Of a stretch of DNA of 64,000 nt, positions 1 to 64,000 are shown piece by piece. Under the pieces are notes generated by a model that ran no database searches, was not told the DNA's origin, and worked only from the letters and a program-made list of their open reading frames with translations. Position 1 is the stretch's first letter. Each line of letters opens with the position of its first letter. Both the position numbers and the translations under genes were made by a program. Source of the DNA: an uncultured Gemmatimonadaceae bacterium (GTDB lineage: Bacteria; Gemmatimonadota; Gemmatimonadetes; Gemmatimonadales; Gemmatimonadaceae); the NCBI GenBank assembly GCA_963829055.1, contig CAWHHI010000005.1, positions 288,001 through 352,000 of the forward strand. The letters run 5' to 3'.

Positions 1-1478
1 TGAAGGCAAAGTGTGGCTTCGCGTCCGTCCGGAGTCGGCCGTCGTCGTTCTGAAGAGAGCCGTCGAGCGTTACCGCAACACGCGATACCTGCTCGAAATG
101 GATCGCGCCGATCTGCTGCTCGCCAACGCGTACGTGTCCTCTGGACAGATGAAGGAGGCGCGAAGCGCGTTCAGTGCATCGCTCGAGGAGACGGAACGGC
201 GCCGGGCGAAGATCGATGACAAGGAGAACCGGGCGCAGTTCCTCGACAAGGCGCGCCCTGTCATCGACAGAGTGGTCGCGTTCGATCTGGAGCAAGCGGA
301 TACGGTCGGCGCGCTCGAGTTTCTCGAGCACATGCGCGCCCGTGTCCTGCTCGATCGCGTGGGGCGGCGACTGGCTGCCAGTGCGCAGGCGGCCGTCGCG
401 ACAGCCGATCGCCGACCTGCAGCGTACCATTCCCGCGGGCACGAGCGTGATCAGCTACGCGGTGCTGGACAGCGAGGTCGTGTCGTGGGTGCTGCACGAC
501 GACCGTGTGACCATGCACCGGACGCACCTAACGACGTCGCTGGAGGGGCTGATCACTCGCTTCACGGCGTTGATCGAAGCGCGATCGTCGGCGACGGAGG
601 TGCGCGCACTCTCGGCGCAGCTGTACAGCGTGCTCATCGCGCCGCTGCGAGACGACATCGCCGGGGACACGCGGCTCATCGTCATACCGGACAAGTGGCT
701 GCATTTTCTTCCGTTTTCGGCGCTGTTCGACGCCCGTGCCGGGCGCTTCCTCGTCGAGTCGTTCGAGATCAGCGTCGCGCCGAGCATCGCGCTGTACCAA
801 CAGTCGGCGGCGCGGTATGCACAACTCGGCACAGCCACTCCGAGCGTGCTGGCCGTGGGAAATCCGTCGTTCGACGCAGCGACGTTCCGGCTTCCTCGGC
901 TCCCTGGGGCGGAGCTCGAGGCTGCGCGTGTCGCGCAGGGGTACGACCACGCGCAGCTCATGGTGGGTGCGGCGGCGACGAAGCGCGCTTTTCTTCGCGA
1001 GGCGGCCACGTCGGCGGTGGTTCACTTCGCGGGGCATGGCGTCGTCAACTCGAATGCCCCCCTCCTCTCCTACCTGCTGCTTGCGCCCGAACCTAACGTC
1101 GGCTCCTCCGGAGCGCTCTACGTGCGCGACCTGTTCGACATTGCTCTGCCGCGAACGCGGCTCGCGATTCTCTCGGGATGTCACACCGCCGCCGGACAGC
1201 TATCGGAGACTGAAGGAGCATCGTCCCTCGCGCGCGCACTGTTCGCCGCTGGTGTGCCGGTGGTGATCGCGAGTCTCTGGGCGGTCGATGACAGGGACGC
1301 CGCGGAGTTCTTCGTGAGCTTCCATCGTGAGCTCGCGAGAGGCACGGACCCGGCGGCCGCCCTGCGAGCCACGCAACTCCAGTGGCTCACGAAGGAGGAG
1401 GGCGGACGACAGACACTGGCGACGTGGGCGGCGTTTCAGCTGTTCGGTGCTACCTCGGGATCAGGCCGTGGCAGGTGA
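1..1478 (+). CDS. TPR + CHAT (caspase-like, clan CD) protease, 5'-truncated by window edge; frameshift near 360-400
   Basis: The helical part in ORF 11..1096 (ALEFLEHMRARVLLD) continues in the ORF 174..1478 frame with CHAT motifs LIVIPDKWLHFLPFSAL, HFAGHG (catalytic His), LSGCHT (catalytic Cys) and SLWAVDD. Confidence 0.9.
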
Positions 1479-1607
1479 GTGAGGGAATCGAAGCCGTTCG
1501 TCCGTCTACAGCTATGAGTACGAGGTGTTGGAGTCGTGACTGATCTCGGCACGGCGAGGTGCCAAGCAGCCACTCGCAGTCACGTACGATGACCGAGGAG
1601 GTACGCC

Positions 1608-2636
1608 GTGCCGGTTCGAATCATTTTTCGTGGGCTGGTTCTCTTTAGCATCGAGAACGAGCGCGGCAAGAACGGTCGCATCGTAGCGCAGCTCGTCGAC
1701 TGCAAGCACATGATGGGCGGAGGCAAGAAGCCTAAGAGTCCGCATAAGGATCTCCATACGCACACCCCGGATGATTCAGATCGGACCGGACGGGGATGGT
1801 CGGTGACGGCTCAGCCGACGACGAAGCGATGGCTGGTATGAAGAGCGCCGCTCGGGGCCATCAGCCCGCGAACGTCCTTCCGCCGACCGCGATTACACGG
1901 TGACATCCAGATCGGGGATCCGAGTTCTGGCGCGCCGGTGAAGGTCGCCGACAGCTATCGCGAGCACTGTCCGAACCTTTCTCACATTCTGAACAACAGG
2001 CCCCGCCACATCCTCCCGAAGGCAATGAAGAAGCCAAGCTTGAAGCGCAACAAGTTCGTCTCGCGGACCGTGACGATCTACGGCGGAACGATTCGCGTGA
2101 ACGAGGTCGTGGCGTGGGATGGCGGCGGCGTACCCTCTGGCTAGCTCGCCTAACAACGGAAGCCGATTCACGTCGCCCGCCGAAGTCAGCTTTCTGACTT
2201 CCACGGTCCGCGGCCATATGGCGAGCGAGTGCGTGGTCGAGGTTGATTCGGTGGACATCTCGAACGGGCAGAAGGGGCTACCGAAGCGCGTCGATGAAGG
2301 CGAGATCCTCATCACGAACCTCCCCCCGTGAGCGGCCCAAGCCAGTGCCCTGGAGTCTTCACTTCTTCTGCCTGTTTCAGGCTGCCGGATACCGCACCCG
2401 CAAACATCGACGGGAACGAACTCGATTGGTTCAAGGAATTCGCGCGCGGCGTACGATCCGGGTCGCGTTCGCGGAAGACGAAGCGTTCCTGGGCGAGGAC
2501 GGCGCACACCGGGTTCCCGTTCCCCTACCTCGACCCCGAAACCGCCCTCACGCCGCTCAACCCGATAACGCCACCGCTCACTGACCCCTGGAACCGCCCG
2601 CTCTGCCCACAGGGCGACAATAGCCCACATCACTAG
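1608..2636 (+). CDS. Uncharacterised protein (module partner X1), several frameshifts
   Basis: GAGGAGG RBS at 1595-1601 before the GTG. Consecutive ORF pieces 1608..1841, 1938..2144, 2119..2331, 2243..2584 and 2328..2636 stitch into one ~330 aa protein, MPVRIIFRGLVLFSI...RPLCPQGDNSPHH. Confidence 0.65.
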
Positions 2637-2668
2637 CCGATCCCGCTGAGGCGTTAGGCATCGCGTTC

Positions 2669-3646
2669 GTGTCCACCAGCGTCTTCCGCGAGCTTCCGGG
2701 CCTGAGCGAGGCGTGGACGGTCACGCGAGGTGCCAACGCCGTCGTGGCCGTCGTCGACGAAGCGGTCGACGTCCACCACCATCCGGAGTTCGTCGGCCGA
2801 GTCCTGCCCGGTAACGATGAAGCGCGTCAGGCAGCGGGCGATGGTTCGTACGTCCATCGCCCGCACGGCGCCAAGGTCGCCGGTATCGCGTTGGCCAACG
2901 GTCCGCACGTCACCGGCGTCGCACCGGAAGCGCAGCTCCTCCCCGTCGCCGTGAACGCACTGAGCCGCATCATCGGTCACCCCTCCGAAGCCGATGCGAT
3001 CCGATGGGCGGCGGCCCACGGTGCAGATGTCATCTGCTGCGCGTGGGCACCTCCGGACCTGACGGGAAAACGGGGACGTCTCCCGTCACGGACGCGTGCG
3101 GCGCTGGACTACAGCATCGAGTTCGGACGCGGCGGCAAAGGCTGCGTCATCATCTTCTCCGCTGGAAATGTCGGCCGCGACATCAGGCTGAACGGCTACG
3201 CCAGTCACCCCGGCGTGATCACCGTGGGCGCCTGCAACTGCCACGGTACCCATCCGTCCTATAGCGGCTACGGCGAGGCGCTCTGGTGCGTCTTTCCGAG
3301 CAACGATCCCGGTGATCACGTCGGCGCGTGGATGACCTATCTCACGACGGCGCCCGTAGGATCGCTGTTGAATGGCGACGCCTACTACACCACGCGGTTC
3401 GGCTTCACCTCCGCCGCCTGCGCCGGCATCGCGGGAATCTGCGCGCTCATCGTCAGCGCGAATCCCAACCTCACCGCGCACGAAGTGAAGCAGGTACTCC
3501 GGAGCTCCTGCGAGAAGATCGACGCCTCGAGCGGTACGTACGACGCGCGCGGACACAGCCCGCTCTACGGGTATGGACGTCCGGATGTAGTGCGCGCCGT
3601 GCGCCTCGCACGAGAACATGAGAAAGCGCAAACCGCGTCCGTCTAG
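2669..3646 (+). CDS. S8 family (subtilisin-like) serine peptidase, no signal or propeptide
   Basis: VAVVD (Asp), HGAKVAG (His), FSAGN (oxyanion Asn), FTSAAC (Ser), C-terminal YGYGRPD. Confidence 0.9.
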   Translation: MSTSVFRELPGLSEAWTVTRGANAVVAVVDEAVDVHHHPEFVGRVLPGNDEARQAAGDGSYVHRPHGAKVAGIALANGPHVTGVAPEAQLLPVAVNALSRIIGHPSEADAIRWAAAHGADVICCAWAPPDLTGKRGRLPSRTRAALDYSIEFGRGGKGCVIIFSAGNVGRDIRLNGYASHPGVITVGACNCHGTHPSYSGYGEALWCVFPSNDPGDHVGAWMTYLTTAPVGSLLNGDAYYTTRFGFTSAACAGIAGICALIVSANPNLTAHEVKQVLRSSCEKIDASSGTYDARGHSPLYGYGRPDVVRAVRLAREHEKAQTASV

Positions 3647-3758
3647 ATCCTATAGATCGGAGTGGTGTTCCGGCGCGATCGCCGTGACGTCCGATCACTG
3701 ACCTCCAGCACGGCACGTCGGCATCCGATGTCCGAATCTCGGACGGTGAGCCGCGCTC

Positions 3759-5129
3759 GTGGAGCGTCACGGGATGAGGCGACGCATGAGTGATCATTTT
3801 GCCAGTATTGCTGACGCCCTGAGCCTCCGGTACAGGCTCGAACGAACGCTGCAGAGCGGCATGGCCGCTCACGTGTATCTCGCTGAAGAGCGTGCGCTGA
3901 GGCGGCGCGTCGCGGTGAAAGTCTTGCGCGACGAGATGGCCGCGACCGTCAACGCCGAGCGATTCCTCGCCGAGATCCGTGTGTGTGCGCGTCTCCGGCA
4001 TCCGAACATCGTCCCCGTGTATGAATCGGGCGAGGTCGACGGGTTACCGTATTTCGTCATGCCGTTCATTGACGGGGAAACACTGCGCACGCGGCTCGCG
4101 CGCCTCGGCCGCCTCCCGCTGAGCGAAGCGATTTCCATCGCCCAGGACATTGCTCGCGCGCTCGACTTCGCGCACCGTCACCAGATCGTGCACCGCGACA
4201 TCAAGCCCGAGAACGTGATGCTGTACGGTGGGCGGGCCCTCGTCCTCGACTTCGGCATCGCGCTGGCCATGGACACCGTGGAAGCATCCCGTTACACCAT
4301 GCCGGGGCTCACGTTAGGCACGTTGCCCTACATGAGCCCGGAACAGGTCGGCGGCGAATCACCGGTGGACGGGCGCAGCGACATCTACAGCCTTGCGTGC
4401 GTCATCTACGAGATGCTGAGCGGGCGTCCGCCGTTCACCGGATCGCTATCGGCGGTGATCCGGCAACACCTGGGCGCCCAGCCGCGCCCGCTCGCCGAGG
4501 TCTGTCCGGGGCCGTACCCCAAGATCGGGCGTGTACTCTTGCGTGCACTCGGCAAGACGCCTGACGCTCGCTACGACAGCGCCGGTTCGTTCATCTCGGC
4601 GCTCGTCGGCGCCGCGCCACGCGTGCGAGTCATCGGGCAACGTGTGGCGGTGATCTCGTTCACGAACCTCGGTCCGTCGCCGGCGATCGACACGTTCAGC
4701 GACAGCGTCGGTGAGGAGGTCGTCGCGGCACTCCGACCCATAGACGGAATTGCCGTGGTTGCAGGAAGCTCGATCGGCGACACTTCAGTCGACGTGCACC
4801 CCGCGGAGATCGCACGACGTCTCGGTGCCGACGTGTTGCTGTTCGGCAGCGTACGCAACGACGAGGCTGTCGGTCACGTCCACCTGTGCGCGGTTCTCCT
4901 CGACGGCCGAAGCGGTCGGACACTATGGGCCGGCGCGTTCGCCGGGCCGTGTCACGGTGGACCGTACCGGGAGTGGCAGTCGGTCATGCAGTTGGCCGAT
5001 GCGGTAGCCACCACGCTCGGAGTCAAGCGCAACGGGTCACCATGCGAGCGCAGATTCTGCGACGCAACGCGGCGCGGTGACCAGAATGAATCGAACCCAG
5101 GGTCCACGGGGCGGACGGCAGCGCGTTGA
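3759..5129 (+). CDS. Ser/Thr protein kinase with C-terminal TolB-like (TolB_N) domain
   Basis: VAVK, HRDIKPEN, DFG, YMSPEQ and SDIYSL motifs, followed by an RVAVISFTNL...VGEEV TolB_N-like segment. Real start may be the ATG at 3787. Confidence 0.9.
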   Translation: MERHGMRRRMSDHFASIADALSLRYRLERTLQSGMAAHVYLAEERALRRRVAVKVLRDEMAATVNAERFLAEIRVCARLRHPNIVPVYESGEVDGLPYFVMPFIDGETLRTRLARLGRLPLSEAISIAQDIARALDFAHRHQIVHRDIKPENVMLYGGRALVLDFGIALAMDTVEASRYTMPGLTLGTLPYMSPEQVGGESPVDGRSDIYSLACVIYEMLSGRPPFTGSLSAVIRQHLGAQPRPLAEVCPGPYPKIGRVLLRALGKTPDARYDSAGSFISALVGAAPRVRVIGQRVAVISFTNLGPSPAIDTFSDSVGEEVVAALRPIDGIAVVAGSSIGDTSVDVHPAEIARRLGADVLLFGSVRNDEAVGHVHLCAVLLDGRSGRTLWAGAFAGPCHGGPYREWQSVMQLADAVATTLGVKRNGSPCERRFCDATRRGDQNESNPGSTGRTAAR

Positions 5130-6181
5130 GAGAATCGGTAGCCGGCACATGTCTCGCTCTTGAATCGAACGGAACTGTCCGAGCGGAGATGAGCATGCTG
5201 GCACCGACGAACCCATCCGTTGTCCGTGTAACCGCGCTCGCGTTGGCGATCACGTCATTTGGACCCGGCTGCTCGCGCGGCCGCGAACGCGACCGGTCCG
5301 CGGCCAGCAGCGTCAACGCTGGCGAGTCCAGCGTGCGAATGGTCGGCCGTCTCGAGGGGCTCCACAGCCCCGAGTCCGTGAAGTACGACCCCGAACAGGA
5401 CGTCTACTTCATCTCCAACATGTACGGCTACGGCTCGGCCAAGGACGGCAATGGCTACATCGTTCGCGCCAAAGCCGCCGACATGTCGAGCCCGGTCGTC
5501 TTCGTGCAGGGCGGTCGGAACGGCGTGACCCTCGACGCACCGAAAGGGATCACGCTGCACGGCGACACGCTCTGGGTGACGGACATCGACGTCCTCCGCG
5601 CCTTCGACCGTCACACCGGCGCGCCGCTCGGCACCATCGACTTCCGCCCGAACGGCGCCGTGCTGCTCAACGACGTGACCGTGGGCGCCGACGGGTCGCT
5701 CTACGTGACCGACACCGGCATCCTCATGACCGACAAGGGTGTGCTTCATCCCGGCGGCGACAAGATCTTCGTCGTCGGGCCGAACCGGGCGATCTCCGTC
5801 ATGGCGTCGGGGAATGCGTTAGGCAGGCCCAATGGTATTGCGTGGGATTCGGCTGGTCGGCGCGTGATCGTCGTCTCGTTCGACCCGTTCGATAGCCGAG
5901 TGTATGCGTTCCGCGCCGGTGACACGACGCGGACGATGCTCGCGAAAGGGTTGGGCAAATTCGACGGCATTGAACTGCTGCCCGGTGGTCGCATGCTCGT
6001 GACGTCGTGGGCGGATTCGAGCGTGCACCTGTTCAGCGGGCAGAGCGACGTGAAGCTCGTGCGCGATCTCTGGCAGCCCGCGGATCTCGGACTCGACACT
6101 CGGCGCAATCGCGTCGCCGTGCCGGTCGGCGTGCGAGAGCGGGTCGAGCTGTGGTCGCTCCCTTCCGTGGAGGCGAAATAG
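5126..6181 (+). CDS. SMP-30/gluconolactonase/LRE family beta-propeller protein, probably secreted or lipoprotein
   Basis: SPESVKYD, LNDVTVGADGSLYVTDTG, PNGIAWD and DGIE repeats. Hydrophobic N-terminus with Cys. Start probably ~5189. Confidence 0.8.
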   Translation: MRESVAGTCLALESNGTVRAEMSMLAPTNPSVVRVTALALAITSFGPGCSRGRERDRSAASSVNAGESSVRMVGRLEGLHSPESVKYDPEQDVYFISNMYGYGSAKDGNGYIVRAKAADMSSPVVFVQGGRNGVTLDAPKGITLHGDTLWVTDIDVLRAFDRHTGAPLGTIDFRPNGAVLLNDVTVGADGSLYVTDTGILMTDKGVLHPGGDKIFVVGPNRAISVMASGNALGRPNGIAWDSAGRRVIVVSFDPFDSRVYAFRAGDTTRTMLAKGLGKFDGIELLPGGRMLVTSWADSSVHLFSGQSDVKLVRDLWQPADLGLDTRRNRVAVPVGVRERVELWSLPSVEAK

Positions 6182-6468
6182 TCCGGGAGTAGGAAATCTC
6201 CGGACAGGAGCGTATCTCGGGCTCGACAGCGCGCTACCACCCGCGCGGATATCGTGCGTTCAGGATCGCAAGGTCATGAGTGACCGCTGGGTGGAGCATG
6301 ACGGCTGGCTTCACGACCCGCGCCTCGAGCGCATGCACGCTCATGACGATGCCATATACCTCGGACAGCGCTGCGCCGGCCGCAGTCTCACAGAGTCCCG
6401 CAACGTTAGGCGGGCCGGTGGGCCGAAGGCCGCCAGGCGTATGCGTCGCCGCCCGGTAGTGCTCCTCC

Positions 6469-7149
6469 TTGCTCGTCGCACTCGTACTCGCGCCGGCAGT
6501 CGGTTGGGGCACCTACGCCGCCGTGACCTGGCTGACGTTCGCCGACACACGATCGGGCACCGCCTCTGATCCGTTGATGGCGCGGTACCTGCCGCGCTAT
6601 GACATCGCCGAGGTGCATCAGACGCGGGTATCCGCGCGCCCGTCTACCGCCTACGCGGCCGCTCGCCGGATGGACCTGCAGCGATCGCGCGTAGTGCACG
6701 CGATCTTCCGCGGCCGCGAGCTCATGCTGCGCGCGACGCCTCCAGCGCGGGAGCGGAACCTGGCGCTGGTCGACGAAATGCTGTCGATCGGATGGGGCGT
6801 GCTGGAGGAGATACCGGGGCGGCAGATCGTACTCGGGGCCGTCACCCAGCCGTGGCAGGCGAACGTTGTGTTTCGCGCGTTGCCGCCCGCCTCGTACGCC
6901 GCCTTCGACTCTGCCGGCTACGTCAAACTCGTCGTGACCCTCGCCGTCGACTCGTTAGGCCCGCGCGAGTCCGTCTTCCGGACGGAGACACGGGCGCTCG
7001 CGACCGATCCGGCGGCGCGTGCGAAGTTCCGCCGCTACTGGTCGATATTCTCGCCGGGCATCCTGCTGATCCGGTCGGAAGGACTGAAGCTGGTCCGTCG
7101 CGACGCCGAACGGGTGGAGCGAGAGATCAGCCAGCGGTCACCCCGCTAA
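6469..7149 (+). CDS. Hypothetical protein (DUF2867-like)
   Basis: YLPRYDIAEVH, RTETRALATD and KFRRYWSIFSPGILLIR resemble a conserved bacterial hypothetical family. Confidence 0.6.
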   Translation: MLVALVLAPAVGWGTYAAVTWLTFADTRSGTASDPLMARYLPRYDIAEVHQTRVSARPSTAYAAARRMDLQRSRVVHAIFRGRELMLRATPPARERNLALVDEMLSIGWGVLEEIPGRQIVLGAVTQPWQANVVFRALPPASYAAFDSAGYVKLVVTLAVDSLGPRESVFRTETRALATDPAARAKFRRYWSIFSPGILLIRSEGLKLVRRDAERVEREISQRSPR

Positions 7150-7740
7150 GGCGCTCGCCGGCGAGACTTTCATCGCGCGCCACGACGGGATGCACACGGC
7201 GATCACCGACACGACGAGCAGCAGCGCCGTCACCGCGAGCAGCGTCGTCAGGTCTCCCGGCGCCACGCCGTACAGCTGATCGCGAAGCAGGCGCGCGGTC
7301 GGCAGCGACGTGCGCACCAGCTCGTCCATCGACGCGACGCTCGCGATGGGCAGACTCGGGTCGACCGCGTCCACGGCCTGACGCACCGCCCGAGCCATCG
7401 TCAACGGCTCCGACGTCGTTCGCGCGACGACGATCATTCGACGCCTGAATGCCGTCCCAGAGCGCCGCGGGCATCTGCTCGAATCGGGATATAGTACTCG
7501 GGCGCCGGCGATTGCTCGAGGCTGATGGGGGTCGGCGATCACGCCGACGACTTCCATGAAATGCTGATGGCTCGGGTCCATACCCTCGATGCGCTTGCCG
7601 ATGGCGCTTTCGCCGGGCCAGAACCGTTTCGCGAGCGTCTCGTTAGATGATCGCGACGTTAGGCGCGCTCGCGTCGTCGCCAGTCGTGAAGTCGCGCCCC
7701 GCGAGCATGCGGATCCGGGCGGCGCGTCTCAGGTGCATGC
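7127..7740 (-). pseudogene. Remnant of ADOP/MacB-FtsX-type ABC permease (C-terminal part, internally deleted)
   Basis: Minus strand reads IRMLAGRDFTTGDDASAPNVAII/NETLAKRFWPGESAIGKRI...VVGVIAD...VDPSLPIASVASMDEL, then jumps to LYGVAPGDLTTL...CIPSWRAMKVSP. TM helices and the N-terminus are missing. Confidence 0.8.
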
Positions 7741-7761
7741 CGCACGAATCGATGAGGCGAT

Positions 7762-8547
7762 TCAGCGCGATTCGAGGAACCGCACGAGCGCCGCGTTGAA
7801 CACTTCCGGCTGCTCGACGTTCGAGAGGTGCGCGGCATCGGGTATCATGACGAGCTCACTGCCGTCGATCGCTGCGTGGAGCTCGCGCGCGAGCGCGGGC
7901 GGCGTGGACTGGTCGAGCTCACTGCCAACGATCATTGCCGGCACGCGAACCGTCGTCGCCGCCTCTCGAAGATCGGCACCGCGAAGCGCCTCGCAAGCGG
8001 CGATGTAGCCGTCGGCGTTCGTCGCCTCGATCATCCCCGCGATGAGCGCGGTGGTCGCCGGATCACGCGATCGGAACTCCGCCGTCAGGAACCGCGCGAC
8101 AACCTGATCACGAACCGCGGCGGTACCGCCCGCGCGAACCGCCGCGATCCGTGCGTCCCAGCTCTCGTTCGTCCCCACCTTCGCGCCGGTGTTCGCGAGC
8201 ACCACGCCGGTGACCCGCTCCGGTTGATTCGCCGACAGCCATAACGCGATCACGCCGCCGAGCGAGCAGCCGCACACGACGGCCCGATCGATCTCGAGGT
8301 GATCCAGCAGCGCGATGAGGTCCCGCGCGAGACGTTCGATGGTGACGGGTCCGCGGGGCGGAGCCGAGACCCCGTGTCCGCACGCTTCGTATCGAACGAC
8401 GCGGAAGCGATTCTCGACCGCCGGCATTTGCCGATTCCACAGCCGGTGGTCCGTGCCGAGCGAGTTGCTGAACACGACCGCGGGAGCATCGGTTGGCCCG
8501 TCTACCCGGTACGCGATACCGGTGTCTCCGATCGCGCCGCGGATCAT
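7762..8547 (-). CDS. pcaD: 3-oxoadipate enol-lactonase
   Basis: Alpha/beta hydrolase: VFSNSLGTD, GCSLGG, AAHLSNVEQP; lies in the pca operon. Confidence 0.92.
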   Translation of the reverse strand: MIRGAIGDTGIAYRVDGPTDAPAVVFSNSLGTDHRLWNRQMPAVENRFRVVRYEACGHGVSAPPRGPVTIERLARDLIALLDHLEIDRAVVCGCSLGGVIALWLSANQPERVTGVVLANTGAKVGTNESWDARIAAVRAGGTAAVRDQVVARFLTAEFRSRDPATTALIAGMIEATNADGYIAACEALRGADLREAATTVRVPAMIVGSELDQSTPPALARELHAAIDGSELVMIPDAAHLSNVEQPEVFNAALVRFLESR

Positions 8548-9881
8548 ACCGCGTCGGCCTGTCGCATGTCGCGCCACGAGCGGAGCGCGCGATCGATGAG
8601 CTCCTGTGTGCCGCCGAGGTACGACGCGGCGTCGAATGCCCGAATGAGCTCGCCCGACGTGAGCAATCCCGACACCCGCGTGTCGAGGCGGGTGGCCTCC
8701 TGCAGCGAGATCCGGTCACGAAACGCCCGCTCGACGAGCCCAGACGTTAGGCGCATGGCCTCGGGACGACCGACATGTGGTGCCAGCGTCGTCGCCAGCG
8801 ACTCGGCCATCAGCGCACCGGACGCGTCGTCGAGGTGCATGCGCATGCGGTCGGTGTACACGTCGAGCGACGCCACGGCGGAGCGGAGGTGCACGGCGGC
8901 GCGCATCGTGTGCCGAAACGCGTCCGGGATGACCGTCCATTCCGTCTGCCATCCGCCCGCACCACGCTCGTGCTCCTGCGACATCGCGGAGAGCATGACC
9001 GGAACTGCTCCGATCGCGAGGTTGGCGGCAGCGATGGCGTTCGTCGCCTCGACAGGGTTCCGCTTCTGCGGCATTGCCGACGACGTCCCCTTCCCGGCCA
9101 CGAAACCTTCGGCGACCTCGGCGACCTCCGTCTGCGACAGGAGCACGAGGTCATGCGCGATCTTCGCGATGACGCCGGCGGTCACGCCTAACGCCGCGAC
9201 GACGCTCGCCGGCCGGTCACGCTCTGCGTGCCACGGCAGATCCGGCAGCGTCAGATCCAGCTCGGCGGCCAGGAACCCCGCGACCGCCGACCCGCGCTCT
9301 CCCAGCGCCGCCAGTGTCCCCGCGGCGCCCCCGAATTGAAGCACGAGCGCGTCGTCGCGAACCCGCCGGAGTGTGGATATCTGTCGCGCAATACTGCCCA
9401 GCCAACGCGCGGCTTTCAGACCGAACGTGATGGGAACCGCCTGCTGCAACAGCGTTCGTCCGGGCATCACCGACATCCGGTGCGACTCGGCCAGCGTCGC
9501 GAGCGTGTCGGCAGCGTCGGCGAGGTCATCCGCGAGTTGCGTGAGGCCGTCGCGCATCTGGAGGACGAGCGCTGTATCGATCACGTCCTGACTCGTCGCG
9601 CCCCAGTGCACGTAGGGGCGCGCCGCGATCGGCACGTGCGCGATGAGATGCTGGACCAGTGGGATGGCCAGCGTGCCCGCGTGAAGCGCGTCGCGCTCGA
9701 GCGTCGGCACGTCGACCAGTTCCGCGCGACACGACTCGGCGATCGCGGTCGCCGCCTCGTGCGGGATGATCCCGGCGCGCGCCTCCGCCCGCGCGAGCGC
9801 AGCCTCGAAGCGGAGCATGAACGCGACGTGCGTGGCTACCGAGAAGATCCGGTCCGCGTCGCTCACCGTGGGCGCGTTCAC
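8544..9881 (-). CDS. pcaB: 3-carboxy-cis,cis-muconate cycloisomerase
   Basis: Fumarase/aspartase superfamily motifs HWGATSQD, GRTLLQQA, SSAMPQKRNP, QEHERGAGGWQTEW. Confidence 0.93.
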   Translation of the reverse strand: MNAPTVSDADRIFSVATHVAFMLRFEAALARAEARAGIIPHEAATAIAESCRAELVDVPTLERDALHAGTLAIPLVQHLIAHVPIAARPYVHWGATSQDVIDTALVLQMRDGLTQLADDLADAADTLATLAESHRMSVMPGRTLLQQAVPITFGLKAARWLGSIARQISTLRRVRDDALVLQFGGAAGTLAALGERGSAVAGFLAAELDLTLPDLPWHAERDRPASVVAALGVTAGVIAKIAHDLVLLSQTEVAEVAEGFVAGKGTSSAMPQKRNPVEATNAIAAANLAIGAVPVMLSAMSQEHERGAGGWQTEWTVIPDAFRHTMRAAVHLRSAVASLDVYTDRMRMHLDDASGALMAESLATTLAPHVGRPEAMRLTSGLVERAFRDRISLQEATRLDTRVSGLLTSGELIRAFDAASYLGGTQELIDRALRSWRDMRQADAV

Positions 9882-10411
9882 GGGCGCGATGACGTGAAAT
9901 CGAAGAACACGGTCTCCGCGTCACCCTGCAGGACGATGTCGAACCGATACGCGGGCGTTAGGCTCGCCCCGGGCTCCAGTGTGGCCACCAGCGTCCGACG
10001 ACGGCCTTCGGGAACGCGGCCGAGGATGGGGTCGGCGTTGGTCGCGGGCTCGTCCTGGAAGTAGATGCGGGTGAACAGGTGGTTCAGAAGTCCGCGCGCG
10101 AACACGGCGACCGACAGGTGCGGTGCCTGTGTCGTCGTGTGGTCGAACGGGATCGGCCGCGGCCTCACGGTCGTGAACGAGAACCGTCCGTGTTCGTCTG
10201 TCCCCACGCGCGCAAAGCCCGCCGCCTGCCATACCTCGATCACCGCGTCCGGCACGCCAACACCGTCGCCATCCAGGACGCGGCCGTCCACGCGGATGAG
10301 CGGACCAGCTGCGTCGCCCGCGATGACGTCACGGCGGACGTCGTCGCGCAGCATGCAGTCGTGAAAGAATGGGCCCACGGTCTGGGACGGGGTCACGAGG
10401 TGCGAGCTCAC
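9878..10411 (-). CDS. pcaG: Protocatechuate 3,4-dioxygenase alpha subunit
   Basis: TPSQTVGPFF, QAPHLSVAVFARGLL, TRIYF, YRFDIVLQG..ETVFF. GTG start overlaps the pcaH stop (GTGA). Confidence 0.93.
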   Translation of the reverse strand: MSSHLVTPSQTVGPFFHDCMLRDDVRRDVIAGDAAGPLIRVDGRVLDGDGVGVPDAVIEVWQAAGFARVGTDEHGRFSFTTVRPRPIPFDHTTTQAPHLSVAVFARGLLNHLFTRIYFQDEPATNADPILGRVPEGRRRTLVATLEPGASLTPAYRFDIVLQGDAETVFFDFTSSRP

Positions 10412-11157
10412 GCCGCGTCCTGGGAGCGCGTTTCGAACACCGTGGCGCTCGGGCCCGCGAGGACGATGTCCCAGCGCCATCCGAGCGCCCAGTGCGCCTC
10501 GGTCACGTCGTGCGCGTAGGCCGCGACGAGGCGCGGGCGCGCGCGCTCCGGTACCGCGTTGAAGATGGGATCGAGCGGAAGCAGCGGATCGTCCGGGAAG
10601 TACATCTGCGTTACGAGCCGCTGATGCCACGACGGCGCGAGCACCGAGAAGTGAATGTGCGCCGGCCGCCACGCGTTGTGATGGTTGCCCCACGGGTACG
10701 CGCCCGGGCGGACAGTGAGGAAGCGGTATTCGCCGCTGTCGGCCGTTAGGCACCGGCCCACGCCCAGGAAATGGGGATCGAGCGGACCCGGCCAGTCATC
10801 GCGCTTGTGGATGTAGCGGCCGGCCGCGTTCGCCTGCCACACTTCCAGCAGCGCGCCATCGACTGGCACGCCGTTCTCATCGATGACTCGGCCGGTGACG
10901 ATGATCCGCTGACCTAACGCCTCGCCGCCCGTCCCCGCGTTGCGGGTGAGGTCGGCGTCCTCGGGCGTCACGAGCGCGGTGTCGTGCCGCGGCGTGATCA
11001 GCTCGGATGCCGTCAGCGGGACGTCGACGAGCGGCAACCGCGGCGCGCGCCGAATCGTCGAGCGGTAGGCCTCGTAGAGGTACGGCGGAAACACGGCCGC
11101 GTCTCCGCGCACGATCTCGCCGATGGTCGTGATCACCGGGGGATCACCGGGGCTCAT
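10408..11157 (-). CDS. pcaH: Protocatechuate 3,4-dioxygenase beta subunit
   Basis: WQANAAGRYIH, PGAYPWGNH, WRPAHIHFS and LVTQMYF (Fe-ligand Tyr/His motifs). ATG at 11157. Confidence 0.95.
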   Translation of the reverse strand: MSPGDPPVITTIGEIVRGDAAVFPPYLYEAYRSTIRRAPRLPLVDVPLTASELITPRHDTALVTPEDADLTRNAGTGGEALGQRIIVTGRVIDENGVPVDGALLEVWQANAAGRYIHKRDDWPGPLDPHFLGVGRCLTADSGEYRFLTVRPGAYPWGNHHNAWRPAHIHFSVLAPSWHQRLVTQMYFPDDPLLPLDPIFNAVPERARPRLVAAYAHDVTEAHWALGWRWDIVLAGPSATVFETRSQDAA

Positions 11158-11561
11158 CGCCGGTCGGAAGGACCGTTCTCGCCAGGGCGAACGCGCTGTT
11201 GGCCGCCGGGATGCCGGCGTACACGGCGACGTGCAACAGCGCCTCACGAATCTCCTCCGGCGTCGCGCCCGTGTTCCGCGTCGCCCGGAGATGCAGTTCC
11301 AGCTCCTCACGCCTGCCTAACGCAGCCAGCAGCGCGATCGTGATGAGGCTGCGGGTTTTCACGTCGATCCCCTCGCGCGCCCACACCGAGCCCCACGCGA
11401 CCTCGGTGATGAACTGCTGGAACGGCGCGTCGAACGCCGTCTGCGCCGCGGTCGCGCGATCGACGTGCTCGGGACCGAGCACCGAGCGACGCACGCGCAG
11501 GCCGTCCTGAAAGCGCGTGCTGTCGAGGCGCGGTACCGGCGTCCGGCTCGTCGTTAGGCAT
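11144..11561 (-). CDS. pcaC: 4-carboxymuconolactone decarboxylase (probable frameshift near 5' end)
   Basis: GLRVRRSVLG...FQQFITEVAWGSVW...RSLITIALL...HVAVYAGIPAANSAF. Confidence 0.9.
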
Positions 11562-12774
11562 GCTCGTACCCCACATAGTTTTCGGCCAGGCTGGTCGCCG
11601 CCGCCCGCGATCCCACGACGTACCGCAACTGCGCGAGCTGCAGCTTATGGTGAAAGGCGTCGCCGTCGGGAACGCGGTGCAGCATCGACGTCATCCACCA
11701 GGAGAAGTGTTCCGCCCGCCACACCCGCCGGAGGCAGGTCCGTGAATACGCGTCGAGCAGCGCTCTGTCGCCCGTACGATACCACTCCGCGACGGCGGCG
11801 CCGAGTACCCGGACGTCCGCAATGGCGAGGTTCATCCCTTTGGCACCGGTGGGCGGGACGACGTGAGCCGCGTCGCCGGCGAGGAACAGCCGCCCCCACT
11901 GCATCGGTTCCATCACCGAGCTGCGCATGGTAGTCACGCTCTTCTCGAGCACTGGTCCCGCCTCGAGGCGCCAGCCGTCAGCCGTCTCGAGTCGCGCGCG
12001 CAACTCGTCCCAGATGCGATCGTCGGGCCAGGCATCGAGCGCGTCGTCCGGTGCGCACTGTACGTACAGGCGCGTGATCGACGGCGTCCGCATGCTGTGC
12101 AGCGCGAACCCGCGGTCGTGATAGGCGTAGATCAGCTCATCGAGTGACGGCGGCACCGCGGCGAGGATGCCAAGCCACGCGAACGGGTAGGTCCGCTCGA
12201 ACACGCGATAGGCGTCGTCGGGAATCGATCCGCGCGAGATGCCATGCGACCCATCGCATCCTGCGATGATGTCGCATTCGATCTCGCGCACAGCATCACC
12301 AGAACGAAAGCGGACGCGCGGCCGGTCGGAGTCGACGTCGTGCAGGCTGACGTCGTTCGCTTCGAAGCAGATGTCCCGGCCGGTCGCGAGCCGCGCCCCG
12401 ATGAGGTCCTTCACGACCTCGTGCTGGCCATACACGGTGATGGAGCGACCGCCGCTGAGCTCCGTGAGCGGAATGCGGTGCCGTTCTCCCTCGAACTGCA
12501 GATGAATGCCGTGATGGACGAGTCCTTCGCGATCCATCCGGTCGCCGACGCCGAGCGCGCGGAACAGGTCGACGGTTCCCTGCTCCAGCACGCCCGCGCG
12601 CAGTCGTCGCTCGACGTACGCGCGATCACGCCGCTCGATGATCACGGAGTCGATCCCGTGATGGTGCAGCAGATGCCCCAGCGTGAGCCCCGCCGGCCCG
12701 GCTCCGATGATCGCGACCTGTGTGCGGGTCGACTCGTGTCCCGTCATGCCGGCGGCGCCTAACGTGCCGACCAT
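11554..12774 (-). CDS. pobA: 4-hydroxybenzoate 3-monooxygenase
   Basis: TQVAIIGAGPAGL, RAGVLEQGT, YGQHEV, GCDG, GDAAHVVPPTGAKGMNLA and LAENYVG. Confidence 0.96.
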   Translation of the reverse strand: MVGTLGAAGMTGHESTRTQVAIIGAGPAGLTLGHLLHHHGIDSVIIERRDRAYVERRLRAGVLEQGTVDLFRALGVGDRMDREGLVHHGIHLQFEGERHRIPLTELSGGRSITVYGQHEVVKDLIGARLATGRDICFEANDVSLHDVDSDRPRVRFRSGDAVREIECDIIAGCDGSHGISRGSIPDDAYRVFERTYPFAWLGILAAVPPSLDELIYAYHDRGFALHSMRTPSITRLYVQCAPDDALDAWPDDRIWDELRARLETADGWRLEAGPVLEKSVTTMRSSVMEPMQWGRLFLAGDAAHVVPPTGAKGMNLAIADVRVLGAAVAEWYRTGDRALLDAYSRTCLRRVWRAEHFSWWMTSMLHRVPDGDAFHHKLQLAQLRYVVGSRAAATSLAENYVGYEHA

Positions 12775-12776
12775 CT

Positions 12777-12805
12777 AGTGGATTGCGAGCAAGTGGATTG
12801 CGAGC
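12777..12805. repeat. 14-bp direct repeat AGTGGATTGCGAGC x2 just upstream of pobA
   Basis: Copies at 12777-12790 and 12792-12805. Confidence 0.8.
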
Positions 12806-12808
12806 GAG

Positions 12809-12935
12809 ATGTTGAGAGCAGGCGAGGCGGGCCGTATTGCCGGATTTGGCAAACGGGCGACGTGCTGTGACGGCCGCGTTGCGCTGCGCCTTTGCCAAAT
12901 CCGGCAATGAGGCCAGAATCGCCTGCTCTCAACAT
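12809..12935. repeat. 127-bp imperfect palindrome with two perfect arms (17 bp and 18 bp)
   Basis: ATGTTGAGAGCAGGCGA (12809-12825) pairs with 12919-12935; ATTGCCGGATTTGGCAAA (12836-12853) pairs with 12891-12908. Confidence 0.85.
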
Positions 12936-12954
12936 TCTTCACACGCCCGCTCCA

Positions 12955-13761
12955 CTAGCGGGCCTCGAACGTGAGCGTCGCCCACTTCGATTCGTAGTTC
13001 ACGCTGTCGCCCGTGACGGGCACCATGTGAATGAACTTGATGTACCAGTACCCTCGAGCGCTGAGCCGCACGCGTGCCACGCCGCTGGTGTCCGACCGAA
13101 CGTTCTGCACCGCCAGCCGTTCCCCGTCAGGGTCGCGTCCACCGGCAACGACGAGCTGATTGCGGACCGGACGCCCGTCCACGAGCGTTCGAACGCGAAC
13201 GGTCTGCCCGACCTTCAACGCGTACGGGTTGTCGAGCGGCACCACCTCCGCCGGGTAGCCGAGGGCCATGTCGAAGCCCGGCGTTCGCGCATTGCCGGCC
13301 TGCAACATCGTCTTCACGTGCTTGGAGTACCGCTCGTGCGACGATTTCTGGAGATCACCGGACTTGCGGCGAGCCTCGAGAACGTCCGGCAGGCCGTCCG
13401 ACGCGAGGTACTCGTTGAACGCTTTCGCGTCGAGCTTCAGTGTACGTGGGAGCGTCAATGCACCCACGACGTAGGTGCCCGGTCCCCCAACGCGAACGCT
13501 GACGACACTCGTGTCACCGGTATCGAGCCACCCGGCCGTATCGGCGCGCTGGCGCCCCGTCGGCCCGACGACGCTCAGGTCACTCACTCGATTCCTCGTG
13601 ACGGCGTTCTCGCTCTTCTCGAACGTCCCGTTGAGCACCCTGACGCGCGCCTGGCTTTGCGGTTCGACGAAGAATCGGAACGGCTTGAGGAAGAGGTCGT
13701 GCGCGGCGACCGAACGCGCGATGGCGAGGATGAGAAGCACGACCACGGCAATGCGTCGCAT
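12955..13761 (-). CDS. DUF4198 family periplasmic protein
   Basis: Signal peptide then AHDLFLKP; ERYSKHVKT, EVVPLDNPY and YESKWATLTF. Confidence 0.85.
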   Translation of the reverse strand: MRRIAVVVLLILAIARSVAAHDLFLKPFRFFVEPQSQARVRVLNGTFEKSENAVTRNRVSDLSVVGPTGRQRADTAGWLDTGDTSVVSVRVGGPGTYVVGALTLPRTLKLDAKAFNEYLASDGLPDVLEARRKSGDLQKSSHERYSKHVKTMLQAGNARTPGFDMALGYPAEVVPLDNPYALKVGQTVRVRTLVDGRPVRNQLVVAGGRDPDGERLAVQNVRSDTSGVARVRLSARGYWYIKFIHMVPVTGDSVNYESKWATLTFEAR

Positions 13762-13913
13762 GAGCGAACCTCGATTGGGTTGAGCGATGCCGGCTCCGAC
13801 ATTGGCAGCGCGACAACTAACAAGGGTTCGCCAACTGGTCTTGTCAATTCTCCGGCAAGCCTTGCTGCCACTGCACCTCGGAGTGATCGTCGATCAGCCC
13901 TCTCCCTCTCGAT

Positions 13914-15452
13914 ATGCAACGCCGCGACTTCCTGATCGATCTCACGCGCTACGCCGCGCTTGCCGCCATCGTTCCTAACGACTGGCGTGTGCTCCACCAT
14001 CCGCGCTTCGCGGACGACCCCTTCACGTTGGGGCTCGCGTCGGGCGATCCGACTCCGACCACGATCATGCTGTGGACGCGTCTCGCGCCCAAGCCGCTCG
14101 AGCCGTCCGGCGGGATGGAGGGACTCAGGGCGATGGTCGGCTGGGAGGTCGCCGAAGACGAGAAGTTCACGCAGATCGTGAAACGCGGCACCGCCACGGC
14201 CGCGCCGGAGCTCGGCTACAGCGTACACGTCGATGTCGACGGCCTTGCTCCGAACCGCTGGTACTTCTACCGGTTCCGCTCAGGACAGGCGGAGAGCGTC
14301 GTCGGACGTACGCGCACCGCGCCGGCCGCGGGAACGATGGCCCCGCTCGCACTGGCCCTCGCCTCCTGCCAGCATTACGAGCAGGGCTACTACACGGCGT
14401 ACGAGCACATGGCGCGCGAGGAGCTGGACGCTGTCGCGTTCCTCGGCGACTACATCTACGAGTCCGGCCCGAACCGCGCCAACCCGCGTCAGCACTCGAA
14501 CGCCGAGCCGTCGACGATCGAGGGATATCGGACCCGTTATGCGCAGTACAAGTCGGATCCCGCGCTGCAGGCGATGCACGCGCGCTGCCCGTGGATGCTG
14601 ATCACCGACGATCACGAGGTCGACAACAACTACGCCGGGCTCGTGAGTGAGAACGAGATGGAATCAGTGGACCAGGTACACGCGCGTCGCGCCGCCGCGT
14701 ATCAGGCGTGGTGGGAACACCAACCGGTGCGAGTGCCGCGCGCCAACTCGTGGGCCGATCTCGTGCAGATGCGGCGCGTCGACTGGGGCGACCTCGCGCG
14801 CATTCATCTGCTCGACGGACGACAGTACCGCGACGACCAGGCGTGCGGCGACGGCGACCGCGAGGTTCCCTGCGGCAACTGGGCCGACGTGAAACGCACG
14901 ATGCTCGGCGACGCGCAGGAAAAATGGCTGAGCGAGGGCCTGCGCACGTCGAAGCATCGCTGGCAGGTGCTCGCCAATCAGGTGATGCTCGCACCGTTCG
15001 ATCGCGCGGTGGGCCCGAAGCGCCAAACGAGCATGGACAAGTGGAGCGGGTATCCCGCGGCGACCGAGCGCCTGCTTGGATCGATCGCCAGGTATGCGCC
15101 TAACAGGACCGTCACGATCACGGGCGACATCCACTCCAACTGGGTGAACGAGCTTCACGACGGATTCGCGCGCGACGACCGCCCGATCGTGGGTGCGGAG
15201 TTCGTCACCACCAGCATCTCGTCAGGCGGAGACGGGAGCGACCGCAGCTTCCTCTCGGAGGAACAGCAGGGCGAGAACCGGCACGTGAAGTGGCAGAACA
15301 GCCGGCGCGGCTACGTCGTGTGCCGAGCCGACCGCGACGCCTGGCACGCGGAGTACAGGACGGTCTCCTATGTCATGAAGCCGGGGGCGCCGGTGGAGAC
15401 GCCGACGAAGTGGCGCGTCGAACACGGGCGGCCGGGAATTCTCCCCGGCTGA
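13914..15452 (+). CDS. phoD: Alkaline phosphatase D family protein (Tat-exported)
   Basis: Tat motif QRRDFL; FTLGLASGDP, FLGDYIYE, DDHEVDNNY, LDGRQYRDDQ and TGDIH. Confidence 0.93.
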   Translation: MQRRDFLIDLTRYAALAAIVPNDWRVLHHPRFADDPFTLGLASGDPTPTTIMLWTRLAPKPLEPSGGMEGLRAMVGWEVAEDEKFTQIVKRGTATAAPELGYSVHVDVDGLAPNRWYFYRFRSGQAESVVGRTRTAPAAGTMAPLALALASCQHYEQGYYTAYEHMAREELDAVAFLGDYIYESGPNRANPRQHSNAEPSTIEGYRTRYAQYKSDPALQAMHARCPWMLITDDHEVDNNYAGLVSENEMESVDQVHARRAAAYQAWWEHQPVRVPRANSWADLVQMRRVDWGDLARIHLLDGRQYRDDQACGDGDREVPCGNWADVKRTMLGDAQEKWLSEGLRTSKHRWQVLANQVMLAPFDRAVGPKRQTSMDKWSGYPAATERLLGSIARYAPNRTVTITGDIHSNWVNELHDGFARDDRPIVGAEFVTTSISSGGDGSDRSFLSEEQQGENRHVKWQNSRRGYVVCRADRDAWHAEYRTVSYVMKPGAPVETPTKWRVEHGRPGILPG

Positions 15453-15523
15453 CGGCACCAACGCGATCTCCGGCCGTCTATCCGCCTAACGGCGCCGCGG
15501 CTTCAGGATGTCCCTCACCGTCC

Positions 15524-18500
15524 TCACTGCTTCGTCGGCTGCACCGTCTGCACGCCCTCCGTGGCCCAGAAAAACTTCCGGAACGGCTTCGACTCTGGCC
15601 ACACCTGGTCCAGCGTGTCGCCATCGTACAGGACACCGCTCTTCATCACGTAACGAATGTCGGTCGAGTTGCGGATGTTGACCAGTGGATCGCTGTTGAG
15701 CACCACGAGGTCTGCGAGCTTCCCGACGACGATTGAGCCGATGTCCTGGTCGACGCCGATGAATTTGGCCGGGAACAGCGTGGCGGTGCGGAGCGCCTGC
15801 ATCGGTGTCATGGCGCTCGCCATCTGCCAGAGCTCGAAGTGTGAGTCGATCCCCTGCAGTTGACCATGCGCGCCGATCGCGCCGTAGCCGCCGGCGGCGA
15901 CGATGTCGGCCACGCCCTGGGCCGTGATAGGGAACGGATAGGAGGTGACCGGCCGAAGCGTTCGACGCTGCGTGTGCGGATAGAGCCAGCGCCAGGGGAT
16001 GAACCGCTGCAGCTTCGGATTCTTCCAGAGGTCCGATTCCTGGTAGAAATAGTCCTCGCCCCAGGGTCCGGCACCACCGACGTTCAGCGTCGGCGAGTAG
16101 AAGAATCCCGCCTGCCCCAGGAATTGCGTCACGTCGCGGTACAGCGGAAGGGTAAGGATCGGGTGCTCGCACCCCGTATGGCCGTCCATGGCGATGGCCA
16201 GGTACTCCAGGTGATCGGCGTCGCCCTCGCAGGTCACCATCAGCCCAGCCTCCCGTGCTGCCTCGACGGTCTTCTGTCGCTGATCCCGCCGACGCTGCTG
16301 GTACTCCTTGATCGATCGAGCACCGTAGGTCTTCAACCGATTCACTTCGTGCTGCGCGTCCTCGAAGCTCTCGATGATCCCTTGTCGTGCGGTGGTGCGA
16401 CTCGAGAGTGAAGGGCCGGTGCTGTACATGCGCGGTCCGACCTGCGTTCCGGCTTCCACGTCTTCGGCCATCGTGAAAATCGCTTCGGCCGTACCGGAGG
16501 GCTCGAGCGCGGTCGTGATGCCGTGCGCCAGGTTCGACGCCATCTCCCAGCTTTGCTGGGACAGGATCTCGCGGGCCTCTCTGGTGGTGTGCTTGTGGGT
16601 GTCGACGAGTCCAGGGATGATGGTCTTGCCCGTCGCCTCGATCCGCCGCGCCCCCTCGGGGATCGTGATCCTCCCGCTTTCACCCACGGCGGTGATGCGG
16701 CCGTCCTGGACCACGATGTCGCCGCGCGCGATCACGCGATCGCCGTCCATGGTCACTATGCGCGCACCGGTGAGCGCGACTGTACCCTTGCCGAGCGCGC
16801 GCGGTACTTGGAGCGCAACGCGGACGGTGTCCGTGGATCGGCTGTCCACGCGATGCCGGAAGTACCGGTTGGCGCTCCCCCACTCGAGGATTTTGGCGCC
16901 GACCCAATTCGGAAAATTGCCACCCTCGACGCTCAGGCGTCGCGCGAGAATGGCCGGCTGCGCGACGGTCATCGCCACCGGCTCGCCCGCCATGCCCGCC
17001 CAGGCGAATGGGGCCAGGAACATGTTGTCGCCGCGCTGAAACGCGAGCCATTGACCGTCGGGGGAAGGCGCCGCCTCATCGACCGCCTCGAGCGTCATGT
17101 GCGTGCGCGTGTCGAGGCCGTCGAGCTGTACCGATTTCAACGCCGCCCGCGCTCCCTGTCCTCCTCCCCCTCCTCCCTGTGCGGTCTCGAGGTAGAAGAT
17201 TCGTCCGTCGGGCCCGAACTTCGGAGCGACGATTTTCCCCCCTCGGCTCACGACGTCGGTGATGGTCTGGGCGGCGCCTCCAGCCGCCGGCACCCACTCC
17301 AGCGTGAACGAGGCCTCGTCCGATGGCATGCGCCCGCGCAGCATCTCCCCCGACCCTCGGGCCACAACCACCCGCTGCCCGTCGGGTGACCACGCCGGGT
17401 TAGCGTACATCCCCGGAACCTGCGTCAGGCGCTGCGGCGCGCCGCCGGCTTTCTGCACCTTCCACACGTGACCGTACGCGGTGTCCGACCAGCTGGTGAA
17501 GACCAGCCAGTTCCCATCGGGCGACCATGCCGGGGCGTATTCCTGGGCCGTGAACGTCGCGTCGGTGAGCCGGCGCGGCTTCCCGTTAGGCAGGTCCATC
17601 ACCCAGATCTTGTCCACTGCGACGAACGCCAGCACGCGACCGTCGGGCGAGGCCGTGTGATAGCGGATCATGTGGATGTCCAGGGGACCGTCGGGGATCC
17701 GAATCGGCGTGTAGACCTTCTGGGAGATGGTCTTCTCGACGCGGGCCGTGAACGGGATGGTCGTGACGCCGCCGGTCGCGACGTCGAGGCGTCGAAGCTT
17801 CCCTCCTTCGGGGATCACGATCGACTTGCCGTCCGGCGTCCAGCTGTACCGGGGCAGCGCGCCATTGTTGTTCCGCTCCTGCACGTCCGTCGTGATCGGA
17901 TCCATGACCATCCGCTCGGCCCCTGTCTGGAGGTCGCGCAGCCAGAGCGCCGTGCGCGGGCCGTACTCGTGCCCGGCGATCATCTGCGTGCCGTCGGCGA
18001 TGCGGCGGCCGAACGCGAGCCACCGCCCGTCGGGCGAGAGGGCTGGTGCTATGGCACCGCCGCTGGAACGTCGCCCCCCTCCGCCGTCCTGCAGCGGGCC
18101 GACACCACTGGTGATCTCGGCGATCGTTCCCGTCCTCCGGTCCAGGCGCCTGAGCTGATACAGCCCGCGCGCCGGATTGCGGTCTCCGGGGATGTTGCCC
18201 ACGTCCTCATAGTAGATGTACCGGCCGTCCGGTGAGACTTCGGGCCAGGATGCGCTGACGTTTTCGCCGGTGACGCGCACGCCGGCGCCACCATCGATGT
18301 GCCACATCCAGAGCTCGCCGCGGCCGTCGTTGTTCGAGTCTCCGCCCAGTCGCGCGATGATGTAGTTGCCGTCCGGGGTCCAGGCCGGCAACGCCATGCG
18401 CTTCTCGCGCTGATTCGAGACCTTCCGGGGGTTGGAGCCATCCGCGTTCATCACCCAGACGTTCTCCTGGCCATCGCGGTCGGAGATGAACGCGATCTTC

Positions 18501-18835
18501 GAACCGTTAGGCGAGAAGACGGCGTGGTAGTTGAGCGCGATGCCGCTCGCTCGGGTGAGCGGTCGAGCCTCGCCGCCCTCGATCGGCAGGACCCAGATGT
18601 CGCCGACCATGTCGAAGACGATGGTCCGGCCGTCCGGAGACACGTCGGGCGAGAGCCACGTCCCCTCGTCCGTGGTGAAGCTGATCTTGCGCGTCACTCC
18701 GCGCGCCCGGGTTACATCCCAGGGAGGATCCTGGGCCGGGGTTGGGGCCTGAGCCCGGAGCGGAGCCGCTTCGGCGCCGAGGGCCACGATCGCGGCCGCC
18801 ATGCCGGACGCCAAAAGGCGATGCAGGACTGGCAT
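15524..18835 (-). CDS. PD40/TolB beta-propeller + amidohydrolase family protein, secreted
   Basis: Signal peptide, many SPDG/WSPDG repeats, then IIPGLVDTHKH metal site and GSIVVGKLADLVVL. Confidence 0.9.
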   Translation of the reverse strand: MPVLHRLLASGMAAAIVALGAEAAPLRAQAPTPAQDPPWDVTRARGVTRKISFTTDEGTWLSPDVSPDGRTIVFDMVGDIWVLPIEGGEARPLTRASGIALNYHAVFSPNGSKIAFISDRDGQENVWVMNADGSNPRKVSNQREKRMALPAWTPDGNYIIARLGGDSNNDGRGELWMWHIDGGAGVRVTGENVSASWPEVSPDGRYIYYEDVGNIPGDRNPARGLYQLRRLDRRTGTIAEITSGVGPLQDGGGGRRSSGGAIAPALSPDGRWLAFGRRIADGTQMIAGHEYGPRTALWLRDLQTGAERMVMDPITTDVQERNNNGALPRYSWTPDGKSIVIPEGGKLRRLDVATGGVTTIPFTARVEKTISQKVYTPIRIPDGPLDIHMIRYHTASPDGRVLAFVAVDKIWVMDLPNGKPRRLTDATFTAQEYAPAWSPDGNWLVFTSWSDTAYGHVWKVQKAGGAPQRLTQVPGMYANPAWSPDGQRVVVARGSGEMLRGRMPSDEASFTLEWVPAAGGAAQTITDVVSRGGKIVAPKFGPDGRIFYLETAQGGGGGGQGARAALKSVQLDGLDTRTHMTLEAVDEAAPSPDGQWLAFQRGDNMFLAPFAWAGMAGEPVAMTVAQPAILARRLSVEGGNFPNWVGAKILEWGSANRYFRHRVDSRSTDTVRVALQVPRALGKGTVALTGARIVTMDGDRVIARGDIVVQDGRITAVGESGRITIPEGARRIEATGKTIIPGLVDTHKHTTREAREILSQQSWEMASNLAHGITTALEPSGTAEAIFTMAEDVEAGTQVGPRMYSTGPSLSSRTTARQGIIESFEDAQHEVNRLKTYGARSIKEYQQRRRDQRQKTVEAAREAGLMVTCEGDADHLEYLAIAMDGHTGCEHPILTLPLYRDVTQFLGQAGFFYSPTLNVGGAGPWGEDYFYQESDLWKNPKLQRFIPWRWLYPHTQRRTLRPVTSYPFPITAQGVADIVAAGGYGAIGAHGQLQGIDSHFELWQMASAMTPMQALRTATLFPAKFIGVDQDIGSIVVGKLADLVVLNSDPLVNIRNSTDIRYVMKSGVLYDGDTLDQVWPESKPFRKFFWATEGVQTVQPTKQ

Positions 18836-19218
18836 TCGTGTGCTCCTGGGGAACCTCTGCGCAGGCTACCAGAGGCGGAGACAATCGCCGCGTGCCGCTC
18901 GATCGTTAGGCGTTAGGCGATCGATGGGCGCTCGTGTGCAGAGGATCCCTGAGTCTTGGGGTGAAGTTGAGAGCTCGCCCCGACCGTACGGTCGAGTCGA
19001 GTGCCTGTCAAGGAAGTGGCCCCAAGGGATGCCAGCTGAGCCGCTGACCCATTGACAAGTGTTCCTACCATCACACTCTTTGTCGCCTGGTCCCGGCCGA
19101 ATGGTGGGTGATCCCATGGCGATTGACCTGGAAGGATGTCGTGATGTGTGCGGGCCCGTCCTCCATTGGCGCCGCCTCTCGACTGTGCCTCTTCCCCCCC
19201 CCGAGAAAGGAGCCGCCT

Positions 19219-22200
19219 ATGTTCTCACGCGTACTTTCCTCTCGCTCGGTCCGCTCGATCGCCATCCTCTCGTCGGTTCTCTCGTCCCCGCTCTTCGCGC
19301 AGGCCGGGACCATTGTCGGGAAGGTGACCGATGCGGCCACGCAGCGGCCCCTCGCTGATGTTCGACTCTCGGTTGCCGGCACCCAACTCTCGACGGTGAC
19401 GAACGCGCAGGGCGACTACCGCTTCGTCAACCTGCGGCCGGGCCCGACGACGGTTACCGCGTCTCGCCTCGGCTACAAGGCGGCGGGGGACACAGTGCGC
19501 CTCGCCGTGGGCCAGACCGACACTCTCAATTTCCGGCTGACGGCGTCGCTCGTCACTCTCTCCGAGCTCGTCATCACAGGAACGGCCGGCAACCAGGAGC
19601 GCCGAGCGCAGTCCGCGCAGGTCGCCTCGCTCAGCGCCGCGCAGATCTTGAAGGAGGCGCCGGTGAGCAACGTCGGCGAGTTGCTCCAGTCGCGCATCCC
19701 CAGTGTCGCCGTGAACTCGAACTCGGGTGTTGTCGGCTCGGCCAAGACGATCCGCATTCGTGGTGCGTCGTCGATCAACCTCTCCAACCAGCCGCTGCTC
19801 TACATCGACGGCGTGCGGATCAACGAGGGGCACCTCGACGGGAACGTGCAGGGCCAGGCGTATGACCGGATGAACGATCTCAACCCCGATGAGATCGAGA
19901 GCATCGAAGTGGTGAAGGGGCCCGCGGCTGCCACCCTGTACGGCGCCGACGCTTCGGCCGGCGTGATCCAGATCATCACGAAGAAGGGACGTCCGGGCGC
20001 CAACCGGTTCGTGCAGAGCGTGCGCCTCGAGGCTGGCCGCACCGACCAGGATTACATGCCATACGACAACTATGGCAACTGCACGGAAGCGCTCGTCGCC
20101 CCCACGAGCACCAATCCTCTCTGCCGCGGGCAGGCGGTCGGCACGCTGGTCCACGACAACCCGCTCAAACGCGCTGACATCTTCCGCATCGGCAACGACT
20201 TCTCGTTAGGTTGGAACGCCACCGGCGGCGGCCAGAACTACGGGTACAACCTCACGTTCGGCAAGGAGAGTGTGAACGGCACCCTGCCGAACAGCGGCCT
20301 GGACAAGCTCAACGCCCGCGTGAACTTCAACTTCGTTCCCGATCCCCGCCTAACGATCGATGCCGGGATTGGGCTCGTGCGGAACATGACGCAGCTGCCC
20401 AACCTGGACAACTCCGTCACCGGCTGGATCGCCGGAGGGATGCTCGGCTCCCCCCTGACGCGCACTGACCGGCCCGAAAACAGCAACGATGGTTGGTTCG
20501 GCTACAACCGCCAGTACAACGCGATCCGATCGGTCGACAACCGGTTGCGCACGAACCGGTCGATGCCGAGCCTGACGGCGAACTATGGGCCGGTGTCCTG
20601 GTTCACCAACCGGTTTGTGCTGGGCGCCGACATCGCGACCGACCGTCAGGACGAGTACTACCCGAAGAACGACAGCTCGTGGTACACACCTGCGCTGCAG
20701 AACTCGGGTCAGGCGACCGAGGCGGCCCGCACCGCCGAACGGTACACGTTGGACTACCTCGGCAACATCCGCCGCACGTTTGGAAAGGGGGACCAGTGGG
20801 AGGGCAACCTCTCCTTCGGGCTGCAGGCGGTGGCTACCAAGAACACGACCACCAACTCGCAGGGTGTCGGGTTCGTGACGAACTCCAACAATACGATCAC
20901 GTCCGCGGCAACGACCACCGGGGGTAGTCAGTTCACCGAGCAGACGCAGTACGGCTACCTCAGCCAGTTGCAGGTGGGCCTCAACAACCGTGCGTTCCTC
21001 CAGGTCGCGGTGCGCGTCGACAAGAACTCTGCGTTCGGTGAGACGGCGCCGGCGTTCGTGCTCCCCAAGGTGGGCGCCACATGGACGCTCTCCGAGGAAC
21101 CGTTCTTCGAGGGCCTGACGAAATACGTGAATACGCTGCGAGTGCGCGGCTCGTGGGGCACGACGGGCCGTTCGCCGGCCCCCGGCGCGGCACTCTCCAC
21201 GCTCATCGCCGCGCCGTACAACATCACGGGCACGACCGTCGCCGGGGCCAACCCCGGCAACCCTGGCAACGCGGACTTGAGACCGGAGCGCGGCACCGAG
21301 TTCGAGGCCGGCTTCGACGCGAGCTTCTGGAAGGACCGGGTCACCGCTGAGCTCACGTACTTCGACAAGAAGACGACCGACCTGATCATCGCCAGGCCAA
21401 TCCCGCCGTCGCTGGGCTTCAACACCAATCCGCTGGCGAACATTGGCGAGGTGATCAACCGAGGCATGGAGGCGGCGCTGAACGTGACCGCGGTCCAGAC
21501 CACGAACTTCAGCTGGGACATCCGCGGCGGCCTCAACACGCTGCATAACGAGTTGACGGACCTGGGCGGCGTCGCGCCGTTCTCGCCCAGCACCAACGGC
21601 CGCACCCGCGCAATGAAGGGAGAGCAGATCGGCGTGTACGTGTCGAAGAAGATCCTGTCGATCGACGATGCTTCGGGCGTAGTCACTGTCAGCGATACGC
21701 TCACGCCGATCGGTAACCTGTACCCGACGCTCGAGTGGAACCTCACGAACGGCGTCACGCTGATGAAGAACTTCCGGATTACCGGGTCGTTCGACGCGAA
21801 GAAGGACTTCGTCGTCGACAACCTGCGGGATTGGTACACCGAGACGCTGCTCATTCACAGCCAGCGACGTCTCGATCCGAACTACTTGTCGCGCCACGAG
21901 CGACTGCGCCGCTACGGCAACGACGCGCCGGGCAAGCCGGCCTTCGTAACGCAGAAAGGTCTCTCGGCCACGACGAGCGACGTCTACGAGGCCTTCGTTC
22001 AGCCGGGTGATTTCGTTCGATTCCGCGAGCTCTCGGCAACCTTCACGTTTCCGCAGAAGCTCGTGCGCAACCTGGGCGCCAGAGTGCAAAACGTGTCAGT
22101 CGCCTTCGCGATGCAGAACATCAAGCTCTGGACCGACTACGAGGGCCCCGATCCGGAAGTCATCGCCCAGAACGGGACCTTCGATCGGCAGGATTTCTTC

Positions 22201-22251
22201 TCGCTGCCGCAACCGAAGCGGGCTCTCCTTCGGTTGAACTTCACCTTCTGA
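19219..22251 (+). CDS. SusC/RagA family TonB-dependent outer-membrane receptor
   Basis: Carboxypeptidase-reg-like N-domain, plug motifs IRIRGASS and DLNPDEIESIEVVKGPAAATLYG, LRPERGTEFE, C-terminal Phe. RBS AAGGAG precedes the ATG at 19219. Confidence 0.95.
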   Translation: MFSRVLSSRSVRSIAILSSVLSSPLFAQAGTIVGKVTDAATQRPLADVRLSVAGTQLSTVTNAQGDYRFVNLRPGPTTVTASRLGYKAAGDTVRLAVGQTDTLNFRLTASLVTLSELVITGTAGNQERRAQSAQVASLSAAQILKEAPVSNVGELLQSRIPSVAVNSNSGVVGSAKTIRIRGASSINLSNQPLLYIDGVRINEGHLDGNVQGQAYDRMNDLNPDEIESIEVVKGPAAATLYGADASAGVIQIITKKGRPGANRFVQSVRLEAGRTDQDYMPYDNYGNCTEALVAPTSTNPLCRGQAVGTLVHDNPLKRADIFRIGNDFSLGWNATGGGQNYGYNLTFGKESVNGTLPNSGLDKLNARVNFNFVPDPRLTIDAGIGLVRNMTQLPNLDNSVTGWIAGGMLGSPLTRTDRPENSNDGWFGYNRQYNAIRSVDNRLRTNRSMPSLTANYGPVSWFTNRFVLGADIATDRQDEYYPKNDSSWYTPALQNSGQATEAARTAERYTLDYLGNIRRTFGKGDQWEGNLSFGLQAVATKNTTTNSQGVGFVTNSNNTITSAATTTGGSQFTEQTQYGYLSQLQVGLNNRAFLQVAVRVDKNSAFGETAPAFVLPKVGATWTLSEEPFFEGLTKYVNTLRVRGSWGTTGRSPAPGAALSTLIAAPYNITGTTVAGANPGNPGNADLRPERGTEFEAGFDASFWKDRVTAELTYFDKKTTDLIIARPIPPSLGFNTNPLANIGEVINRGMEAALNVTAVQTTNFSWDIRGGLNTLHNELTDLGGVAPFSPSTNGRTRAMKGEQIGVYVSKKILSIDDASGVVTVSDTLTPIGNLYPTLEWNLTNGVTLMKNFRITGSFDAKKDFVVDNLRDWYTETLLIHSQRRLDPNYLSRHERLRRYGNDAPGKPAFVTQKGLSATTSDVYEAFVQPGDFVRFRELSATFTFPQKLVRNLGARVQNVSVAFAMQNIKLWTDYEGPDPEVIAQNGTFDRQDFFSLPQPKRALLRLNFTF

Positions 22252-22267
22252 CCCGCCGAGGACCGTC

Positions 22268-23515
22268 ATGCGAACCATCCGACGCGCGGTCTCGCGCACG
22301 CTGATCGCCACGGCCTTCGTCGTGGGCGCTTCCGCCTGTTCCGACAAATTTCTCGAAGTCGACAACCCTAACGTCATCGACGCCTCCACGGTCGATCCGA
22401 AGGAGGCTGCTGCCACTCTCGCCGCCTCCACGGAGCAGAACTTCAAAACGGCGGTTGGCACGTTCATTCAGTTCAGCTCGCACTTCACCGGCGAGACCTA
22501 CATCATGGAGACCAGCGGAGCCCAGAACGAGTTCGGCCGCCGCGAGGTGTCCGAGCTGAACGGCCAGGCGTTGATCCAGTGGCGAGAGATGTCTCTGGCC
22601 GCGGCATCGGGCAAGCTGCTGCTGGACCTCACGCTGCCCGAGCCGACGACCAACATCAACATCGCGCGCGGCGCGACGTTCCGAGCCTACGCGATACTCT
22701 TTCTGGCGACCGATTTCTGCAGCGGTGCGCTCTCGTCGGGGCCCGAGCTCAACACCAACCAGATGCTCGACACGGCGATCGTCTGGTTCACCAAGGCGAT
22801 CGACGTGGGCAAGGCGAACGGCACCGCGACCGCGGTGAGCCTCGCCAATGCGTCGCTCGTCGGACGCGCTCGCGCGAAGCTGCAGAAGGGCGACAAGACC
22901 GGCGCGCTGGCCGATGCGAGTGCGGTGCCGGCGGGCTTTACCTTCATGATGACGTATCAGGACGACCTGGCGAATCGAACGCGCCTGTCGAACGCGCTCT
23001 GGCGCGGTACGGTCGACCGCAGTGTGATCAGCGTCCCGCCGTACTATCAAACCACCGATCCGCGCGTGACGTGGCTCCCGCCGGGCAAGCACCCGTACAA
23101 CGCGTGGGACGCGGCTGCGGGTCCGTACTTCATCCAGCAGAAGTACCCGGGGTACGCCTCGTCGATCCGGCTCGCCTCGAAGCTCGAGGCCGAGTACATC
23201 GCCGCCGAAGCGTCGGGCGACGTCACGGCGCAGCTCGCGCTGATCAACCGGCAACGTGCTGCCGCCCAGCTTCCGGCGTACAGCGGTCCCCAGGATGCCA
23301 CGAGCGTGCTCACGGAACTGTTCAACCAGAAAGGCTTCGACTTCTGGCTCGAGGGGAAGCGGCTGGCCGACTTCCGCCGCCAGCCGGTCGCCGCCGCGCG
23401 CTACGTGCCGGTCGCCGGAACTCCGTACTGGAGGCCGAACCTCGGGAATATTGGGGCGCAGACCTGCTATCCGATGCCGTTCGCCGAGCGCGACAACAAC
23501 CCGAACATTCCGTAG
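22268..23515 (+). CDS. SusD/RagB family outer-membrane lipoprotein
   Basis: Lipobox GASAC; WLEGKRLADFRR and PMPFAERDNNPN C-terminus; directly follows the SusC-like gene. Confidence 0.9.
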   Translation: MRTIRRAVSRTLIATAFVVGASACSDKFLEVDNPNVIDASTVDPKEAAATLAASTEQNFKTAVGTFIQFSSHFTGETYIMETSGAQNEFGRREVSELNGQALIQWREMSLAAASGKLLLDLTLPEPTTNINIARGATFRAYAILFLATDFCSGALSSGPELNTNQMLDTAIVWFTKAIDVGKANGTATAVSLANASLVGRARAKLQKGDKTGALADASAVPAGFTFMMTYQDDLANRTRLSNALWRGTVDRSVISVPPYYQTTDPRVTWLPPGKHPYNAWDAAAGPYFIQQKYPGYASSIRLASKLEAEYIAAEASGDVTAQLALINRQRAAAQLPAYSGPQDATSVLTELFNQKGFDFWLEGKRLADFRRQPVAAARYVPVAGTPYWRPNLGNIGAQTCYPMPFAERDNNPNIP

Positions 23516-23539
23516 TAACCCCGGCCACTTGGAGGCCCC

Positions 23540-25627
23540 GTGAACCACTCCCGAACGTCCTCGAGCGCGGCGTCCTGTCTCGTCCTTCTTTGCGCGGCGT
23601 CTGCACTCCCGGCGCAGCCGCAGCAGCCGCCGCTGTCGAACAAGATCGTGCTCGAGCAGTACCTAGACTGGGAGGAAGTCCAGGCTCCGCAGCTCTCGCC
23701 CGATGGGACCCAGATCCTGTTCACGCGCCGGTGGGTGGACAAGATGAATGACCGGTGGGAAACCAGCGTCTGGCAGATGAACGCCGACGGGTCTCATCCC
23801 CGGTTCCTGGTGCAGGGGTCTAACGTCCAATGGTCGCCCGATGGCAAGCGGATCGCCTACATCGCTAAAGGCGAGCCGACCGGATCGCAGATCTGGGTAC
23901 GGTGGATGGACGCCGAAGGCGCGGCGTCGCAGATCTCACACCTCACCGAAGCTCCGGCCGATCTCGAGTGGGCGCCCGATGGAAAGTCCATCGCGTTCAC
24001 GATGATGGTACCGGTGCCGCAGCAGGGGTTCAAGATCCCGATGCCCACGCCGCCGAAGGGCGCGAAGTGGATCGAGCCGCCGAAGATTGTCACGCAACTC
24101 ACCTTTCGAGCCGACCGGATCGGTTTCACCGACGAAGGATTCCGCCACATCTTCGTGATCCCGGCCGACGGGGGCATGCCACGGCAGATCACCAACGGCA
24201 ACTGGAGCCACAACTCGCCGAGCTTCTCGGCCGACGGCAAGTGGGTCGCGTTCTCTTCATACCGAGTCCCCGACGCGGAGCACGCGTTTGTCGGGCGCGG
24301 GCTCGAGACGGAGATCTATGTCGCGAGCACCGAGAATGGTGAGATCAAGCGGATCACGAACCATCCGGGCTCGGACGTCAATCCGACCTTCTCCCCGGAC
24401 GGTCGGTACATCGCTTTCATGTCCGCCGACTCGATCGACCATTCCGCGTGGCCTGACACGAAGCTCATGCTGATGAACGCCGACGGGTCCGGCCGTCGCG
24501 TGATCTCGGGCGCCCTCGACCGCCCGATGTCCGACGTACGCTGGGCCCACGATGCCAGCGGCGTTTATTTCAACGTCGCGAGTGAGGGCTCGCAGAACCT
24601 CTACTTCGCGTCGGTCGGCGGCCAGGTGCGGGCGGTGACTACCGGAACGCACATGCTCGCGGTCAGCGACATCAGCCGGAACGGCGTCGCCGTGGGCGTG
24701 CGCTCGACATCGCTCAAGCCTAACGACGTGGTGACGTTCACGATACCCAGGACGGGAACGGTGAGTACGTTCACGCAGGTCTCCGCCGTGAACGACGACG
24801 TGCTCGCCGGCAAGGCACTCGCGCAGACCGAGGAGGTGTGGTACACGTCGACGGACGGGCTCAAGATCCAGGGGTGGATTGTGAAGCCCGCTGATTTCGA
24901 CGCGCGGAAGAAGTACCCGCTCATTCTCGAGATCCATGGCGGGCCACAGTCGATGTTCAATGTTGGGTTCAACTACGCCCGCCAGCACCACGCGGCTAAC
25001 GGCTATGTGGTGTTGTACACGAACCCGCGCGGCAGCACCGGCTACGGCAACAAGTTCACGGACCTGATCAAGAACGCATACCCCGGCAAGGACTTCGATG
25101 ACCTGATGGCGGGCGTGGACACGGTGATCGGCCGCGGCTACATCGACACGAAGAACATGTTCGTCTACGGTTGCTCCGGCGGTGGTGTACTCACGGCGTG
25201 GGTGGTGGGCCACACGGACCGCTTCGCCGCAGCCGCTTCGCTCTGCCCGGTGATCAACTGGATAAGCTTTGTCGGCCAGACGGACGGGTCAGGCTGGTAT
25301 CAGACGTTCGACAAGCCGTTCTGGGAGGACCCGAGCGAGCACCTGCGCCGGTCGCCGATCATGTATGTGGGGCACGTGAAGACCCCGACGATCCTGATGA
25401 CGGGGATCCTCGACCTGCGCACGCCGATGCCTCAGTCCGAGGAGTTCTACCGCGCGCTCGCCCTTCGCGGCATCCCGACAGCGCTCATCCGATTCAACAA
25501 CGAGTACCACGGCACATCGAGCACGCCGTCGAACTATCTGCGCACGCAGCTCTATCTGCATAACTGGTTCGACAAGTACAGCACGAAGCCTGCGGCCCGC
25601 GCCACAACGTCGGGGGGCACGCCGTAG
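23540..25627 (+). CDS. S9 family peptidase (acylaminoacyl/dipeptidyl peptidase-like), secreted
   Basis: Beta-propeller, then IHGGP, NPRGSTGYG, GCSGGG nucleophile, DLRTP and EYHG. Confidence 0.93.
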   Translation: MNHSRTSSSAASCLVLLCAASALPAQPQQPPLSNKIVLEQYLDWEEVQAPQLSPDGTQILFTRRWVDKMNDRWETSVWQMNADGSHPRFLVQGSNVQWSPDGKRIAYIAKGEPTGSQIWVRWMDAEGAASQISHLTEAPADLEWAPDGKSIAFTMMVPVPQQGFKIPMPTPPKGAKWIEPPKIVTQLTFRADRIGFTDEGFRHIFVIPADGGMPRQITNGNWSHNSPSFSADGKWVAFSSYRVPDAEHAFVGRGLETEIYVASTENGEIKRITNHPGSDVNPTFSPDGRYIAFMSADSIDHSAWPDTKLMLMNADGSGRRVISGALDRPMSDVRWAHDASGVYFNVASEGSQNLYFASVGGQVRAVTTGTHMLAVSDISRNGVAVGVRSTSLKPNDVVTFTIPRTGTVSTFTQVSAVNDDVLAGKALAQTEEVWYTSTDGLKIQGWIVKPADFDARKKYPLILEIHGGPQSMFNVGFNYARQHHAANGYVVLYTNPRGSTGYGNKFTDLIKNAYPGKDFDDLMAGVDTVIGRGYIDTKNMFVYGCSGGGVLTAWVVGHTDRFAAAASLCPVINWISFVGQTDGSGWYQTFDKPFWEDPSEHLRRSPIMYVGHVKTPTILMTGILDLRTPMPQSEEFYRALALRGIPTALIRFNNEYHGTSSTPSNYLRTQLYLHNWFDKYSTKPAARATTSGGTP

Positions 25628-25868
25628 CACGGTAGCACGGGTACTCATGGCGAGATTCGAGCGCGGGCGTCTCGACGCGAAGCGGCTGCTGTCCGCCGTC
25701 GCCGAGCGCCCGCGTCTCACTAGTCGGCCGGCTTGGCTGGTTTCGCCGCCGCCGATCCATCGAAGTTGCGCGCGTTCTGCCTGGTGATCTCTCACCGGTT
25801 GGTTGAGTAGTGCTACGAGTGCCGGCTGGACACATGCACTGATCGAACATCCCCCACGCGCGAATTCA

Positions 25869-26090
25869 ATGACTCGGGCACTGCTGCTCCTGACGGCCGT
25901 GATGACCACGGCAAGCCTAACGACGTCACTCGGTGCTCAAGGTGACGACGTCATCCTCGTTCGTGGCGCGACGATCTACACCGCGACTGGTGCACCCATC
26001 AGCAAGGGCAGCGTCCTGATCCGAGCCGGCGACTAACGTGGCGCCGCCCGCAGGGGCCAGGATCGTCGAAGCAGCCGGTCATGGCTTAGA
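25869..26090 (+). pseudogene. N-terminal remnant of a secreted amidohydrolase
   Basis: Signal peptide + ILVRGATIYTATGAPISKGSVLIRAGD, stop, VAPPAGARIVEAAG; no continuation. Confidence 0.6.
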
Positions 26091-26228
26091 AGGGCGCGTC
26101 ACACACGTCCGTTGCTCGAGCCAGCCTGGAACTCGCCTACGACCACGCCGGCGATGGGTAGTGCGAGCGACGGCGTCCTGCGAAGATTGGATCTACAAAA
26201 TGCGTCTGAACCGCGAGGAGGGACCAAC

Positions 26229-27903
26229 ATGCGCGCGCGATTCCTGAGCACGGCCGTGATCGCGTTAGGCCTGGCCGCTCGTCAGGCACCGACTCAACAG
26301 CCCGCACCGACGCGGCGACCCGTCGCCCAGCCGGCCAGTTCCGACACCGCAAGCCCAACGCGAAGCCCGCGATGACCCGCGCGTCGCACCGAAGCGCCGC
26401 GAGGGTGAAGGCCCGTTCCCGCGACTCATCATCAGGGGCACGACGCTGATCGACGGCACCGGCGCTCCACCCCGCGGGCCCGTCGACATCGTGATCGAGA
26501 ACAATCGCATCACGAACATCGCGAGCGTCGGGTACCCCGGCGTGCGGATCGACACAGCGGGACGCCCGCGCAATGCCACGCGCGAGATCGACGGGACAGG
26601 CATGTACGTGCTGCCCGGACTGGTGGACCTCCACGTCCATCAGGGCACCAAGCAGAAGGCGCCGGAGTCCGAGTACTACAACAAGCTCTGGCTCGCTCAC
26701 GGTATCACGTCGGTGCGCGGCGTGCCGTTCGCGAGCTATGCCTATTCCATTGGCGAGAAGCGGCGGAGCGAGACGAACGAGATCACCGCACCGCGCTACT
26801 GGGTGTACCAGCGACCCGGCACCGGATGGCCGAAAGGCCAGGTCCAGAATCCGGAACAGGCGCGGGAGTGGGTTCGCTGGCTCGCGCAGAACGGAGGCGA
26901 CGGCATCAAGCTCGGCGCCGAGAGACCCGACATCATGGCGGCGCTGCTCGACGAGGCGAAGAAACTCGGTCTGGGCAGCACCGCCCATCTGCAGCAGACC
27001 GGCGTCGCCCAGATGAACGCCGACGAGGCAACGCGACTCGGCCTCCAGACCGTGACGCACTTCTACGGGCTGTTCGAGAGCATGTACGAGAACAACTCCG
27101 TGCAGCCGTGGCCCGTCGACATGAACTACAACAACGAGCAGGACCGCTTCAGCCAGGTGGCTCGGCAATGGTCGCTCGTAAAGCCGGGCGGCGAGAAGTG
27201 GAACGCGCTGCTCAACAAGTTCAAGGAACGCGACGTCACACTCGACCCGACCATGGTCGCGTACCTGACGGGGCGTGACATGTTCCATCACATGAACGCG
27301 CCGTGGCATCAGAAATACACACTCCCCACGCTCTGGGCGTACTACCAGCCGAACCGTACGAATCACGGATCGTACTGGTACTATTGGACCACCTGGGATG
27401 AGGTGGCGTGGCGCAACTTCTACCGGGTGTGGATGCAGTTCCTGAACGACTACAAGAACATGGGCGGGCGCGTCACGGCGAGCTCGGACGCCGGCTTCAT
27501 CTACAACACGCCCGGATTCTCCACGATCCAGGAGATGGAACTGCTGCAGGAAGCGGGCTTTCACCCGCTCGAGGTCATTCGCGGCGCCACGCTCCACGCG
27601 GCCGAGACGCTGTTCAAGCCGAAGGGCCGCGAGGTCGAGCTGGGTGTCGTTAGGCGGGGCGCACTGGCCGACATCCTGATCGTCGATCAGAATCCGGTCG
27701 CGAACCTGAAGGTTCTCTATGGCATCGGGGCCCTCAAGCTCAACGACGAGACGGGGAAGCCGGAATGGGTGGGAGGCGTGAAATACACGATCAAGGACGG
27801 AATCGTCTACGACGCGAAGCAGCTGCTCGCCGACGTGGCCGCCATGGTCGACGAGCAGCGTAAGAAGACGCCCGCGACGAACGAAGAAAGCGCGAAGCGT
27901 TAG
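26229..27903 (+). CDS. Amidohydrolase family protein, secreted (frameshift near 26350)
   Basis: MRARFLSTAVIALG signal; GEGPFPRLIIRGTTLIDGTG, VLPGLVDLHVH, SSDAG and ADILIVDQNP. Confidence 0.88.
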
Positions 27904-27908
27904 GGCCG

Positions 27909-29270
27909 GTGGATCGGCGTGCGTTCCTCAGGACGGGCGCTCTCACCCTCTCGAGCGCCGCGCTTGTCGCGTGCGGGCGCGATCTGCCGCTGGCGCCGCG
28001 AGGCCCGGACCGCGAAGGCCGGCGCCTCTTCTTCGCCAGCGGCATCGAGAACAGCTATCCGCTGCTCCCGAATGGGCGGCGCGTCGACGAGATGGAGAAG
28101 TGCGACCACTACCGCCGGTGGCGCGAGGACTTCGGCCTGGCGCGAGAGCTCGGCCTCGACGCGCTCCGGTATGGGCCGGCCTACTACCGAACCAATCCCG
28201 CGCCGGGGCGCTACGACTGGTCGAGCGTGGATGATCAGATGGCATGGCTGCGCTCATCCGGCATCACGGTGATCGCGGACCTCTGTCATTTCGGGGTACC
28301 CTCGTGGTTAGGCGGCTTCCAGGATGTCGCGTTCCCAGCGCAGTTCGCCGCGTACGCTCGCGAGTTCGCCCGACGCTATCCGTGGGTGCGCTACTACACG
28401 CCCATCAACGAGATCTACGTAGCAGCCACCTTCTCGGCCTGGTTCGGGTGGTGGAACGAGAGCCTAACGAGCGAGGGCGCGTTCGCGACCGCGCTGCGGA
28501 ACCTCTGCCTTGCCCACGAGCTCGCAGTGCTCGCGATTCTCGCGGAGCGGCCGGATGCGATCTTCGTGCAGGCCGAGTCGATCGAGCGCTACGAGCCGGC
28601 GGACGACAGCGCGGACGCGGCGCGTCAGGCAGCGTTCTGGAATGACGCGCGGTACGCCTCGCTCGACCTCACGCTCGGACGGCCGCCGTCACCCACCTCG
28701 ATCGATCTCCTTCGCCGAGGGGCGACGAGCGACAGCGACCTCGCGTTTTTCCGTGAGCGGCGTGCGATGGGACAGCGCTGGCTCGGTGTCGACTACTACG
28801 TGACGTGCGAGCAGGTCGTCTACGGCGACGGGAGGCGGGCGCCGGCGCCGCGGCGCACCGGGCTGGCCACGCTGGCGCGGGACTACCATCGTCGCTACGG
28901 GATCCCGCTCTTCGTGTCGGAGACCAACCGCGTCGACATGCTCGCCGTGGAATGGCTCGACGAGCAGTGGCGGGAGACACAGCTCCTGGATCGCGCGGGC
29001 GTCCCGGTGAACGGATTCACCTGGTATCCACTGACCGACGTGGTGGACTGGCGGCACGCGCTGCGCATCGAGCGGAATGACGTCGACCCGATCGGCCTCT
29101 GCGACCTCGGGCGCGCCGTGCGCCCGGTGGGAAGAGCCTACGCAGCGCTCATCGCGAGCGCCGAACCCGTGCTCGCTGTGCAACGCATTGACGATAGGAC
29201 CTCGCCTAACGCGAGCCGACTTGCGCCCGGCGGCACGGCGCCCGCCGCCGTCCCCTCTCGCTCCGGTTGA
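27909..29270 (+). CDS. Glycoside hydrolase family 1-like (beta-glucosidase) with Tat/lipoprotein signal
   Basis: DRRAFL...LVAC signal; DHYRRWREDF, DLCHFG, TPINE (acid/base) and VSETN (nucleophile). Confidence 0.85.
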   Translation: MDRRAFLRTGALTLSSAALVACGRDLPLAPRGPDREGRRLFFASGIENSYPLLPNGRRVDEMEKCDHYRRWREDFGLARELGLDALRYGPAYYRTNPAPGRYDWSSVDDQMAWLRSSGITVIADLCHFGVPSWLGGFQDVAFPAQFAAYAREFARRYPWVRYYTPINEIYVAATFSAWFGWWNESLTSEGAFATALRNLCLAHELAVLAILAERPDAIFVQAESIERYEPADDSADAARQAAFWNDARYASLDLTLGRPPSPTSIDLLRRGATSDSDLAFFRERRAMGQRWLGVDYYVTCEQVVYGDGRRAPAPRRTGLATLARDYHRRYGIPLFVSETNRVDMLAVEWLDEQWRETQLLDRAGVPVNGFTWYPLTDVVDWRHALRIERNDVDPIGLCDLGRAVRPVGRAYAALIASAEPVLAVQRIDDRTSPNASRLAPGGTAPAAVPSRSG

Positions 29271-29925
29271 TCCGCCTGGCGCAGGCAATCGGTGTTCAGC
29301 GACTCTGACTCGGCGGATGCGGTTGGGCTGCCCGGTTTGGGCAGCACTTGCAGCAGCGGCGTTGGCTTCACCGCAGTCGGCCCAACGAATGGCCGATCGT
29401 TGGCAAGGATCAGGACGATCGAGACGGCGATCGCCGTCGAGAACAGGCCTAACGCGATGCGCGCCGTCGCGCGACTGTCCGAGTGCACCATCGCGACGCC
29501 CACCAGCATGCAGACGGCCTGCAGGAGGAGCGCTGTCCACTTCACGCCGTTCACCTGCGTCTCGCTCACGAGAATCCGCTGTCGTCGCGCGTCCAGCGCA
29601 TTCTCCAGCGCCGACACGATTTCCCGCTGCGCGGCGACCTGCCCGGCCCCCTCCACCGGTGCGCCGAACGTGACCCGGAGCGCCTGGGCGAGCGCCATCG
29701 GGATCATCGCCAGCGTCACCTCGCGGCGCGCCATCGCGGGCCACTCCTGACGTTCCACTTGCTGGATGTGCTGGCGTATCAGATCGCGAAGCTGTCCCGC
29801 CGCATCCGCCGGGAGCGCCTCCGAGAGCAGAACCGCCGCGCGGAGCGACGATGCCTCTCGATTCACGGCGGCGTTCGCTCGCTCGACGTCGCCCCACGCC
29901 TGCGACGCCAGGAACGCGACGAGCG
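29138..29925 (-). pseudogene. C-terminal part of a DUF4239 (bestrophin-like) membrane protein, fused in frame to the upstream gene
   Basis: LVAFLASQAWGDVERANAAVNREASSLR...DARRQRI...DRPFVG; the first TM segment is missing. Confidence 0.7.
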
Positions 29926-30713
29926 TTCCGTGCGGGCTGAATGCCCGCTGCAGCGCGGCGGTCACGTCGAGACCCGTCAGCCCGACGAACCGGCCGATCT
30001 CCTGCACGGTGACGCCGCCGCCGACCAGGAAGCGCTGGCCGCGACTCCACTCACGCCCGGTCGTACCCCACGCGACAGCGAATGAGGGAGTGGCGAAGGG
30101 AACGACCCGGATGCTCTGCCCCACAGCGAGCGAGAGCGGGACGGTGATGTCCGCCGTCCAGTGCTGCCTCTCGCCGAACGCGGCGTCCGCCCACCCCGCG
30201 CCGAACTCCAGCGTCGCCGTTCCGGTCGCGTCGTTCTCCGTGAAGAACGGGACGCGAAGGAAAGGGCGTGTGGTGACCAGGTAGTTGCTGTAGCGGATGC
30301 CCGCCATCAGCCGGTTCGTGTCGCACGAGGATTCAATGCAGAACTCCCCGTCGCCGCGCTGATACCCCACGGTGCCCGAGAGCAGCGGGCCGCCCTCGAT
30401 CTGCAGGTTGCTGACGAGGCCGTATGACGTCAGGCTTCGCCCCGCATCCAGCGCGCGCGAGCCGTACTGCAGACGAAACCCGAACGAGCAGTCTGTCATC
30501 ACGGCTCGTCGGCATCACTGGGCCGACCGGCGTCAGGGCGCCTAACGGCGTGCTCGCGATCGCCGCCAGCGTGCGGGAAAGTCCCGTCTCCGATTCCGTC
30601 GACTGAGCCCCGAGCATCCGGGACACGAGTAGCGCCAGCGACACCGATCCCGCGATGACGTGCGACCGGCCAATGGTCCAGCGGGTCCAGCGGGCGCGCG
30701 GTATGGTTCGCAT
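29920..30713 (-). CDS. Secreted hypothetical protein, beta-barrel-like; frameshift near 30490; C-terminus fused to DUF4239 fragment
   Basis: Signal-like N-terminus in ORF 30333..30713 continues in ORF 29138..30502 with alternating amphipathic strands (FGFRLQYG, LEFGAGW, FLVGGGVTV). Confidence 0.55.
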
Positions 30714-30716
30714 CGG

Positions 30717-31872
30717 CTATCTCCGCCCGCGCAGCCACCGTGAATACACTTCACCGTGCACGTGAGCGTCATAGCGATACACGCGCAGCAGTACACTGTC
30801 GCCCGCGGCGAAATCGAGACGCATGAAGCCGCTCGTCGCCTGACCTACGTACAGGCTCTGACGGAGCCGCGCCGCGCATTCGCCCTTGCCGATCGATCCG
30901 GCTCCGCTCACGAGCACGTAGCTCGACGTCCGCCCTTGCAGGACCTGGAGACTGTGGTCGTGACCCGCGGCAAAGATCGAGCGGAGGGCGCGTCGCGAGC
31001 GCGGCATTCACGGAGTCCCGCATCATCGTGTAGTTCTTGCCGAACAGATCCTGGCTCGTGTTCGCCCAGCGCCGGAACAGCGCGAACGCGCCACAGTAGC
31101 CTCCGTGCGGACCGCCTGTCATCAACGGATGGTGCGCGGCGACGATCACCGCTTGACCCGGGCGGGTCGTGCGCAGGGAATCGCGAATGGCTTGCGTGAT
31201 CTCGCCGATGGTGTGCGTCGTGCAGCCGGTCGCGCGATCATCCGAGGCGGAGTCGCGGACGATGTAGTTGTGCAGCCACCATTGCGTGTCGAGCAGCACG
31301 AGACGTACGCGCTCCCTGTCCACGACGACGGGCCCGGGGCAACCGTTAGGCGGCACCACCATGACTGTCGCGCCCGGGTTCTTCGGTCGCTGTGGAACCA
31401 GCGCGCCCTGGCGTCTGATGATGAACAGACCGTCGGCCGCGGTGGCGGCACCGAAGAATCCGCCCTGGCCGCCGTCGGCCCAGTCATGGTTCCCGGGCAC
31501 GAAGATGCCGGTGGCGCCACTGGGCACTGCCCGGATCTGCGCGTCCAGGCGACGCAACACGTCCGCATAGTTCGTGGCGATCTCCGGAGCGGTTCCGGCG
31601 GGGTACACGTTGTCGCCGAGGAAGAGGATCGTCGCGCGAGGCCCGACCGCCGCCGCATGCATTGCGAGCGAGTCCAGCACGGTCGCGGGCAAACGCGGGT
31701 CAGGCTCTCCGGCATCCCCAATGAGGAAGATGGTCTCGACGATCTCTTGAGGGGTCGGCGTCGGTACTCGCGCGCTTCGACAGCCAGCAATCGCGCCGAT
31801 CGCGCCGAGCATCAGCGCGAGTCGGCCGACGCGACGTGCGCGTCGATGGACTTGAGACGTCCACTTCGACAC
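30717..31872 (-). CDS. Calcineurin-like metallophosphoesterase, lipoprotein (frameshift near 30980)
   Basis: Lipobox IAGC; IGDAG, LGDNVY, PGNHDW, AHHP and AAGHDHSLQV. Confidence 0.88.
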
Positions 31873-31907
31873 TCGAGCCTCGTGTCTTTCAGGTTGCGGA
31901 TGACGTA

Positions 31908-34625
31908 TCAGAACAATCCGGCCTTCAGGTAAAAACGGTGCTGATCGCCCCTGGCGTAGGCCATGCTGATCGTCGTGCCTAACGCCTCGACCCACGCGCC
32001 GCCGCCGAGGCCAGTGTGCCATCCGCCGTCGCTTTCCCCCGACGACCACACTCGGCCGGCGTCGGCGAGCCCGAAGATCCCGGCATTCCAACGCAGAAGG
32101 AGATTGACGGTTCCCACCGGCACCCGAAGCTCCGTCGAGCCATCGACCGACGCGTCGCCACTGAACCGCTCCGACGTGTAGCCGCGCACCGTCGACCATC
32201 CGCCGATCGACGCGGCATACTGGACTGGGAACGCGCCGGACGTCATGCTCGCTCCGCCGCGCACGGCAAGGTGCACCCTGTTCGGCAGCAACGGAACGTA
32301 CACGCTCCCCGCGGCACGTGTCGTCGTGAATGACTGCGACTGGTCCCAGAGCGGCGGGAACCCGACGCACGTCCGCCTCGAGTCGCCACCCTCGCATCGG
32401 GACGCCATCCGAGTCCGTTCGATCCAGCTCGAGGCTCGCGCGAACGCCCACGTGCCCGAACGCGCTGTTGCCAGGTCCGCTCGAGCGTCGCCAGCGGCGA
32501 GTTGGGAGCCGCGTCCGGATCGAACCATGAAACTACGGGGCCGGCTTCCAGGCGACCCGCGATGGGTCGTACGAGCGAGGTCGCGTCTTCTCTGAACGCC
32601 TCCGTTTTGTTCGTCTCTCGTTCGCGCCATCCGAGGTGAAGTACCACGGCTGGCTCGAAGGCCATCACGGTCTGATTCACGAGACTCGCGTCCCGACTGG
32701 CCGAAGGCGTCGTCGTTACCGTAGCCATAGAACCGGAACGCCTCGAGTCGTGAGACGCACGCGCCGCGACCGTGAACGCGACGGGGGAATTCTCCCGTCG
32801 ATAGTCCGCGTCGGCGTGCAGGGCAAATCGGCCATTCCGCATGCCGGCCAATGCCGTTCCCTTGACCTCCCACAGATGAGGAAGCCGGCGGAAACCATAC
32901 GACCGCAGTGAACGGCTGACGCCAACGATGACGCCGGCACCTGTCTGATATGACCCGGTCGGCGCCCAACCGCCGGCGCTGCCCCAATCAGGTCTCCACG
33001 AGCCCCAGACCCTCATCCCGTTCGCCACCGTCGGCTCCCGCCACGGTCGCTCGCTCACGTGCGTGCCGCGCGCTCGCACGAACTCGTTCTCACCATCGGA
33101 GTCGTAGAAATGCGTCGCGCCTCCGCCGGCCGAGTCGGCGAGGACGTCGTCGTCGTATCCGCCGATCACCCTGACGGTGATGGCGCCGGAAGCAACGCCG
33201 CGAACCGTCGCGTGATCGGCTCCGCCGAGCAGAAAGACTCTCGACCTCCTCTGTCTCGGAGGGAATGAACGTTCGCTCGTAGAACGGTCGCCGCGGCGCC
33301 TCCGCTCCGCCGTCGTTCTGATTCTGCGACGACTCCGGGGAGCTCGCCGTGGTGCGGACGTCTTCATCGCCGCCAATGGTGACGGTGACGCGCCCATCCT
33401 CGTGCCTGACGATTTCCGCGCGCTCGTCATCCTCGGTGCCGTAGATGTCGACGTCCGTCGCGAGCTGCCCGTAGAGCGCCATGGCAACGGATGGTATTGC
33501 GTCGCGGCGAGTCCGAAGCACGGACCGAAGTCGCGCTGGCGCGGAGGTCTGTTCACGCCACGCGGCCGGCAACGCCGCGATCCCCTGCTCTATGACCTCG
33601 TCGGTGATCGCCGCCTGGACTCGGCGCGCCACTGCGGTGAAGTCGTCGCGCGTGAGGCGCTGGAGCAAACGCCGGTCGTGGAAGTGCGTGCTGTACGTGA
33701 GCGCTTTCAGATCGTACGTCGGAGCGAAGGTGACCACCTTCGGATAGAACGATCGCGTGAGGAATCGGTTGACCAGGCCACGCGCATCCATGAGCGCCCA
33801 GTCGCGATCCTTCGCCAGTGCACGCCATTGGTATTCGGTCGAGTCACCGAATCGAACGAAGTCGGAGTTGTCGGGGGTGCGATCGCCGTCGTTGATCAGC
33901 AAGTCGATCAATCGGATCGCGAGGAACTCCTTCTCGTCGAATCGGTGGGCACGGCTCGATCGCAGGTCCTCGAAGAACTCTTCGGATCCGGTGATCTTTG
34001 TCGAGCCGGCAAACCCTGGCTTATCGTTAGGCGCTTCCTCGGGCTTGAGCTCCATGGTCCCGAGCATCCCAGCCAGACTGTCACGATAGACGCCGAGGCG
34101 CGGATCGTCAGCGAGGCGGACCATCGTCGGGTCGAGGTGGAGCGCCTTGATGGCGTCGAGCAGCGGAGGGACGACGACCGGCGCGCCCGGGAAGAGCGCG
34201 CTCACCTGATCCTGGATGACGCGTCCGGTGGCCGTCTCACGGAGCGCCCGCGGCAGGGTCATCACCGGAAACTTGTTGACCGTTCGAAACCGGTACTCCT
34301 TCCATCCGGATTCTTCCTGGAGGTGCAGGGTGATGCTCTGATAGCCACCCCCGCGCTCGAGGACTTTGAGTCCGCCGGCGAACGTGGAGAGCTGAAGAGA
34401 CGGTACCGAGACCGGTGTCAACCAGACGTCGCGCCATCCGGCTCCGAGCAGCGTTCGCTTGAAGCCGTCGGCCGCGTAGTGCTGGCCCGTTACGGTCGTG
34501 GTGAGACTATCCCTGCGTTTACCGCCCAGTGAGTCGACGGGTTTTTGCCCGTCGGCGTCGATTGGAAGGAAGGCAACGGTACCTGCTGCGGCAATTCTGA
34601 ATGTCGCGACTCGCAATGCGCCCAT
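31908..34625 (-). CDS. BamA/TamA (Omp85) family outer-membrane protein with large N-terminal domain; several frameshifts
   Basis: Signal peptide; GGGYQS, DLLINDGDRTPDN and KDRDWA in the N-domain; C-terminal barrel with IGG..TVRGY..ERFSGD, DAGRVW and terminal Phe. Confidence 0.82.
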
Positions 34626-34732
34626 GGTTCACTCCGGTAGGCGCCCGAAACGCAGGATGCGCGCCGATGAGTCTGGTGTCGATCTTGCTTTTGGGATTTG
34701 GCTCAATGACCTCAGCGCGCACTTCGAGCTGC

Positions 34733-36025
34733 ATGGCACTCGATACGCTTCAGCGAAACACGTTCGAGTATTTCCTGAAGGAATCGAATCCGGCGAACGG
34801 ACTCGTGCCGGACAACACGCGGCCTGGCGCGCCCTCGAGCATCGCGGCGGTCGGACTGGCGCTCGCCTGTTACCCCGTTGGGGCCGAGCGCGGATTCATC
34901 ACGCGCGCCGACGCGATCCGGCGAACGCTCACCAGCCTGCGGTTCTTCCGAGACAGTCGGCACAGCGAGGAAAGCACGGCCACGGGCTACAAAGGGTTCT
35001 ACTATCACTTCCTCGACATGCGAACCGGGGAGCGCACGTGGAACTCCGAGCTCTCGACGATCGACACGACCTATCTGCTCGCCGGTGGCTTGCTGGCGGC
35101 CGCGTACTTCGACCGCGACACGAACGATGAACGCGAGATTCGTTCGACCGCCGTCGACCTCTACCACCGCGCTGACTGGCAGTGGGCACAGAACGGGGCG
35201 ATGACCGTTTCGCACGGCTGGAAGCCCGAGCGTGGATTTCTGAAATACCGGTGGGAAGGCTATAACGAGGCGTTGCTGCTCTACGTGCTCGGATTGGGCT
35301 CTCCCACTCACCCGTTGCCTAACGACAGTTACGCCGCGTGGACGGCGAGTTATCGCTGGAAGAAACTCTATGGGATCGAGTTTCTGTACGCTGGCCCGCT
35401 GTTCATCCACCAACTCTCGCACGTCTGGATCGACTTTCGCGCCATTCAGGACGACGTCATGCGTGGCCGCGGACTCGACTACTTCGAGAACAGCCGTCGC
35501 GCAGCACATGTGCAGCGGCAGTACGCGATCCGTAACCCGAGAGGATTCACGGGCTACAACGAAAACTGCTGGGGGATCACCGCGAGCGATGGCCCCGGTC
35601 CCGCACGACGGAAGGTGAATGGCATCGACCGCCGCTTCTATGACTACCGAGCGCGCAGCGTCCCGTTCGGGCTGGACGATGGTACCATCGCGCCGTGGGC
35701 AGTAGCCGCGTCGCTGCCCTTCGCGCCCGAGATCGTCCTGCCCGCACTCGAACACTTCAACGCGACGTATCCCGAGATCACGAGTGAATACGGATTCAAG
35801 TGCAGCTTCAATCCGAGCTTCACGGTCGGAACGCCACGCGCCCGCGGTTGGATTTCCGAGGGCTACTATGGACTCGATCAGGGCCCCGTCGTGTTGATGA
35901 TCGAGAACTATCGATCGGGGTTGGTGTGGCAACTGATGCGCGAGTGTCCGTCCATCGTCACTGGGCTGCAGCGCGCCGGATTCACCGGAGGATGGTTGGG
36001 ATCTGCATCATCCAACGGTGATTAG
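34733..36025 (+). CDS. Glucoamylase-family / GH144-like (DUF3131) glycoside hydrolase
   Basis: SSIAAVGLAL, GFYYHFLD, ELSTIDT, WEGYNEA, GPLFIHQLSH, WGITASDGP and GLDQGP. Confidence 0.88.
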   Translation: MALDTLQRNTFEYFLKESNPANGLVPDNTRPGAPSSIAAVGLALACYPVGAERGFITRADAIRRTLTSLRFFRDSRHSEESTATGYKGFYYHFLDMRTGERTWNSELSTIDTTYLLAGGLLAAAYFDRDTNDEREIRSTAVDLYHRADWQWAQNGAMTVSHGWKPERGFLKYRWEGYNEALLLYVLGLGSPTHPLPNDSYAAWTASYRWKKLYGIEFLYAGPLFIHQLSHVWIDFRAIQDDVMRGRGLDYFENSRRAAHVQRQYAIRNPRGFTGYNENCWGITASDGPGPARRKVNGIDRRFYDYRARSVPFGLDDGTIAPWAVAASLPFAPEIVLPALEHFNATYPEITSEYGFKCSFNPSFTVGTPRARGWISEGYYGLDQGPVVLMIENYRSGLVWQLMRECPSIVTGLQRAGFTGGWLGSASSNGD

Positions 36026-36149
36026 TGTGCATCACGAGACTATTCCGCTACCAAGGCAATGTCACAGGGAAAGTGCCGTGCAACGGGATCGACTGAGTCA
36101 ACTGCTCCAGGATGGTCGCGCGCGACCCCGCGAAGATCGCCGACAGCTC

Positions 36150-36475
36150 GGCGCGAGCCTGTTCGAACGTTGGCGGTGACCGCGGTGCCTCCGATGCGAA
36201 CCGGCTCGCCGAAGCCGACCAGGTTGACCTCGTTCCCGGTTAACGCGCCCCAGCCGCGCGTCCTGGTCACCGTGGCGGCGACGTCGCGGAAGTTGGCTGG
36301 TGAGAGCTCGTTCATGCACCCCAGCCACCGCCGTCCTTCGGCCCTTCGCAGAGCCTAACGAGTGCGGTCGCGCCGGGGAACGGGAGCGGACGGCGGAGAA
36401 CGGCATCGGCGACCGGACGAAGCCGCGCGAGCGGCTCATCGTGCGCATGGCATAATGCAGGTCGTGGCGTAGAAT
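36150..36475 (-). pseudogene. N-terminal remnant of an ADOP-type ABC permease
   Basis: ILRHDLHYAMRTMSRSRGF and ELSPANFRDV...VNLVGFGEPVRIGGTAVTAN, with internal deletions. Confidence 0.7.
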
Positions 36476-36635
36476 CGTCGAGGTCGAGAAGCGCCGCACG
36501 CGTCCCGACGACGAGCGCCGCCGGTACTATCGCATTACCCCGTTCGCCAACTCGGTCGCACGCGCGGTGGTTCGACGGCTCCTGCAGCTCGTGCGTCACG
36601 CGCAGGCGCGCGGTCTCACGCCACGAGCAGTCTGA
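36474..36635 (+). pseudogene. C-terminal half of a PadR family regulator
   Basis: IVEVEKRRTRPDDERRRYYRITPFANSVARAVVRRL...stop; no start codon or HTH. Confidence 0.75.
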
Positions 36636-36754
36636 CCTCTTCGAGCGTCGCCGGCGGGTTCGGAGCGGGCCATCAGCGGCGTTAGGCAGAAACCGAACGG
36701 GCGCGAGTTATTGCCTGTATTGCAGATGGCTAGGGACGGAATCGAACCGCGGGC

Positions 36755-37654
36755 TCAGCGGAGGAGTTCGCCGAGCCGCTTCATGTCGAGACGTCCATGG
36801 CCGATCTCGCTGTCGTGTCCGGGAATGCCGTCCGGCCGATAAGCGGACAGCCTCAACAGCTCTCGCACATCGCCCGGGGTCAGACTGGGCTTCTTTCGCC
36901 GCGCCAGCCATACCGCTGCGGTCACCATCGCGGCAGCGAAGGATGAACCGCTAAGGTACTTGTAGTCGAAGGGGTCGTCCCCGATCACGGTGAGAATGCT
37001 CTCTCCGGGCGCCGAAACCCGAATGTGCTCTCCCCTGTTCGAACCAGATGCCGGTCTGTCCTCCATGTTCGTGGCGCCGACGGCGATCACGTTAGGATTG
37101 GCTGCCGGGTAGATCGGTCCGTCGTCGGGATCGTTGCCGCTGCCCATTGCGGCGACGACTACAACGCCATTTCGCACGCACGCCGCGATGGCGTCGTCGA
37201 GATCGCGCTGGTTCGGTAGTGCGATGCTCAAGCTCAGATTGACGACTGGAAGCTTCAACCGGGCGACTTCGAACAATGCCGTTCGAACGGCTCCGAGGTC
37301 GAATCGTTCGTCGGCATCCCATGCGCTATACACGCGCACTCTCGCGGAGCAGCAGCCGTCCATCCTGCCGTCGGCATCCCCTTCGTAGTCGTCGCGCCGC
37401 GCGGCAATGACGGCAGCAACGGCCGCGGCGTGCGCCGCCCGAGAGGTACATGACGGCGCAGGTTTGCGAGTGACGCGGCCAGCCAGCTCCCGGTGGTTCA
37501 GGCCCTTCTCACCCCGGTCGATGACCGCGATTTCCCCCGGATCTGGTCCCGTGTCGAGCGTCGGCCAGACCGCTGGAAAGCCGCACCGATAGAGCGCCCA
37601 CTGCCTGTCCGGGTCGGGTCCCGTCTGGACTCCTGAACGCAATGGAGCAGTCAT
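36755..37654 (-). CDS. S8 family serine peptidase, no signal or propeptide, divergent motifs
   Basis: DPDRQWAL...VW mature-type start, IAVID (Asp), HAAAVAAVI (His), VVNLSL, YPAANPNVIAVGAT, SAPGE, SGSSFAA (Ser) and GHGRLD. Confidence 0.88.
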   Translation of the reverse strand: MTAPLRSGVQTGPDPDRQWALYRCGFPAVWPTLDTGPDPGEIAVIDRGEKGLNHRELAGRVTRKPAPSCTSRAAHAAAVAAVIAARRDDYEGDADGRMDGCCSARVRVYSAWDADERFDLGAVRTALFEVARLKLPVVNLSLSIALPNQRDLDDAIAACVRNGVVVVAAMGSGNDPDDGPIYPAANPNVIAVGATNMEDRPASGSNRGEHIRVSAPGESILTVIGDDPFDYKYLSGSSFAAAMVTAAVWLARRKKPSLTPGDVRELLRLSAYRPDGIPGHDSEIGHGRLDMKRLGELLR

Positions 37655-37726
37655 CGGACTCGCGGCAGCTCAGCCGCGCACTCCGTCCCACTGTGAACGG
37701 ATGCGCGGCATGTCGCGTCGATCAGA

Positions 37727-38711
37727 TCAGGGGAGTCCGAATTGTCCGCCCGTGCACCCTGTGCTTCCCGTCGTGCGCGCTGGCCTATTCGTGAGCTTGG
37801 GATACGGAAACTTGTGCCCGCGCCCGCCAAATACCTCGAGAAGGCTACCGCCATCACTAGCCTCAAACAAACGGAACAGCCATTTGAAGTCGACGTCGTC
37901 CTTCTGGAATCTGTGCTCGAACTCCTTCCATTCGAGCGGGTTGGTCTCGCAAAGGTTGGCGATCTTGAGTTTGATGACTCCTTTCCGTCGCCGCCGGGGA
38001 CCGGCCTAAGCGTAAGCGACGGATTCTCTTTACCCGGTTCCCAACTCTGAATTCGGATATTGATGGAAGCCCTCTGGGAGCGAGTCCGTTTTATTGGTCG
38101 CGTCCATATGATCGAGCCCGCCCAGTCAGCGTCGGGCTTGTCCCAATCGGCGGTCTTGACCTGTTGCGCGGCCGGATTGCTCCTGCCGGGTCCGCCGATT
38201 GTTGCTGCGGTGAGCTTACCTCCTCGCAGGAGTCGTCCGAACGTTTAGCTCTGTCGGGCGGGGTGGCTGAATCCAGGCCGACCTTGAGCTTGATCTGAGG
38301 CTTGTAGACGGAGAGGTCCGGCAAAGGGAGGGGGTCTGGGACAAGCTGGACGATCGATCCCTGTGACTCCTCCGGCTCGAAGAAGAGCTCTTCGCGGCTG
38401 AGTCGCCGCACGACTTGGAATCGTGGGCCATCGGCGACGAAGCCGGGCCTTACTCTCTTGGCAGATTCTGGCTCAAGGTTCGCCAGGTCCATCAGCAAGT
38501 ACGGAACATGACGCGCACCTACGTCTTCATCCTCATGGTGGTTGCGGACCCGCTCATTTGGCACGCAGGTCGGGATCAGAACGCTGACGGTCGTCTCTTG
38601 CCCGGCCGACTTCGCGCGATCAATCACGTACAGACAGACGCCCGCAAACTCGACGGACAACGTGACCTCGTTCGTTTCCGACACGGACGTGTTGCTCTTG
38701 GTAGTGGCCAT
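37727..38711 (-). CDS. Uncharacterised protein (module partner X2), frameshifted
   Basis: GGAGG RBS + ATG at 38711 (MATTKSNTS...VEFAGVCLYVI). Stitched frames end ...LKIANLCETNPLEW...DFKWLFRLF...FPYPKL...GCTGGQFGLP, stop at 37727. Confidence 0.65.
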
Positions 38712-38742
38712 CTCGCCCTCCCGGTCAATCGTGGTAGCCTGA

Positions 38743-41700
38743 CTAAGGACCCGTGTAGACGAACGCCCCCCACGCCCTCGGAGACCGCAACTCCGGACGC
38801 CGCGAGCTGAGCGCGTCCTGCTGCGCCAAGCGAAGCGCCTCGGCGGCGGGCATACCGCCTGCAAAACGGTTGTGAAACGACACCAGCAGCTCGGTTGTCG
38901 CCTCGTCGTCCACGTCCCACAACGTGCTCACCGTGGCCGGCGCGCCCGCGCGCAGGAAGCTGTACGCCAGGCCCGCGATCGCGCCCATACGACTCCGCCG
39001 CGGGTTGAGCGTGCTGCAGGCCGACAACACGACGATCTGCAGATTAGACAGACGCAGTCTTCCAATTTCCGCGGCGCGCAGTATTCCCACCTCGCCCGCG
39101 TGCTGGCTGGCGAGGGCGAGGTACGATAGCTCGGGTTGATCGCCGTTTGCCACCGCGTGACCGGCGAAGTGAAAGACGCCGTACTTCGGAAGGAGCTCCA
39201 GCACTGAATCACGCGACGCCTCGGCGCCCCTCAGGAGCTTCCCTCGACCGTACTGCCGAGCGACCTCCTCGGCCTCGCGGAACGCACCGGGAAGCGGTGG
39301 GAGCCCAGCCGCCGACGCGGCGTCGAGCTTCGGGATTCCCGATCACGAGCGCGCTCGAACGCGAGTTCCGTCGACGCAGCCCTCGACGCTGCGACGAGAA
39401 AGGCGGCGCTCGGCAGCGTACGAACCCGATAATCCTGGAGTACGTAGCGACCAGTCCCGCGATTCCAGAGCGCGGCGAACGGCACGCGAGCCAGCTCTCG
39501 ATCCGGCACGACGACAATCTCTCCACGCCCAGCCAGCTCGCTCGCGAAAGGAGCCACGAGCAGATCGAACAAACGTGCCCGCGCGCTCGCGGTATCGACA
39601 TCGGGGTTACCCATCTCGCGCGTGAACCGCTCAACGAGCTGGGCGACGGAGTCCCGACGCACGGCAACCGTATGGGGCCGCGACCCGCGGGAAGACACGA
39701 TCCACATCGCGAGCGTGTCGGGCAGCAGCGCATACTCCACGAACACCGCGTTGGCAGGCAGCAGCTCGCGGATGCGCGTTAGGCTCGCGGGCGTGCGCCC
39801 ATTACCGAGCGCGAGGCGCGCGTCGGGAGCCCACGCGGCGACGCGCCCACGCTCCAGATATGCAAACGCCGAGTCGGACCTCTTGTTGGCGAGCTCGATC
39901 CGTATTTTCGCGTCGAAGACGCGCTCGACCGTCTCATACAGCGTGGCTCGCGTCTCTGGCAAAGCGAAGGACGCGCTCTGTCGCTCGATGGCATCGATGG
40001 CTTCCTGCAGCCGAGCGCGGGCGCCAACCTCGTCGCCGGCTGACTGTGCTGCCACAGCCTCCTGGTAGAGCGCCTCCGCGAGGAACCCGTCGGTCTTCAG
40101 GCCCCGGTAAACGCTAGCAACGTGTGCCAGCGTCCGCATGGCGGCCTGTGGATCCTCGGCACGTTCGATTGCGCCGCGAACCAGGAGCAGATCCGCAAGC
40201 GTGCGATCATGCCCCGGTCCCGCGACAATGCTGTCCACCGATTGCAGCGCCTCATCGAGCTCCGCGCGGGCGGCGTTCAGGCGTCCGAGCGCGATGAGGT
40301 CCTTCGCCCGGAAGACATGCGCGAACGCGATATCTTTCGGGCGATTGAGCGTTGGCACTACTTCGAGCACCTCGTCCGTGATGGCCAGCGCGGCGTGGCT
40401 CAAGCCGTCGGCGCGTGCGTAGGTGGCAACGGTCATTAGGAGGTTAATGAGGTTGCGATGACCGGCGAAACGGTGAGAGACGCCGGAGCCCGACCAGCGC
40501 TTCGCTCTGTCCAGCGGGGATCTGTCCTGAGAACTGAAGCCCCTCTGCCAGGAGATAGGAGATCGCGCCGAGATTCTCCGGCTCGCCCGCTTTCTCGAAG
40601 AATGGCTCCGCTTCCCGGTAACGATTGTTCGCGACATCGTAGGCGCCGCGAAGGAGCTGTGACACGCCGAGGAACCAGAGGGCTTTGCCGACCAGCGCCG
40701 GCTCGTCTGGACCCGCAGTGCGTCGCACGTCGAGTAGCAGCCGGTCAGCAATGGTGTAGTGGCCACGAAAGATCTCTGTCGACCCGCGGAACAGCGCGGC
40801 CCATTGCGCCAGCGGTGACCCAGCGTCCCGAAGCGTTGGCTCCGCGTGTGCGAGTGCCGCCACCGCGTCGTTTTGCGCCCACGTGAAGCTTCCCGTCATA
40901 CCATCCACGAACTCCACGTGAGCGCGGGCGAGGGCGGCCAAGTGTACGCCGGTCCCGTGAGTGCGTCTCGAGCGCGCGGACCGCGAGAATCACCGTGTGA
41001 TCCGCGTTCATCGCCCCAAGCATCTCAGCGATCGCGCGGACTCGGCGCAACGCTTCCGCCGCAGCCGACGCTGTCGCCGCGCTGGACGGCGTTGCCCCAC
41101 CGGCTAAACAACGTGAACGAGGCGTCGCGAGCGCCCTCCGGCCAGCGCTCGACACGCGTGCGAAGCTCGCGACGCGCCGAACTGTCGTCACGCGCCGCCA
41201 ACGAGTCGATGGCTTCGGGCCTCGCGTCGGTGTCGAGACGTGTGCGAACGAGTCGTAGTCGCGCTTCCCCCTCGGCTCTCCAAGGTGCGCGGCGCTCGGC
41301 GGCCGTGTACCGCGTCCAGGCTCGCTCCGCATCCCTGAGCAGGTAGAGTCGCTCGAGGATCAGCGCGCGATTGAACAGCACTGCGGGGAGTGTACTGTCA
41401 CACGCCATCGCTCGCTCAATGGCGTCGAGCGCCTTGAGCATCGGGAGAAGCTGCTGGTCCCGCTCGGCCACCGCGAGGTAGGCAGCGGCGAGGTCATTGA
41501 GGAAACCGGCATTGTTCGGTGCAAGACGATTCGCGCGCTCCAGGCCTTCGACCGCCTGATCAATGCCTTGTGGATTCCCTTCCAGCGATCGAAGCGCGAG
41601 GAGCCCGTTCGCGTGGAGCGCGCGCGGAGTGGAGTCCGATCGGAGCCAGCGCCGCGCAGCACCGGCGATGCCGGCAATGTGCTCGAGACTCTTGGAACGT

Positions 41701-41930
41701 GCCGCGGGCGCCTGGCCGCACCGCTCGCGGGTAATGCGCGCTGTGCCGTCGCTCGTGTCGCACGGGTGCCAGTTGGCTTCGCCGGCCAGGGTCGCGGCCA
41801 TGAACCGGTCGCGGAGGAGCGCGCGCTCGAGCTGCTGGGCGCCGGATGCATCGTCGCGCGTGGCGCGACATGCGAGGAGTAGAACAAGGCCGGCGCACAC
41901 GCCGGTGCTCACCCCGGCGCGGCCGTTCAT
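38743..41930 (-). CDS. Large TPR + CHAT (caspase-like) protease, ~1060 aa, several frameshifts
   Basis: Pieces 41025..41966, 40444..40941, 39231..40766 and 38743..39204. TPR-like LNDLAAAYL and LFNRALILERL; CHAT motifs VVPDRELARVPFAAL, HFAGHA, LSACST and TLWDVDD. Confidence 0.88.
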
Positions 41931-42403
41931 TGCGGGCTGAGCTGCGTTACCGCGGAATCGAGCCAACTGGCCATGCCAACGAGCTCGTTAGGCGTTGAAG
42001 CTCCCGTTCGCCGCAGCCAGCGAAGACGCTCGACCGTTGCGCCGGCGTCGCCGCGGTCTTCGGAAGGATAGCGCTCGAAGGCGCTGTCTCGCGTGGCGAC
42101 CGGGAACTTCAGGTGTGCCCACCGCGCGCCGATCTGGAACGCGAGCGCCCGGGGGCCTAACGACGTGCCGTTCCCGTGGGCGCCGGGCAATCTCGGCTGC
42201 CGGTCGGGTCCGAAATTCGAGACCGTCCGCCGGGTGCGGGCCGTTGGCGACGGCGGCCGACAGATCGCCCACCACGGTGCGCCGGGCGCAAAGCCCCGGC
42301 AGCGCCAAGATGGCGAGGACCATCCTTGCTTGCATCGGGCAACGTTACGCCTCGCTCGCTCGGCGCGGAAGGGTCGTGCTGCTGCGCAGTCGTTTGACGG
42401 GAC

Positions 42404-42640
42404 ATCTCGAGCAGATCTCGCTCGACCTTATTGCGACGCGATGAGGTCCGACGGTGTGCCCGCCGACGCTGTCTCACTAGTGACCTATCTGTTCACCACC
42501 GTGCTCGATGGTCGCAACGCTGGCCTGGCAGACGGCGTCCAGCGCGCACTCGGCCGGGACCCGACTGACTTCGCATCGTATGCGCGACGCGCCGCCGCCG
42601 CGGGCGCATGGAACGACTCAGCCTTGGCTACAATGCTTGG
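42404..42640 (+). pseudogene. C-terminal remnant of an NmrA/NAD(P)H-binding protein
   Basis: GVPADAVSLVTYLFTTVLDGRNAGLADGVQRALGRDPTDFASYARRAAAAGAW; no Rossmann N-terminus. Confidence 0.7.
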
Positions 42641-42740
42641 TGGGCGTCGTTGTCGATCGGGATCACTGATTGCGCGCGACGATCGAACTACATCACTTTG
42701 AGTACCCGCGTCGTCATATTCGAGACGGCGCACAAAGGAT

Positions 42741-43022
42741 GTGAGAATGCCTCAGCTGCCGCGTCATCCCGAAGACACGCCGCCGGATCGCGCAAGTCGC
42801 ACCGCGAAAGGGCCGCCGCCACATGCCCGTGACGGTTCGGACGTTGATGGTAGCCGGAAAAGCGGTCGCGAACCGCCACGATCTGACGCGGTGCTCGCAG
42901 ACGAAACTGCGATTGACGAGGCGATCGAGATGACGTTTCCGGCAAGCGACCCGCCCGCGTGGACGTCGTCACGCATCGATCGCACGAGTGAAATCACGCC
43001 GGACGCAACGGACCAACCGTGA
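42741..43022 (+). CDS. Small hypothetical protein with FPASDPP motif
   Basis: IDEAIEMTFPASDPPAW, a motif seen in many small bacterial hypothetical proteins. Confidence 0.7.
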   Translation: MRMPQLPRHPEDTPPDRASRTAKGPPPHARDGSDVDGSRKSGREPPRSDAVLADETAIDEAIEMTFPASDPPAWTSSRIDRTSEITPDATDQP

Positions 43023-43063
43023 CACGGCGACTCTGGGAACTCTGAGGACTCTGACGACTCTCC

Positions 43064-43639
43064 TCAGCCGCCTCCTCGCGGTAGCGCCATGTACACGCGA
43101 GTGATGAACCCGTGGAACTCCGTCATGTAGGTCCGGAGGAACTCGGCCGTGGATTCGACGGTGACCTCTCCGTCGTCGGTGATGAGGCCGGGCGTGAACT
43201 GGATGTACGCCTCGATCGCGTTCATCTGCGGCGAGTTGCAGAAGCTGAGGATACTCTTGAGGTGTTGTTGGCCGACCGCCGTCCCGATCATCCCGGGCGA
43301 CGTCCCGATCATCGCCGACGGCTTGCGCGCGAACGAGTTCTGGCCCCACGGGCGGCTGCCCCAGTCGATCGCGTTCTTGAGCGCGCCCGGGATCGAGCGG
43401 TTGTACTCGGGCGTGACGAACAGGACGGCGTCGACCGCGGCGATCGCCTCCTTCAGCGCGCGCGCCGGCGGCGGATAGTCCGCGTCGTAGTCGTACGAGT
43501 ACAGCGGCAGCTCGCCGATCGGGATCTCCCGCATCTCGAGCTCCGGCGGCGCGAGGCGCGTGAGCGCGCGCGCGAGCTTGCGATTGATCGAGGCCCGCGC
43601 GAGACTGCCAACGAAGTAGCCGACCGTGTAGGTGCTCAA
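43064..43639 (-). CDS. NADPH-dependent FMN reductase (chromate reductase-like)
   Basis: VGSLARASINR and VTPEYNRSIPGALKNAIDWGSRPWG; TTG start with GGAGG RBS. Confidence 0.92.
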   Translation of the reverse strand: MSTYTVGYFVGSLARASINRKLARALTRLAPPELEMREIPIGELPLYSYDYDADYPPPARALKEAIAAVDAVLFVTPEYNRSIPGALKNAIDWGSRPWGQNSFARKPSAMIGTSPGMIGTAVGQQHLKSILSFCNSPQMNAIEAYIQFTPGLITDDGEVTVESTAEFLRTYMTEFHGFITRVYMALPRGGG

Positions 43640-43726
43640 CCGTCCTCCCGCGCGTGGCGTGTGACCAGTCCGTTCTGACGCATCGAGCACGCAAGGGCCA
43701 CACCGCTCCTGCGACGAGGCATCGCG

Positions 43727-43972
43727 TCAAGCGGCGTTGGCTCCGCTCCCACAGTCAATGCAGCAATGCATGGAGCGCATCCCGTTCGCGTCCAGGTGCG
43801 GGTACCGCGCGCCCGGTGCGTCGAAGCCGATCGCGCCACTGGTCCGTTCGATCTCTGCCACCTCTTCCGGCGCGACGAACAGGAACGCCGCGTTAGGGTC
43901 GATGAAGCGGCGAATGAGCCACGCCGTCGCCGTTCGATTGACGCGTCTGCGCCTGCGCGTCACCCAGCGCAT
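43727..43972 (-). pseudogene. Truncated chromate-resistance (ChrB C-terminal domain-like) protein
   Basis: MRWVTR...NRTATAWLIRRFIDPNAAFLFV...FDAPGARYPH, after which similarity ends. Confidence 0.65.
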
Positions 43973-44088
43973 CAGGCCACCCCTTTTACGAAAAGCCGAT
44001 ACACGTCGCGACCGACGGGTGACAGTCGGCACCTGACACGCTAATATCACAACTGAATCATCGTCGGTCCTGTCACTCGAGGTCGAGC

Positions 44089-44511
44089 GTGTCCCATCCC
44101 ATGAAAGTGCTGTTCGTCTGCCTGCACGGCGCCGCCAAGAGCGTCATCGCGGCGGAGCATTTCCGCCGCGCGGCGGCGGCCGCCGGTCTCAATGTCGAAG
44201 TGGCCTCAGCCGGGGTCGAGCCTGACGCCGAGATCCCGCCACCCGTCGTCCGTGGGCTCGCCGATGAGGGGTTCGATATCACCGGACTGGTCCCGCCAGC
44301 GCTCGACGACACCAGCCTCGCCAGTGCTGACCTGATCGTGTCGTTCGGCTGCGATCTCGTAGCCCCGCCGACGTCGCGGCCAGTAGTGCAATGGGACGAC
44401 GTCCCGCTTGTCAGCGAGGGCTACGAGGCGGCTCGCGACACCATTGTTCAGCGGGTCGACGCACTTGTGGCCGCGGAGCTGTCGGACCGGGCACGAGCCT
44501 CGGGCGATTGA
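44089..44511 (+). CDS. LMW phosphotyrosine phosphatase/ArsC-fold protein
   Basis: KVLFVCLHGAAKS P-loop variant, SAGVEPD, ADLIVSFGC and WDDVP. Confidence 0.8.
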   Translation: MSHPMKVLFVCLHGAAKSVIAAEHFRRAAAAAGLNVEVASAGVEPDAEIPPPVVRGLADEGFDITGLVPPALDDTSLASADLIVSFGCDLVAPPTSRPVVQWDDVPLVSEGYEAARDTIVQRVDALVAAELSDRARASGD

Positions 44512-44579
44512 ATCGGACCCTGCCCCCGGCCAGATTGACGTATCAGTTGAATCAGCGCCAATGCGGCAAGGAGATCGTG

Positions 44580-45749
44580 ATGGCTTTCGTCCTGAAGGCC
44601 GTGCGCCGGACGGCGCTCGCGTTAGGCGACTGGGTGGCGATGAAAGCCGCGACCAGCGTCGTGATCTCGACTCGCCTCGTCGCGCTGGCTGTATCTACCC
44701 TGCTCGCGTCGTCTGCACTCGGCGCACAGGCGCGAGGTGGCGCTTGCGCTGCGACCGCCACCTCAATGACACCGACAGCCTGGGTGTCACCTAACGCGCG
44801 TGCGAGAACACCGTCGGCCGGATCGACGCCGCTCGCGCTGGTTGCCGATGTCCCGCTCCCCGGTCCGGCGAAACGCTTCGACTACCAGAGCTTCGACTCG
44901 ACGACCGGGCGACTCTACATCTCGCACATGCGGGGCGACCGGCTCGTCGTGTTCGACACGCGCGCGCAGAAGCTCGTCGCGAGCAACGAGGGGTTCCCCG
45001 GCGCGACCGGCGTCTGGGCCGTCCCGGAGCTCCACCGCGTGTACGTGTCGGTGACCGGCCGTCACGAGGTCGCTGTCGTGGACGACCGCACGCTCGCCGT
45101 CGTGGCGCACGTCGGCGACGTGCGCTTCCCTGACGGTATCGCGTACGCGCCGGCCGAGCAGAAGGTCTTCGTCTCCGACGAATCCGGCGAGGCCGACGTC
45201 GTGATCGACGCACGCTCGAACACGAACGCCGGACGCATCGCGTTAGGTGGCGAAGCCGGCAACACGCACTACGACGCCGTCTCCCACTGCATCGTCGTCG
45301 CCGTGCAGACGAAGAACGAGCTCGCCGCGATCGACCCGGCGAGCGAGCGGATCGTCGCTCGGTATCCCATGGCGTGCGATCATCCGCACGGATTCCTCAT
45401 CGACGAGCCGAACCGCCTGGCCTTCGTGACGTGTCAGGGCGACGCGAAGCTGCTCGTCGTCGACCTGCGCACCATGCGGACGACGGCCACGTTGCGGACG
45501 GCCGACGATCCCGACGTGCTCGCGCTCGATCCGGTCCTCGGCCGACTGTACGTCGGATGCGAGGGCGGAGCCGTGTCCGTGTTCGAGGAGCGCTTCAGCG
45601 GGCAGCAGGCATCCCTCGCCCCCCTTGGCGAATACCGCGCACCACACGCGCACAGCGTGTCGGTCGATCCCGCGACTCACCGCGTGTACGTGCCACTCCA
45701 GGATGTGAACGGAAAGCCGACGCTACGCATTCTGGAAGCTCGCCCGTAG
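44580..45749 (+). CDS. YncE family beta-propeller protein, secreted
   Basis: RFDYQSFD, PDGIAY, PHGFLID and AHSVSVDPATHRVYVP repeats; signal-like N-terminus. Confidence 0.82.
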   Translation: MAFVLKAVRRTALALGDWVAMKAATSVVISTRLVALAVSTLLASSALGAQARGGACAATATSMTPTAWVSPNARARTPSAGSTPLALVADVPLPGPAKRFDYQSFDSTTGRLYISHMRGDRLVVFDTRAQKLVASNEGFPGATGVWAVPELHRVYVSVTGRHEVAVVDDRTLAVVAHVGDVRFPDGIAYAPAEQKVFVSDESGEADVVIDARSNTNAGRIALGGEAGNTHYDAVSHCIVVAVQTKNELAAIDPASERIVARYPMACDHPHGFLIDEPNRLAFVTCQGDAKLLVVDLRTMRTTATLRTADDPDVLALDPVLGRLYVGCEGGAVSVFEERFSGQQASLAPLGEYRAPHAHSVSVDPATHRVYVPLQDVNGKPTLRILEARP

Positions 45750-45758
45750 CTTCAGCGC

Positions 45759-47988
45759 ATGAATGTCTTTCACGCGCGGCTGGTCGTCGTCGCGCTCTTC
45801 GTGACGGGTGCGTCCGCCGCACGCGCAAAGCGCCGGCGTCGTCGATCGGCCGGCGATTCGCATTGGCACCTCGAGCCAGGGAATCAGGCTCGATGGCGAG
45901 CTGCGAGAGTCCGCGTGGCAGACCACCGATTCCATCGCGACGCTCACGCAAGTCGAGCCGCGACAGGGGAGCGCGCCGAGCGCGCGCACCGTCATCCGTG
46001 TGATCGATACGGGAGACGCGATCGTGTTCGGGGTTCGCGCCGAGAATCCGTCCGGCGTCGCGTCGGTGGCGTTCGCGCGGCAACGTGACGCGGTGCTCGA
46101 CAGCGAGGACTACGTCAAGATCGTCCTCGACACGTATCTCGATGGACGCTCGGGTTACGTATTCGCCGTGAACCCGAATGGCGCGCGCTACGATGCGCTC
46201 GTGGCGAGTCAGGGCGAGGGCGAGGACAGCAACTGGGACGCGGTGTGGGAAGCCGCGACGTCTCGCTCGTCGAATGGCTGGTCGGCCGAGATCCGCATCC
46301 CGCTCAAGAGTCTGCTCTTCCGGCGGGGACTGGATCAGTGGGGGTTCAACGTCCAGCGCCGCATTCAACGACTCCAGGAAACGGACCGGTGGTCGAGCGC
46401 GGAACATAACTACAAGGTGACGCACGTCGGGCGGGCGGGCCTCCTCACCGGGATCCAGGCGTTCGACCTCGGCGTGGGTCTGAGCGTGCGCCCCTCCGTC
46501 ACCGCGAGCGCGGGGAAGCCGTCGCCTAACGTCGATACGGAGAGCGATGCGGACGCCAGCCTCGACGTGACGCAGCGGCTCGGCTCGAATACGCTCGCGT
46601 CGCTCACGGTCAACACGGACTTCGCCGAGACGGAGGTCGACACACGGCGCACGAACCTGACGCGATTCCCGCTCGTGTTTCCCGAGAAGCGGACGTTCTT
46701 CCTCGAGGGGTCCGACACCTTCGCGTTCGGTCTCGGCACCAACGACGACGTGCGCCCGTTCTTCAGCCGGCGCATCGGCTTGCTGAACAACGAGGAAGTC
46801 CCGCTCAACGTAGGGCTCAAGGTGAACGGGCGTGAGCGGGCGACGAATTTCGGGGCGCTCCTCGTCCGCACCGGCGATGCCGATGGCGGCAGCATCGACA
46901 CGCTGCCGACCGCGAACACGATGGGCGCCGTGCGCGTGAAGCAGAACGTGCTGCATGAATCGTCGGCCGGGTTCATCGCGACAGTCGGCGACCCGTTAGG
47001 CCGCCCCAACGCATGGCTGGTCGGCCCCGACCTCACGTACCAGACGTCTCGCTTTCGTCGCGACAAGAACTTCCTGGTCGGGCTCTGGGGGCTCGCCATG
47101 GATCGGGAGGGGCTCCAGGGGCGCAAGCAGGCGTGGGGCGGGAAGATCGACTACCCGAACGACCTCTGGGACATCGCCTTCACATACAAGTGGCTGGGAG
47201 ACGGCTTCGACCCATCGTTAGGCTTCGTCCCGCGGCGCGGCGTGCAGATCGTGAACTTCAACGCGAACTTCCAGCCGCGTCCCAGGCACCCGATTCTCGG
47301 GCTTCACGTCCGGCAGATGTTCAACGAGTTCGAGAACACGCTCGTGACGGACCTGAGCGGCAAGTGGGAGAGCTACCGGGTCTTCATGGCGCCGGTGAAC
47401 TGGCGGCTCGAGAGCGGCGACCGGTTCGAGTTCAACGTCGTGCCGGTGGGCGAGCGCCTGACGGCGCCGTTCGAGATCGCCGACGGCGTCGTGATCGATC
47501 CCGGCAGCTACCACTGGACGCGCTTCCGTCTCGAGGGCGGGCTGGCATCGAAGCGGAAACTGTCGGCGCAGCTGACGTGGTGGTTCGGCGACTTCTACAC
47601 CGGGCGCCTCGACGAGCTGTCGCTCACCGCGAGCTGGAAGCCGTCACCGCTCTTCATCGTCGAGTTGAACGGCACGCGCAACAACGGGCGGCTGGCCGAG
47701 GGCGACTTCGTTCAGGAAGTCGTGGGCACGCGGTTCCGCGTGAACATCTCGCCCGACCTCCAGGTCAACAGCTACCTGCAGTACGACAACGGCAGCGACG
47801 ACTTCGGGACGAACACGCGACTGCGGTGGACGTTCTCGCCGTTAGGCGAGCTGTTCGTGGTGTACAATCACAACATGGCGCGCGAGCTGGTGGCAGGGGA
47901 CGTTCCCAGCACGACCGCCGACCGCCGCCGCTGGGGGTTTGCGTCGAACGAGCTACTCGTGAAACTCCAGTACGCGTTCCGTTATTGA
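45759..47988 (+). CDS. CBM9-like / DUF5916 outer-membrane protein (frameshift near 45815)
   Basis: IRLDGELRESAW, WSAEIRIPLKSL, NTDFAETEVD, FPEKRTFFLEG and FFSRRIGL. Confidence 0.88.
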
Positions 47989-48207
47989 GCGGGACGGCCC
48001 ACGCACCGCGCCGAGCGGGGAGAGCCGGTACGATGCGTGCCAAGGACCAGGGGCGTCCCTATCCCACCGACATCCAGGCCCCACCCGCCGCCCACATGCT
48101 CCAGACACTTCGCACGAGTTGGCGCGACCCCCGGCGCGCTCACCCAGGGCTGTTGTTAGGCCGCGCCGCAGCCGTCGCGGCCTGACGAGCGCGAGCGACG
48201 ACGAGCC

Positions 48208-49542
48208 GTGAGGGGCGCGCTTTGGTTCGTCGTCGTCGGTACGCTGCTCGTGGGCATGGCGGCCGCGAGCACGGTGGTCCGCCGACTCCCGCTCACCACC
48301 GCGCTCCTCTACCTCGCCGCTGGTGTGGCGCTCGGCCCTGTGGGCGCGGGGTTCGTGCGGCTCGAGCCGGTGCGAGACTCGGCGCTGCTCGAACGGCTGG
48401 CCGAGGTGGCCGTGCTGATCTCCCTGTTCGGCGCCGGGCTCAAGCTCCGCACGGCCCTCAGCGACCGGCGCTGGCAACTCCCGGTCCGACTGGCCACCAT
48501 CTCGATGGTGCTGACGGTCGCGCTCGTGGCGGCTGTCGGCGTCTACGGACTCGGGCTCCCGCTCGGCGCCGCCGTGCTGCTCGGCGCCATCCTCGCGCCC
48601 ACCGACCCTGTTCTCGCCAGTGACGTTCAGGTCGAGCACCCGACCGACCGCGACCGGCTGCGCTTCGCCCTCACGGGCGAGGCCGCACTGAACGACGGCA
48701 CCGCGTTCCCGTTCGTCATGCTCGGCCTCGGCCTGCTCGGCCACCACGAGCTCGGCGCGCTTGGCTGGCGATGGCTGACCATCGACGTGCTCTGGGCCGT
48801 GGCCTCCGGGCTTGGCGTCGGATGGGCGCTCGGATGGCTCGTGAGCCGCGTCGTGCTCTGGCTCCGCCGCGAGCGGAAGGAAGCGGTGGGGCTGGACGAC
48901 CTGCTCGCCCTCGGGCTCATCGCGCTCGCCTACGGCGCCGCGCTGCTCGTGCAGGGCTACGGCTTCCTCGCGGTGTTCGCGGCGGGATTCGCGCTGCGCC
49001 GCGAGGAGCGCCGGACGACCAAGTCGCTGACCGGCGCGGACGTCCCGCCCGACGTGCGCGCCGCGGCGCAGTCCACGAGCGAGGATGAAGTCGCGACCGC
49101 ACCCGAGACGGCGTCGGCGTACATGGCACAGGCCGCGCTCGGGTTCACCGAGCAGCTCGAGCGGCTCGCGGAGGTCGGCGTCGTCCTGCTCCTCGGCGGG
49201 ATGCTGGCGCCTCGCACGCTCGCCGCGGACGCGTGGTGGTTCGTTCCCCTGCTCTTCCTGGTGATCCGCCCGCTTGCTGTGCTCGTCGGGGCGCCGATGC
49301 GCCGCGCGCCGGCGATCCAGCGCCGCCTAACGATGTGGTTCGGCATCCGCGGGATCGGCTCGGTCTACTACCTGATGTACGCGCTGCAGCACGGCGTCGA
49401 ACGCGCACTCGCCGACCGGCTCGTCGGCCTCGTGTTCACGACGATCGCCGCCTCGGTCGTCGTGCACGGCGTCTCTGTGACGCCACTCATGCGGCGCTAC
49501 ACGCGCGCCGCCGAGCGCGAGCGCGCGCCCACATCGTCGTAG
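48208..49542 (+). CDS. Cation:proton antiporter (CPA1, NhaP-like)
   Basis: Multi-TM; LAPTDPVLAS, GEAALNDG and WFGIRGIGSVYY. Confidence 0.92.
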   Translation: MRGALWFVVVGTLLVGMAAASTVVRRLPLTTALLYLAAGVALGPVGAGFVRLEPVRDSALLERLAEVAVLISLFGAGLKLRTALSDRRWQLPVRLATISMVLTVALVAAVGVYGLGLPLGAAVLLGAILAPTDPVLASDVQVEHPTDRDRLRFALTGEAALNDGTAFPFVMLGLGLLGHHELGALGWRWLTIDVLWAVASGLGVGWALGWLVSRVVLWLRRERKEAVGLDDLLALGLIALAYGAALLVQGYGFLAVFAAGFALRREERRTTKSLTGADVPPDVRAAAQSTSEDEVATAPETASAYMAQAALGFTEQLERLAEVGVVLLLGGMLAPRTLAADAWWFVPLLFLVIRPLAVLVGAPMRRAPAIQRRLTMWFGIRGIGSVYYLMYALQHGVERALADRLVGLVFTTIAASVVVHGVSVTPLMRRYTRAAERERAPTSS

Positions 49543-49631
49543 TCCCGATGTGTCGCGTCGTTAGGCGTCGTCGGATGCTCCGCCTCTGATCCCTCCGCCG
49601 ATGAGAACGGACGGCGCTCCCGTCGAGTACT

Positions 49632-50504
49632 CTATGGTCGTCGGCTCGCGTCAGGGGTCGTCCAGTGCGGCACACTCCCCCACGCACGCGCGTCGAAAAG
49701 CCGATCGTCGAGCGGGACGCCGGTGCGCACGTCGTAGTAGACTTCCAGGAACGCGCGTCGCCCGTCGCGGAAGAACTGCACCTCCTCCGCGATCCACCCG
49801 CCGCCCACCGGCCGGTAGCGGTTGAACTGGATCTCCGACGTCCCGGTCGCGTTAGGCCCCGCCGGCTGGATGAGTCGCACGAACAGCAGACGCTCGCGAT
49901 CGACCCAGAACTGCTTCGAGCGGAGATCACCCGCGGCCGCGCCGACCACGTACACCGGCGTGCCCATCCACGTGTCCTCCCGCACGCGGGACAGGTCGAA
50001 CCCGCTCTGTCGCAGTACCGCCAGTGTTCGGTCGGTCGGCTGCGCGTACACGTCGAAGCCGAGGACCAGGAGGTCGTTGAATCCCGGTGCCGCGCGGACG
50101 ACCGAGCCACCGCGGACCGTGAACACGCTGTCGCGCGCGTAGACCGTGCCGTTGCGCGTCGCCATGGGCTCCATGTCGATGCGCAGCCGCCCAGGGAGCG
50201 AGAGCCCTTCGTGCCAGATCTCGGTCCTGGGCGCGCTGTCCGCCGGAAACGTGATCGCCGCCTGCGTGAACGTGAGCGTTCGATACCACTGGTTCGCGTA
50301 CCGGTCGTGCATGGCCCTGACCAGTTCCGCGCCATCAGTCACGGAAGACGTGCTGGCGGACGTGCCGCCGCCCTGGCGTGTGGAGGCACAGGCGGTGGCC
50401 GCGAGCATCAGAGCGGCCGAGACGAGCACCGCGCGCGAGGTCGCGGCGGGCAGGCGCGTACGGGAAGCGGAGAGTCCGCGCGTGGTGAGCGTGTGTGGAG
50501 GCAT
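49632..50504 (-). CDS. Hypothetical lipoprotein (LolA-like / lipoprotein-sorting fold)
   Basis: Lipobox ATAC; WYRTLTFTQ, PGRLRID, QFWVDRERLLFVRL and LDDRLFD. Confidence 0.65.
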   Translation of the reverse strand: MPPHTLTTRGLSASRTRLPAATSRAVLVSAALMLAATACASTRQGGGTSASTSSVTDGAELVRAMHDRYANQWYRTLTFTQAAITFPADSAPRTEIWHEGLSLPGRLRIDMEPMATRNGTVYARDSVFTVRGGSVVRAAPGFNDLLVLGFDVYAQPTDRTLAVLRQSGFDLSRVREDTWMGTPVYVVGAAAGDLRSKQFWVDRERLLFVRLIQPAGPNATGTSEIQFNRYRPVGGGWIAEEVQFFRDGRRAFLEVYYDVRTGVPLDDRLFDARAWGSVPHWTTPDASRRP

Positions 50505-50961
50505 GCGCCCGATGTCAGTGTCGTTGAGGTCGCAACATGCCGCGGTGACGCGACCGGCGGAAGGCGCGCGTGGTTGGTGCCTAGCAACACGGCGCGTCCT
50601 CATCTCGGGCTCGCTTGTCCGGTACGGCGGACGAATCTGGGCCCTGCTCGGACTCTGGACACGGCAACGCGAGCACCGCACCCACGAGCGCACCCAGCAC
50701 GCTGCCCCACGCCGTCTCTTCCTTCGTCGTTAGGTACACACTCCGGTCGACGCGCAGCTTCCCGTCACGCCCCCGGTAGACTGCGACCCCGTCCTTCAGG
50801 TCCAGCGTCAGCCCCGCGTTCAGCTGCTACAGCTGATCGAGGACTTCCGCTGCGCGATGGGTTCCCTGGAACCCGACTGCAATGAGCTCTGCCATGACAC
50901 GTTCTCCTCTCGTATGTGATCGGGCCTGCGCCGCCCGGCGGTCGCCGGGCGGCGCTACGAC

Positions 50962-51541
50962 TCAGGTTGTCCCGTAGCGCTCGACCGCGGCATCGTACGC
51001 CTGGTCGAAGTACCGCTCCGATTCCTCGAGCGCCGCACGCGCCTTCGCGCTGTACCGCTCGTTCTTCGCCGCGGCCGCCCGCGCCCTTGCGAGCGCGATC
51101 TTCTCCTCCAGCGCCGCGAGGTCGTCGTGCGACTTCATGGCGACATCCGCGCGCTTCTGGTTGGTCTGTGCGTTCCAGACCTGGAGCCGCGCTTCCGCCT
51201 CATCGAGCCGCGCGTAGAACTGCCGCTCGCGCGCCGAGTCCCAGGCGGTGACGCGCTCGTTCACGCGCTGGATGTCGGCTTGCAGGTCCTTGATCTCCTT
51301 CTCCACCTCGCGTTTCGTCGCCGCGTAATCGGCGGCGGCCTGCTGCTTGAGGTTCGCGATGTTCTTCTTTACGCGCTCCTTCGCGGCGGCGAGGCCGGAG
51401 ATCTCATCCATCTCGGCCTTTGCCTTCTTCGCTTCGGCCTTGGGCCTGGAGCACTGTCAGCCTCGCGTCAGCCTCTCGGACCTCGGCCTCGAACTTCGCG
51501 GCGACGAGGTCGTTCTCTCGTTGTATTTGTGGCGTTGTCAT
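50962..51541 (-). CDS. Coiled-coil hypothetical protein (frameshift near 51440)
   Basis: MTTPQIQRENDLVAAKFEAEVREADARL... joins ORF 50962..51411, an Ala/Glu/Lys-rich helix. Confidence 0.65.
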
Positions 51542-51574
51542 CTTTCATCTCCAATCGTTGATGGACGGCGGCGC

Positions 51575-52135
51575 CTAACGCGCTGCGGTCGCAGGGGTCA
51601 TCACCTGCTCGAACTTCGCGGCCGACTCCTTCGGCAGCGTCGTCCGCAGGACCTTGCCGCCGTATCCGCGGAACTTCTCGGCGGTCGCCACGGGGTTCGC
51701 CGCGCGCGCGAGCACGAACACTGCCGACTGCCCCGGCTGCACCATCCCGCCAACTTCCTTCACGAAGTCGTCGGAGATGCCGTAGGTCTTCTTCCACGTG
51801 TCGGCATCGTCGCCGCCGATCGCCGCGCCGGTCACGCCGCCGGTGAACAGTCCGGCGCCGAGTGTCGTCGCCGCCACGGCCGCGCTCGCGCCGAGGGTGA
51901 ACGGAGCCAGGAGGGCAGCCCCAACGAGCCCGCCGAGCATGGCGCCCCATGCAGCGCCTTCCTTCGTCGTCGGCTGCGCACTCTGGTCGACGCGCAGCTT
52001 CCCGTCGTCAGTGCGATACACCGCGACAGCGTCCTTCAAGTCGATCTCGAAGGACAGGTCGATGTCCTCCAGCTGGTTCAGCACCTCCGCTGCGCGGTGC
52101 TTCCCCTCGAACCCCACTACCATGAGCTCTGCCAT
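51575..52135 (-). CDS. DUF1269 family membrane protein
   Basis: MAELMVVGF, DAVAVYR, Gly-rich hairpin, GISDDFVKEVG and GGKVLRTTL. Confidence 0.88.
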   Translation of the reverse strand: MAELMVVGFEGKHRAAEVLNQLEDIDLSFEIDLKDAVAVYRTDDGKLRVDQSAQPTTKEGAAWGAMLGGLVGAALLAPFTLGASAAVAATTLGAGLFTGGVTGAAIGGDDADTWKKTYGISDDFVKEVGGMVQPGQSAVFVLARAANPVATAEKFRGYGGKVLRTTLPKESAAKFEQVMTPATAAR

Positions 52136-52184
52136 TGTTCGGTTCTCCAGTATGTGTGTATTTGTGTGTCTTCGTGTGTCCATC

Positions 52185-52640
52185 TCACCGCTGGCGCGGC
52201 GTCGCGCCTAACGTGTCCGCGGGCGGCGGCAACGCCCGCAGGTGTTGCCGGATGTTCTGGAACTCCGGCGTATCGCTGGCCAGCGCTCCGTGCGGCGAGC
52301 GAGCGACCTTCGCGATCTGACGGTCGAGGGAGACGATCCTCGCCTGGTCCGTCGGATGTGTCGCGAAGAACGCGTCGATCGGCGTGGGCTGATCTGTTCG
52401 CTGGTCCAGCATCCACTGCAGGAAAGCGGGCAGCCCCTCCGGATCGAAGCCGGCGCGGACGGTGTTGATGACGGCTTCCGAGTCCGCCTCCGTCTCATCG
52501 CGCTGACTGTATCGGGCCGTCATTGCGTCGGCGCCGGTCTGCACGGCGATGGCCCCGCCGAGCGTGTGGCAGGCGCTCGTTAGGGTGCAGAGCAGCACCA
52601 CGCCGACGTCGCGCTTCGCCGCCTTCTGCAGCTGCCTCGA
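52185..52640 (-). pseudogene. C-terminal remnant of an M48 family metallopeptidase
   Basis: YSQRDETEAD, AGFDPEG and FFATHP; sequence begins after where HExxH should be. Confidence 0.75.
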
Positions 52641-54385
52641 GCCGCAGGCCGTCAAGAGCAAGGTCTTTCATCTCCGTCGCGTGCTCGACGACGATCCCAG
52701 GCAGCCCCGCTACATCGAGACGGTCTCTCGCCGTGGCTACCGCTTCGTGGCCAGGCTCGCGGACGTCGCGGTCTCCGACTCGCCCGCGCCCCCGCCGACA
52801 CCGGCTGAGGAAGTCCACCTCGTGGGTCGCGCTGCCGCTCTCGCCGAGCTATGGCAATGCGTTCGCAACGCGAGCACGGGAAAGGTCGAGATCGTCTTCA
52901 TCACCGGCGAGCCGGGCATCGGGAAGACCGCGCTGGTGGAGGAGCTCGGCGCGACAGGTCGCCGCGACGCGCCCCGAGATACGCATCGCGCACGGCCAGT
53001 GCGTCGAGGGATTCGGAAGCAAGGAGGCGTTCTATCCCGTGCTCCAGGCGATCGGTCAGCTCTGTCGCGGGCCGCTCGGAGCAGCGGTGGTCGACACACT
53101 CGCCTCCCACGCGCCGACATGGCTCGTGCAGTTCCCTGCGCTCCTCACGCGCGAGCATCGCGAAACCCTCAAGCAGGAGATCCTCGGCGCCACGAGAGAG
53201 CGGATGCTGCGCGAGATCTGCGAGGCGCTCGAGACGATCGCCGCATCTGCCCCGCTGCTGCTGATCCTGGAGGACCTCCACTGGGCGGACTCCTCCACCC
53301 TCGACTTGATCTCTGCGCTCGCGCGCCACCGCGTGGCCGCGAAGGTCCTGGTCGTCGCCACGTACCGGCCCACGGATGTCGCGCGCTCGTCGCAACCGTT
53401 GCATGCCCTCAAGCGCGACCTGGTCGCGCGACACCTGTCCCGCGAGATCGTGCTGGAGCCGCTCGCGGAGTCCGAGATCGTCGAGTACCTGACGTTAGGC
53501 AACACGACGGCCGGTGTGCCGGAGGCGCTCGCGTCGTTGCTCCACCGCCACACCGAGGGCAATCCGCTGTTCATGATCGCCGTGCTGGAGCACCTGATCG
53601 GGCGCGGGCTCGTGGAGCGCGATCGCGATGGGTGGCGCTTACGACGCCCAGCCGAGGAGATCTCCCTCGAGCTCCCGGAGAGCCTGCGGCAGATGATCGG
53701 GGCGCAGATCGAGCGCCTCACCGAGACCGAGCAGCGCGTACTGGAAGTCGCCGCGATCGCGGGCATGTCGTTCGCGCCGGCGATCAGCGCGCCGACGGCC
53801 GACATGGACCCCGGCGGCGTTCGAGGAGTGCTGCGACGCGCTCGCGCGGCGCGGCCACATCCTGCGCCTCGCCGACACGCAGGAACTGCCCGACGGCACG
53901 CATCGTCCAGCGCTACGCGTTCGCGCACGCGCTCTACCGCGAAGCGCTCTACGAGCGCCAGTCGCCGGCGCGACGCGCGATGCTGCATCGCCGGCGCGCC
54001 GAGCGGCTGGAGGAGATCTTCGCCGCATCGCTCGACGAGGTCGCACCGGAGCTGGCGCATCACTTCGAGAAGGGCGCCGACTGGACTCGCGCCGTGAAAT
54101 ACCTCCGGCTGGCCGCGAACCGCGGCGCACTCGACGGGGCGAGAGCCAACCTCGAGCACGCGCTCGCGCTGGCGGGAAAGCTGCCGATCGCGGAGCGTGC
54201 GACTGCGGAGACGGAGGTGCTCGAGGCACTCGCTGACATGGACCTCGCGACCTTCGACCCGAGCGTGTTCGACACGCTGACGCTGCTGCGGGAGCGGGCA
54301 GCCGAGTACGGGATGGTCGACGTCGAGGCGAAGGCGCTCGTCGATCTCGCCTTCCCATTGGGTTGGAACGCGAGCGAGCGGAAGG
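52640..54385 (+). pseudogene. Winged-helix (Trans_reg_C) + STAND-type AAA ATPase, truncated at both ends, frameshifted
   Basis: LRRVLDDDPRQPRYIETVSRRGYRF, Walker A GEPGIGKT, Walker B LILEDLHWAD, TEGNPLF and FAHALYREALY. Runs into the 3' end of the convergent gene. Confidence 0.8.
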
Positions 54386-56519
54386 TTACGGTACGAACCT
54401 CCGATCGCGATCCATCAGCTGGCGGGCGAAGTACGTGTACTCGAGCGCCGTCGTGCGTGCCTGCTGTGCGATGTTGGCGCCCGAGCCGTGTCCGCCTTCG
54501 ATCACTTCGAAGAAGTAGTACGGCAATCCCATGGCGGCCATCTTCGCGGCAAACTTGCGCGCGTGCTGCGGACCGACGCGGTCGTCCTTCGTCGTGGTCC
54601 AGATCAGCGGCGTCGGGTACTTCACGCCTGGCTTGAGATTGTTGTACGGCGAGATCGACGCGAGGAACGCGCGCTCGTCCGGGTTCGACACGCTGCCGTA
54701 TTCGCCGACCCATGACGCGCCGGCCTGGATCTTCTCGAATCGCAGCATGTCGAGGAGCGGCACCTGAATGTCGACCGCGTTCCACAGCTCCGGACGCTGG
54801 GTGAACTGCACGCCCATCAGCAGCCCGCCGTTGGAGCCGCCCTGAATCCCGAGGTGTCGCGGTGAGGTGATTTTCTTCGCGATGAGATCCTCGGCGACCG
54901 CCGCGAAATCATCGTAGATGACCTGACGACGGGTCTTGAGCCCGGCGTCGTGCCATGCCGGGCCGAACTCGCCGCCACCGCGAATGTTCGCGAGCACGTA
55001 CACGCCGCCCTGCTCGACCCAGAGCTTGCCGACATCGGGATCATAACGCGGCGTCATCGAGGCGTTGAAGCCGCCGTACGCGTAGAGGATCGTCGGGTTG
55101 GCGCCGTCGCGGGCCATCGACTTGGGATGCACGATGAAGTACGGGACCTTCGTTCCATCCTTCGAGGTCGCCTCCATCTGTTCGACGACGCTGCGCGACG
55201 CATCGAACCGCGGGGCGAGTGTCTTGAGCTGCGACGCCGTGCCGCGAGCGGCATCGGCAAGCCAGATGCTGCTCGGCGTCAGGAACCCGGTCACGCCGAC
55301 GAACGCATCGTTCGTCTTCGTGTCCGCAGCCGATGACGTTGGTCGACACGTTGTCCGGGAGGGCCATCGGCGTGCGGGACCATGAATCGTCGGGCGCGCG
55401 CGTTGCGACGAGCACCCTGCCCTTCACGTTCTGGTACACATCGATGAGGAGCTTGTCCCTGGTGGCGGAAACGCCGTCGACGGATTCGCGCGGACCGGGC
55501 TCGAAGACGGGGACCGGCGCTAACGCGTTAGGCGTCGTGAGCGCCGTGTTTCCGTCGAACGCCGCCACCGAACCCCCACGAATCGTCGTGGCGCCGTTCT
55601 TCCAGTCTTCGTACAGGTGGACGATCACCTGTCCATCGATCAGCTCCGCGAAGTTGCCCTTGGCCGGCATGGCCAGGCGGGCGACATCCTTCGGCCTGAC
55701 GATGTAGTGCTCGGCCTCGAACGTGCTCGTGGGGCGGTCGATGAAGCTGAACCGGTGCCCTGCGGCATCGACCAGGGTCACCGGCGATACACCGTAGCCG
55801 CCGTCGTTCGCCGAGCCGCGGAAGATCTCGACCGCGTCCGCGAGCGGCTTTCCGCGAGCGAGCTTCTTGACAATGAACGCGTAGCCGGAGCTCGTCACCT
55901 CACCAGGGTTCCACTCGCGAGAGACGAGGATCGTGTCCTGGCTCGTCCACGCCACCCGCTGCTTTCCTTTGGGGAGATAGAACCCGTTCTTCACGAACGA
56001 GCGCGACTCCAGGTCGAACTCCCGGTCGGTGCTCGCGTCTTCACCGCCATCGGAGAGGGAGATCAGGCAGCGCTTCTCTGCGGGCTGCTGGCACGTGTAG
56101 CCATGAAAGACCCAGTTCGCCTTCTCGGCCTTGGCGAGCGCGTCGAGATCGAGCACCGTGGTCCACTTGGGCGAGGCGCTGCGATAGCTCGCGAGCGACG
56201 TCTTGCGCCAGATGCCGCGGACGTGGGCCGAGTCCCGCCAGAAGTTGTAGAGCTCCCCGCCGATGTAGCTGACGTACGCGAGTCGGTCCTTGGCCTGCGC
56301 CATGGTGAGCGCCGCTTTGTAGATGCCCTCCCACCGCGGATCCTTCTCCAGAACCGCGGTGGTCTTCGCGTTTTCGGCATTCACCCAGGCCATGGCGCGC
56401 TCGCCGTGGACCTCCTCGAGCCAGAGATACGGGTCGGTGGTGTCAGCCTTGGTGGCCTGTGCGGAGGCGCGAGTCGGAAGGAAGGCTGCGCAGCAGGCGA
56501 GGAGGACGAGAGTTCGCAT
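54386..56519 (-). CDS. Prolyl oligopeptidase (S9A), secreted (frameshift near 55335)
   Basis: DPYLWLEE, SKDGTKVPY, YGGF, NIRGGGEFG, GGSNGG, DDRV and GGHG. Confidence 0.93.
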
Positions 56520-56862
56520 GGCGGAGACCGCGTGAGGGTGGAAGAGTCGATCAGAAACTTACGAGGAATGGACCGCGACGGACACGATCGCCCGCTGCGG
56601 GCACATTCGAGCGCCCGCGTCGAACGGGAGCCGACTCTTCCACATAGCTCATGCGTCAGGCGTACGGTGCCACCTACGAGGCTGCCGCCACGCGCCCGTG
56701 TAACCGTCGCTGGTCGCGCCGTGACCCTGACGCGCGACCGGCCCGCACCCAACCATCGCGTCGGCGAATCCAGCCCGTCGACGGAATGCGCGCGCGTGGG
56801 GATGATTGGAGAATTGAGTTGCCCATTAGGGGCGACTCACCTCCACTCCACGGTAGCGAACA

Positions 56863-57690
56863 ATGCGAAACACGACACACCTGATCGCCGCGCTCGGTGG
56901 CGCGGTCATGCTGATTGGCTGCGACGACGCGGCGCCGGCAACCGGCCCGAGCGCACCTAACGCCGTCGTTGCGACGGGTACGGGCTCAGCCGACAAGAAG
57001 GCAGTGAAGGACAAGGGCGACGCGAGGATCGTGAGCGCCACGGGCGACATCCTTCCGACGGTCGACGAGTTCCGCAATCTGCTCGGTGCCCTCAACCCGA
57101 ACGTGGTCGGCGAGCAGCCCGGCGGTCGCCGCGAAGTCAACTGGGATGGCGTTGGCGCGGCGAACACGAACAACGAAGCCTTCCCCGGCAACTTCTTCAA
57201 CGTGAACTCGCCTCGCGGCATCCTGCTCAGCACGCCGTCGGGACTCTTCCGTATCAGCAGCAACGGCTACACGGACGTCAACCCGAACTACGCCGACGAG
57301 TTCAGCGTTTTCAGCCCGCCACGGTTGTTCGTCGCCCGTGGCAGCACGATCACCGACGTCGCGTTCGTCGTCGCGGGCTCGAACACGCCGGCAACCGTTA
57401 CTGGGTTCGGCGCAGTTTTCGCCGACGTGGGCCGGGCACACTCGACGCGGATCGAGTACTACGACGCCAACGGCAAGCGGTTGCTCACGGTCGCGGCGCC
57501 TCGACGAAGCGACGACAGAGGGCTGTCGTTCGTCGGGGCGGTCTTCGACTCGCGCATCGTCGCGCGCGTGCGAGTGATCTCCGGAGATACGCCGATCGGT
57601 CCCGATGACAACGTTCACGGCGCGGGGAAGAAGCGCGACGTCGTGGCCATGGACGACTTCATTTACGGCGAGCCGCGAGCTATCAACTGA
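56863..57690 (+). CDS. Hypothetical lipoprotein
   Basis: Lipobox LIGC; GRREVNWDGV, FSPPRLF and DVVAMDDFIYGEP resemble a conserved secreted hypothetical family. Confidence 0.75.
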   Translation: MRNTTHLIAALGGAVMLIGCDDAAPATGPSAPNAVVATGTGSADKKAVKDKGDARIVSATGDILPTVDEFRNLLGALNPNVVGEQPGGRREVNWDGVGAANTNNEAFPGNFFNVNSPRGILLSTPSGLFRISSNGYTDVNPNYADEFSVFSPPRLFVARGSTITDVAFVVAGSNTPATVTGFGAVFADVGRAHSTRIEYYDANGKRLLTVAAPRRSDDRGLSFVGAVFDSRIVARVRVISGDTPIGPDDNVHGAGKKRDVVAMDDFIYGEPRAIN

Positions 57691-57892
57691 CCAATGGACC
57701 GAAGCGAGGCGCATGATGCCGCCGGCTCATGGGCCTCGCTTCGCCGCCGGTACGGTGATTGTTGTCCCCCGCGGCCATCTGGCAGCCAGGCGATGCGGTC
57801 TGCCTAACGCTGATCCAGAGGAACATCGCGGGCCGGCACCGCAGTGGCCGCGCGATCTCCTGCCTCGCGTCGCTGGCCCGCATCGCCTAACG

Positions 57893-58417
57893 TCATCGAC
57901 CGAGACCGATGGTGCCGTCGAACGAACCGGACGAATTACGATCTGCCGCGATGTTCACTTGCCTGAGGATGAAGCTCCCCGTCGCGCCCGCGAACCGGCC
58001 CGTGCCTCCGGTGATCGTCAGGCTCTCGAGTGAGCTGAGGCTCTGCCCGTCCTCACTCGGCGTTCCCTGCGCTGTCCCTTCCGCGGTGAGAACGTCCCCG
58101 TTGGCCGCCGTCAGGGTCATTCGCTCGGACCCCGCGACCGTTACGAGACTCAGCTCGTAGTCGATCACCAACGTGTAGCGGCCGAGGTGGGTCGCGGTGC
58201 CGGCGCCGACCAGGTGAATGAAGGCGGTGTTGGTCCCGAAGTCGTACACCGCCACGTGGGACGCTGAGTCCACCGTGCCGTGGAACGGCAACGCTGCCGC
58301 GTTCGCGGCCGCGCGGGCGGTGGCCCCGCCGCCAGTGGAGAGCGCGGTGGGCGCGTCGCTGGTGCAGCCGGCAACGGCGCAGATGAGGACCAGCATGGGG
58401 AGCGTGGGAGTGCGCAT
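57893..58417 (-). CDS. Hypothetical lipoprotein
   Basis: Lipobox VAGC; GTATHLGRY, AANGD and ITGGTGRFAGATGS. Confidence 0.75.
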   Translation of the reverse strand: MRTPTLPMLVLICAVAGCTSDAPTALSTGGGATARAAANAAALPFHGTVDSASHVAVYDFGTNTAFIHLVGAGTATHLGRYTLVIDYELSLVTVAGSERMTLTAANGDVLTAEGTAQGTPSEDGQSLSSLESLTITGGTGRFAGATGSFILRQVNIAADRNSSGSFDGTIGLGR

Positions 58418-58559
58418 AGGGAATCTCCAGTTGGGGTAGAGTGGGATGGGGCGCGGTCGCGACATCCGCATTGCCGCCTCGGTGGGGTGGTCATAGGTTT
58501 GCCGACGGGCTGCCGTGATCTCGCCCGCCTACACGCGCAGAACCCACGTGATTTCAGAC

Positions 58560-59159
58560 ATGGCAGCGCTCGCCCAACAGCACGCGGTCACGGACGCGCT
58601 GGGCGCGGTGCGGGACGGAGCGCCGGGCGCAGTGGACCGACTCATCGCTCTCGTCTACGCCGATCTGTCGCGCATCGCGCGCCGCCAGCTCGGGCTCGAA
58701 GCGCCCGGCCATACGCTCTCCACGACGGCGCTCGTTCACGAGGCATATCTCCGTCTCGTCGACCAGACGCGGGCTCAGTGGGCCGACCGCGTGCAGTTCT
58801 TCGCCGTCGCTGCGCACGTGATGCGACGCGTGCTGGTGGACTACGCCCGGCGTCATCGCGCCGCGCGGCGGGGAGGCTCGCAGCGGAGGGCCGTTTCGCT
58901 GGAGGCGCTCGAGTCGATCGACACCGCGAGTCTCGCCGTGGCCGAACGCGCCGACGTGCTCCTGGCGCTGGACGAGGCGCTCGACCGGCTCGCCGCGCTG
59001 GACGCGCGACAGGCGCGGGTCGTCGAGTGCCGGTTCTTCGGGGGACTCACGGAAGCGGAGACGGCGGCGGCGCTGGGCGTCACGAGCCGCACCGTGACTC
59101 GCGACTGGGTCAAGGCGCGCGGGTGGCTATACCAGGAGTTGCGCAGTGACGCCTCCTGA
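58560..59159 (+). CDS. ECF sigma factor (TIGR02999-type)
   Basis: LVYADLSRIA, HTLSTTALVHEAYLRL, MRRVLVDYAR, VVECRFFGGL and RDWVKARGWL. Confidence 0.93.
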   Translation: MAALAQQHAVTDALGAVRDGAPGAVDRLIALVYADLSRIARRQLGLEAPGHTLSTTALVHEAYLRLVDQTRAQWADRVQFFAVAAHVMRRVLVDYARRHRAARRGGSQRRAVSLEALESIDTASLAVAERADVLLALDEALDRLAALDARQARVVECRFFGGLTEAETAAALGVTSRTVTRDWVKARGWLYQELRSDAS

Positions 59160-61942
59160 GCCGCCGGAGGACTCGGCCGGCGCCGCCGGGCCCGCAATTC
59201 CGTCAGCGCGGTGGCGCGACGTTCAGGCCGTGGTCGATGGCGCACTCGATCTCGCGCCCGACTCGCGCGCCGCCTATCTCAATGTCGCGTGCGGTGCGAA
59301 CTCCGTGCTCCGCGAGCAGGCGGCGCAGCTGCTCGACGCTTGCGAGCGCGCGGCCGGTACCGGTGGACTCCTCGCGGCGCCGGTGGCGGAGCTCGTCGCT
59401 CCCCTCGTCGCGCATGTCGCGGAGCAGGACGCCGCGCGGGAAGGCGAGCGGCGTGCGAGCCTCGCCGCCGGGTTCAGGGCCGCCCTCGCCGGGCGGTACG
59501 ACGTCGAGCGCGAGCTCGGACGTGGCGGCATGGCGACAGTCTATCTCGCGCACGACGCGCGACACCGCAGGCGCGTCGCGCTCAAGGTGCTCGACCCGGC
59601 GCTGCTCGACGCAGTGAGCGGTGAGCGCTTCCTGCGCGAGATCCGCATCACGGCGGCGCTCACGCACCCTCACGTCTTGCCGCTCCACGACTCCGGCGAG
59701 GCCGCGGGACTGCTCTACTACGTGATGCCATACGTCGGAGGGCGAGACGCTTCGTGCGCGCCTAACGCGCGATGGCGCACTCCCGCTCGCGGACGCGACG
59801 CGCCTCATCCGCGAGCTGGCCGACGCACTCGCGCACGCGCACGGCAAGGGCGTGATCCACCGCGACCTGAAGCCGGAGAACGTCCTCCTGGCGGGCGGCC
59901 ATGCGGTCGTCGCCGATTTCGGTATCGCACGCGCCGTCCGCCGCGCCCGGGACACGCGCGCGCCGGTGTCCGCCCATGACGCACCGGGCGGGGCAGCGAC
60001 GCTGACGGAAGTGGGGATGTCGTTAGGCACGCCGGCGTACATGGCACCCGAGCAGGTCGTCGGCGATGCCGCCGTCGACCACCGCGCCGACCTGTACGCC
60101 CTCGGCGTCGTCGCATACGAGGTGCTCGCCGGCACGCACCCGTTCGGCCCGCGCTCACCGCAGGCGCTCGTCGCGGCGCACCTCACCGAGATCCCGCCGC
60201 CACTCACGGCGAAGCGCCGCGACGTGCCGCCTACCCTCGCGGCGCTCGTCGCGCGGCTGCTCGCCAAGGACCCCGCCGATCGGCCGCCTAACGCAGAGGC
60301 CGTGTTGCAGGTGCTCGATGGAGTACCGGCGAAGCCGACGAGGGTAGCGGCCATCCGCCGCTGGACGGTACTCGCGTCCGCGGCGCTGCTCTTGACGTTA
60401 GGCGCCGGAGCGTACGCCGTGTGGCGCGGCACGGCGGCGCCGGGCGCTGGCCGCGCGCGGGGCGCCCCGATGATCCGCAGGCTGGCCGTGCTGCCGTTCG
60501 CGAACACGAGCGGTGACCGGCAGGACGACTTCTTCAGCGACGGCCTGACCGACGAGCTGGCGCACGCACTCGCCAACCTCCCCGGGCTGCGGCTCGCCGG
60601 ACGCACCGAGAGCTATACGTTCAAGGGGAAGGCCGCTGCGGCGCAGTCGGTCGGGCGGGCGCTCGGCGTCGACGCGTTCGTCAGCGCGACGGTGCGGCGG
60701 TCGGGCGACCGCCTGCGCGTGAACCCGCAGCTCGTGAGCACGTCCGACGGGACGGTGCTGTGGGACAGTGTGTACGAGACTCGCTCGGGCGACTTCTTCG
60801 CCGTGCAGGACTCGCTGACGCGCGCGGTCGTCGCTGCGCTGGCGCCGGCGTTAGGCGTTCGCGACACCGCGGACGCGCGGGGAGACCGCGGCGCGAGACC
60901 GGTCGCGGTCGACGTGGGGCGTGGCACGACGGACGAGGGGGCCTACGAGCTGTACCTCAAGGGGCGCTACTACTATCACGAGCGCGGCGCCGAGAACGTC
61001 ATCCGCTCCATCGCGTACTTCCAGCAGGCCATCGGGCGCGACCCGGCGTTCGCGCGCGCGTACGCGGCGTTGGCGCTCGCCTACGTCGTGCTCCCGGTGT
61101 ACGTCCCCGACCCGGCCGACTCGACGACGCCGCTGATCAAGAAGAGCGCGCGCAGTGCGATGACGCTCGACTCCACGCTCGCCGACGCGCAGCTCGCGAC
61201 GGCCACCGGCCTCGAGCGCGACTTCCGGTTCGCGGAGGCAGAGGCGCACTACCGCGCGGCGGTCGGCATCGAGCCGTGGAACGAGAACGCGCACCACGGC
61301 TACAGTTGGCTGCTCACGGCCGTCGGGCGCACGGACGAGGCGCTCGCGGAGGCTCGTGAGGCGGCGCGACTCGACCCGTTGGCCAAGTCGTCGGGGACCT
61401 CGGTGGCGGAGGCGCTCATCGATGCACGTCGGTTCCGGGAGGCGGAGGCGGAGGCACGCCGCGTCCTCGCGATGGACCCCACCTTCTCGCTCGGGCTCTA
61501 CAGCCTCGGGCTCGCCCAGGCGTTAGGCGGCCAGCCGGACAGCGGGGTGCGGACGCTGGAGCTGGGCGTGCGGCTCTACCCCGAGAGCGTCCCGCTGCGG
61601 GGGAGACTGCTCTTCGCGTACGCTGTCGCGGGCCGTTGGGGCAATGTGGAGCGGATGCGAAAGGAGCTCGGTCGGCCTGGCGGCGACCCCACCGGTGGCG
61701 CCCTGCCGGCGTTCGCGGACCTCGTGCTCGGAGACCGCGCGCCGCTCCTGCGCCTGGTTACGACGCGCGCCGGGCAGCGCCTGTGGTTCCGCATATTGCG
61801 GGGGACGGCCGTCGGAACCGGCTGCAACCCGCTCGCCGACCCGCTGTGGACCGACGCGGGCTACCGCGCCGCGATGCGCGACCTCGGCATGGCCCCGTGT
61901 CCGCAGGCGCGGCCGTGGACGCTGCCGCCGCGTCCGGCGTGA
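59146..61942 (+). CDS. Ser/Thr kinase with TM, TolB-like and TPR domains (frameshift at ~59737)
   Basis: [33 protein letters not shown] helix, LAVLPFAN...FSDGLTDEL and AYELYLKGR TPRs. Overlaps the sigma stop. Confidence 0.93.
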
Positions 61943-62171
61943 GCCTGAAGCCGCGAACCAAGGGCTGTACGCGTTAGGCGCTGCCGGCCATTCGAGATCG
62001 TAGCCCGGCATTGACGCGCGCGTACACGAGCTCGGCCGCACCCAGAGACACGGCCGTTCATCCCCCTACGGGAATACGCCGCCAGTGTTCGGAGTCTATG
62101 GCATTGAGCAACTGCAATGACGCAGTGCCATGAACCACTGCCGTTGGACTCTCGCTGGAGAACGATCTCAT

Positions 62172-63290
62172 ATGATTTCCATACATGCTATGCCGTCGCA
62201 GGGCGCGGCCGCGCTCGGGTTCGCGGTGCTGACACTTGGCGGCGCGACTGCACTGCGCCATGCGCCGAGCGACCCCGCGGCAGTGAGCGCCAGGCTGTCC
62301 GAGTGGAAGGTCGAGCTGTCGCAGCCCAGCATCACCGCCGGCGTCGTGAATTTCACCGTCACGAATGCAGGCAGCGTTCCCCACGCCTTCGAGGTCGAGG
62401 GCCAGGGTATCGAGAAGGAGACCCCGGTCATTCAGCCGGGGGCGAGCGCTACCCTGAAGCTCACGCTCAAGGCCGGGAACTACGAGGTGTACTGTCCGGT
62501 CGGGGGTGACTCGCACAAGCACCTGGGGATGGAGACCCATCTCACGGTCGTCGGTGCCAAAGGCGCGACCGCGGCGCCTAACGCTGAAGCGGCGAAGGCA
62601 ACGCCCCGCAATGGTGCGAGCGAGGCGTCACCGAAGGTCCAGGCGATCCGCGTCAGGGGCGCGGGGCCAGTCGTTCAGATTCTTCCCGGGCCGTTCCCGT
62701 TTCCCGACAGCGCGGCCCCGATTCTCCGCCGATTTGGCGACGAGCGCGAAGGCCTCGAGTCGCAGGTGAAGGACGGCCCGTACTCGAACAACGTGTCGCC
62801 CATCGGGGGCACCTTCAACTTCACGGCCTGGGACAAGGGCGCGGTTCGCGATTCGGTAGACGGCGTCGCCGAATTCACCACGCAGGACGGGGCGAAGTGG
62901 AAGCTCGTACTCGACCGCGTCCAGACGAAGGACGTGGTCCATCATCCGCGCTTCGGCGGCGTGATCATGGGGCTCTACTACCACGGGAACACGGAGGTCC
63001 ACACGCCGCTCGTACCGACGATCAACAGCGCGGTCGCGCTGTGGGCGGTCGGGCACCTGTACAAGAACGACGCGCTCGCGACCGACAACGCGATGGTGCA
63101 CGTGATGCTGCTGTCGCGGACCCGTCGCGACGGCGATTTCGCGCTCGAGTGCTGGGACTGCTCCAGGAACAAGATCGAGGAGCTGCAGCTGCAAATCCTC
63201 CCCGGACCGGGCGAGCCGAAGCTGGATGCGCCCGGCGGATTCCTGTTCGTCAATTGGGAGAAGTCGAGCTCCCTCGAGCCCGCGACCTGA
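62172..63290 (+). CDS. Secreted cupredoxin-domain protein with unknown C-terminal domain
   Basis: LSEWKV, NAGSVPHAFEVEG and GNYEVYCPVGGDSHKHLGM (His...Cys-His-Met ligands). Confidence 0.78.
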   Translation: MISIHAMPSQGAAALGFAVLTLGGATALRHAPSDPAAVSARLSEWKVELSQPSITAGVVNFTVTNAGSVPHAFEVEGQGIEKETPVIQPGASATLKLTLKAGNYEVYCPVGGDSHKHLGMETHLTVVGAKGATAAPNAEAAKATPRNGASEASPKVQAIRVRGAGPVVQILPGPFPFPDSAAPILRRFGDEREGLESQVKDGPYSNNVSPIGGTFNFTAWDKGAVRDSVDGVAEFTTQDGAKWKLVLDRVQTKDVVHHPRFGGVIMGLYYHGNTEVHTPLVPTINSAVALWAVGHLYKNDALATDNAMVHVMLLSRTRRDGDFALECWDCSRNKIEELQLQILPGPGEPKLDAPGGFLFVNWEKSSSLEPAT

Positions 63291-63302
63291 GGGGATGACC
63301 CG

Positions 63303-63725
63303 ATGCGTCTTCGCACAGCAGTGATCGGGTGTCTCGCGCTCGCGTCGCTCGCGTCGCTCGCGAGCTGCAAGGCTCCGACTCGACCGGCGTTTACGGGGGT
63401 GGTACGGGTGGGAACCAGGGGGCGCTGTGGGAGGCGGCGGCCCCGTGGGGGCGGTCACGATCGGTCCGAGCATTCGATTCATGAGTGCCCAAACGGAACC
63501 CAGAACCCGGCCGTGGACACCATCCCGGTCGGCGCCACGGTGACATGGACCTGGACCGGCTCGCTGCCGCACGGCGTCCAGTCGTTAGGCGCGACGAGCT
63601 TTGCCAGCAGCGGCATCAGGACGGGGAGCGGAACGCATGCGGTCACGTTCACCGCGCGGGGCACGTACCAGTACGACTGCGCGGTGCACGGCACGGCGAT
63701 GAGGGGGACGATCGTCGTCGAGTAG
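63303..63725 (+). CDS. Plastocyanin/azurin family copper-binding lipoprotein (likely internal frameshifts)
   Basis: Lipobox LASC; GATVTW...PHGV...GTYQYDCAVHGTAMRGTIVVE. Confidence 0.8.
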   Translation: MRLRTAVIGCLALASLASLASCKAPTRPAFTGVVRVGTRGRCGRRRPRGGGHDRSEHSIHECPNGTQNPAVDTIPVGATVTWTWTGSLPHGVQSLGATSFASSGIRTGSGTHAVTFTARGTYQYDCAVHGTAMRGTIVVE

Positions 63726-63750
63726 GACCGGTCGCTGCCGGCCGCGGCGT

Positions 63751-64000
63751 TTATGGTTGAGCGCCGCGGCAGACGGCGACCGACACGCCGGGCACGCGCG
63801 ACCACTGCCACGACTCGTTGATCATCGGACGTGTCATGTAGGTGAGGTACAGCAATTCTCCGTCGCGCGCGACGTCGAGTTTCATCGGTTGAACCCGATC
63901 GCTGACGAGCAGTTCGGCCGCGATAGGTGTCGTGACCACATCCCCGTTTCGAAGTCCCGCGTCTGCCGCAGCCGACGACGGAACCAGGCTCACGACAGTC
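63751..64000 (-). CDS. C-terminal PDZ-like end of a protein cut by the window edge
   Basis: VVSLVPSSAAADAGLRNGDVV...LDVARDG. Confidence 0.55.
   Translation of the reverse strand, partial: TVVSLVPSSAAADAGLRNGDVVTTPIAAELLVSDRVQPMKLDVARDGELLYLTYMTRPMINESWQWSRVPGVSVAVCRGAQP

Follow-up and report, generated by a model that had tools for sequence, protein, structure and literature searches.

In the window, by which we mean the whole 64,000-nucleotide stretch analysed here from an uncultured Gemmatimonadaceae bacterium, genes for a TPR-CHAT protease, a protein X and an S8 subtilase follow one another in this order twice, at 2-3646 on the plus strand and at 41930-36755 on the minus strand. The triplet forms the core of a six-gene cassette, in the order ECF-type sigma factor, U, TPR-CHAT, X, S8 and Ser/Thr kinase. 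This cassette is best read as an undescribed proteolytic ECF-sigma signalling unit, which may represent a split relative of DdvS/DdvA. Because the triplet sits inside the cassette, ECF-sigma signalling is its best-founded role. The initial annotation had taken the three genes for a conserved operon; the operon-like character is retained, but the triplet is not free-standing.

The features are collected in Table 1. Pfam matches and translations confirmed that the three genes are co-oriented at both sites, and the intergenic gaps, described earlier as short, amount to 129 and 32 nt in module 1 and 31 and 72 nt in module 2 (CHAT/X and X/S8, respectively).

Table 1. Positions of the two triplets and of the adjoining kinase gene in the window.
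Feature	Position	Strand	Basis and remarks
CHAT1, C-terminal part	2-1478	+	PF12770, E 5.6e-67; TPR_19
X1	1608-2636	+	GTG start, TAG stop; own X1 profile
S8-1	2669-3646	+	PF00082, E 5e-36
Ser/Thr protein kinase, directly after S8-1, sixth cassette gene	3759-5129	+	Pfam Pkinase, E 4e-42
S8-2	36755-37654	-	PF00082, E 1.6e-24
X2	37727-38711	-	tblastn of X2 relative P0133; own X2 profile
CHAT2, full-length, ATG at 41930	38743-41930	-	PF12770, E 1.3e-46 and 6e-9 on two fragments; TPR_17

Judged by their sequences, the two triplets are old and diverged paralogues, which bears out the earlier view that a recent duplication is not involved. Identity is about 37% between the CHAT domains and about 30% between the S8 proteins, and no usable BLASTP alignment was obtained between X1 and X2 (E 0.31). 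When X1 and X2 were compared by hhalign, the match was weak to moderate: the probability was 1.2% with a narrow X1 profile and 57.6% (E 1e-4, 209 columns) with a broad one. The second triplet has no sigma gene and no U gene of its own.

To see how far the arrangement is conserved, 60 loci were fetched with X1 as the sole query, and neighbours were counted where at least 300 nt of room was present. Of 45 loci, 44 have a CHAT gene immediately upstream of X in the same orientation, which at 95% identity corresponds to 27 of 28 clusters; the single miss is an ORF-overlap artefact. An S8 gene is the next downstream neighbour in 40 of 45 loci, or 29 of 32 clusters. The flanking of X relatives by both proteases, which the initial annotation implied, was thus observed almost throughout, and the gene order is far beyond chance. 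The triplet recurs across dozens of soil Gemmatimonadaceae sequences, and the order of the cassette, which was also found in another family of Gemmatimonadota, is conserved over about 40 sequence clusters from the two families. Variant loci exist (L033-L035) in which CHAT-X is kept and S8 is absent. The family is rare and patchy, with members in 2 of 401 genomes of the phylum and 125 representatives among 1.84 billion.

The sigma and U genes lie immediately upstream of the window in the source genome (L067), and by Pfam and our own profiles they immediately precede CHAT1 in 18 fetched loci, in L067 and in genome G068 (L072). The sigma factor passes the NCBIfam model TIGR02937 (sigma70-ECF) with 55.6 and 63.2 bits (cut-off 42.9), this superfamily model being its sole match; it is unusually long (about 250-280 aa) and carries an insert between regions 2 and 4. 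In the loci compared it is always accompanied by U, a protein of about 300-350 aa with one hydrophobic helix behind an N-terminal part of 65-115 residues (four of four scanned). No Pfam or NCBIfam match above threshold was obtained for U; zf-HC2 matched weakly in one of three proteins (E 0.0014, below cut-off) and gave no hit in the other two. From its position and topology we infer that U is an anti-sigma-like membrane protein. Wherever a locus has both, U and CHAT occupy separate open frames. The kinase open frame follows directly after S8-1 in 14 other loci as well as in the window, and its product appears soluble, no hydrophobic segment or export signal having been found by hydrophobicity scan. 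A promoter-like motif common to the upstream regions of the sigma and CHAT2 genes was not found, an observation that counts against the signalling-unit reading.

The CHAT1 sequence in the window comprises the last 490 codons of a TPR-CHAT protease of about 1100 aa in all; its gene begins about 1.8 kb before the window, and the N-terminal part was located in the same genome (L067, 10171-11998). PF12770 scored 226.6 bits on CHAT1 and 159.8 and 36.1 bits on the CHAT2 fragments (gathering cut-off 24), and 203.9 and 215 bits on intact CHAT orthologues. The His-Cys dyads noticed earlier can be read in the translations of both domains (HFAGHG...LSGC and HFAGHA...LSAC), and the dyad His and Cys are conserved in 15 of 15 CHAT1 orthologues. 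In the hydrophobicity scan all five CHAT1 N-termini began with an Arg-rich stretch and continued into a hydrophobic helix. The N-terminus of CHAT2 in the window carries a lipobox-like LLLAC (MNGRAGVSTGVCAGLVLLLAC), and a lipobox-like [LV][LV]AC was present in four of four CHAT2 proteins scanned. Scan and motifs together predict that the CHAT proteins are exported or membrane-anchored.

Both S8 genes have unbroken reading frames. S8-1 consists of the catalytic domain only, and S8-2 was returned by tblastn as a single piece, 88% identical to its L005 orthologue; PF00082 scored 124.9 and 87.1 bits (cut-off 21.8). All 29 rows of the S8 alignment (A3) carry D10, H43, N144 and S225, and both window proteins retain the Asp/His/Asn/Ser set. 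The family members, about 300 aa long, consist of little more than the catalytic domain and start 7-30 residues ahead of the catalytic Asp; S8-1 begins about 26 residues ahead of it, and its open frame starts just 15 codons upstream of its GTG. Neither alignment nor hydrophobicity scan revealed a signal peptide, an I9 propeptide or an N-terminal hydrophobic segment. In this they differ from classical secreted subtilisins, which have a signal peptide and an I9 propeptide before the catalytic domain. The closest NCBIfam model is that of the T7SS mycosin, which remained below cut-off. In most loci the S8 open frame begins no later than the stop codon of X, and the X, S8 and kinase frames closely abut one another.

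Protein X falls into an X1 family of about 310-400 aa and an X2 family of about 290-350 aa, both without known domain; Pfam and NCBIfam gave no match. The X1 GTG at 1608 is preceded by the ribosome-binding site GAGGAGG, and the hydrophobicity scan found no N-terminal export signal in X. Some X1 proteins end in a Lys-rich C-terminal tail. Whole-protein models of X were confident (pTM 0.88-0.89). Against the PDB, Foldseek gave TM-scores of at most about 0.15 for the X1 and X2 models, and a wide VIA-align comparison reached Z 2.2 at best with X1 and returned nothing for X2. No gasdermin chain was retrieved by either program, although a missing match alone does not exclude the fold. In both models a low-confidence stretch is followed by a confident C-terminal strand with a conserved Cys, which may plausibly act as a cleavable latch. 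X is the fastest-evolving part of the triplet: its mean pairwise identity is 0.41, while the CHAT domain has 0.61 and S8 has 0.66. In its divergence X follows CHAT (r 0.77) more than S8 (r 0.46); this difference, together with the S8-less loci L033-L035, counts against a link of X with S8 and favours one with CHAT.

The locus had not been recognised as a named system, and this still holds. In PADLOC-DB 2.0 the CHAT domains matched BovA weakly (1.4e-7 and 7e-4), a generic 'subtilase' model matched at 1e-10, and the seven window fragments of X gave only a chance-level match to ZorC (E 0.006). A full-text literature search found no description of such a cassette. The defence or cell-death role suggested at the outset was not borne out, since no defence genes occur among the scanned neighbours (window ORFs and flanking ORFs); in particular, neither the 37 window ORFs scanned nor the 42 ORFs flanking 14 loci included a cas family.

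The frameshifts mentioned in the initial annotation are real and had been understated: CHAT and X are interrupted at least 11 times, with S8 left whole. CHAT1 has one frame change in the window (between 358 and 408) and one upstream, and tblastn with the intact L005 orthologue returned two pieces, in frames 2 and 3. X1 has three or more frame changes besides a TGA in frame at 1839-1841, and is split into five fragments in three frames; the X1 profile matches at 1593-1838, 1842-2141, 2101-2328, 2198-2581 and 2298-2633 (profile positions 1-51, 75-149, 146-195, 229-292 and 251-320, respectively), and the family motif PWGLDFQWLF is altered to PWSLHFFCLF. CHAT2 shows four frame changes and five pieces when searched by tblastn with the intact CHAT2 of L029 (75-81% identity). 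X2 has at least three frame changes; tblastn pieces of P0133 lie in frames -3, -2 and -1, and the X2 profile finds three fragments.

Local consensus errors of the assembly are likelier than decay as the source of these lesions, because near-identical short-read contigs (98-99%) from other metagenomes are without the window's extra letters at no fewer than 12 places. The places listed by coordinate all belong to module 2: in X2 they are 38253, 38230, 38162, 38150, 38090-38067 and 37978, and in CHAT2 one letter, at 39335, is missing in contigs of three other runs. One 428-nt contig differs from the window by 6 substitutions but by 25 gap letters, a ratio unlike natural decay and typical of consensus error. 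Also on the side of assembly error stand the 96 open frames of at least 1000 aa in the source genome and its other CHAT genes, which are whole. Splits affect at least two unrelated genes of the window as well, the source assembly has a completeness of 85.9% on 20 contigs, and inside each piece the amino-acid identity to orthologues is still 75-93%. All of this speaks against the alternative that the window copies are true pseudogenes, with the function of both modules lost in this lineage and S8 alone usable. We regard that alternative as unlikely, yet of some weight: at least 11 lesions fall within about 8.8 kb while frames of 1000 aa elsewhere stay intact, X1 combines its in-frame TGA with changed invariant residues, both S8 genes are spared from every lesion, and the run X3 contig matches the window at 39335. 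As the assembly probably carries local clusters of indel errors, pseudogene calls at such spots need reads.

In the proposed working of the cassette, the exported TPR-CHAT protease would cut the membrane protein U, upon which the sigma factor would be released. X may be the bound partner of the prodomain-less subtilase, as an inhibitor, chaperone or substrate, with which the close spacing of the X and S8 frames and the missing S8 propeptide agree. The kinase may serve as a second input, and CHAT2-X2-S8-2 could add a paralogous arm, with sensor and effector, to this circuit. Precedents for parts of the proposal are DdvA (PMC11506125), the ECF54 sigma factors (PMC8999054) and PopC with PopD (PMC6434023), all described below. 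Here we infer where the proteins reside, that U is the anti-sigma factor, which protease cuts which protein, and that X binds S8. Taken jointly, signalling by the cassette with cleavage of U by CHAT, partnership of X and S8 and the assembly-error reading of the lesions form a tentative proposal, to which we give somewhat less than an even chance.

In the type III-E Craspase, the TPR-CHAT protease Csx29 cleaves Csx30, which controls an ECF sigma factor. A TPR-CHAT protease is thus tied to an ECF sigma factor in both cases, in Craspase through cleavage of an adjoining protein of unknown family. However, Cas7-11 and other cas genes were not found among the scanned neighbours here, the CHAT protein is cytoplasmic there and predicted to be exported here, and the present cassette has an S8 protease and a kinase besides. 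Closer is DdvA of Myxococcus, in which an anti-sigma factor and a periplasmic TPR-CHAT domain form one protein that has been proposed to act as site-1 protease on itself (PMC11506125). In both systems a single-pass membrane protein and a TPR-CHAT domain with intact His-Cys dyad come after an ECF-type sigma factor, and the CHAT domain is predicted outside the cytoplasm here, so that the two are likened by gene order and topology. The difference is that DdvA is one polypeptide, whereas U (one TM) and CHAT (own anchor) are separate genes here; X, S8 and the kinase are added, and no CBASS or CRISPR island showed among the ORFs scanned nearby.

Other readings give X or the sigma factor a different place. 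In the cascade that the initial annotation put forward, a gated TPR-CHAT protease may cleave X, as Csx29 does Csx30, with X then activating S8 or being processed by it and with defence, cell death or some other conflict response as the output. The rapid evolution of X and its tracking of CHAT, the loci that retain CHAT-X without S8, the putative latch at the C-terminus and the rare, patchy distribution would all fit. However, CHAT carries export-like signals and X, S8 and the kinase do not, and therefore a simple cleavage of X by CHAT needs an unexplained meeting place. X has no PADLOC match in the window fragments scanned, its models retrieved neither gasdermin nor another solved fold, defence genes are absent from the scanned neighbours, and the cassette's own sigma and anti-sigma-like pair offers CHAT a more conventional target; such a cascade is thus unlikely. 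The bacterial and fungal gasdermin systems, in which caspase- or subtilisin-like proteases are reported to adjoin a protein of about 300 aa, resemble the triplet in this and in the possible C-terminal latch (PMC8851545, PMC13475620), but differ in that the confident X models retrieved no gasdermin chain from the PDB. A bolder variant takes X as a latent effector of new fold, a His/Glu-lined two-beta-sandwich protein with a Cys-strand latch. It would be switched on by a two-protease relay, from an exported TPR-CHAT sensor to an intracellular subtilase, under ECF-sigma and Ser/Thr-kinase control, each genome having two diverged sensor-effector arms. This variant is a speculative one and rather improbable; if true, soil bacteria would possess a protease-gated conflict or cell-fate system of a new kind.

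The X-S8 pair may also be compared with PopC of Myxococcus xanthus, an S8 protease without signal peptide that is kept in a complex by PopD (PMC6434023). X would then retain S8 in the cytoplasm until a signal arrives, S8 and perhaps X would enter the periplasm despite having no signal peptide, the exported CHAT and S8 would process targets in the envelope or outside the cell, and sigma factor and kinase would do no more than regulate expression. A signal-less subtilisin-like protease is encoded beside a partner in both cases, binding of the partner being known for PopD; the lack of a propeptide, the abutting or overlapping X and S8 frames and the mycosin model as nearest, sub-threshold NCBIfam relative are consistent with this. 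However, PopC has an N-terminal part, of unknown function, before its subtilisin domain and the S8 proteins here are bare catalytic domains, the Lys-rich tail of some X1 looks cytoplasmic, and CHAT, sigma factor and kinase do not figure in the excerpted PopC/PopD account; we consider this explanation doubtful at best. Least probable of those weighed is that the subtilase, CHAT or both degrade the sigma factor itself, which would stay off until a signal halts proteolysis. Proteolytic control has been proposed from genomes for ECF54 of the Actinobacteria, because subtilase and TPR-CHAT proteins are conserved beside that sigma factor (PMC8999054, in the excerpted text), and the unusual length and insert of the sigma factor here would agree with it. 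But the ECF54 sigma factors are described there as being without anti-sigma factor, which the anti-sigma-like U does not fit, and CHAT is predicted outside the cytoplasm. The ECF54 context given there also includes a carboxypeptidase, of which none was seen here, whereas U and the kinase are present here, in another phylum.

Since the models of X are confident and match no solved structure, solving the structure of X might bring a new fold to light. In Craspase and in DdvA, TPR-CHAT proteases have lately come to be known as switches of ECF sigma factors. With the anti-sigma-like protein split from the protease, and with S8, kinase and X in fixed order, the cassette would provide a version of such a switch that can be tested gene by gene, in which sensor, cut, release and output would be separable steps.

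Gene finding in the window by stop-to-stop frames and Pfam scans recovered two co-oriented CHAT-X-S8 triplets, as the initial annotation had described, and the CHAT dyad motifs that it quoted were found as well. X, the middle gene, encodes a protein without known domain and lies between the genes for a caspase-like TPR-CHAT protease and a subtilisin-like (S8) protease. The intergenic gaps, taken from start and stop codons read in the window, are 129, 32, 31 and 72 nt. The assembly holding the window comprises 7.78 Mb in 20 contigs, with 66.7% GC and 85.9% completeness. The observation is confirmed; its interpretation, a conserved operon in which CHAT cleaves X and X gates S8 or is processed by it, is partly supported.

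Coordinates of the triplets, the cassette and other genes (positions in the window, or in L067, the locus of this genome fetched with its upstream flank)
Feature	Position	Strand	Description
CHAT1	2-1478	+	final 490 codons of the gene for a TPR-CHAT protease; CHAT E 5.6e-67
X1	1608-2636	+	no family match
S8-1	2669-3646	+	subtilase; Peptidase_S8 E 5e-36
Cassette kinase	3759-5129		completes the cassette in this genome
CHAT2	41930-38743	-	complete TPR-CHAT
X2	38711-37727	-	middle gene of module 2
S8-2	37654-36755	-	subtilase of module 2
Prolyl-oligopeptidase, split	54389-56558	-	overlapping frames: Peptidase_S9_N 55044-56558, catalytic Peptidase_S9 54389-55423; frameshift outside the modules
ECF sigma factor, PF07638 type	58497-59156	+	separate second sigma/kinase pair
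Ser/Thr kinase with TPR repeats	to 61939	+	follows the PF07638-type sigma factor; split, frames 59098-59976 and 59726-61939
Sigma factor (this genome)	L067 8373-9107		just upstream of the window
U (this genome)	L067 9238-10164		just upstream of the window

Elsewhere in the window, a minus-strand run at 7765-12774 encodes an alpha/beta hydrolase, a Lyase_1 (cycloisomerase-like) protein, a protocatechuate dioxygenase beta-like protein, a carboxymuconolactone decarboxylase and an FAD monooxygenase, and looks like a beta-ketoadipate pathway cluster. Over about 2.5 kb at 30514-33090, only one short frame (30720-31007) passes the codon-bias filter, with no Pfam match.

With X1 as the sole bait, 4 loci from genomes and 56 from metagenomes were fetched and scored with purpose-built CHAT, S8, X1 and X2 profiles. 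Among loci with room of at least 300 nt, 44 of 45 have a co-oriented CHAT gene immediately upstream of X1; after clustering at 95% identity the figure is 27 of 28, and the sole miss is an overlap artefact. For an S8 gene immediately downstream, the figures are 40 of 45 loci and 29 of 32 clusters. The loci without it comprise two X1 fragments and a variant in three metagenome loci (L033, L034 and L035), where CHAT2-X2 begins about 330 nt after X1 and the S8-1 gene between them is missing. The expectation that X would be enriched beside CHAT and S8 in other genomes is thus borne out. A second, X2-type triplet adjoins the first in tandem (L005/L007/L011, L020) or convergently (L006/L008, L027, L029, L031), and the sequences of L046 and L052 stop within a convergent S8. 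Further loci that extend 6-7 kb to either side, e.g. L010, L038 and the L009 group, contain a single triplet. Two genomes of the same genus carry uninterrupted versions, one with six genes in tandem, CHAT2-X2-S8-2-CHAT1-X1-S8-1 (L005), the other with the two triplets convergent (L006).

The X1-type triplet belongs to a six-gene cassette, which was defined by Pfam on 42 flanking ORFs from 14 loci and then by profiles built from those ORFs. Its order is sigma factor, U, CHAT, X1, S8 and Ser/Thr kinase. The sigma factor passes NCBIfam sigma70-ECF. U, an anti-sigma-like membrane protein, consists of an N-terminal part of about 65-115 residues, a single hydrophobic helix and a further stretch of about 220 residues; it falls in no family, and one weak zf-HC2 match was found. 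It lies immediately upstream of complete CHAT1 in 18 fetched loci, with three exceptions (L007, L011 and L020), in which a second triplet stands in place of U, and in 14 loci the kinase frame begins directly after S8-1. All six genes, with their order unchanged, also occur in G068, a genome from another family (99% complete, 2.9 Mb). In G006 (77% complete) U was not found. An extra 193-aa frame lies between S8 and kinase in G068 (L072 11159-11737, plus strand). The X2-type triplet never comes with its own sigma factor and U. A kinase is divergent from CHAT2 in L027, L029 and L031, unlike in the window, where there is no Ser/Thr kinase upstream of CHAT2. When a shared −35/−10-like word pair was sought upstream of 9 sigma factor and 4 CHAT2 genes, nothing rose above shuffles. 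The cassette is rearranged in L009, L045, L047, L048 and L050: CHAT1 has a U-like gene in front of it, another U lies with the sigma factor gene convergently downstream of S8, and the kinase is divergent upstream.

The locations of the proteins are predicted from sequence. CHAT1 begins with an Arg-rich stretch followed by a hydrophobic helix, and CHAT2 has a lipobox-like [LV][LV]AC in 4 of 4 cases; no comparable N-terminal segment is seen in X1, X2, S8-1, S8-2 or the kinase after S8-1. The S8 proteins start 7-30 residues ahead of the catalytic Asp, and therefore lack both a signal peptide and an I9 propeptide. In the window there are only 5 and 15 codons of open frame in front of the S8 starts, which leaves no space for either. 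As PopC illustrates (PMC6434023), an S8 protease without signal peptide can nonetheless be periplasmic, so that X and S8 may be either cytoplasmic or periplasmic.

Among characterised systems, DdvS/DdvA comes closest. There, an ECF sigma factor is held by a transmembrane anti-sigma factor with a periplasmic TPR-CHAT whose dyad is intact, and the TPR-CHAT of DdvA is proposed to clip its own linker, opening the way for RseP (PMC11506125). A sigma factor, a single-pass membrane protein and a TPR-CHAT are common to both; unlike in DdvS/DdvA, U and the presumably anchored TPR-CHAT are separate proteins here, and the cassette reads like a split form. For ECF54 sigma factors, a review (PMC8999054) reports that proteolytic control has been proposed from genome context, the neighbours including subtilase and CHAT proteins. 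From this split-form reading the following steps may be proposed. CHAT would cut U outside the membrane and free the sigma factor; X, S8 and the kinase, whose frames abut or overlap, would make up a cytoplasmic arm, in which X may be a partner restraining or feeding the prodomain-less subtilase. Instead of this pairing of X with S8, X could be linked to CHAT, as the initial annotation had it, and two points count against the former and for the latter. In a comparison of 15 loci, X diverges most (mean identity 0.41, against 0.61 for the CHAT domain and 0.66 for S8), and its divergence correlates more closely with that of CHAT (r 0.77) than with that of S8 (r 0.46), the loci being kin and not independent; in addition, the L033-L035 variant keeps X without S8.

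The X family is rare. At E 1e-3 or better, 99 X1 relatives and 70 X2 relatives occur in a large protein collection, all unnamed or "hypothetical" and without Pfam domain; where a source is named, as for a few of them, it is a Gemmatimonadaceae or Longimicrobium MAG. An exhaustive profile search gave 125 X1-type representatives among 1.84 billion, and X1 is present in 2 of the 401 genomes of an even phylum sample, this genome included. Searches of Pfam, NCBIfam and PADLOC with X returned nothing. AlphaFold models computed from alignments are beta-rich and of high confidence (X1, pLDDT 87.6, pTM 0.89; X2, pLDDT 84.6, pTM 0.88). With the whole models, Foldseek against PDB gave TM-scores of at most about 0.15, and the wide VIA-align search of 48,161 chains reached a Z of at most 2.2 with X1 and produced no match with X2. 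Sequence profile searches of PDB with X yielded nothing below E 0.047, and scores against the ESM Atlas were 0.79 or less. A gasdermin or other known fold was considered for X, and none was matched by either whole-protein model.

X1 and X2 are likely remote homologues, judging from shared landmarks. These are an N-terminal strand (VRIxFRGLxLF in X1, LSVEFAGLCLY in X2), a His cluster, a strand-helix pair (N[YFL]..PW..DFQWLF and NLCE..LEW..DFKWLY), PFPY or LPYP, and a Cys near the C-terminus, preceded by a linker that is modelled with low confidence. With a broad X1 profile, an alignment to X2 extends over 209 columns (probability 57.6%, E 1e-4) and has the landmarks in register. The narrow profile pair gave a probability of 1.2% and BLASTP of X1 against X2 an E of 0.31; when module 1 was compared with module 2 by tblastn, the CHAT domains alone matched, permissive tblastn returned low-complexity noise alone, and none of 270 stored proteins was matched by both profiles. 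A weak X2 match in G026 (E 4.5e-4, 74 residues within a 703-aa frame) is probably unrelated. About 10 X1 proteins of alignment A1, including L006 2882-4084 (minus strand), have a C-terminal extension of 60-90 residues ending in a Lys/Ala-rich basic tail (e.g. ...KKTAGKKPS...KKTAAKKGRKR), which is absent from the X1 of the window.

Interruptions in the window's genes were located by mapping intact orthologues onto the window and the stretch just upstream. In CHAT1 the frame changes once within the window and once upstream of it, in CHAT2 four times, and in X1 and X2 at least three times each; X1 also has an in-frame TGA at 1839-1841. S8-1 and S8-2 are both uninterrupted. The error rate is not genome-wide, since 96 open frames of at least 1000 aa occur in the assembly. 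Within the window, frames as long as 1113 and 1067 aa are intact, the remaining CHAT genes of this genome are whole, and at least two unrelated window genes, the S9 peptidase and the kinase-TPR gene, are also split.

Assembly error is the probable source of the CHAT and X interruptions. Module 2 is partly present in 20 public soil/rhizosphere runs, and contigs of 4 of these were compared with window 36700-42000. Contigs that match the window at 98-99% identity lack its extra letters at no fewer than 12 places (39335, 38253, 38230, 38162, 38150, 38090, 38083, 38076, 38074, 38070, 38067 and 37978), all at or near frame changes. That the copies are true pseudogenes appears rather unlikely, although a contig from run X3 agrees with the window at 39335, and residues of X1 are altered at family-invariant positions. 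Against decay, one 428-nt contig shows 25 gap letters but 6 substitutions relative to the window, and such an excess of indels points to poor local consensus. Deletion of 21 listed letters reopened the X2 frame at the first junction only (profile coverage from 2-132 to 2-162), and among the fetched loci no contig exceeds 85% nucleotide identity to module 1 or module 2. Under either reading, open versions of the genes exist in sister populations, and the sequence of the window's own copies is unreliable.

The role in defence or cell death envisaged initially is not supported: PADLOC is silent on the X fragments of the window, no gasdermin match was obtained with the whole X models, and the neighbours scanned are metabolic, transport or regulatory genes. 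Such a role has in its favour only the rarity of the family, the rapid divergence of X and what CHAT proteases commonly do elsewhere. That no named system was recognised agrees with the silence of PADLOC. The triplet is not free-standing, and its best-founded role is signalling through an ECF sigma factor. Full-text literature searches found no description of the cassette or of X; an X-like gene in ECF54 context may already be tabulated (Huang et al. 2015). Taken together, the cassette, whose component X matches no solved structure, is best read as a rare, conserved and undescribed variant of protease-linked ECF sigma signalling.

Follow-up and report, generated by a model that had tools for sequence, protein, structure and literature searches.

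A widespread, unnamed protein family encoded beside TPR-CHAT protease genes, with a candidate new fold

Two gene sets of similar order were located in the window, by which we mean the whole 64,000-nucleotide stretch of uncultured Gemmatimonadaceae DNA analysed here. Each contains an unnamed gene, X1 or X2, that sits between a CHAT-domain gene (before) and an S8 subtilase gene (after), a context that the first-pass annotation of this DNA did not mention. In the first set, on the forward strand, the C-terminal part of TPR-CHAT protease 1 lies at 174-1478 (Pfam CHAT, E 5e-67), with its His (HFAGHG) and Cys (LSGC) motifs kept. The start of that gene falls outside the window, upstream, and is preceded by genes for an ECF sigma factor (L110:1373-2128; Pfam Sigma70_r2/r4) and a putative single-pass membrane anti-sigma factor (L110:2241-3164), whose product had no Pfam hit and whose likely role was assigned from position, a hydrophobic segment, and homologues. 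The X1 gene itself (1608-2636; 252 bits against the X1-family HMM) begins at GTG 1608. It is followed by an S8 subtilase gene at 2669-3646 (Pfam Peptidase_S8, E 4.5e-36; Asp, His, and Ser motifs kept), the product of which has neither signal peptide nor propeptide, and then by a Ser/Thr protein kinase gene at 3759-5129 (Pfam Pkinase); kinase matches at related loci indicate that in X1-type loci the S8 gene is often followed by a kinase gene.

The second set is on the reverse strand. TPR-CHAT protease 2 (38743-41930) is spread over several frames, with Pfam CHAT and TPR_17 matches on the pieces, a lipoprotein-like start by eye (VLLLAC), and both the His and Cys motifs kept. X2 (37727-38711, starting at ATG 38711) comes next, and then an S8 subtilase gene (36755-37654; Pfam Peptidase_S8, E 1.6e-24), again without a signal peptide. 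The strong ribosome-binding sites claimed earlier are present: GGAGG at 1597-1601 ahead of X1 and GGGAGG at 38717-38722 ahead of X2. No sigma factor was found in the frames read upstream of the X2 operon, and the GTAAn16CGT motif was absent from the two stretches scanned upstream of the window operons. Just beyond the S8 gene, a short forward-strand frame (approximately 36420-36640) resembles the end of what we take to be a PadR-type regulator.

Neither X1 nor X2 is a single open reading frame in the window. The frame of X1 switches near 1770-1895, 2123, 2328, and 2393, and that of X2 breaks near 38253, 38230, and 37978; with the frames switched, a six-frame reading recovered the motifs quoted in the first-pass annotation, all in place. 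Against P0001, an intact homologue of 309 residues, X2 aligned as three pieces at 89, 80, and 99% identity. Four runs on soil or rhizosphere yielded short-read contigs of relatives; these lacked the surplus bases at 38253 in 4/4 runs and those at 38230 and 37978 in 3/4 each. For X1, relatives' contigs lacked one base at 2123, 2328/2329, and 2392/2394 (depth 2-3), where the profile also shifts frame; the break region at 1770-1895 lay outside contig coverage, and 1756-2040 was barely covered. The same assembly carries rpoB in two frames (G000 C19:47991-52509), that is, with indel errors in an essential gene. Because relatives' contigs lack the surplus bases and rpoB is also split, we read the breaks as assembly errors: X1 and X2 look like real genes, not decaying ones. 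Automatic annotation had been expected to miss both genes; the breaks are particular to this assembly, and the homologues are whole open reading frames (the named records read 'hypothetical protein'). The proposed length of about 330 residues did not stand for X2, which in the window also contains surplus in-frame letters that near-identical contigs lack; the nearest intact homologue is the 309-residue P0001. Small surplus letters (15, 6, and 30 bases) with few substitutions cluster at 38067-38164 and 38519-38899, and are perhaps the consensus of mixed strains.

Both genes have many relatives. The first part of X2 matched 50 proteins of 293-351 residues (675 candidates), and an X2 profile found 325 clusters (50% identity, E<=0.001), the best 150 of which yielded an alignment of 143 sequences (A2). 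A piece of X1 retrieved four intact homologues from 400 genomes of the same bacterial family; an X1 profile then matched 103 proteins among 8000 scored, and the X1-family alignment (A4) holds 94 sequences. Named records come from Gemmatimonadales, Gemmatimonadaceae, Longimicrobium, and Thermoanaerobaculia. No match to the family was present in Pfam, NCBIfam, PADLOC, or the PDB, and no description of it appeared in the open literature searched.

That X1 and X2 are one family, as first proposed, could be upheld only indirectly. BLASTP between the stitched sequences returned nothing usable, so the claim of kinship needed homologues. HHalign of A4 with A2 gave 1.4% (E 0.036), colinear across 215 columns; after trimming, the local alignment reached 3.3% (E 0.013), with a score matched by 3/40 block shuffles, and the global alignment reached E 6e-5. 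Neither family HMM scored the other family above 10 bits. Direct profile similarity alone is within chance, as would be expected if X1 and X2 were unrelated families sharing a neighbourhood or were decayed pseudogenes, and the X1 breaks that lie outside contig coverage would also suit the latter. Against this reading stands a bridging subfamily: a joint profile found homologues in 22/151 genomes of the class Thermoanaerobaculia, and an alignment of 21 of these (A6) matched A2 at 99.4% (E 1.8e-21) and A4 at 72.9% (E 3.1e-5). Since the bridge was itself found by the joint profile, a point in favour of separate families, we added a decoy test and a coupling-map test. An HMM built without X1-family members scored the window's X1 at 7.8 bits, above all 3004 decoy frames (top decoy, 5.6 bits), and placed 15/94 X1-family members above the top decoy. 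When the top 80 couplings of the X2 family were laid on those of the X1 family, 0/500 shifted maps did as well; for the top 40 the overlap was not significant (reached by 61/500 shifts). All eight motif pairs listed in the first-pass annotation fall into the same columns of the joint alignment (P0001/P0212, where P0212 is an intact X1-family homologue): G18/G9, H58/H52, P121/P103, G154/G139, N234/N235, D256/D249, P286/P304, and C301/C327. Given the bridging subfamily, the decoy test, a matching predicted strand order, and a common gene context, X1 and X2 are very probably distant members of one superfamily; with rpoB split as well, unrelated or dead genes are very unlikely.

A CHAT gene lies directly upstream of X in 70/71 informative loci, which are kin and not independent draws: 15/15 X2-type genome loci for which upstream DNA was available (of 16 fetched), 26/27 distinct X1-type metagenome loci (those of the 40 fetched that, once 5 duplicates were removed, extended at least 300 bases upstream), and 29/29 Thermoanaerobaculia loci examined (one a duplicate). 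Two more genome loci agree with the CHAT-X order, and in one further genome locus X and a gene resembling a TPR-CHAT start by eye are arranged head to head. The CHAT dyad is kept (His in 40/40, Cys in 39/40). A hydrophobic N-terminal segment is present in 7/9 full-length CHATs, several of them ending in a lipobox-like Cys by eye, whereas X and most S8 proteins have no signal- or lipoprotein-like start; the TPR-CHAT proteins are thus probably exported. The first strand of X comes directly at its N-terminus, and the protein lacks a membrane segment (a hydrophobic 19-residue window occurs in 0/143 X2-family and 1/94 X1-family members), in agreement with the reported absence of a signal peptide. 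Sigma and anti-sigma genes lie upstream in 4/5 and 5/8 long loci (9/13 in all).

Downstream, an S8 gene is next after X in 24/27 X1-type loci and in 8/12 genome loci with enough DNA; one more locus has a C14 caspase, 3/12 genome loci have no protease directly after X, and only 1/29 of the short Thermoanaerobaculia loci had an S8 match. The S8 subtilases behind X1-type genes start at the catalytic domain, without signal peptide or propeptide, which together with the frequency of the pairing would fit X as an inhibitor of the protease behind it, or as its propeptide supplied in trans. We consider this unlikely: some X genes have no S8 beside them, others have one whose product brings a long N-terminal part of its own (L008, L009), and such a role needs no invariance of His, Asn, Asp, and Cys. 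The I9 subtilase propeptide, a small alpha-beta fold, was tried as a candidate and gave no Pfam or Foldseek match for X.

Several members of the family depart from the usual form. In one Thermoanaerobaculia locus, X (L022:9215-10333, genome G710) is interrupted in frame, at about residues 75-140, by a dispersed repeat that lies within a coding loop and matches approximately 150 other places in the same genome. The product of the gene after X (L022:10275-11558) is rich in Cys, 427 residues long, and without a Pfam hit; it contains an HEIGH motif and may be a protease of a third type encoded with X. Three X1-family members (L024, L026, and P0209) run beyond the tail Cys into a long Lys/Thr/Ala-rich tail; P0209 carries PF07382, a histone H1-like domain.

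The link from CHAT to X is loose in the other direction: the source genome has 12 CHAT matches, and the other CHATs inspected precede different genes. At G000 C8:45700-44100, C9:163500-164700, and C12:487800-489250, CHAT genes are followed by one kind of secreted, lipoprotein-like repeat protein (by eye), which suggests a second CHAT-partner pairing; behind a CHAT gene on C20 come a sigma gene and one that is anti-sigma-like. In one locus (L025:1-2094, genome G569), TPR-CHAT and X share one open frame of 1488 residues from stop to stop, which may be a natural fusion or a lost stop.

These observations bear on the possibility that X is a ligand or substrate of TPR-CHAT, freed on cell burst or exported, that switches on the CHAT of kin cells, its conserved residues forming a structural metal site. 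The X-to-CHAT linkage is tighter than any other, the single frame of L025 joins the two, the other CHAT genes of the source genome precede a different, secreted partner, and a protein has been proposed as the signal of the myxobacterial TPR-CHAT protein DdvA (PMC11506125). The CHAT link is near universal and the protease link patchy; a direct CHAT partner therefore fits the context better. X has no export signal, however, while CHAT is seemingly exported; the shared frame of L025 keeps a ribosome site and the GTG start of X; and no long fused forms were found among 50 matches searched at 267-2000 residues. We regard a ligand or substrate role as rather unlikely.

Structure prediction was performed on the intact homologues P0001 (X2 family) and P0212 (X1 family). 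The AlphaFold models were confident (pLDDT 90.1 and 93.5, respectively; pTM 0.91 for both), bore out the beta-rich core that had been suggested, and agree in the order of their strands and short helices. With E<=0.001 as threshold, Foldseek matched neither model to any PDB entry, and the pore-forming, I9, and nuclease folds first considered for X found no backing there or in its hydrophobicity. Model confidence dips in a linker before the tail (pLDDT 71 at residues 291-300 in one model, 64-68 at 311-330 in the other) and recovers on the tail strand. The flexible tail of the first-pass annotation was correct in part: looseness is confined to the linker preceding the Cys, and the final residues are predicted, from the models and from coevolution, to dock in the core, leaving no free tail. 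A cleavable or inhibitory tail is compatible with the loose linker, an invariant Cys with a core-packed flank, and the flanking proteases.

Four positions stand out in the alignments, and the claimed conservation of the terminal Cys and the His was borne out. The His (1761-1763 in X1, HTH motif; 38508-38510 in X2, RHV motif) is kept in 143/143 X2-family, 94/94 X1-family, and 19/21 Thermoanaerobaculia sequences. The Asn (2317-2319 in X1, ITNL; within NLC at 37949-37957 in X2, where the Cys is subfamily-specific and kept in 143/143) is kept in 141/143, 91/94, and 20/21, respectively. A further position is Asp or His in 258/258 sequences across the three subfamilies: it is Asp in all 143 of the X2 family, including this copy (37889-37891), and Asp in 86 and His in 8 of the 94 of the X1 family, with His in this copy (2360-2362). 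The tail Cys (2604-2606 in X1; 37754-37756 in X2) is kept in 143/143, 94/94, and 20/21 and sits a median of 8-10 residues from the C-terminus. An extra putative ligand differs by subfamily (Asp51 or Cys236; His/Asp50). Coevolution, computed on 204 sequences, set His58 opposite Asn234 as cross-strand neighbours (couplings L62-L230 and Y61-K231) and coupled the tail residues G303, G304, and F306 with Y22, V23, L120, L123, L260, and F264; further couplings were P284/P286-C301 and, in the X1 family, G247-V326 and R239-P324. From coevolution, His58, Asn234, Asp/His256, and Cys301 are predicted to come together in space.

Such a site could be catalytic in its own right. X might be a new-fold thiol enzyme in which Cys301, His58, and Asn234 form a Cys-His-Asn triad assisted by Asp/His256, whether a protease, a transferase, or a self-processing protein acting on the bond before the tail Cys. 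In papain-type triads His and Asn are likewise cross-strand neighbours, and the Cys/His/Asp/Asn set is that of inteins. No Cys other than the tail one is invariant in the X1 family, which leaves it without a partner for a conserved disulphide. We hold this reading to be doubtful: a helper position that admits only Asp or His, and the addition by each subfamily of its own Cys or His/Asp, suit a metal site, and no papain, Hint, sortase, or Ntn fold was among the Foldseek matches of either model. A different precedent is offered by bacterial gasdermins, which are about 300 residues long, beta-rich, encoded beside caspase-like or subtilase genes, and endowed with a short C-terminal peptide and a conserved N-terminal Cys. 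X resembles them in size, beta-rich core, gene neighbours, and C-terminal peptide, and could by analogy be a pore former released by loss of that peptide. It differs from them in sequence and fold (no gasdermin similarity in Foldseek, Pfam, PADLOC, or PDB sequences, as first noted), its conserved Cys is C-terminal instead of N-terminal, and its conservation pattern resembles that of an enzyme or metal site, making a gasdermin-like function extremely improbable.

We tentatively favour a third possibility, that X is a latent cytoplasmic metalloenzyme whose His/Asp(His)/Cys site is capped by the tail Cys until a protease cuts the linker. Positions that alternate strictly between Asp and His are typical of metal ligands; this swap, and the extra Cys or His/Asp, pointed us to a putative metal site in X, while the loose linker bearing the tail Cys, and the signal-less protease encoded next to X, suggested a cysteine switch. 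The steps would run as follows. The operon encodes, in order, an optional ECF sigma factor and membrane anti-sigma factor, TPR-CHAT, X, and an S8 or other protease. Exported TPR-CHAT would sense an outside cue and clip the anti-sigma factor, as its signal-like N-termini and the analogy with DdvA suggest, and the freed sigma factor would raise expression of the operon. In the beta-rich domain of X, the four conserved residues would meet, together with the subfamily-specific ligand. The signal-less S8 protease or caspase, sharing the compartment of X, would then cut the linker and open the site. X would thus be a cytoplasmic output, with the sensor split from the anti-sigma factor and the logic otherwise that of DdvA. 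Several observations speak against the cysteine switch: the fourth ligand is not universal (the putative ligand Asp occurs in 13/21 Thermoanaerobaculia members); the linker, of 9-51 mixed residues, has no conserved cut motif, the residue preceding the tail Cys being Asp in 77/143 X2-family members and hydrophobic in the other two subfamilies; and some loci have no protease after X, although CHAT is nearly always there. The X2 operon of the window, with no sigma factor upstream, likewise argues against the signalling-operon reading. A broader version is speculative and on balance improbable: X would combine a new fold with an enzyme class of its own, as a zymogen that its C-terminal Cys holds locked. 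It would serve as dedicated output of a cascade in two compartments (surface TPR-CHAT sensor, anti-sigma, sigma, and cytoplasmic S8 or caspase) by which Gemmatimonadota and Thermoanaerobaculia respond to threats, and might also be the partner still missing for sensors of the DdvA type.

For most bacterial TPR-CHAT proteases outside CRISPR, the signal, the substrate, and the output have yet to be found. X comprises several hundred clusters, paired almost one-to-one with proteases of this kind in two lineages that are abundant in soil, and it offers both a confident model with no solved-structure match by Foldseek and a four-residue site open to mutation. We conclude that X is a genuine family, widespread and unnamed, whose fold is a candidate for a new one and whose genes lie in signalling operons of a known kind.

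The proposed working principle is that of matrix metalloproteinases, which are cysteine-switch zymogens in which a peptide Cys caps the metal until it is removed. In X the metal is putative, there is no HExxH motif, the predicted fold is another, and the Cys is on a C-terminal tail. Craspase (type III-E CRISPR) consists of Csx29, Csx30, and a sigma factor, Csx29 being cytoplasmic and RNA-guided. The systems are alike in that the TPR-CHAT gene has as neighbours the gene of a dedicated protein and that of a sigma factor; they differ in that no Cas7-11 occurs at X loci and X has no PDB or PADLOC match to Csx30. In Actinobacteria, ECF54 sigma factors are encoded near a subtilase, a TPR-CHAT protein, and a carboxypeptidase-regulatory-like domain (PMC7826278). 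Sigma factor, subtilase, and TPR-CHAT share a neighbourhood there as at X loci. ECF54, however, is described as having no anti-sigma factor whereas the X1 operon has an anti-sigma-like gene, its partner is a known Pfam domain whereas X has no Pfam match, and it belongs to Actinobacteria whereas X belongs to Gemmatimonadota and Thermoanaerobaculia.

The closest resemblance is to a locus of Myxococcus xanthus, in which ddvS is followed by ddvA, MXAN_7287 (function not known), and a presumed C25 peptidase gene (PMC11506125, PMC6061681). DdvA is a periplasmic TPR-CHAT protein proposed to start anti-sigma proteolysis, and its signal is an open question (PMC11506125). The DdvS-DdvA type of system has a CRISPR/CBASS island under its control by way of GTAAn16CGT promoters. 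An unsystematic look noticed no CRISPR or CBASS genes near X loci. The X operons encode the anti-sigma factor and TPR-CHAT as separate open reading frames where DdvA fuses them, and their protease is S8 or C14 where that of M. xanthus is C25. Both systems present, in the same order, an ECF sigma factor, a membrane anti-sigma factor (putative at X loci), an extracytoplasmic (at X loci, probably so) TPR-CHAT protein with a His-Cys dyad, an uncharacterised protein, and a protease.
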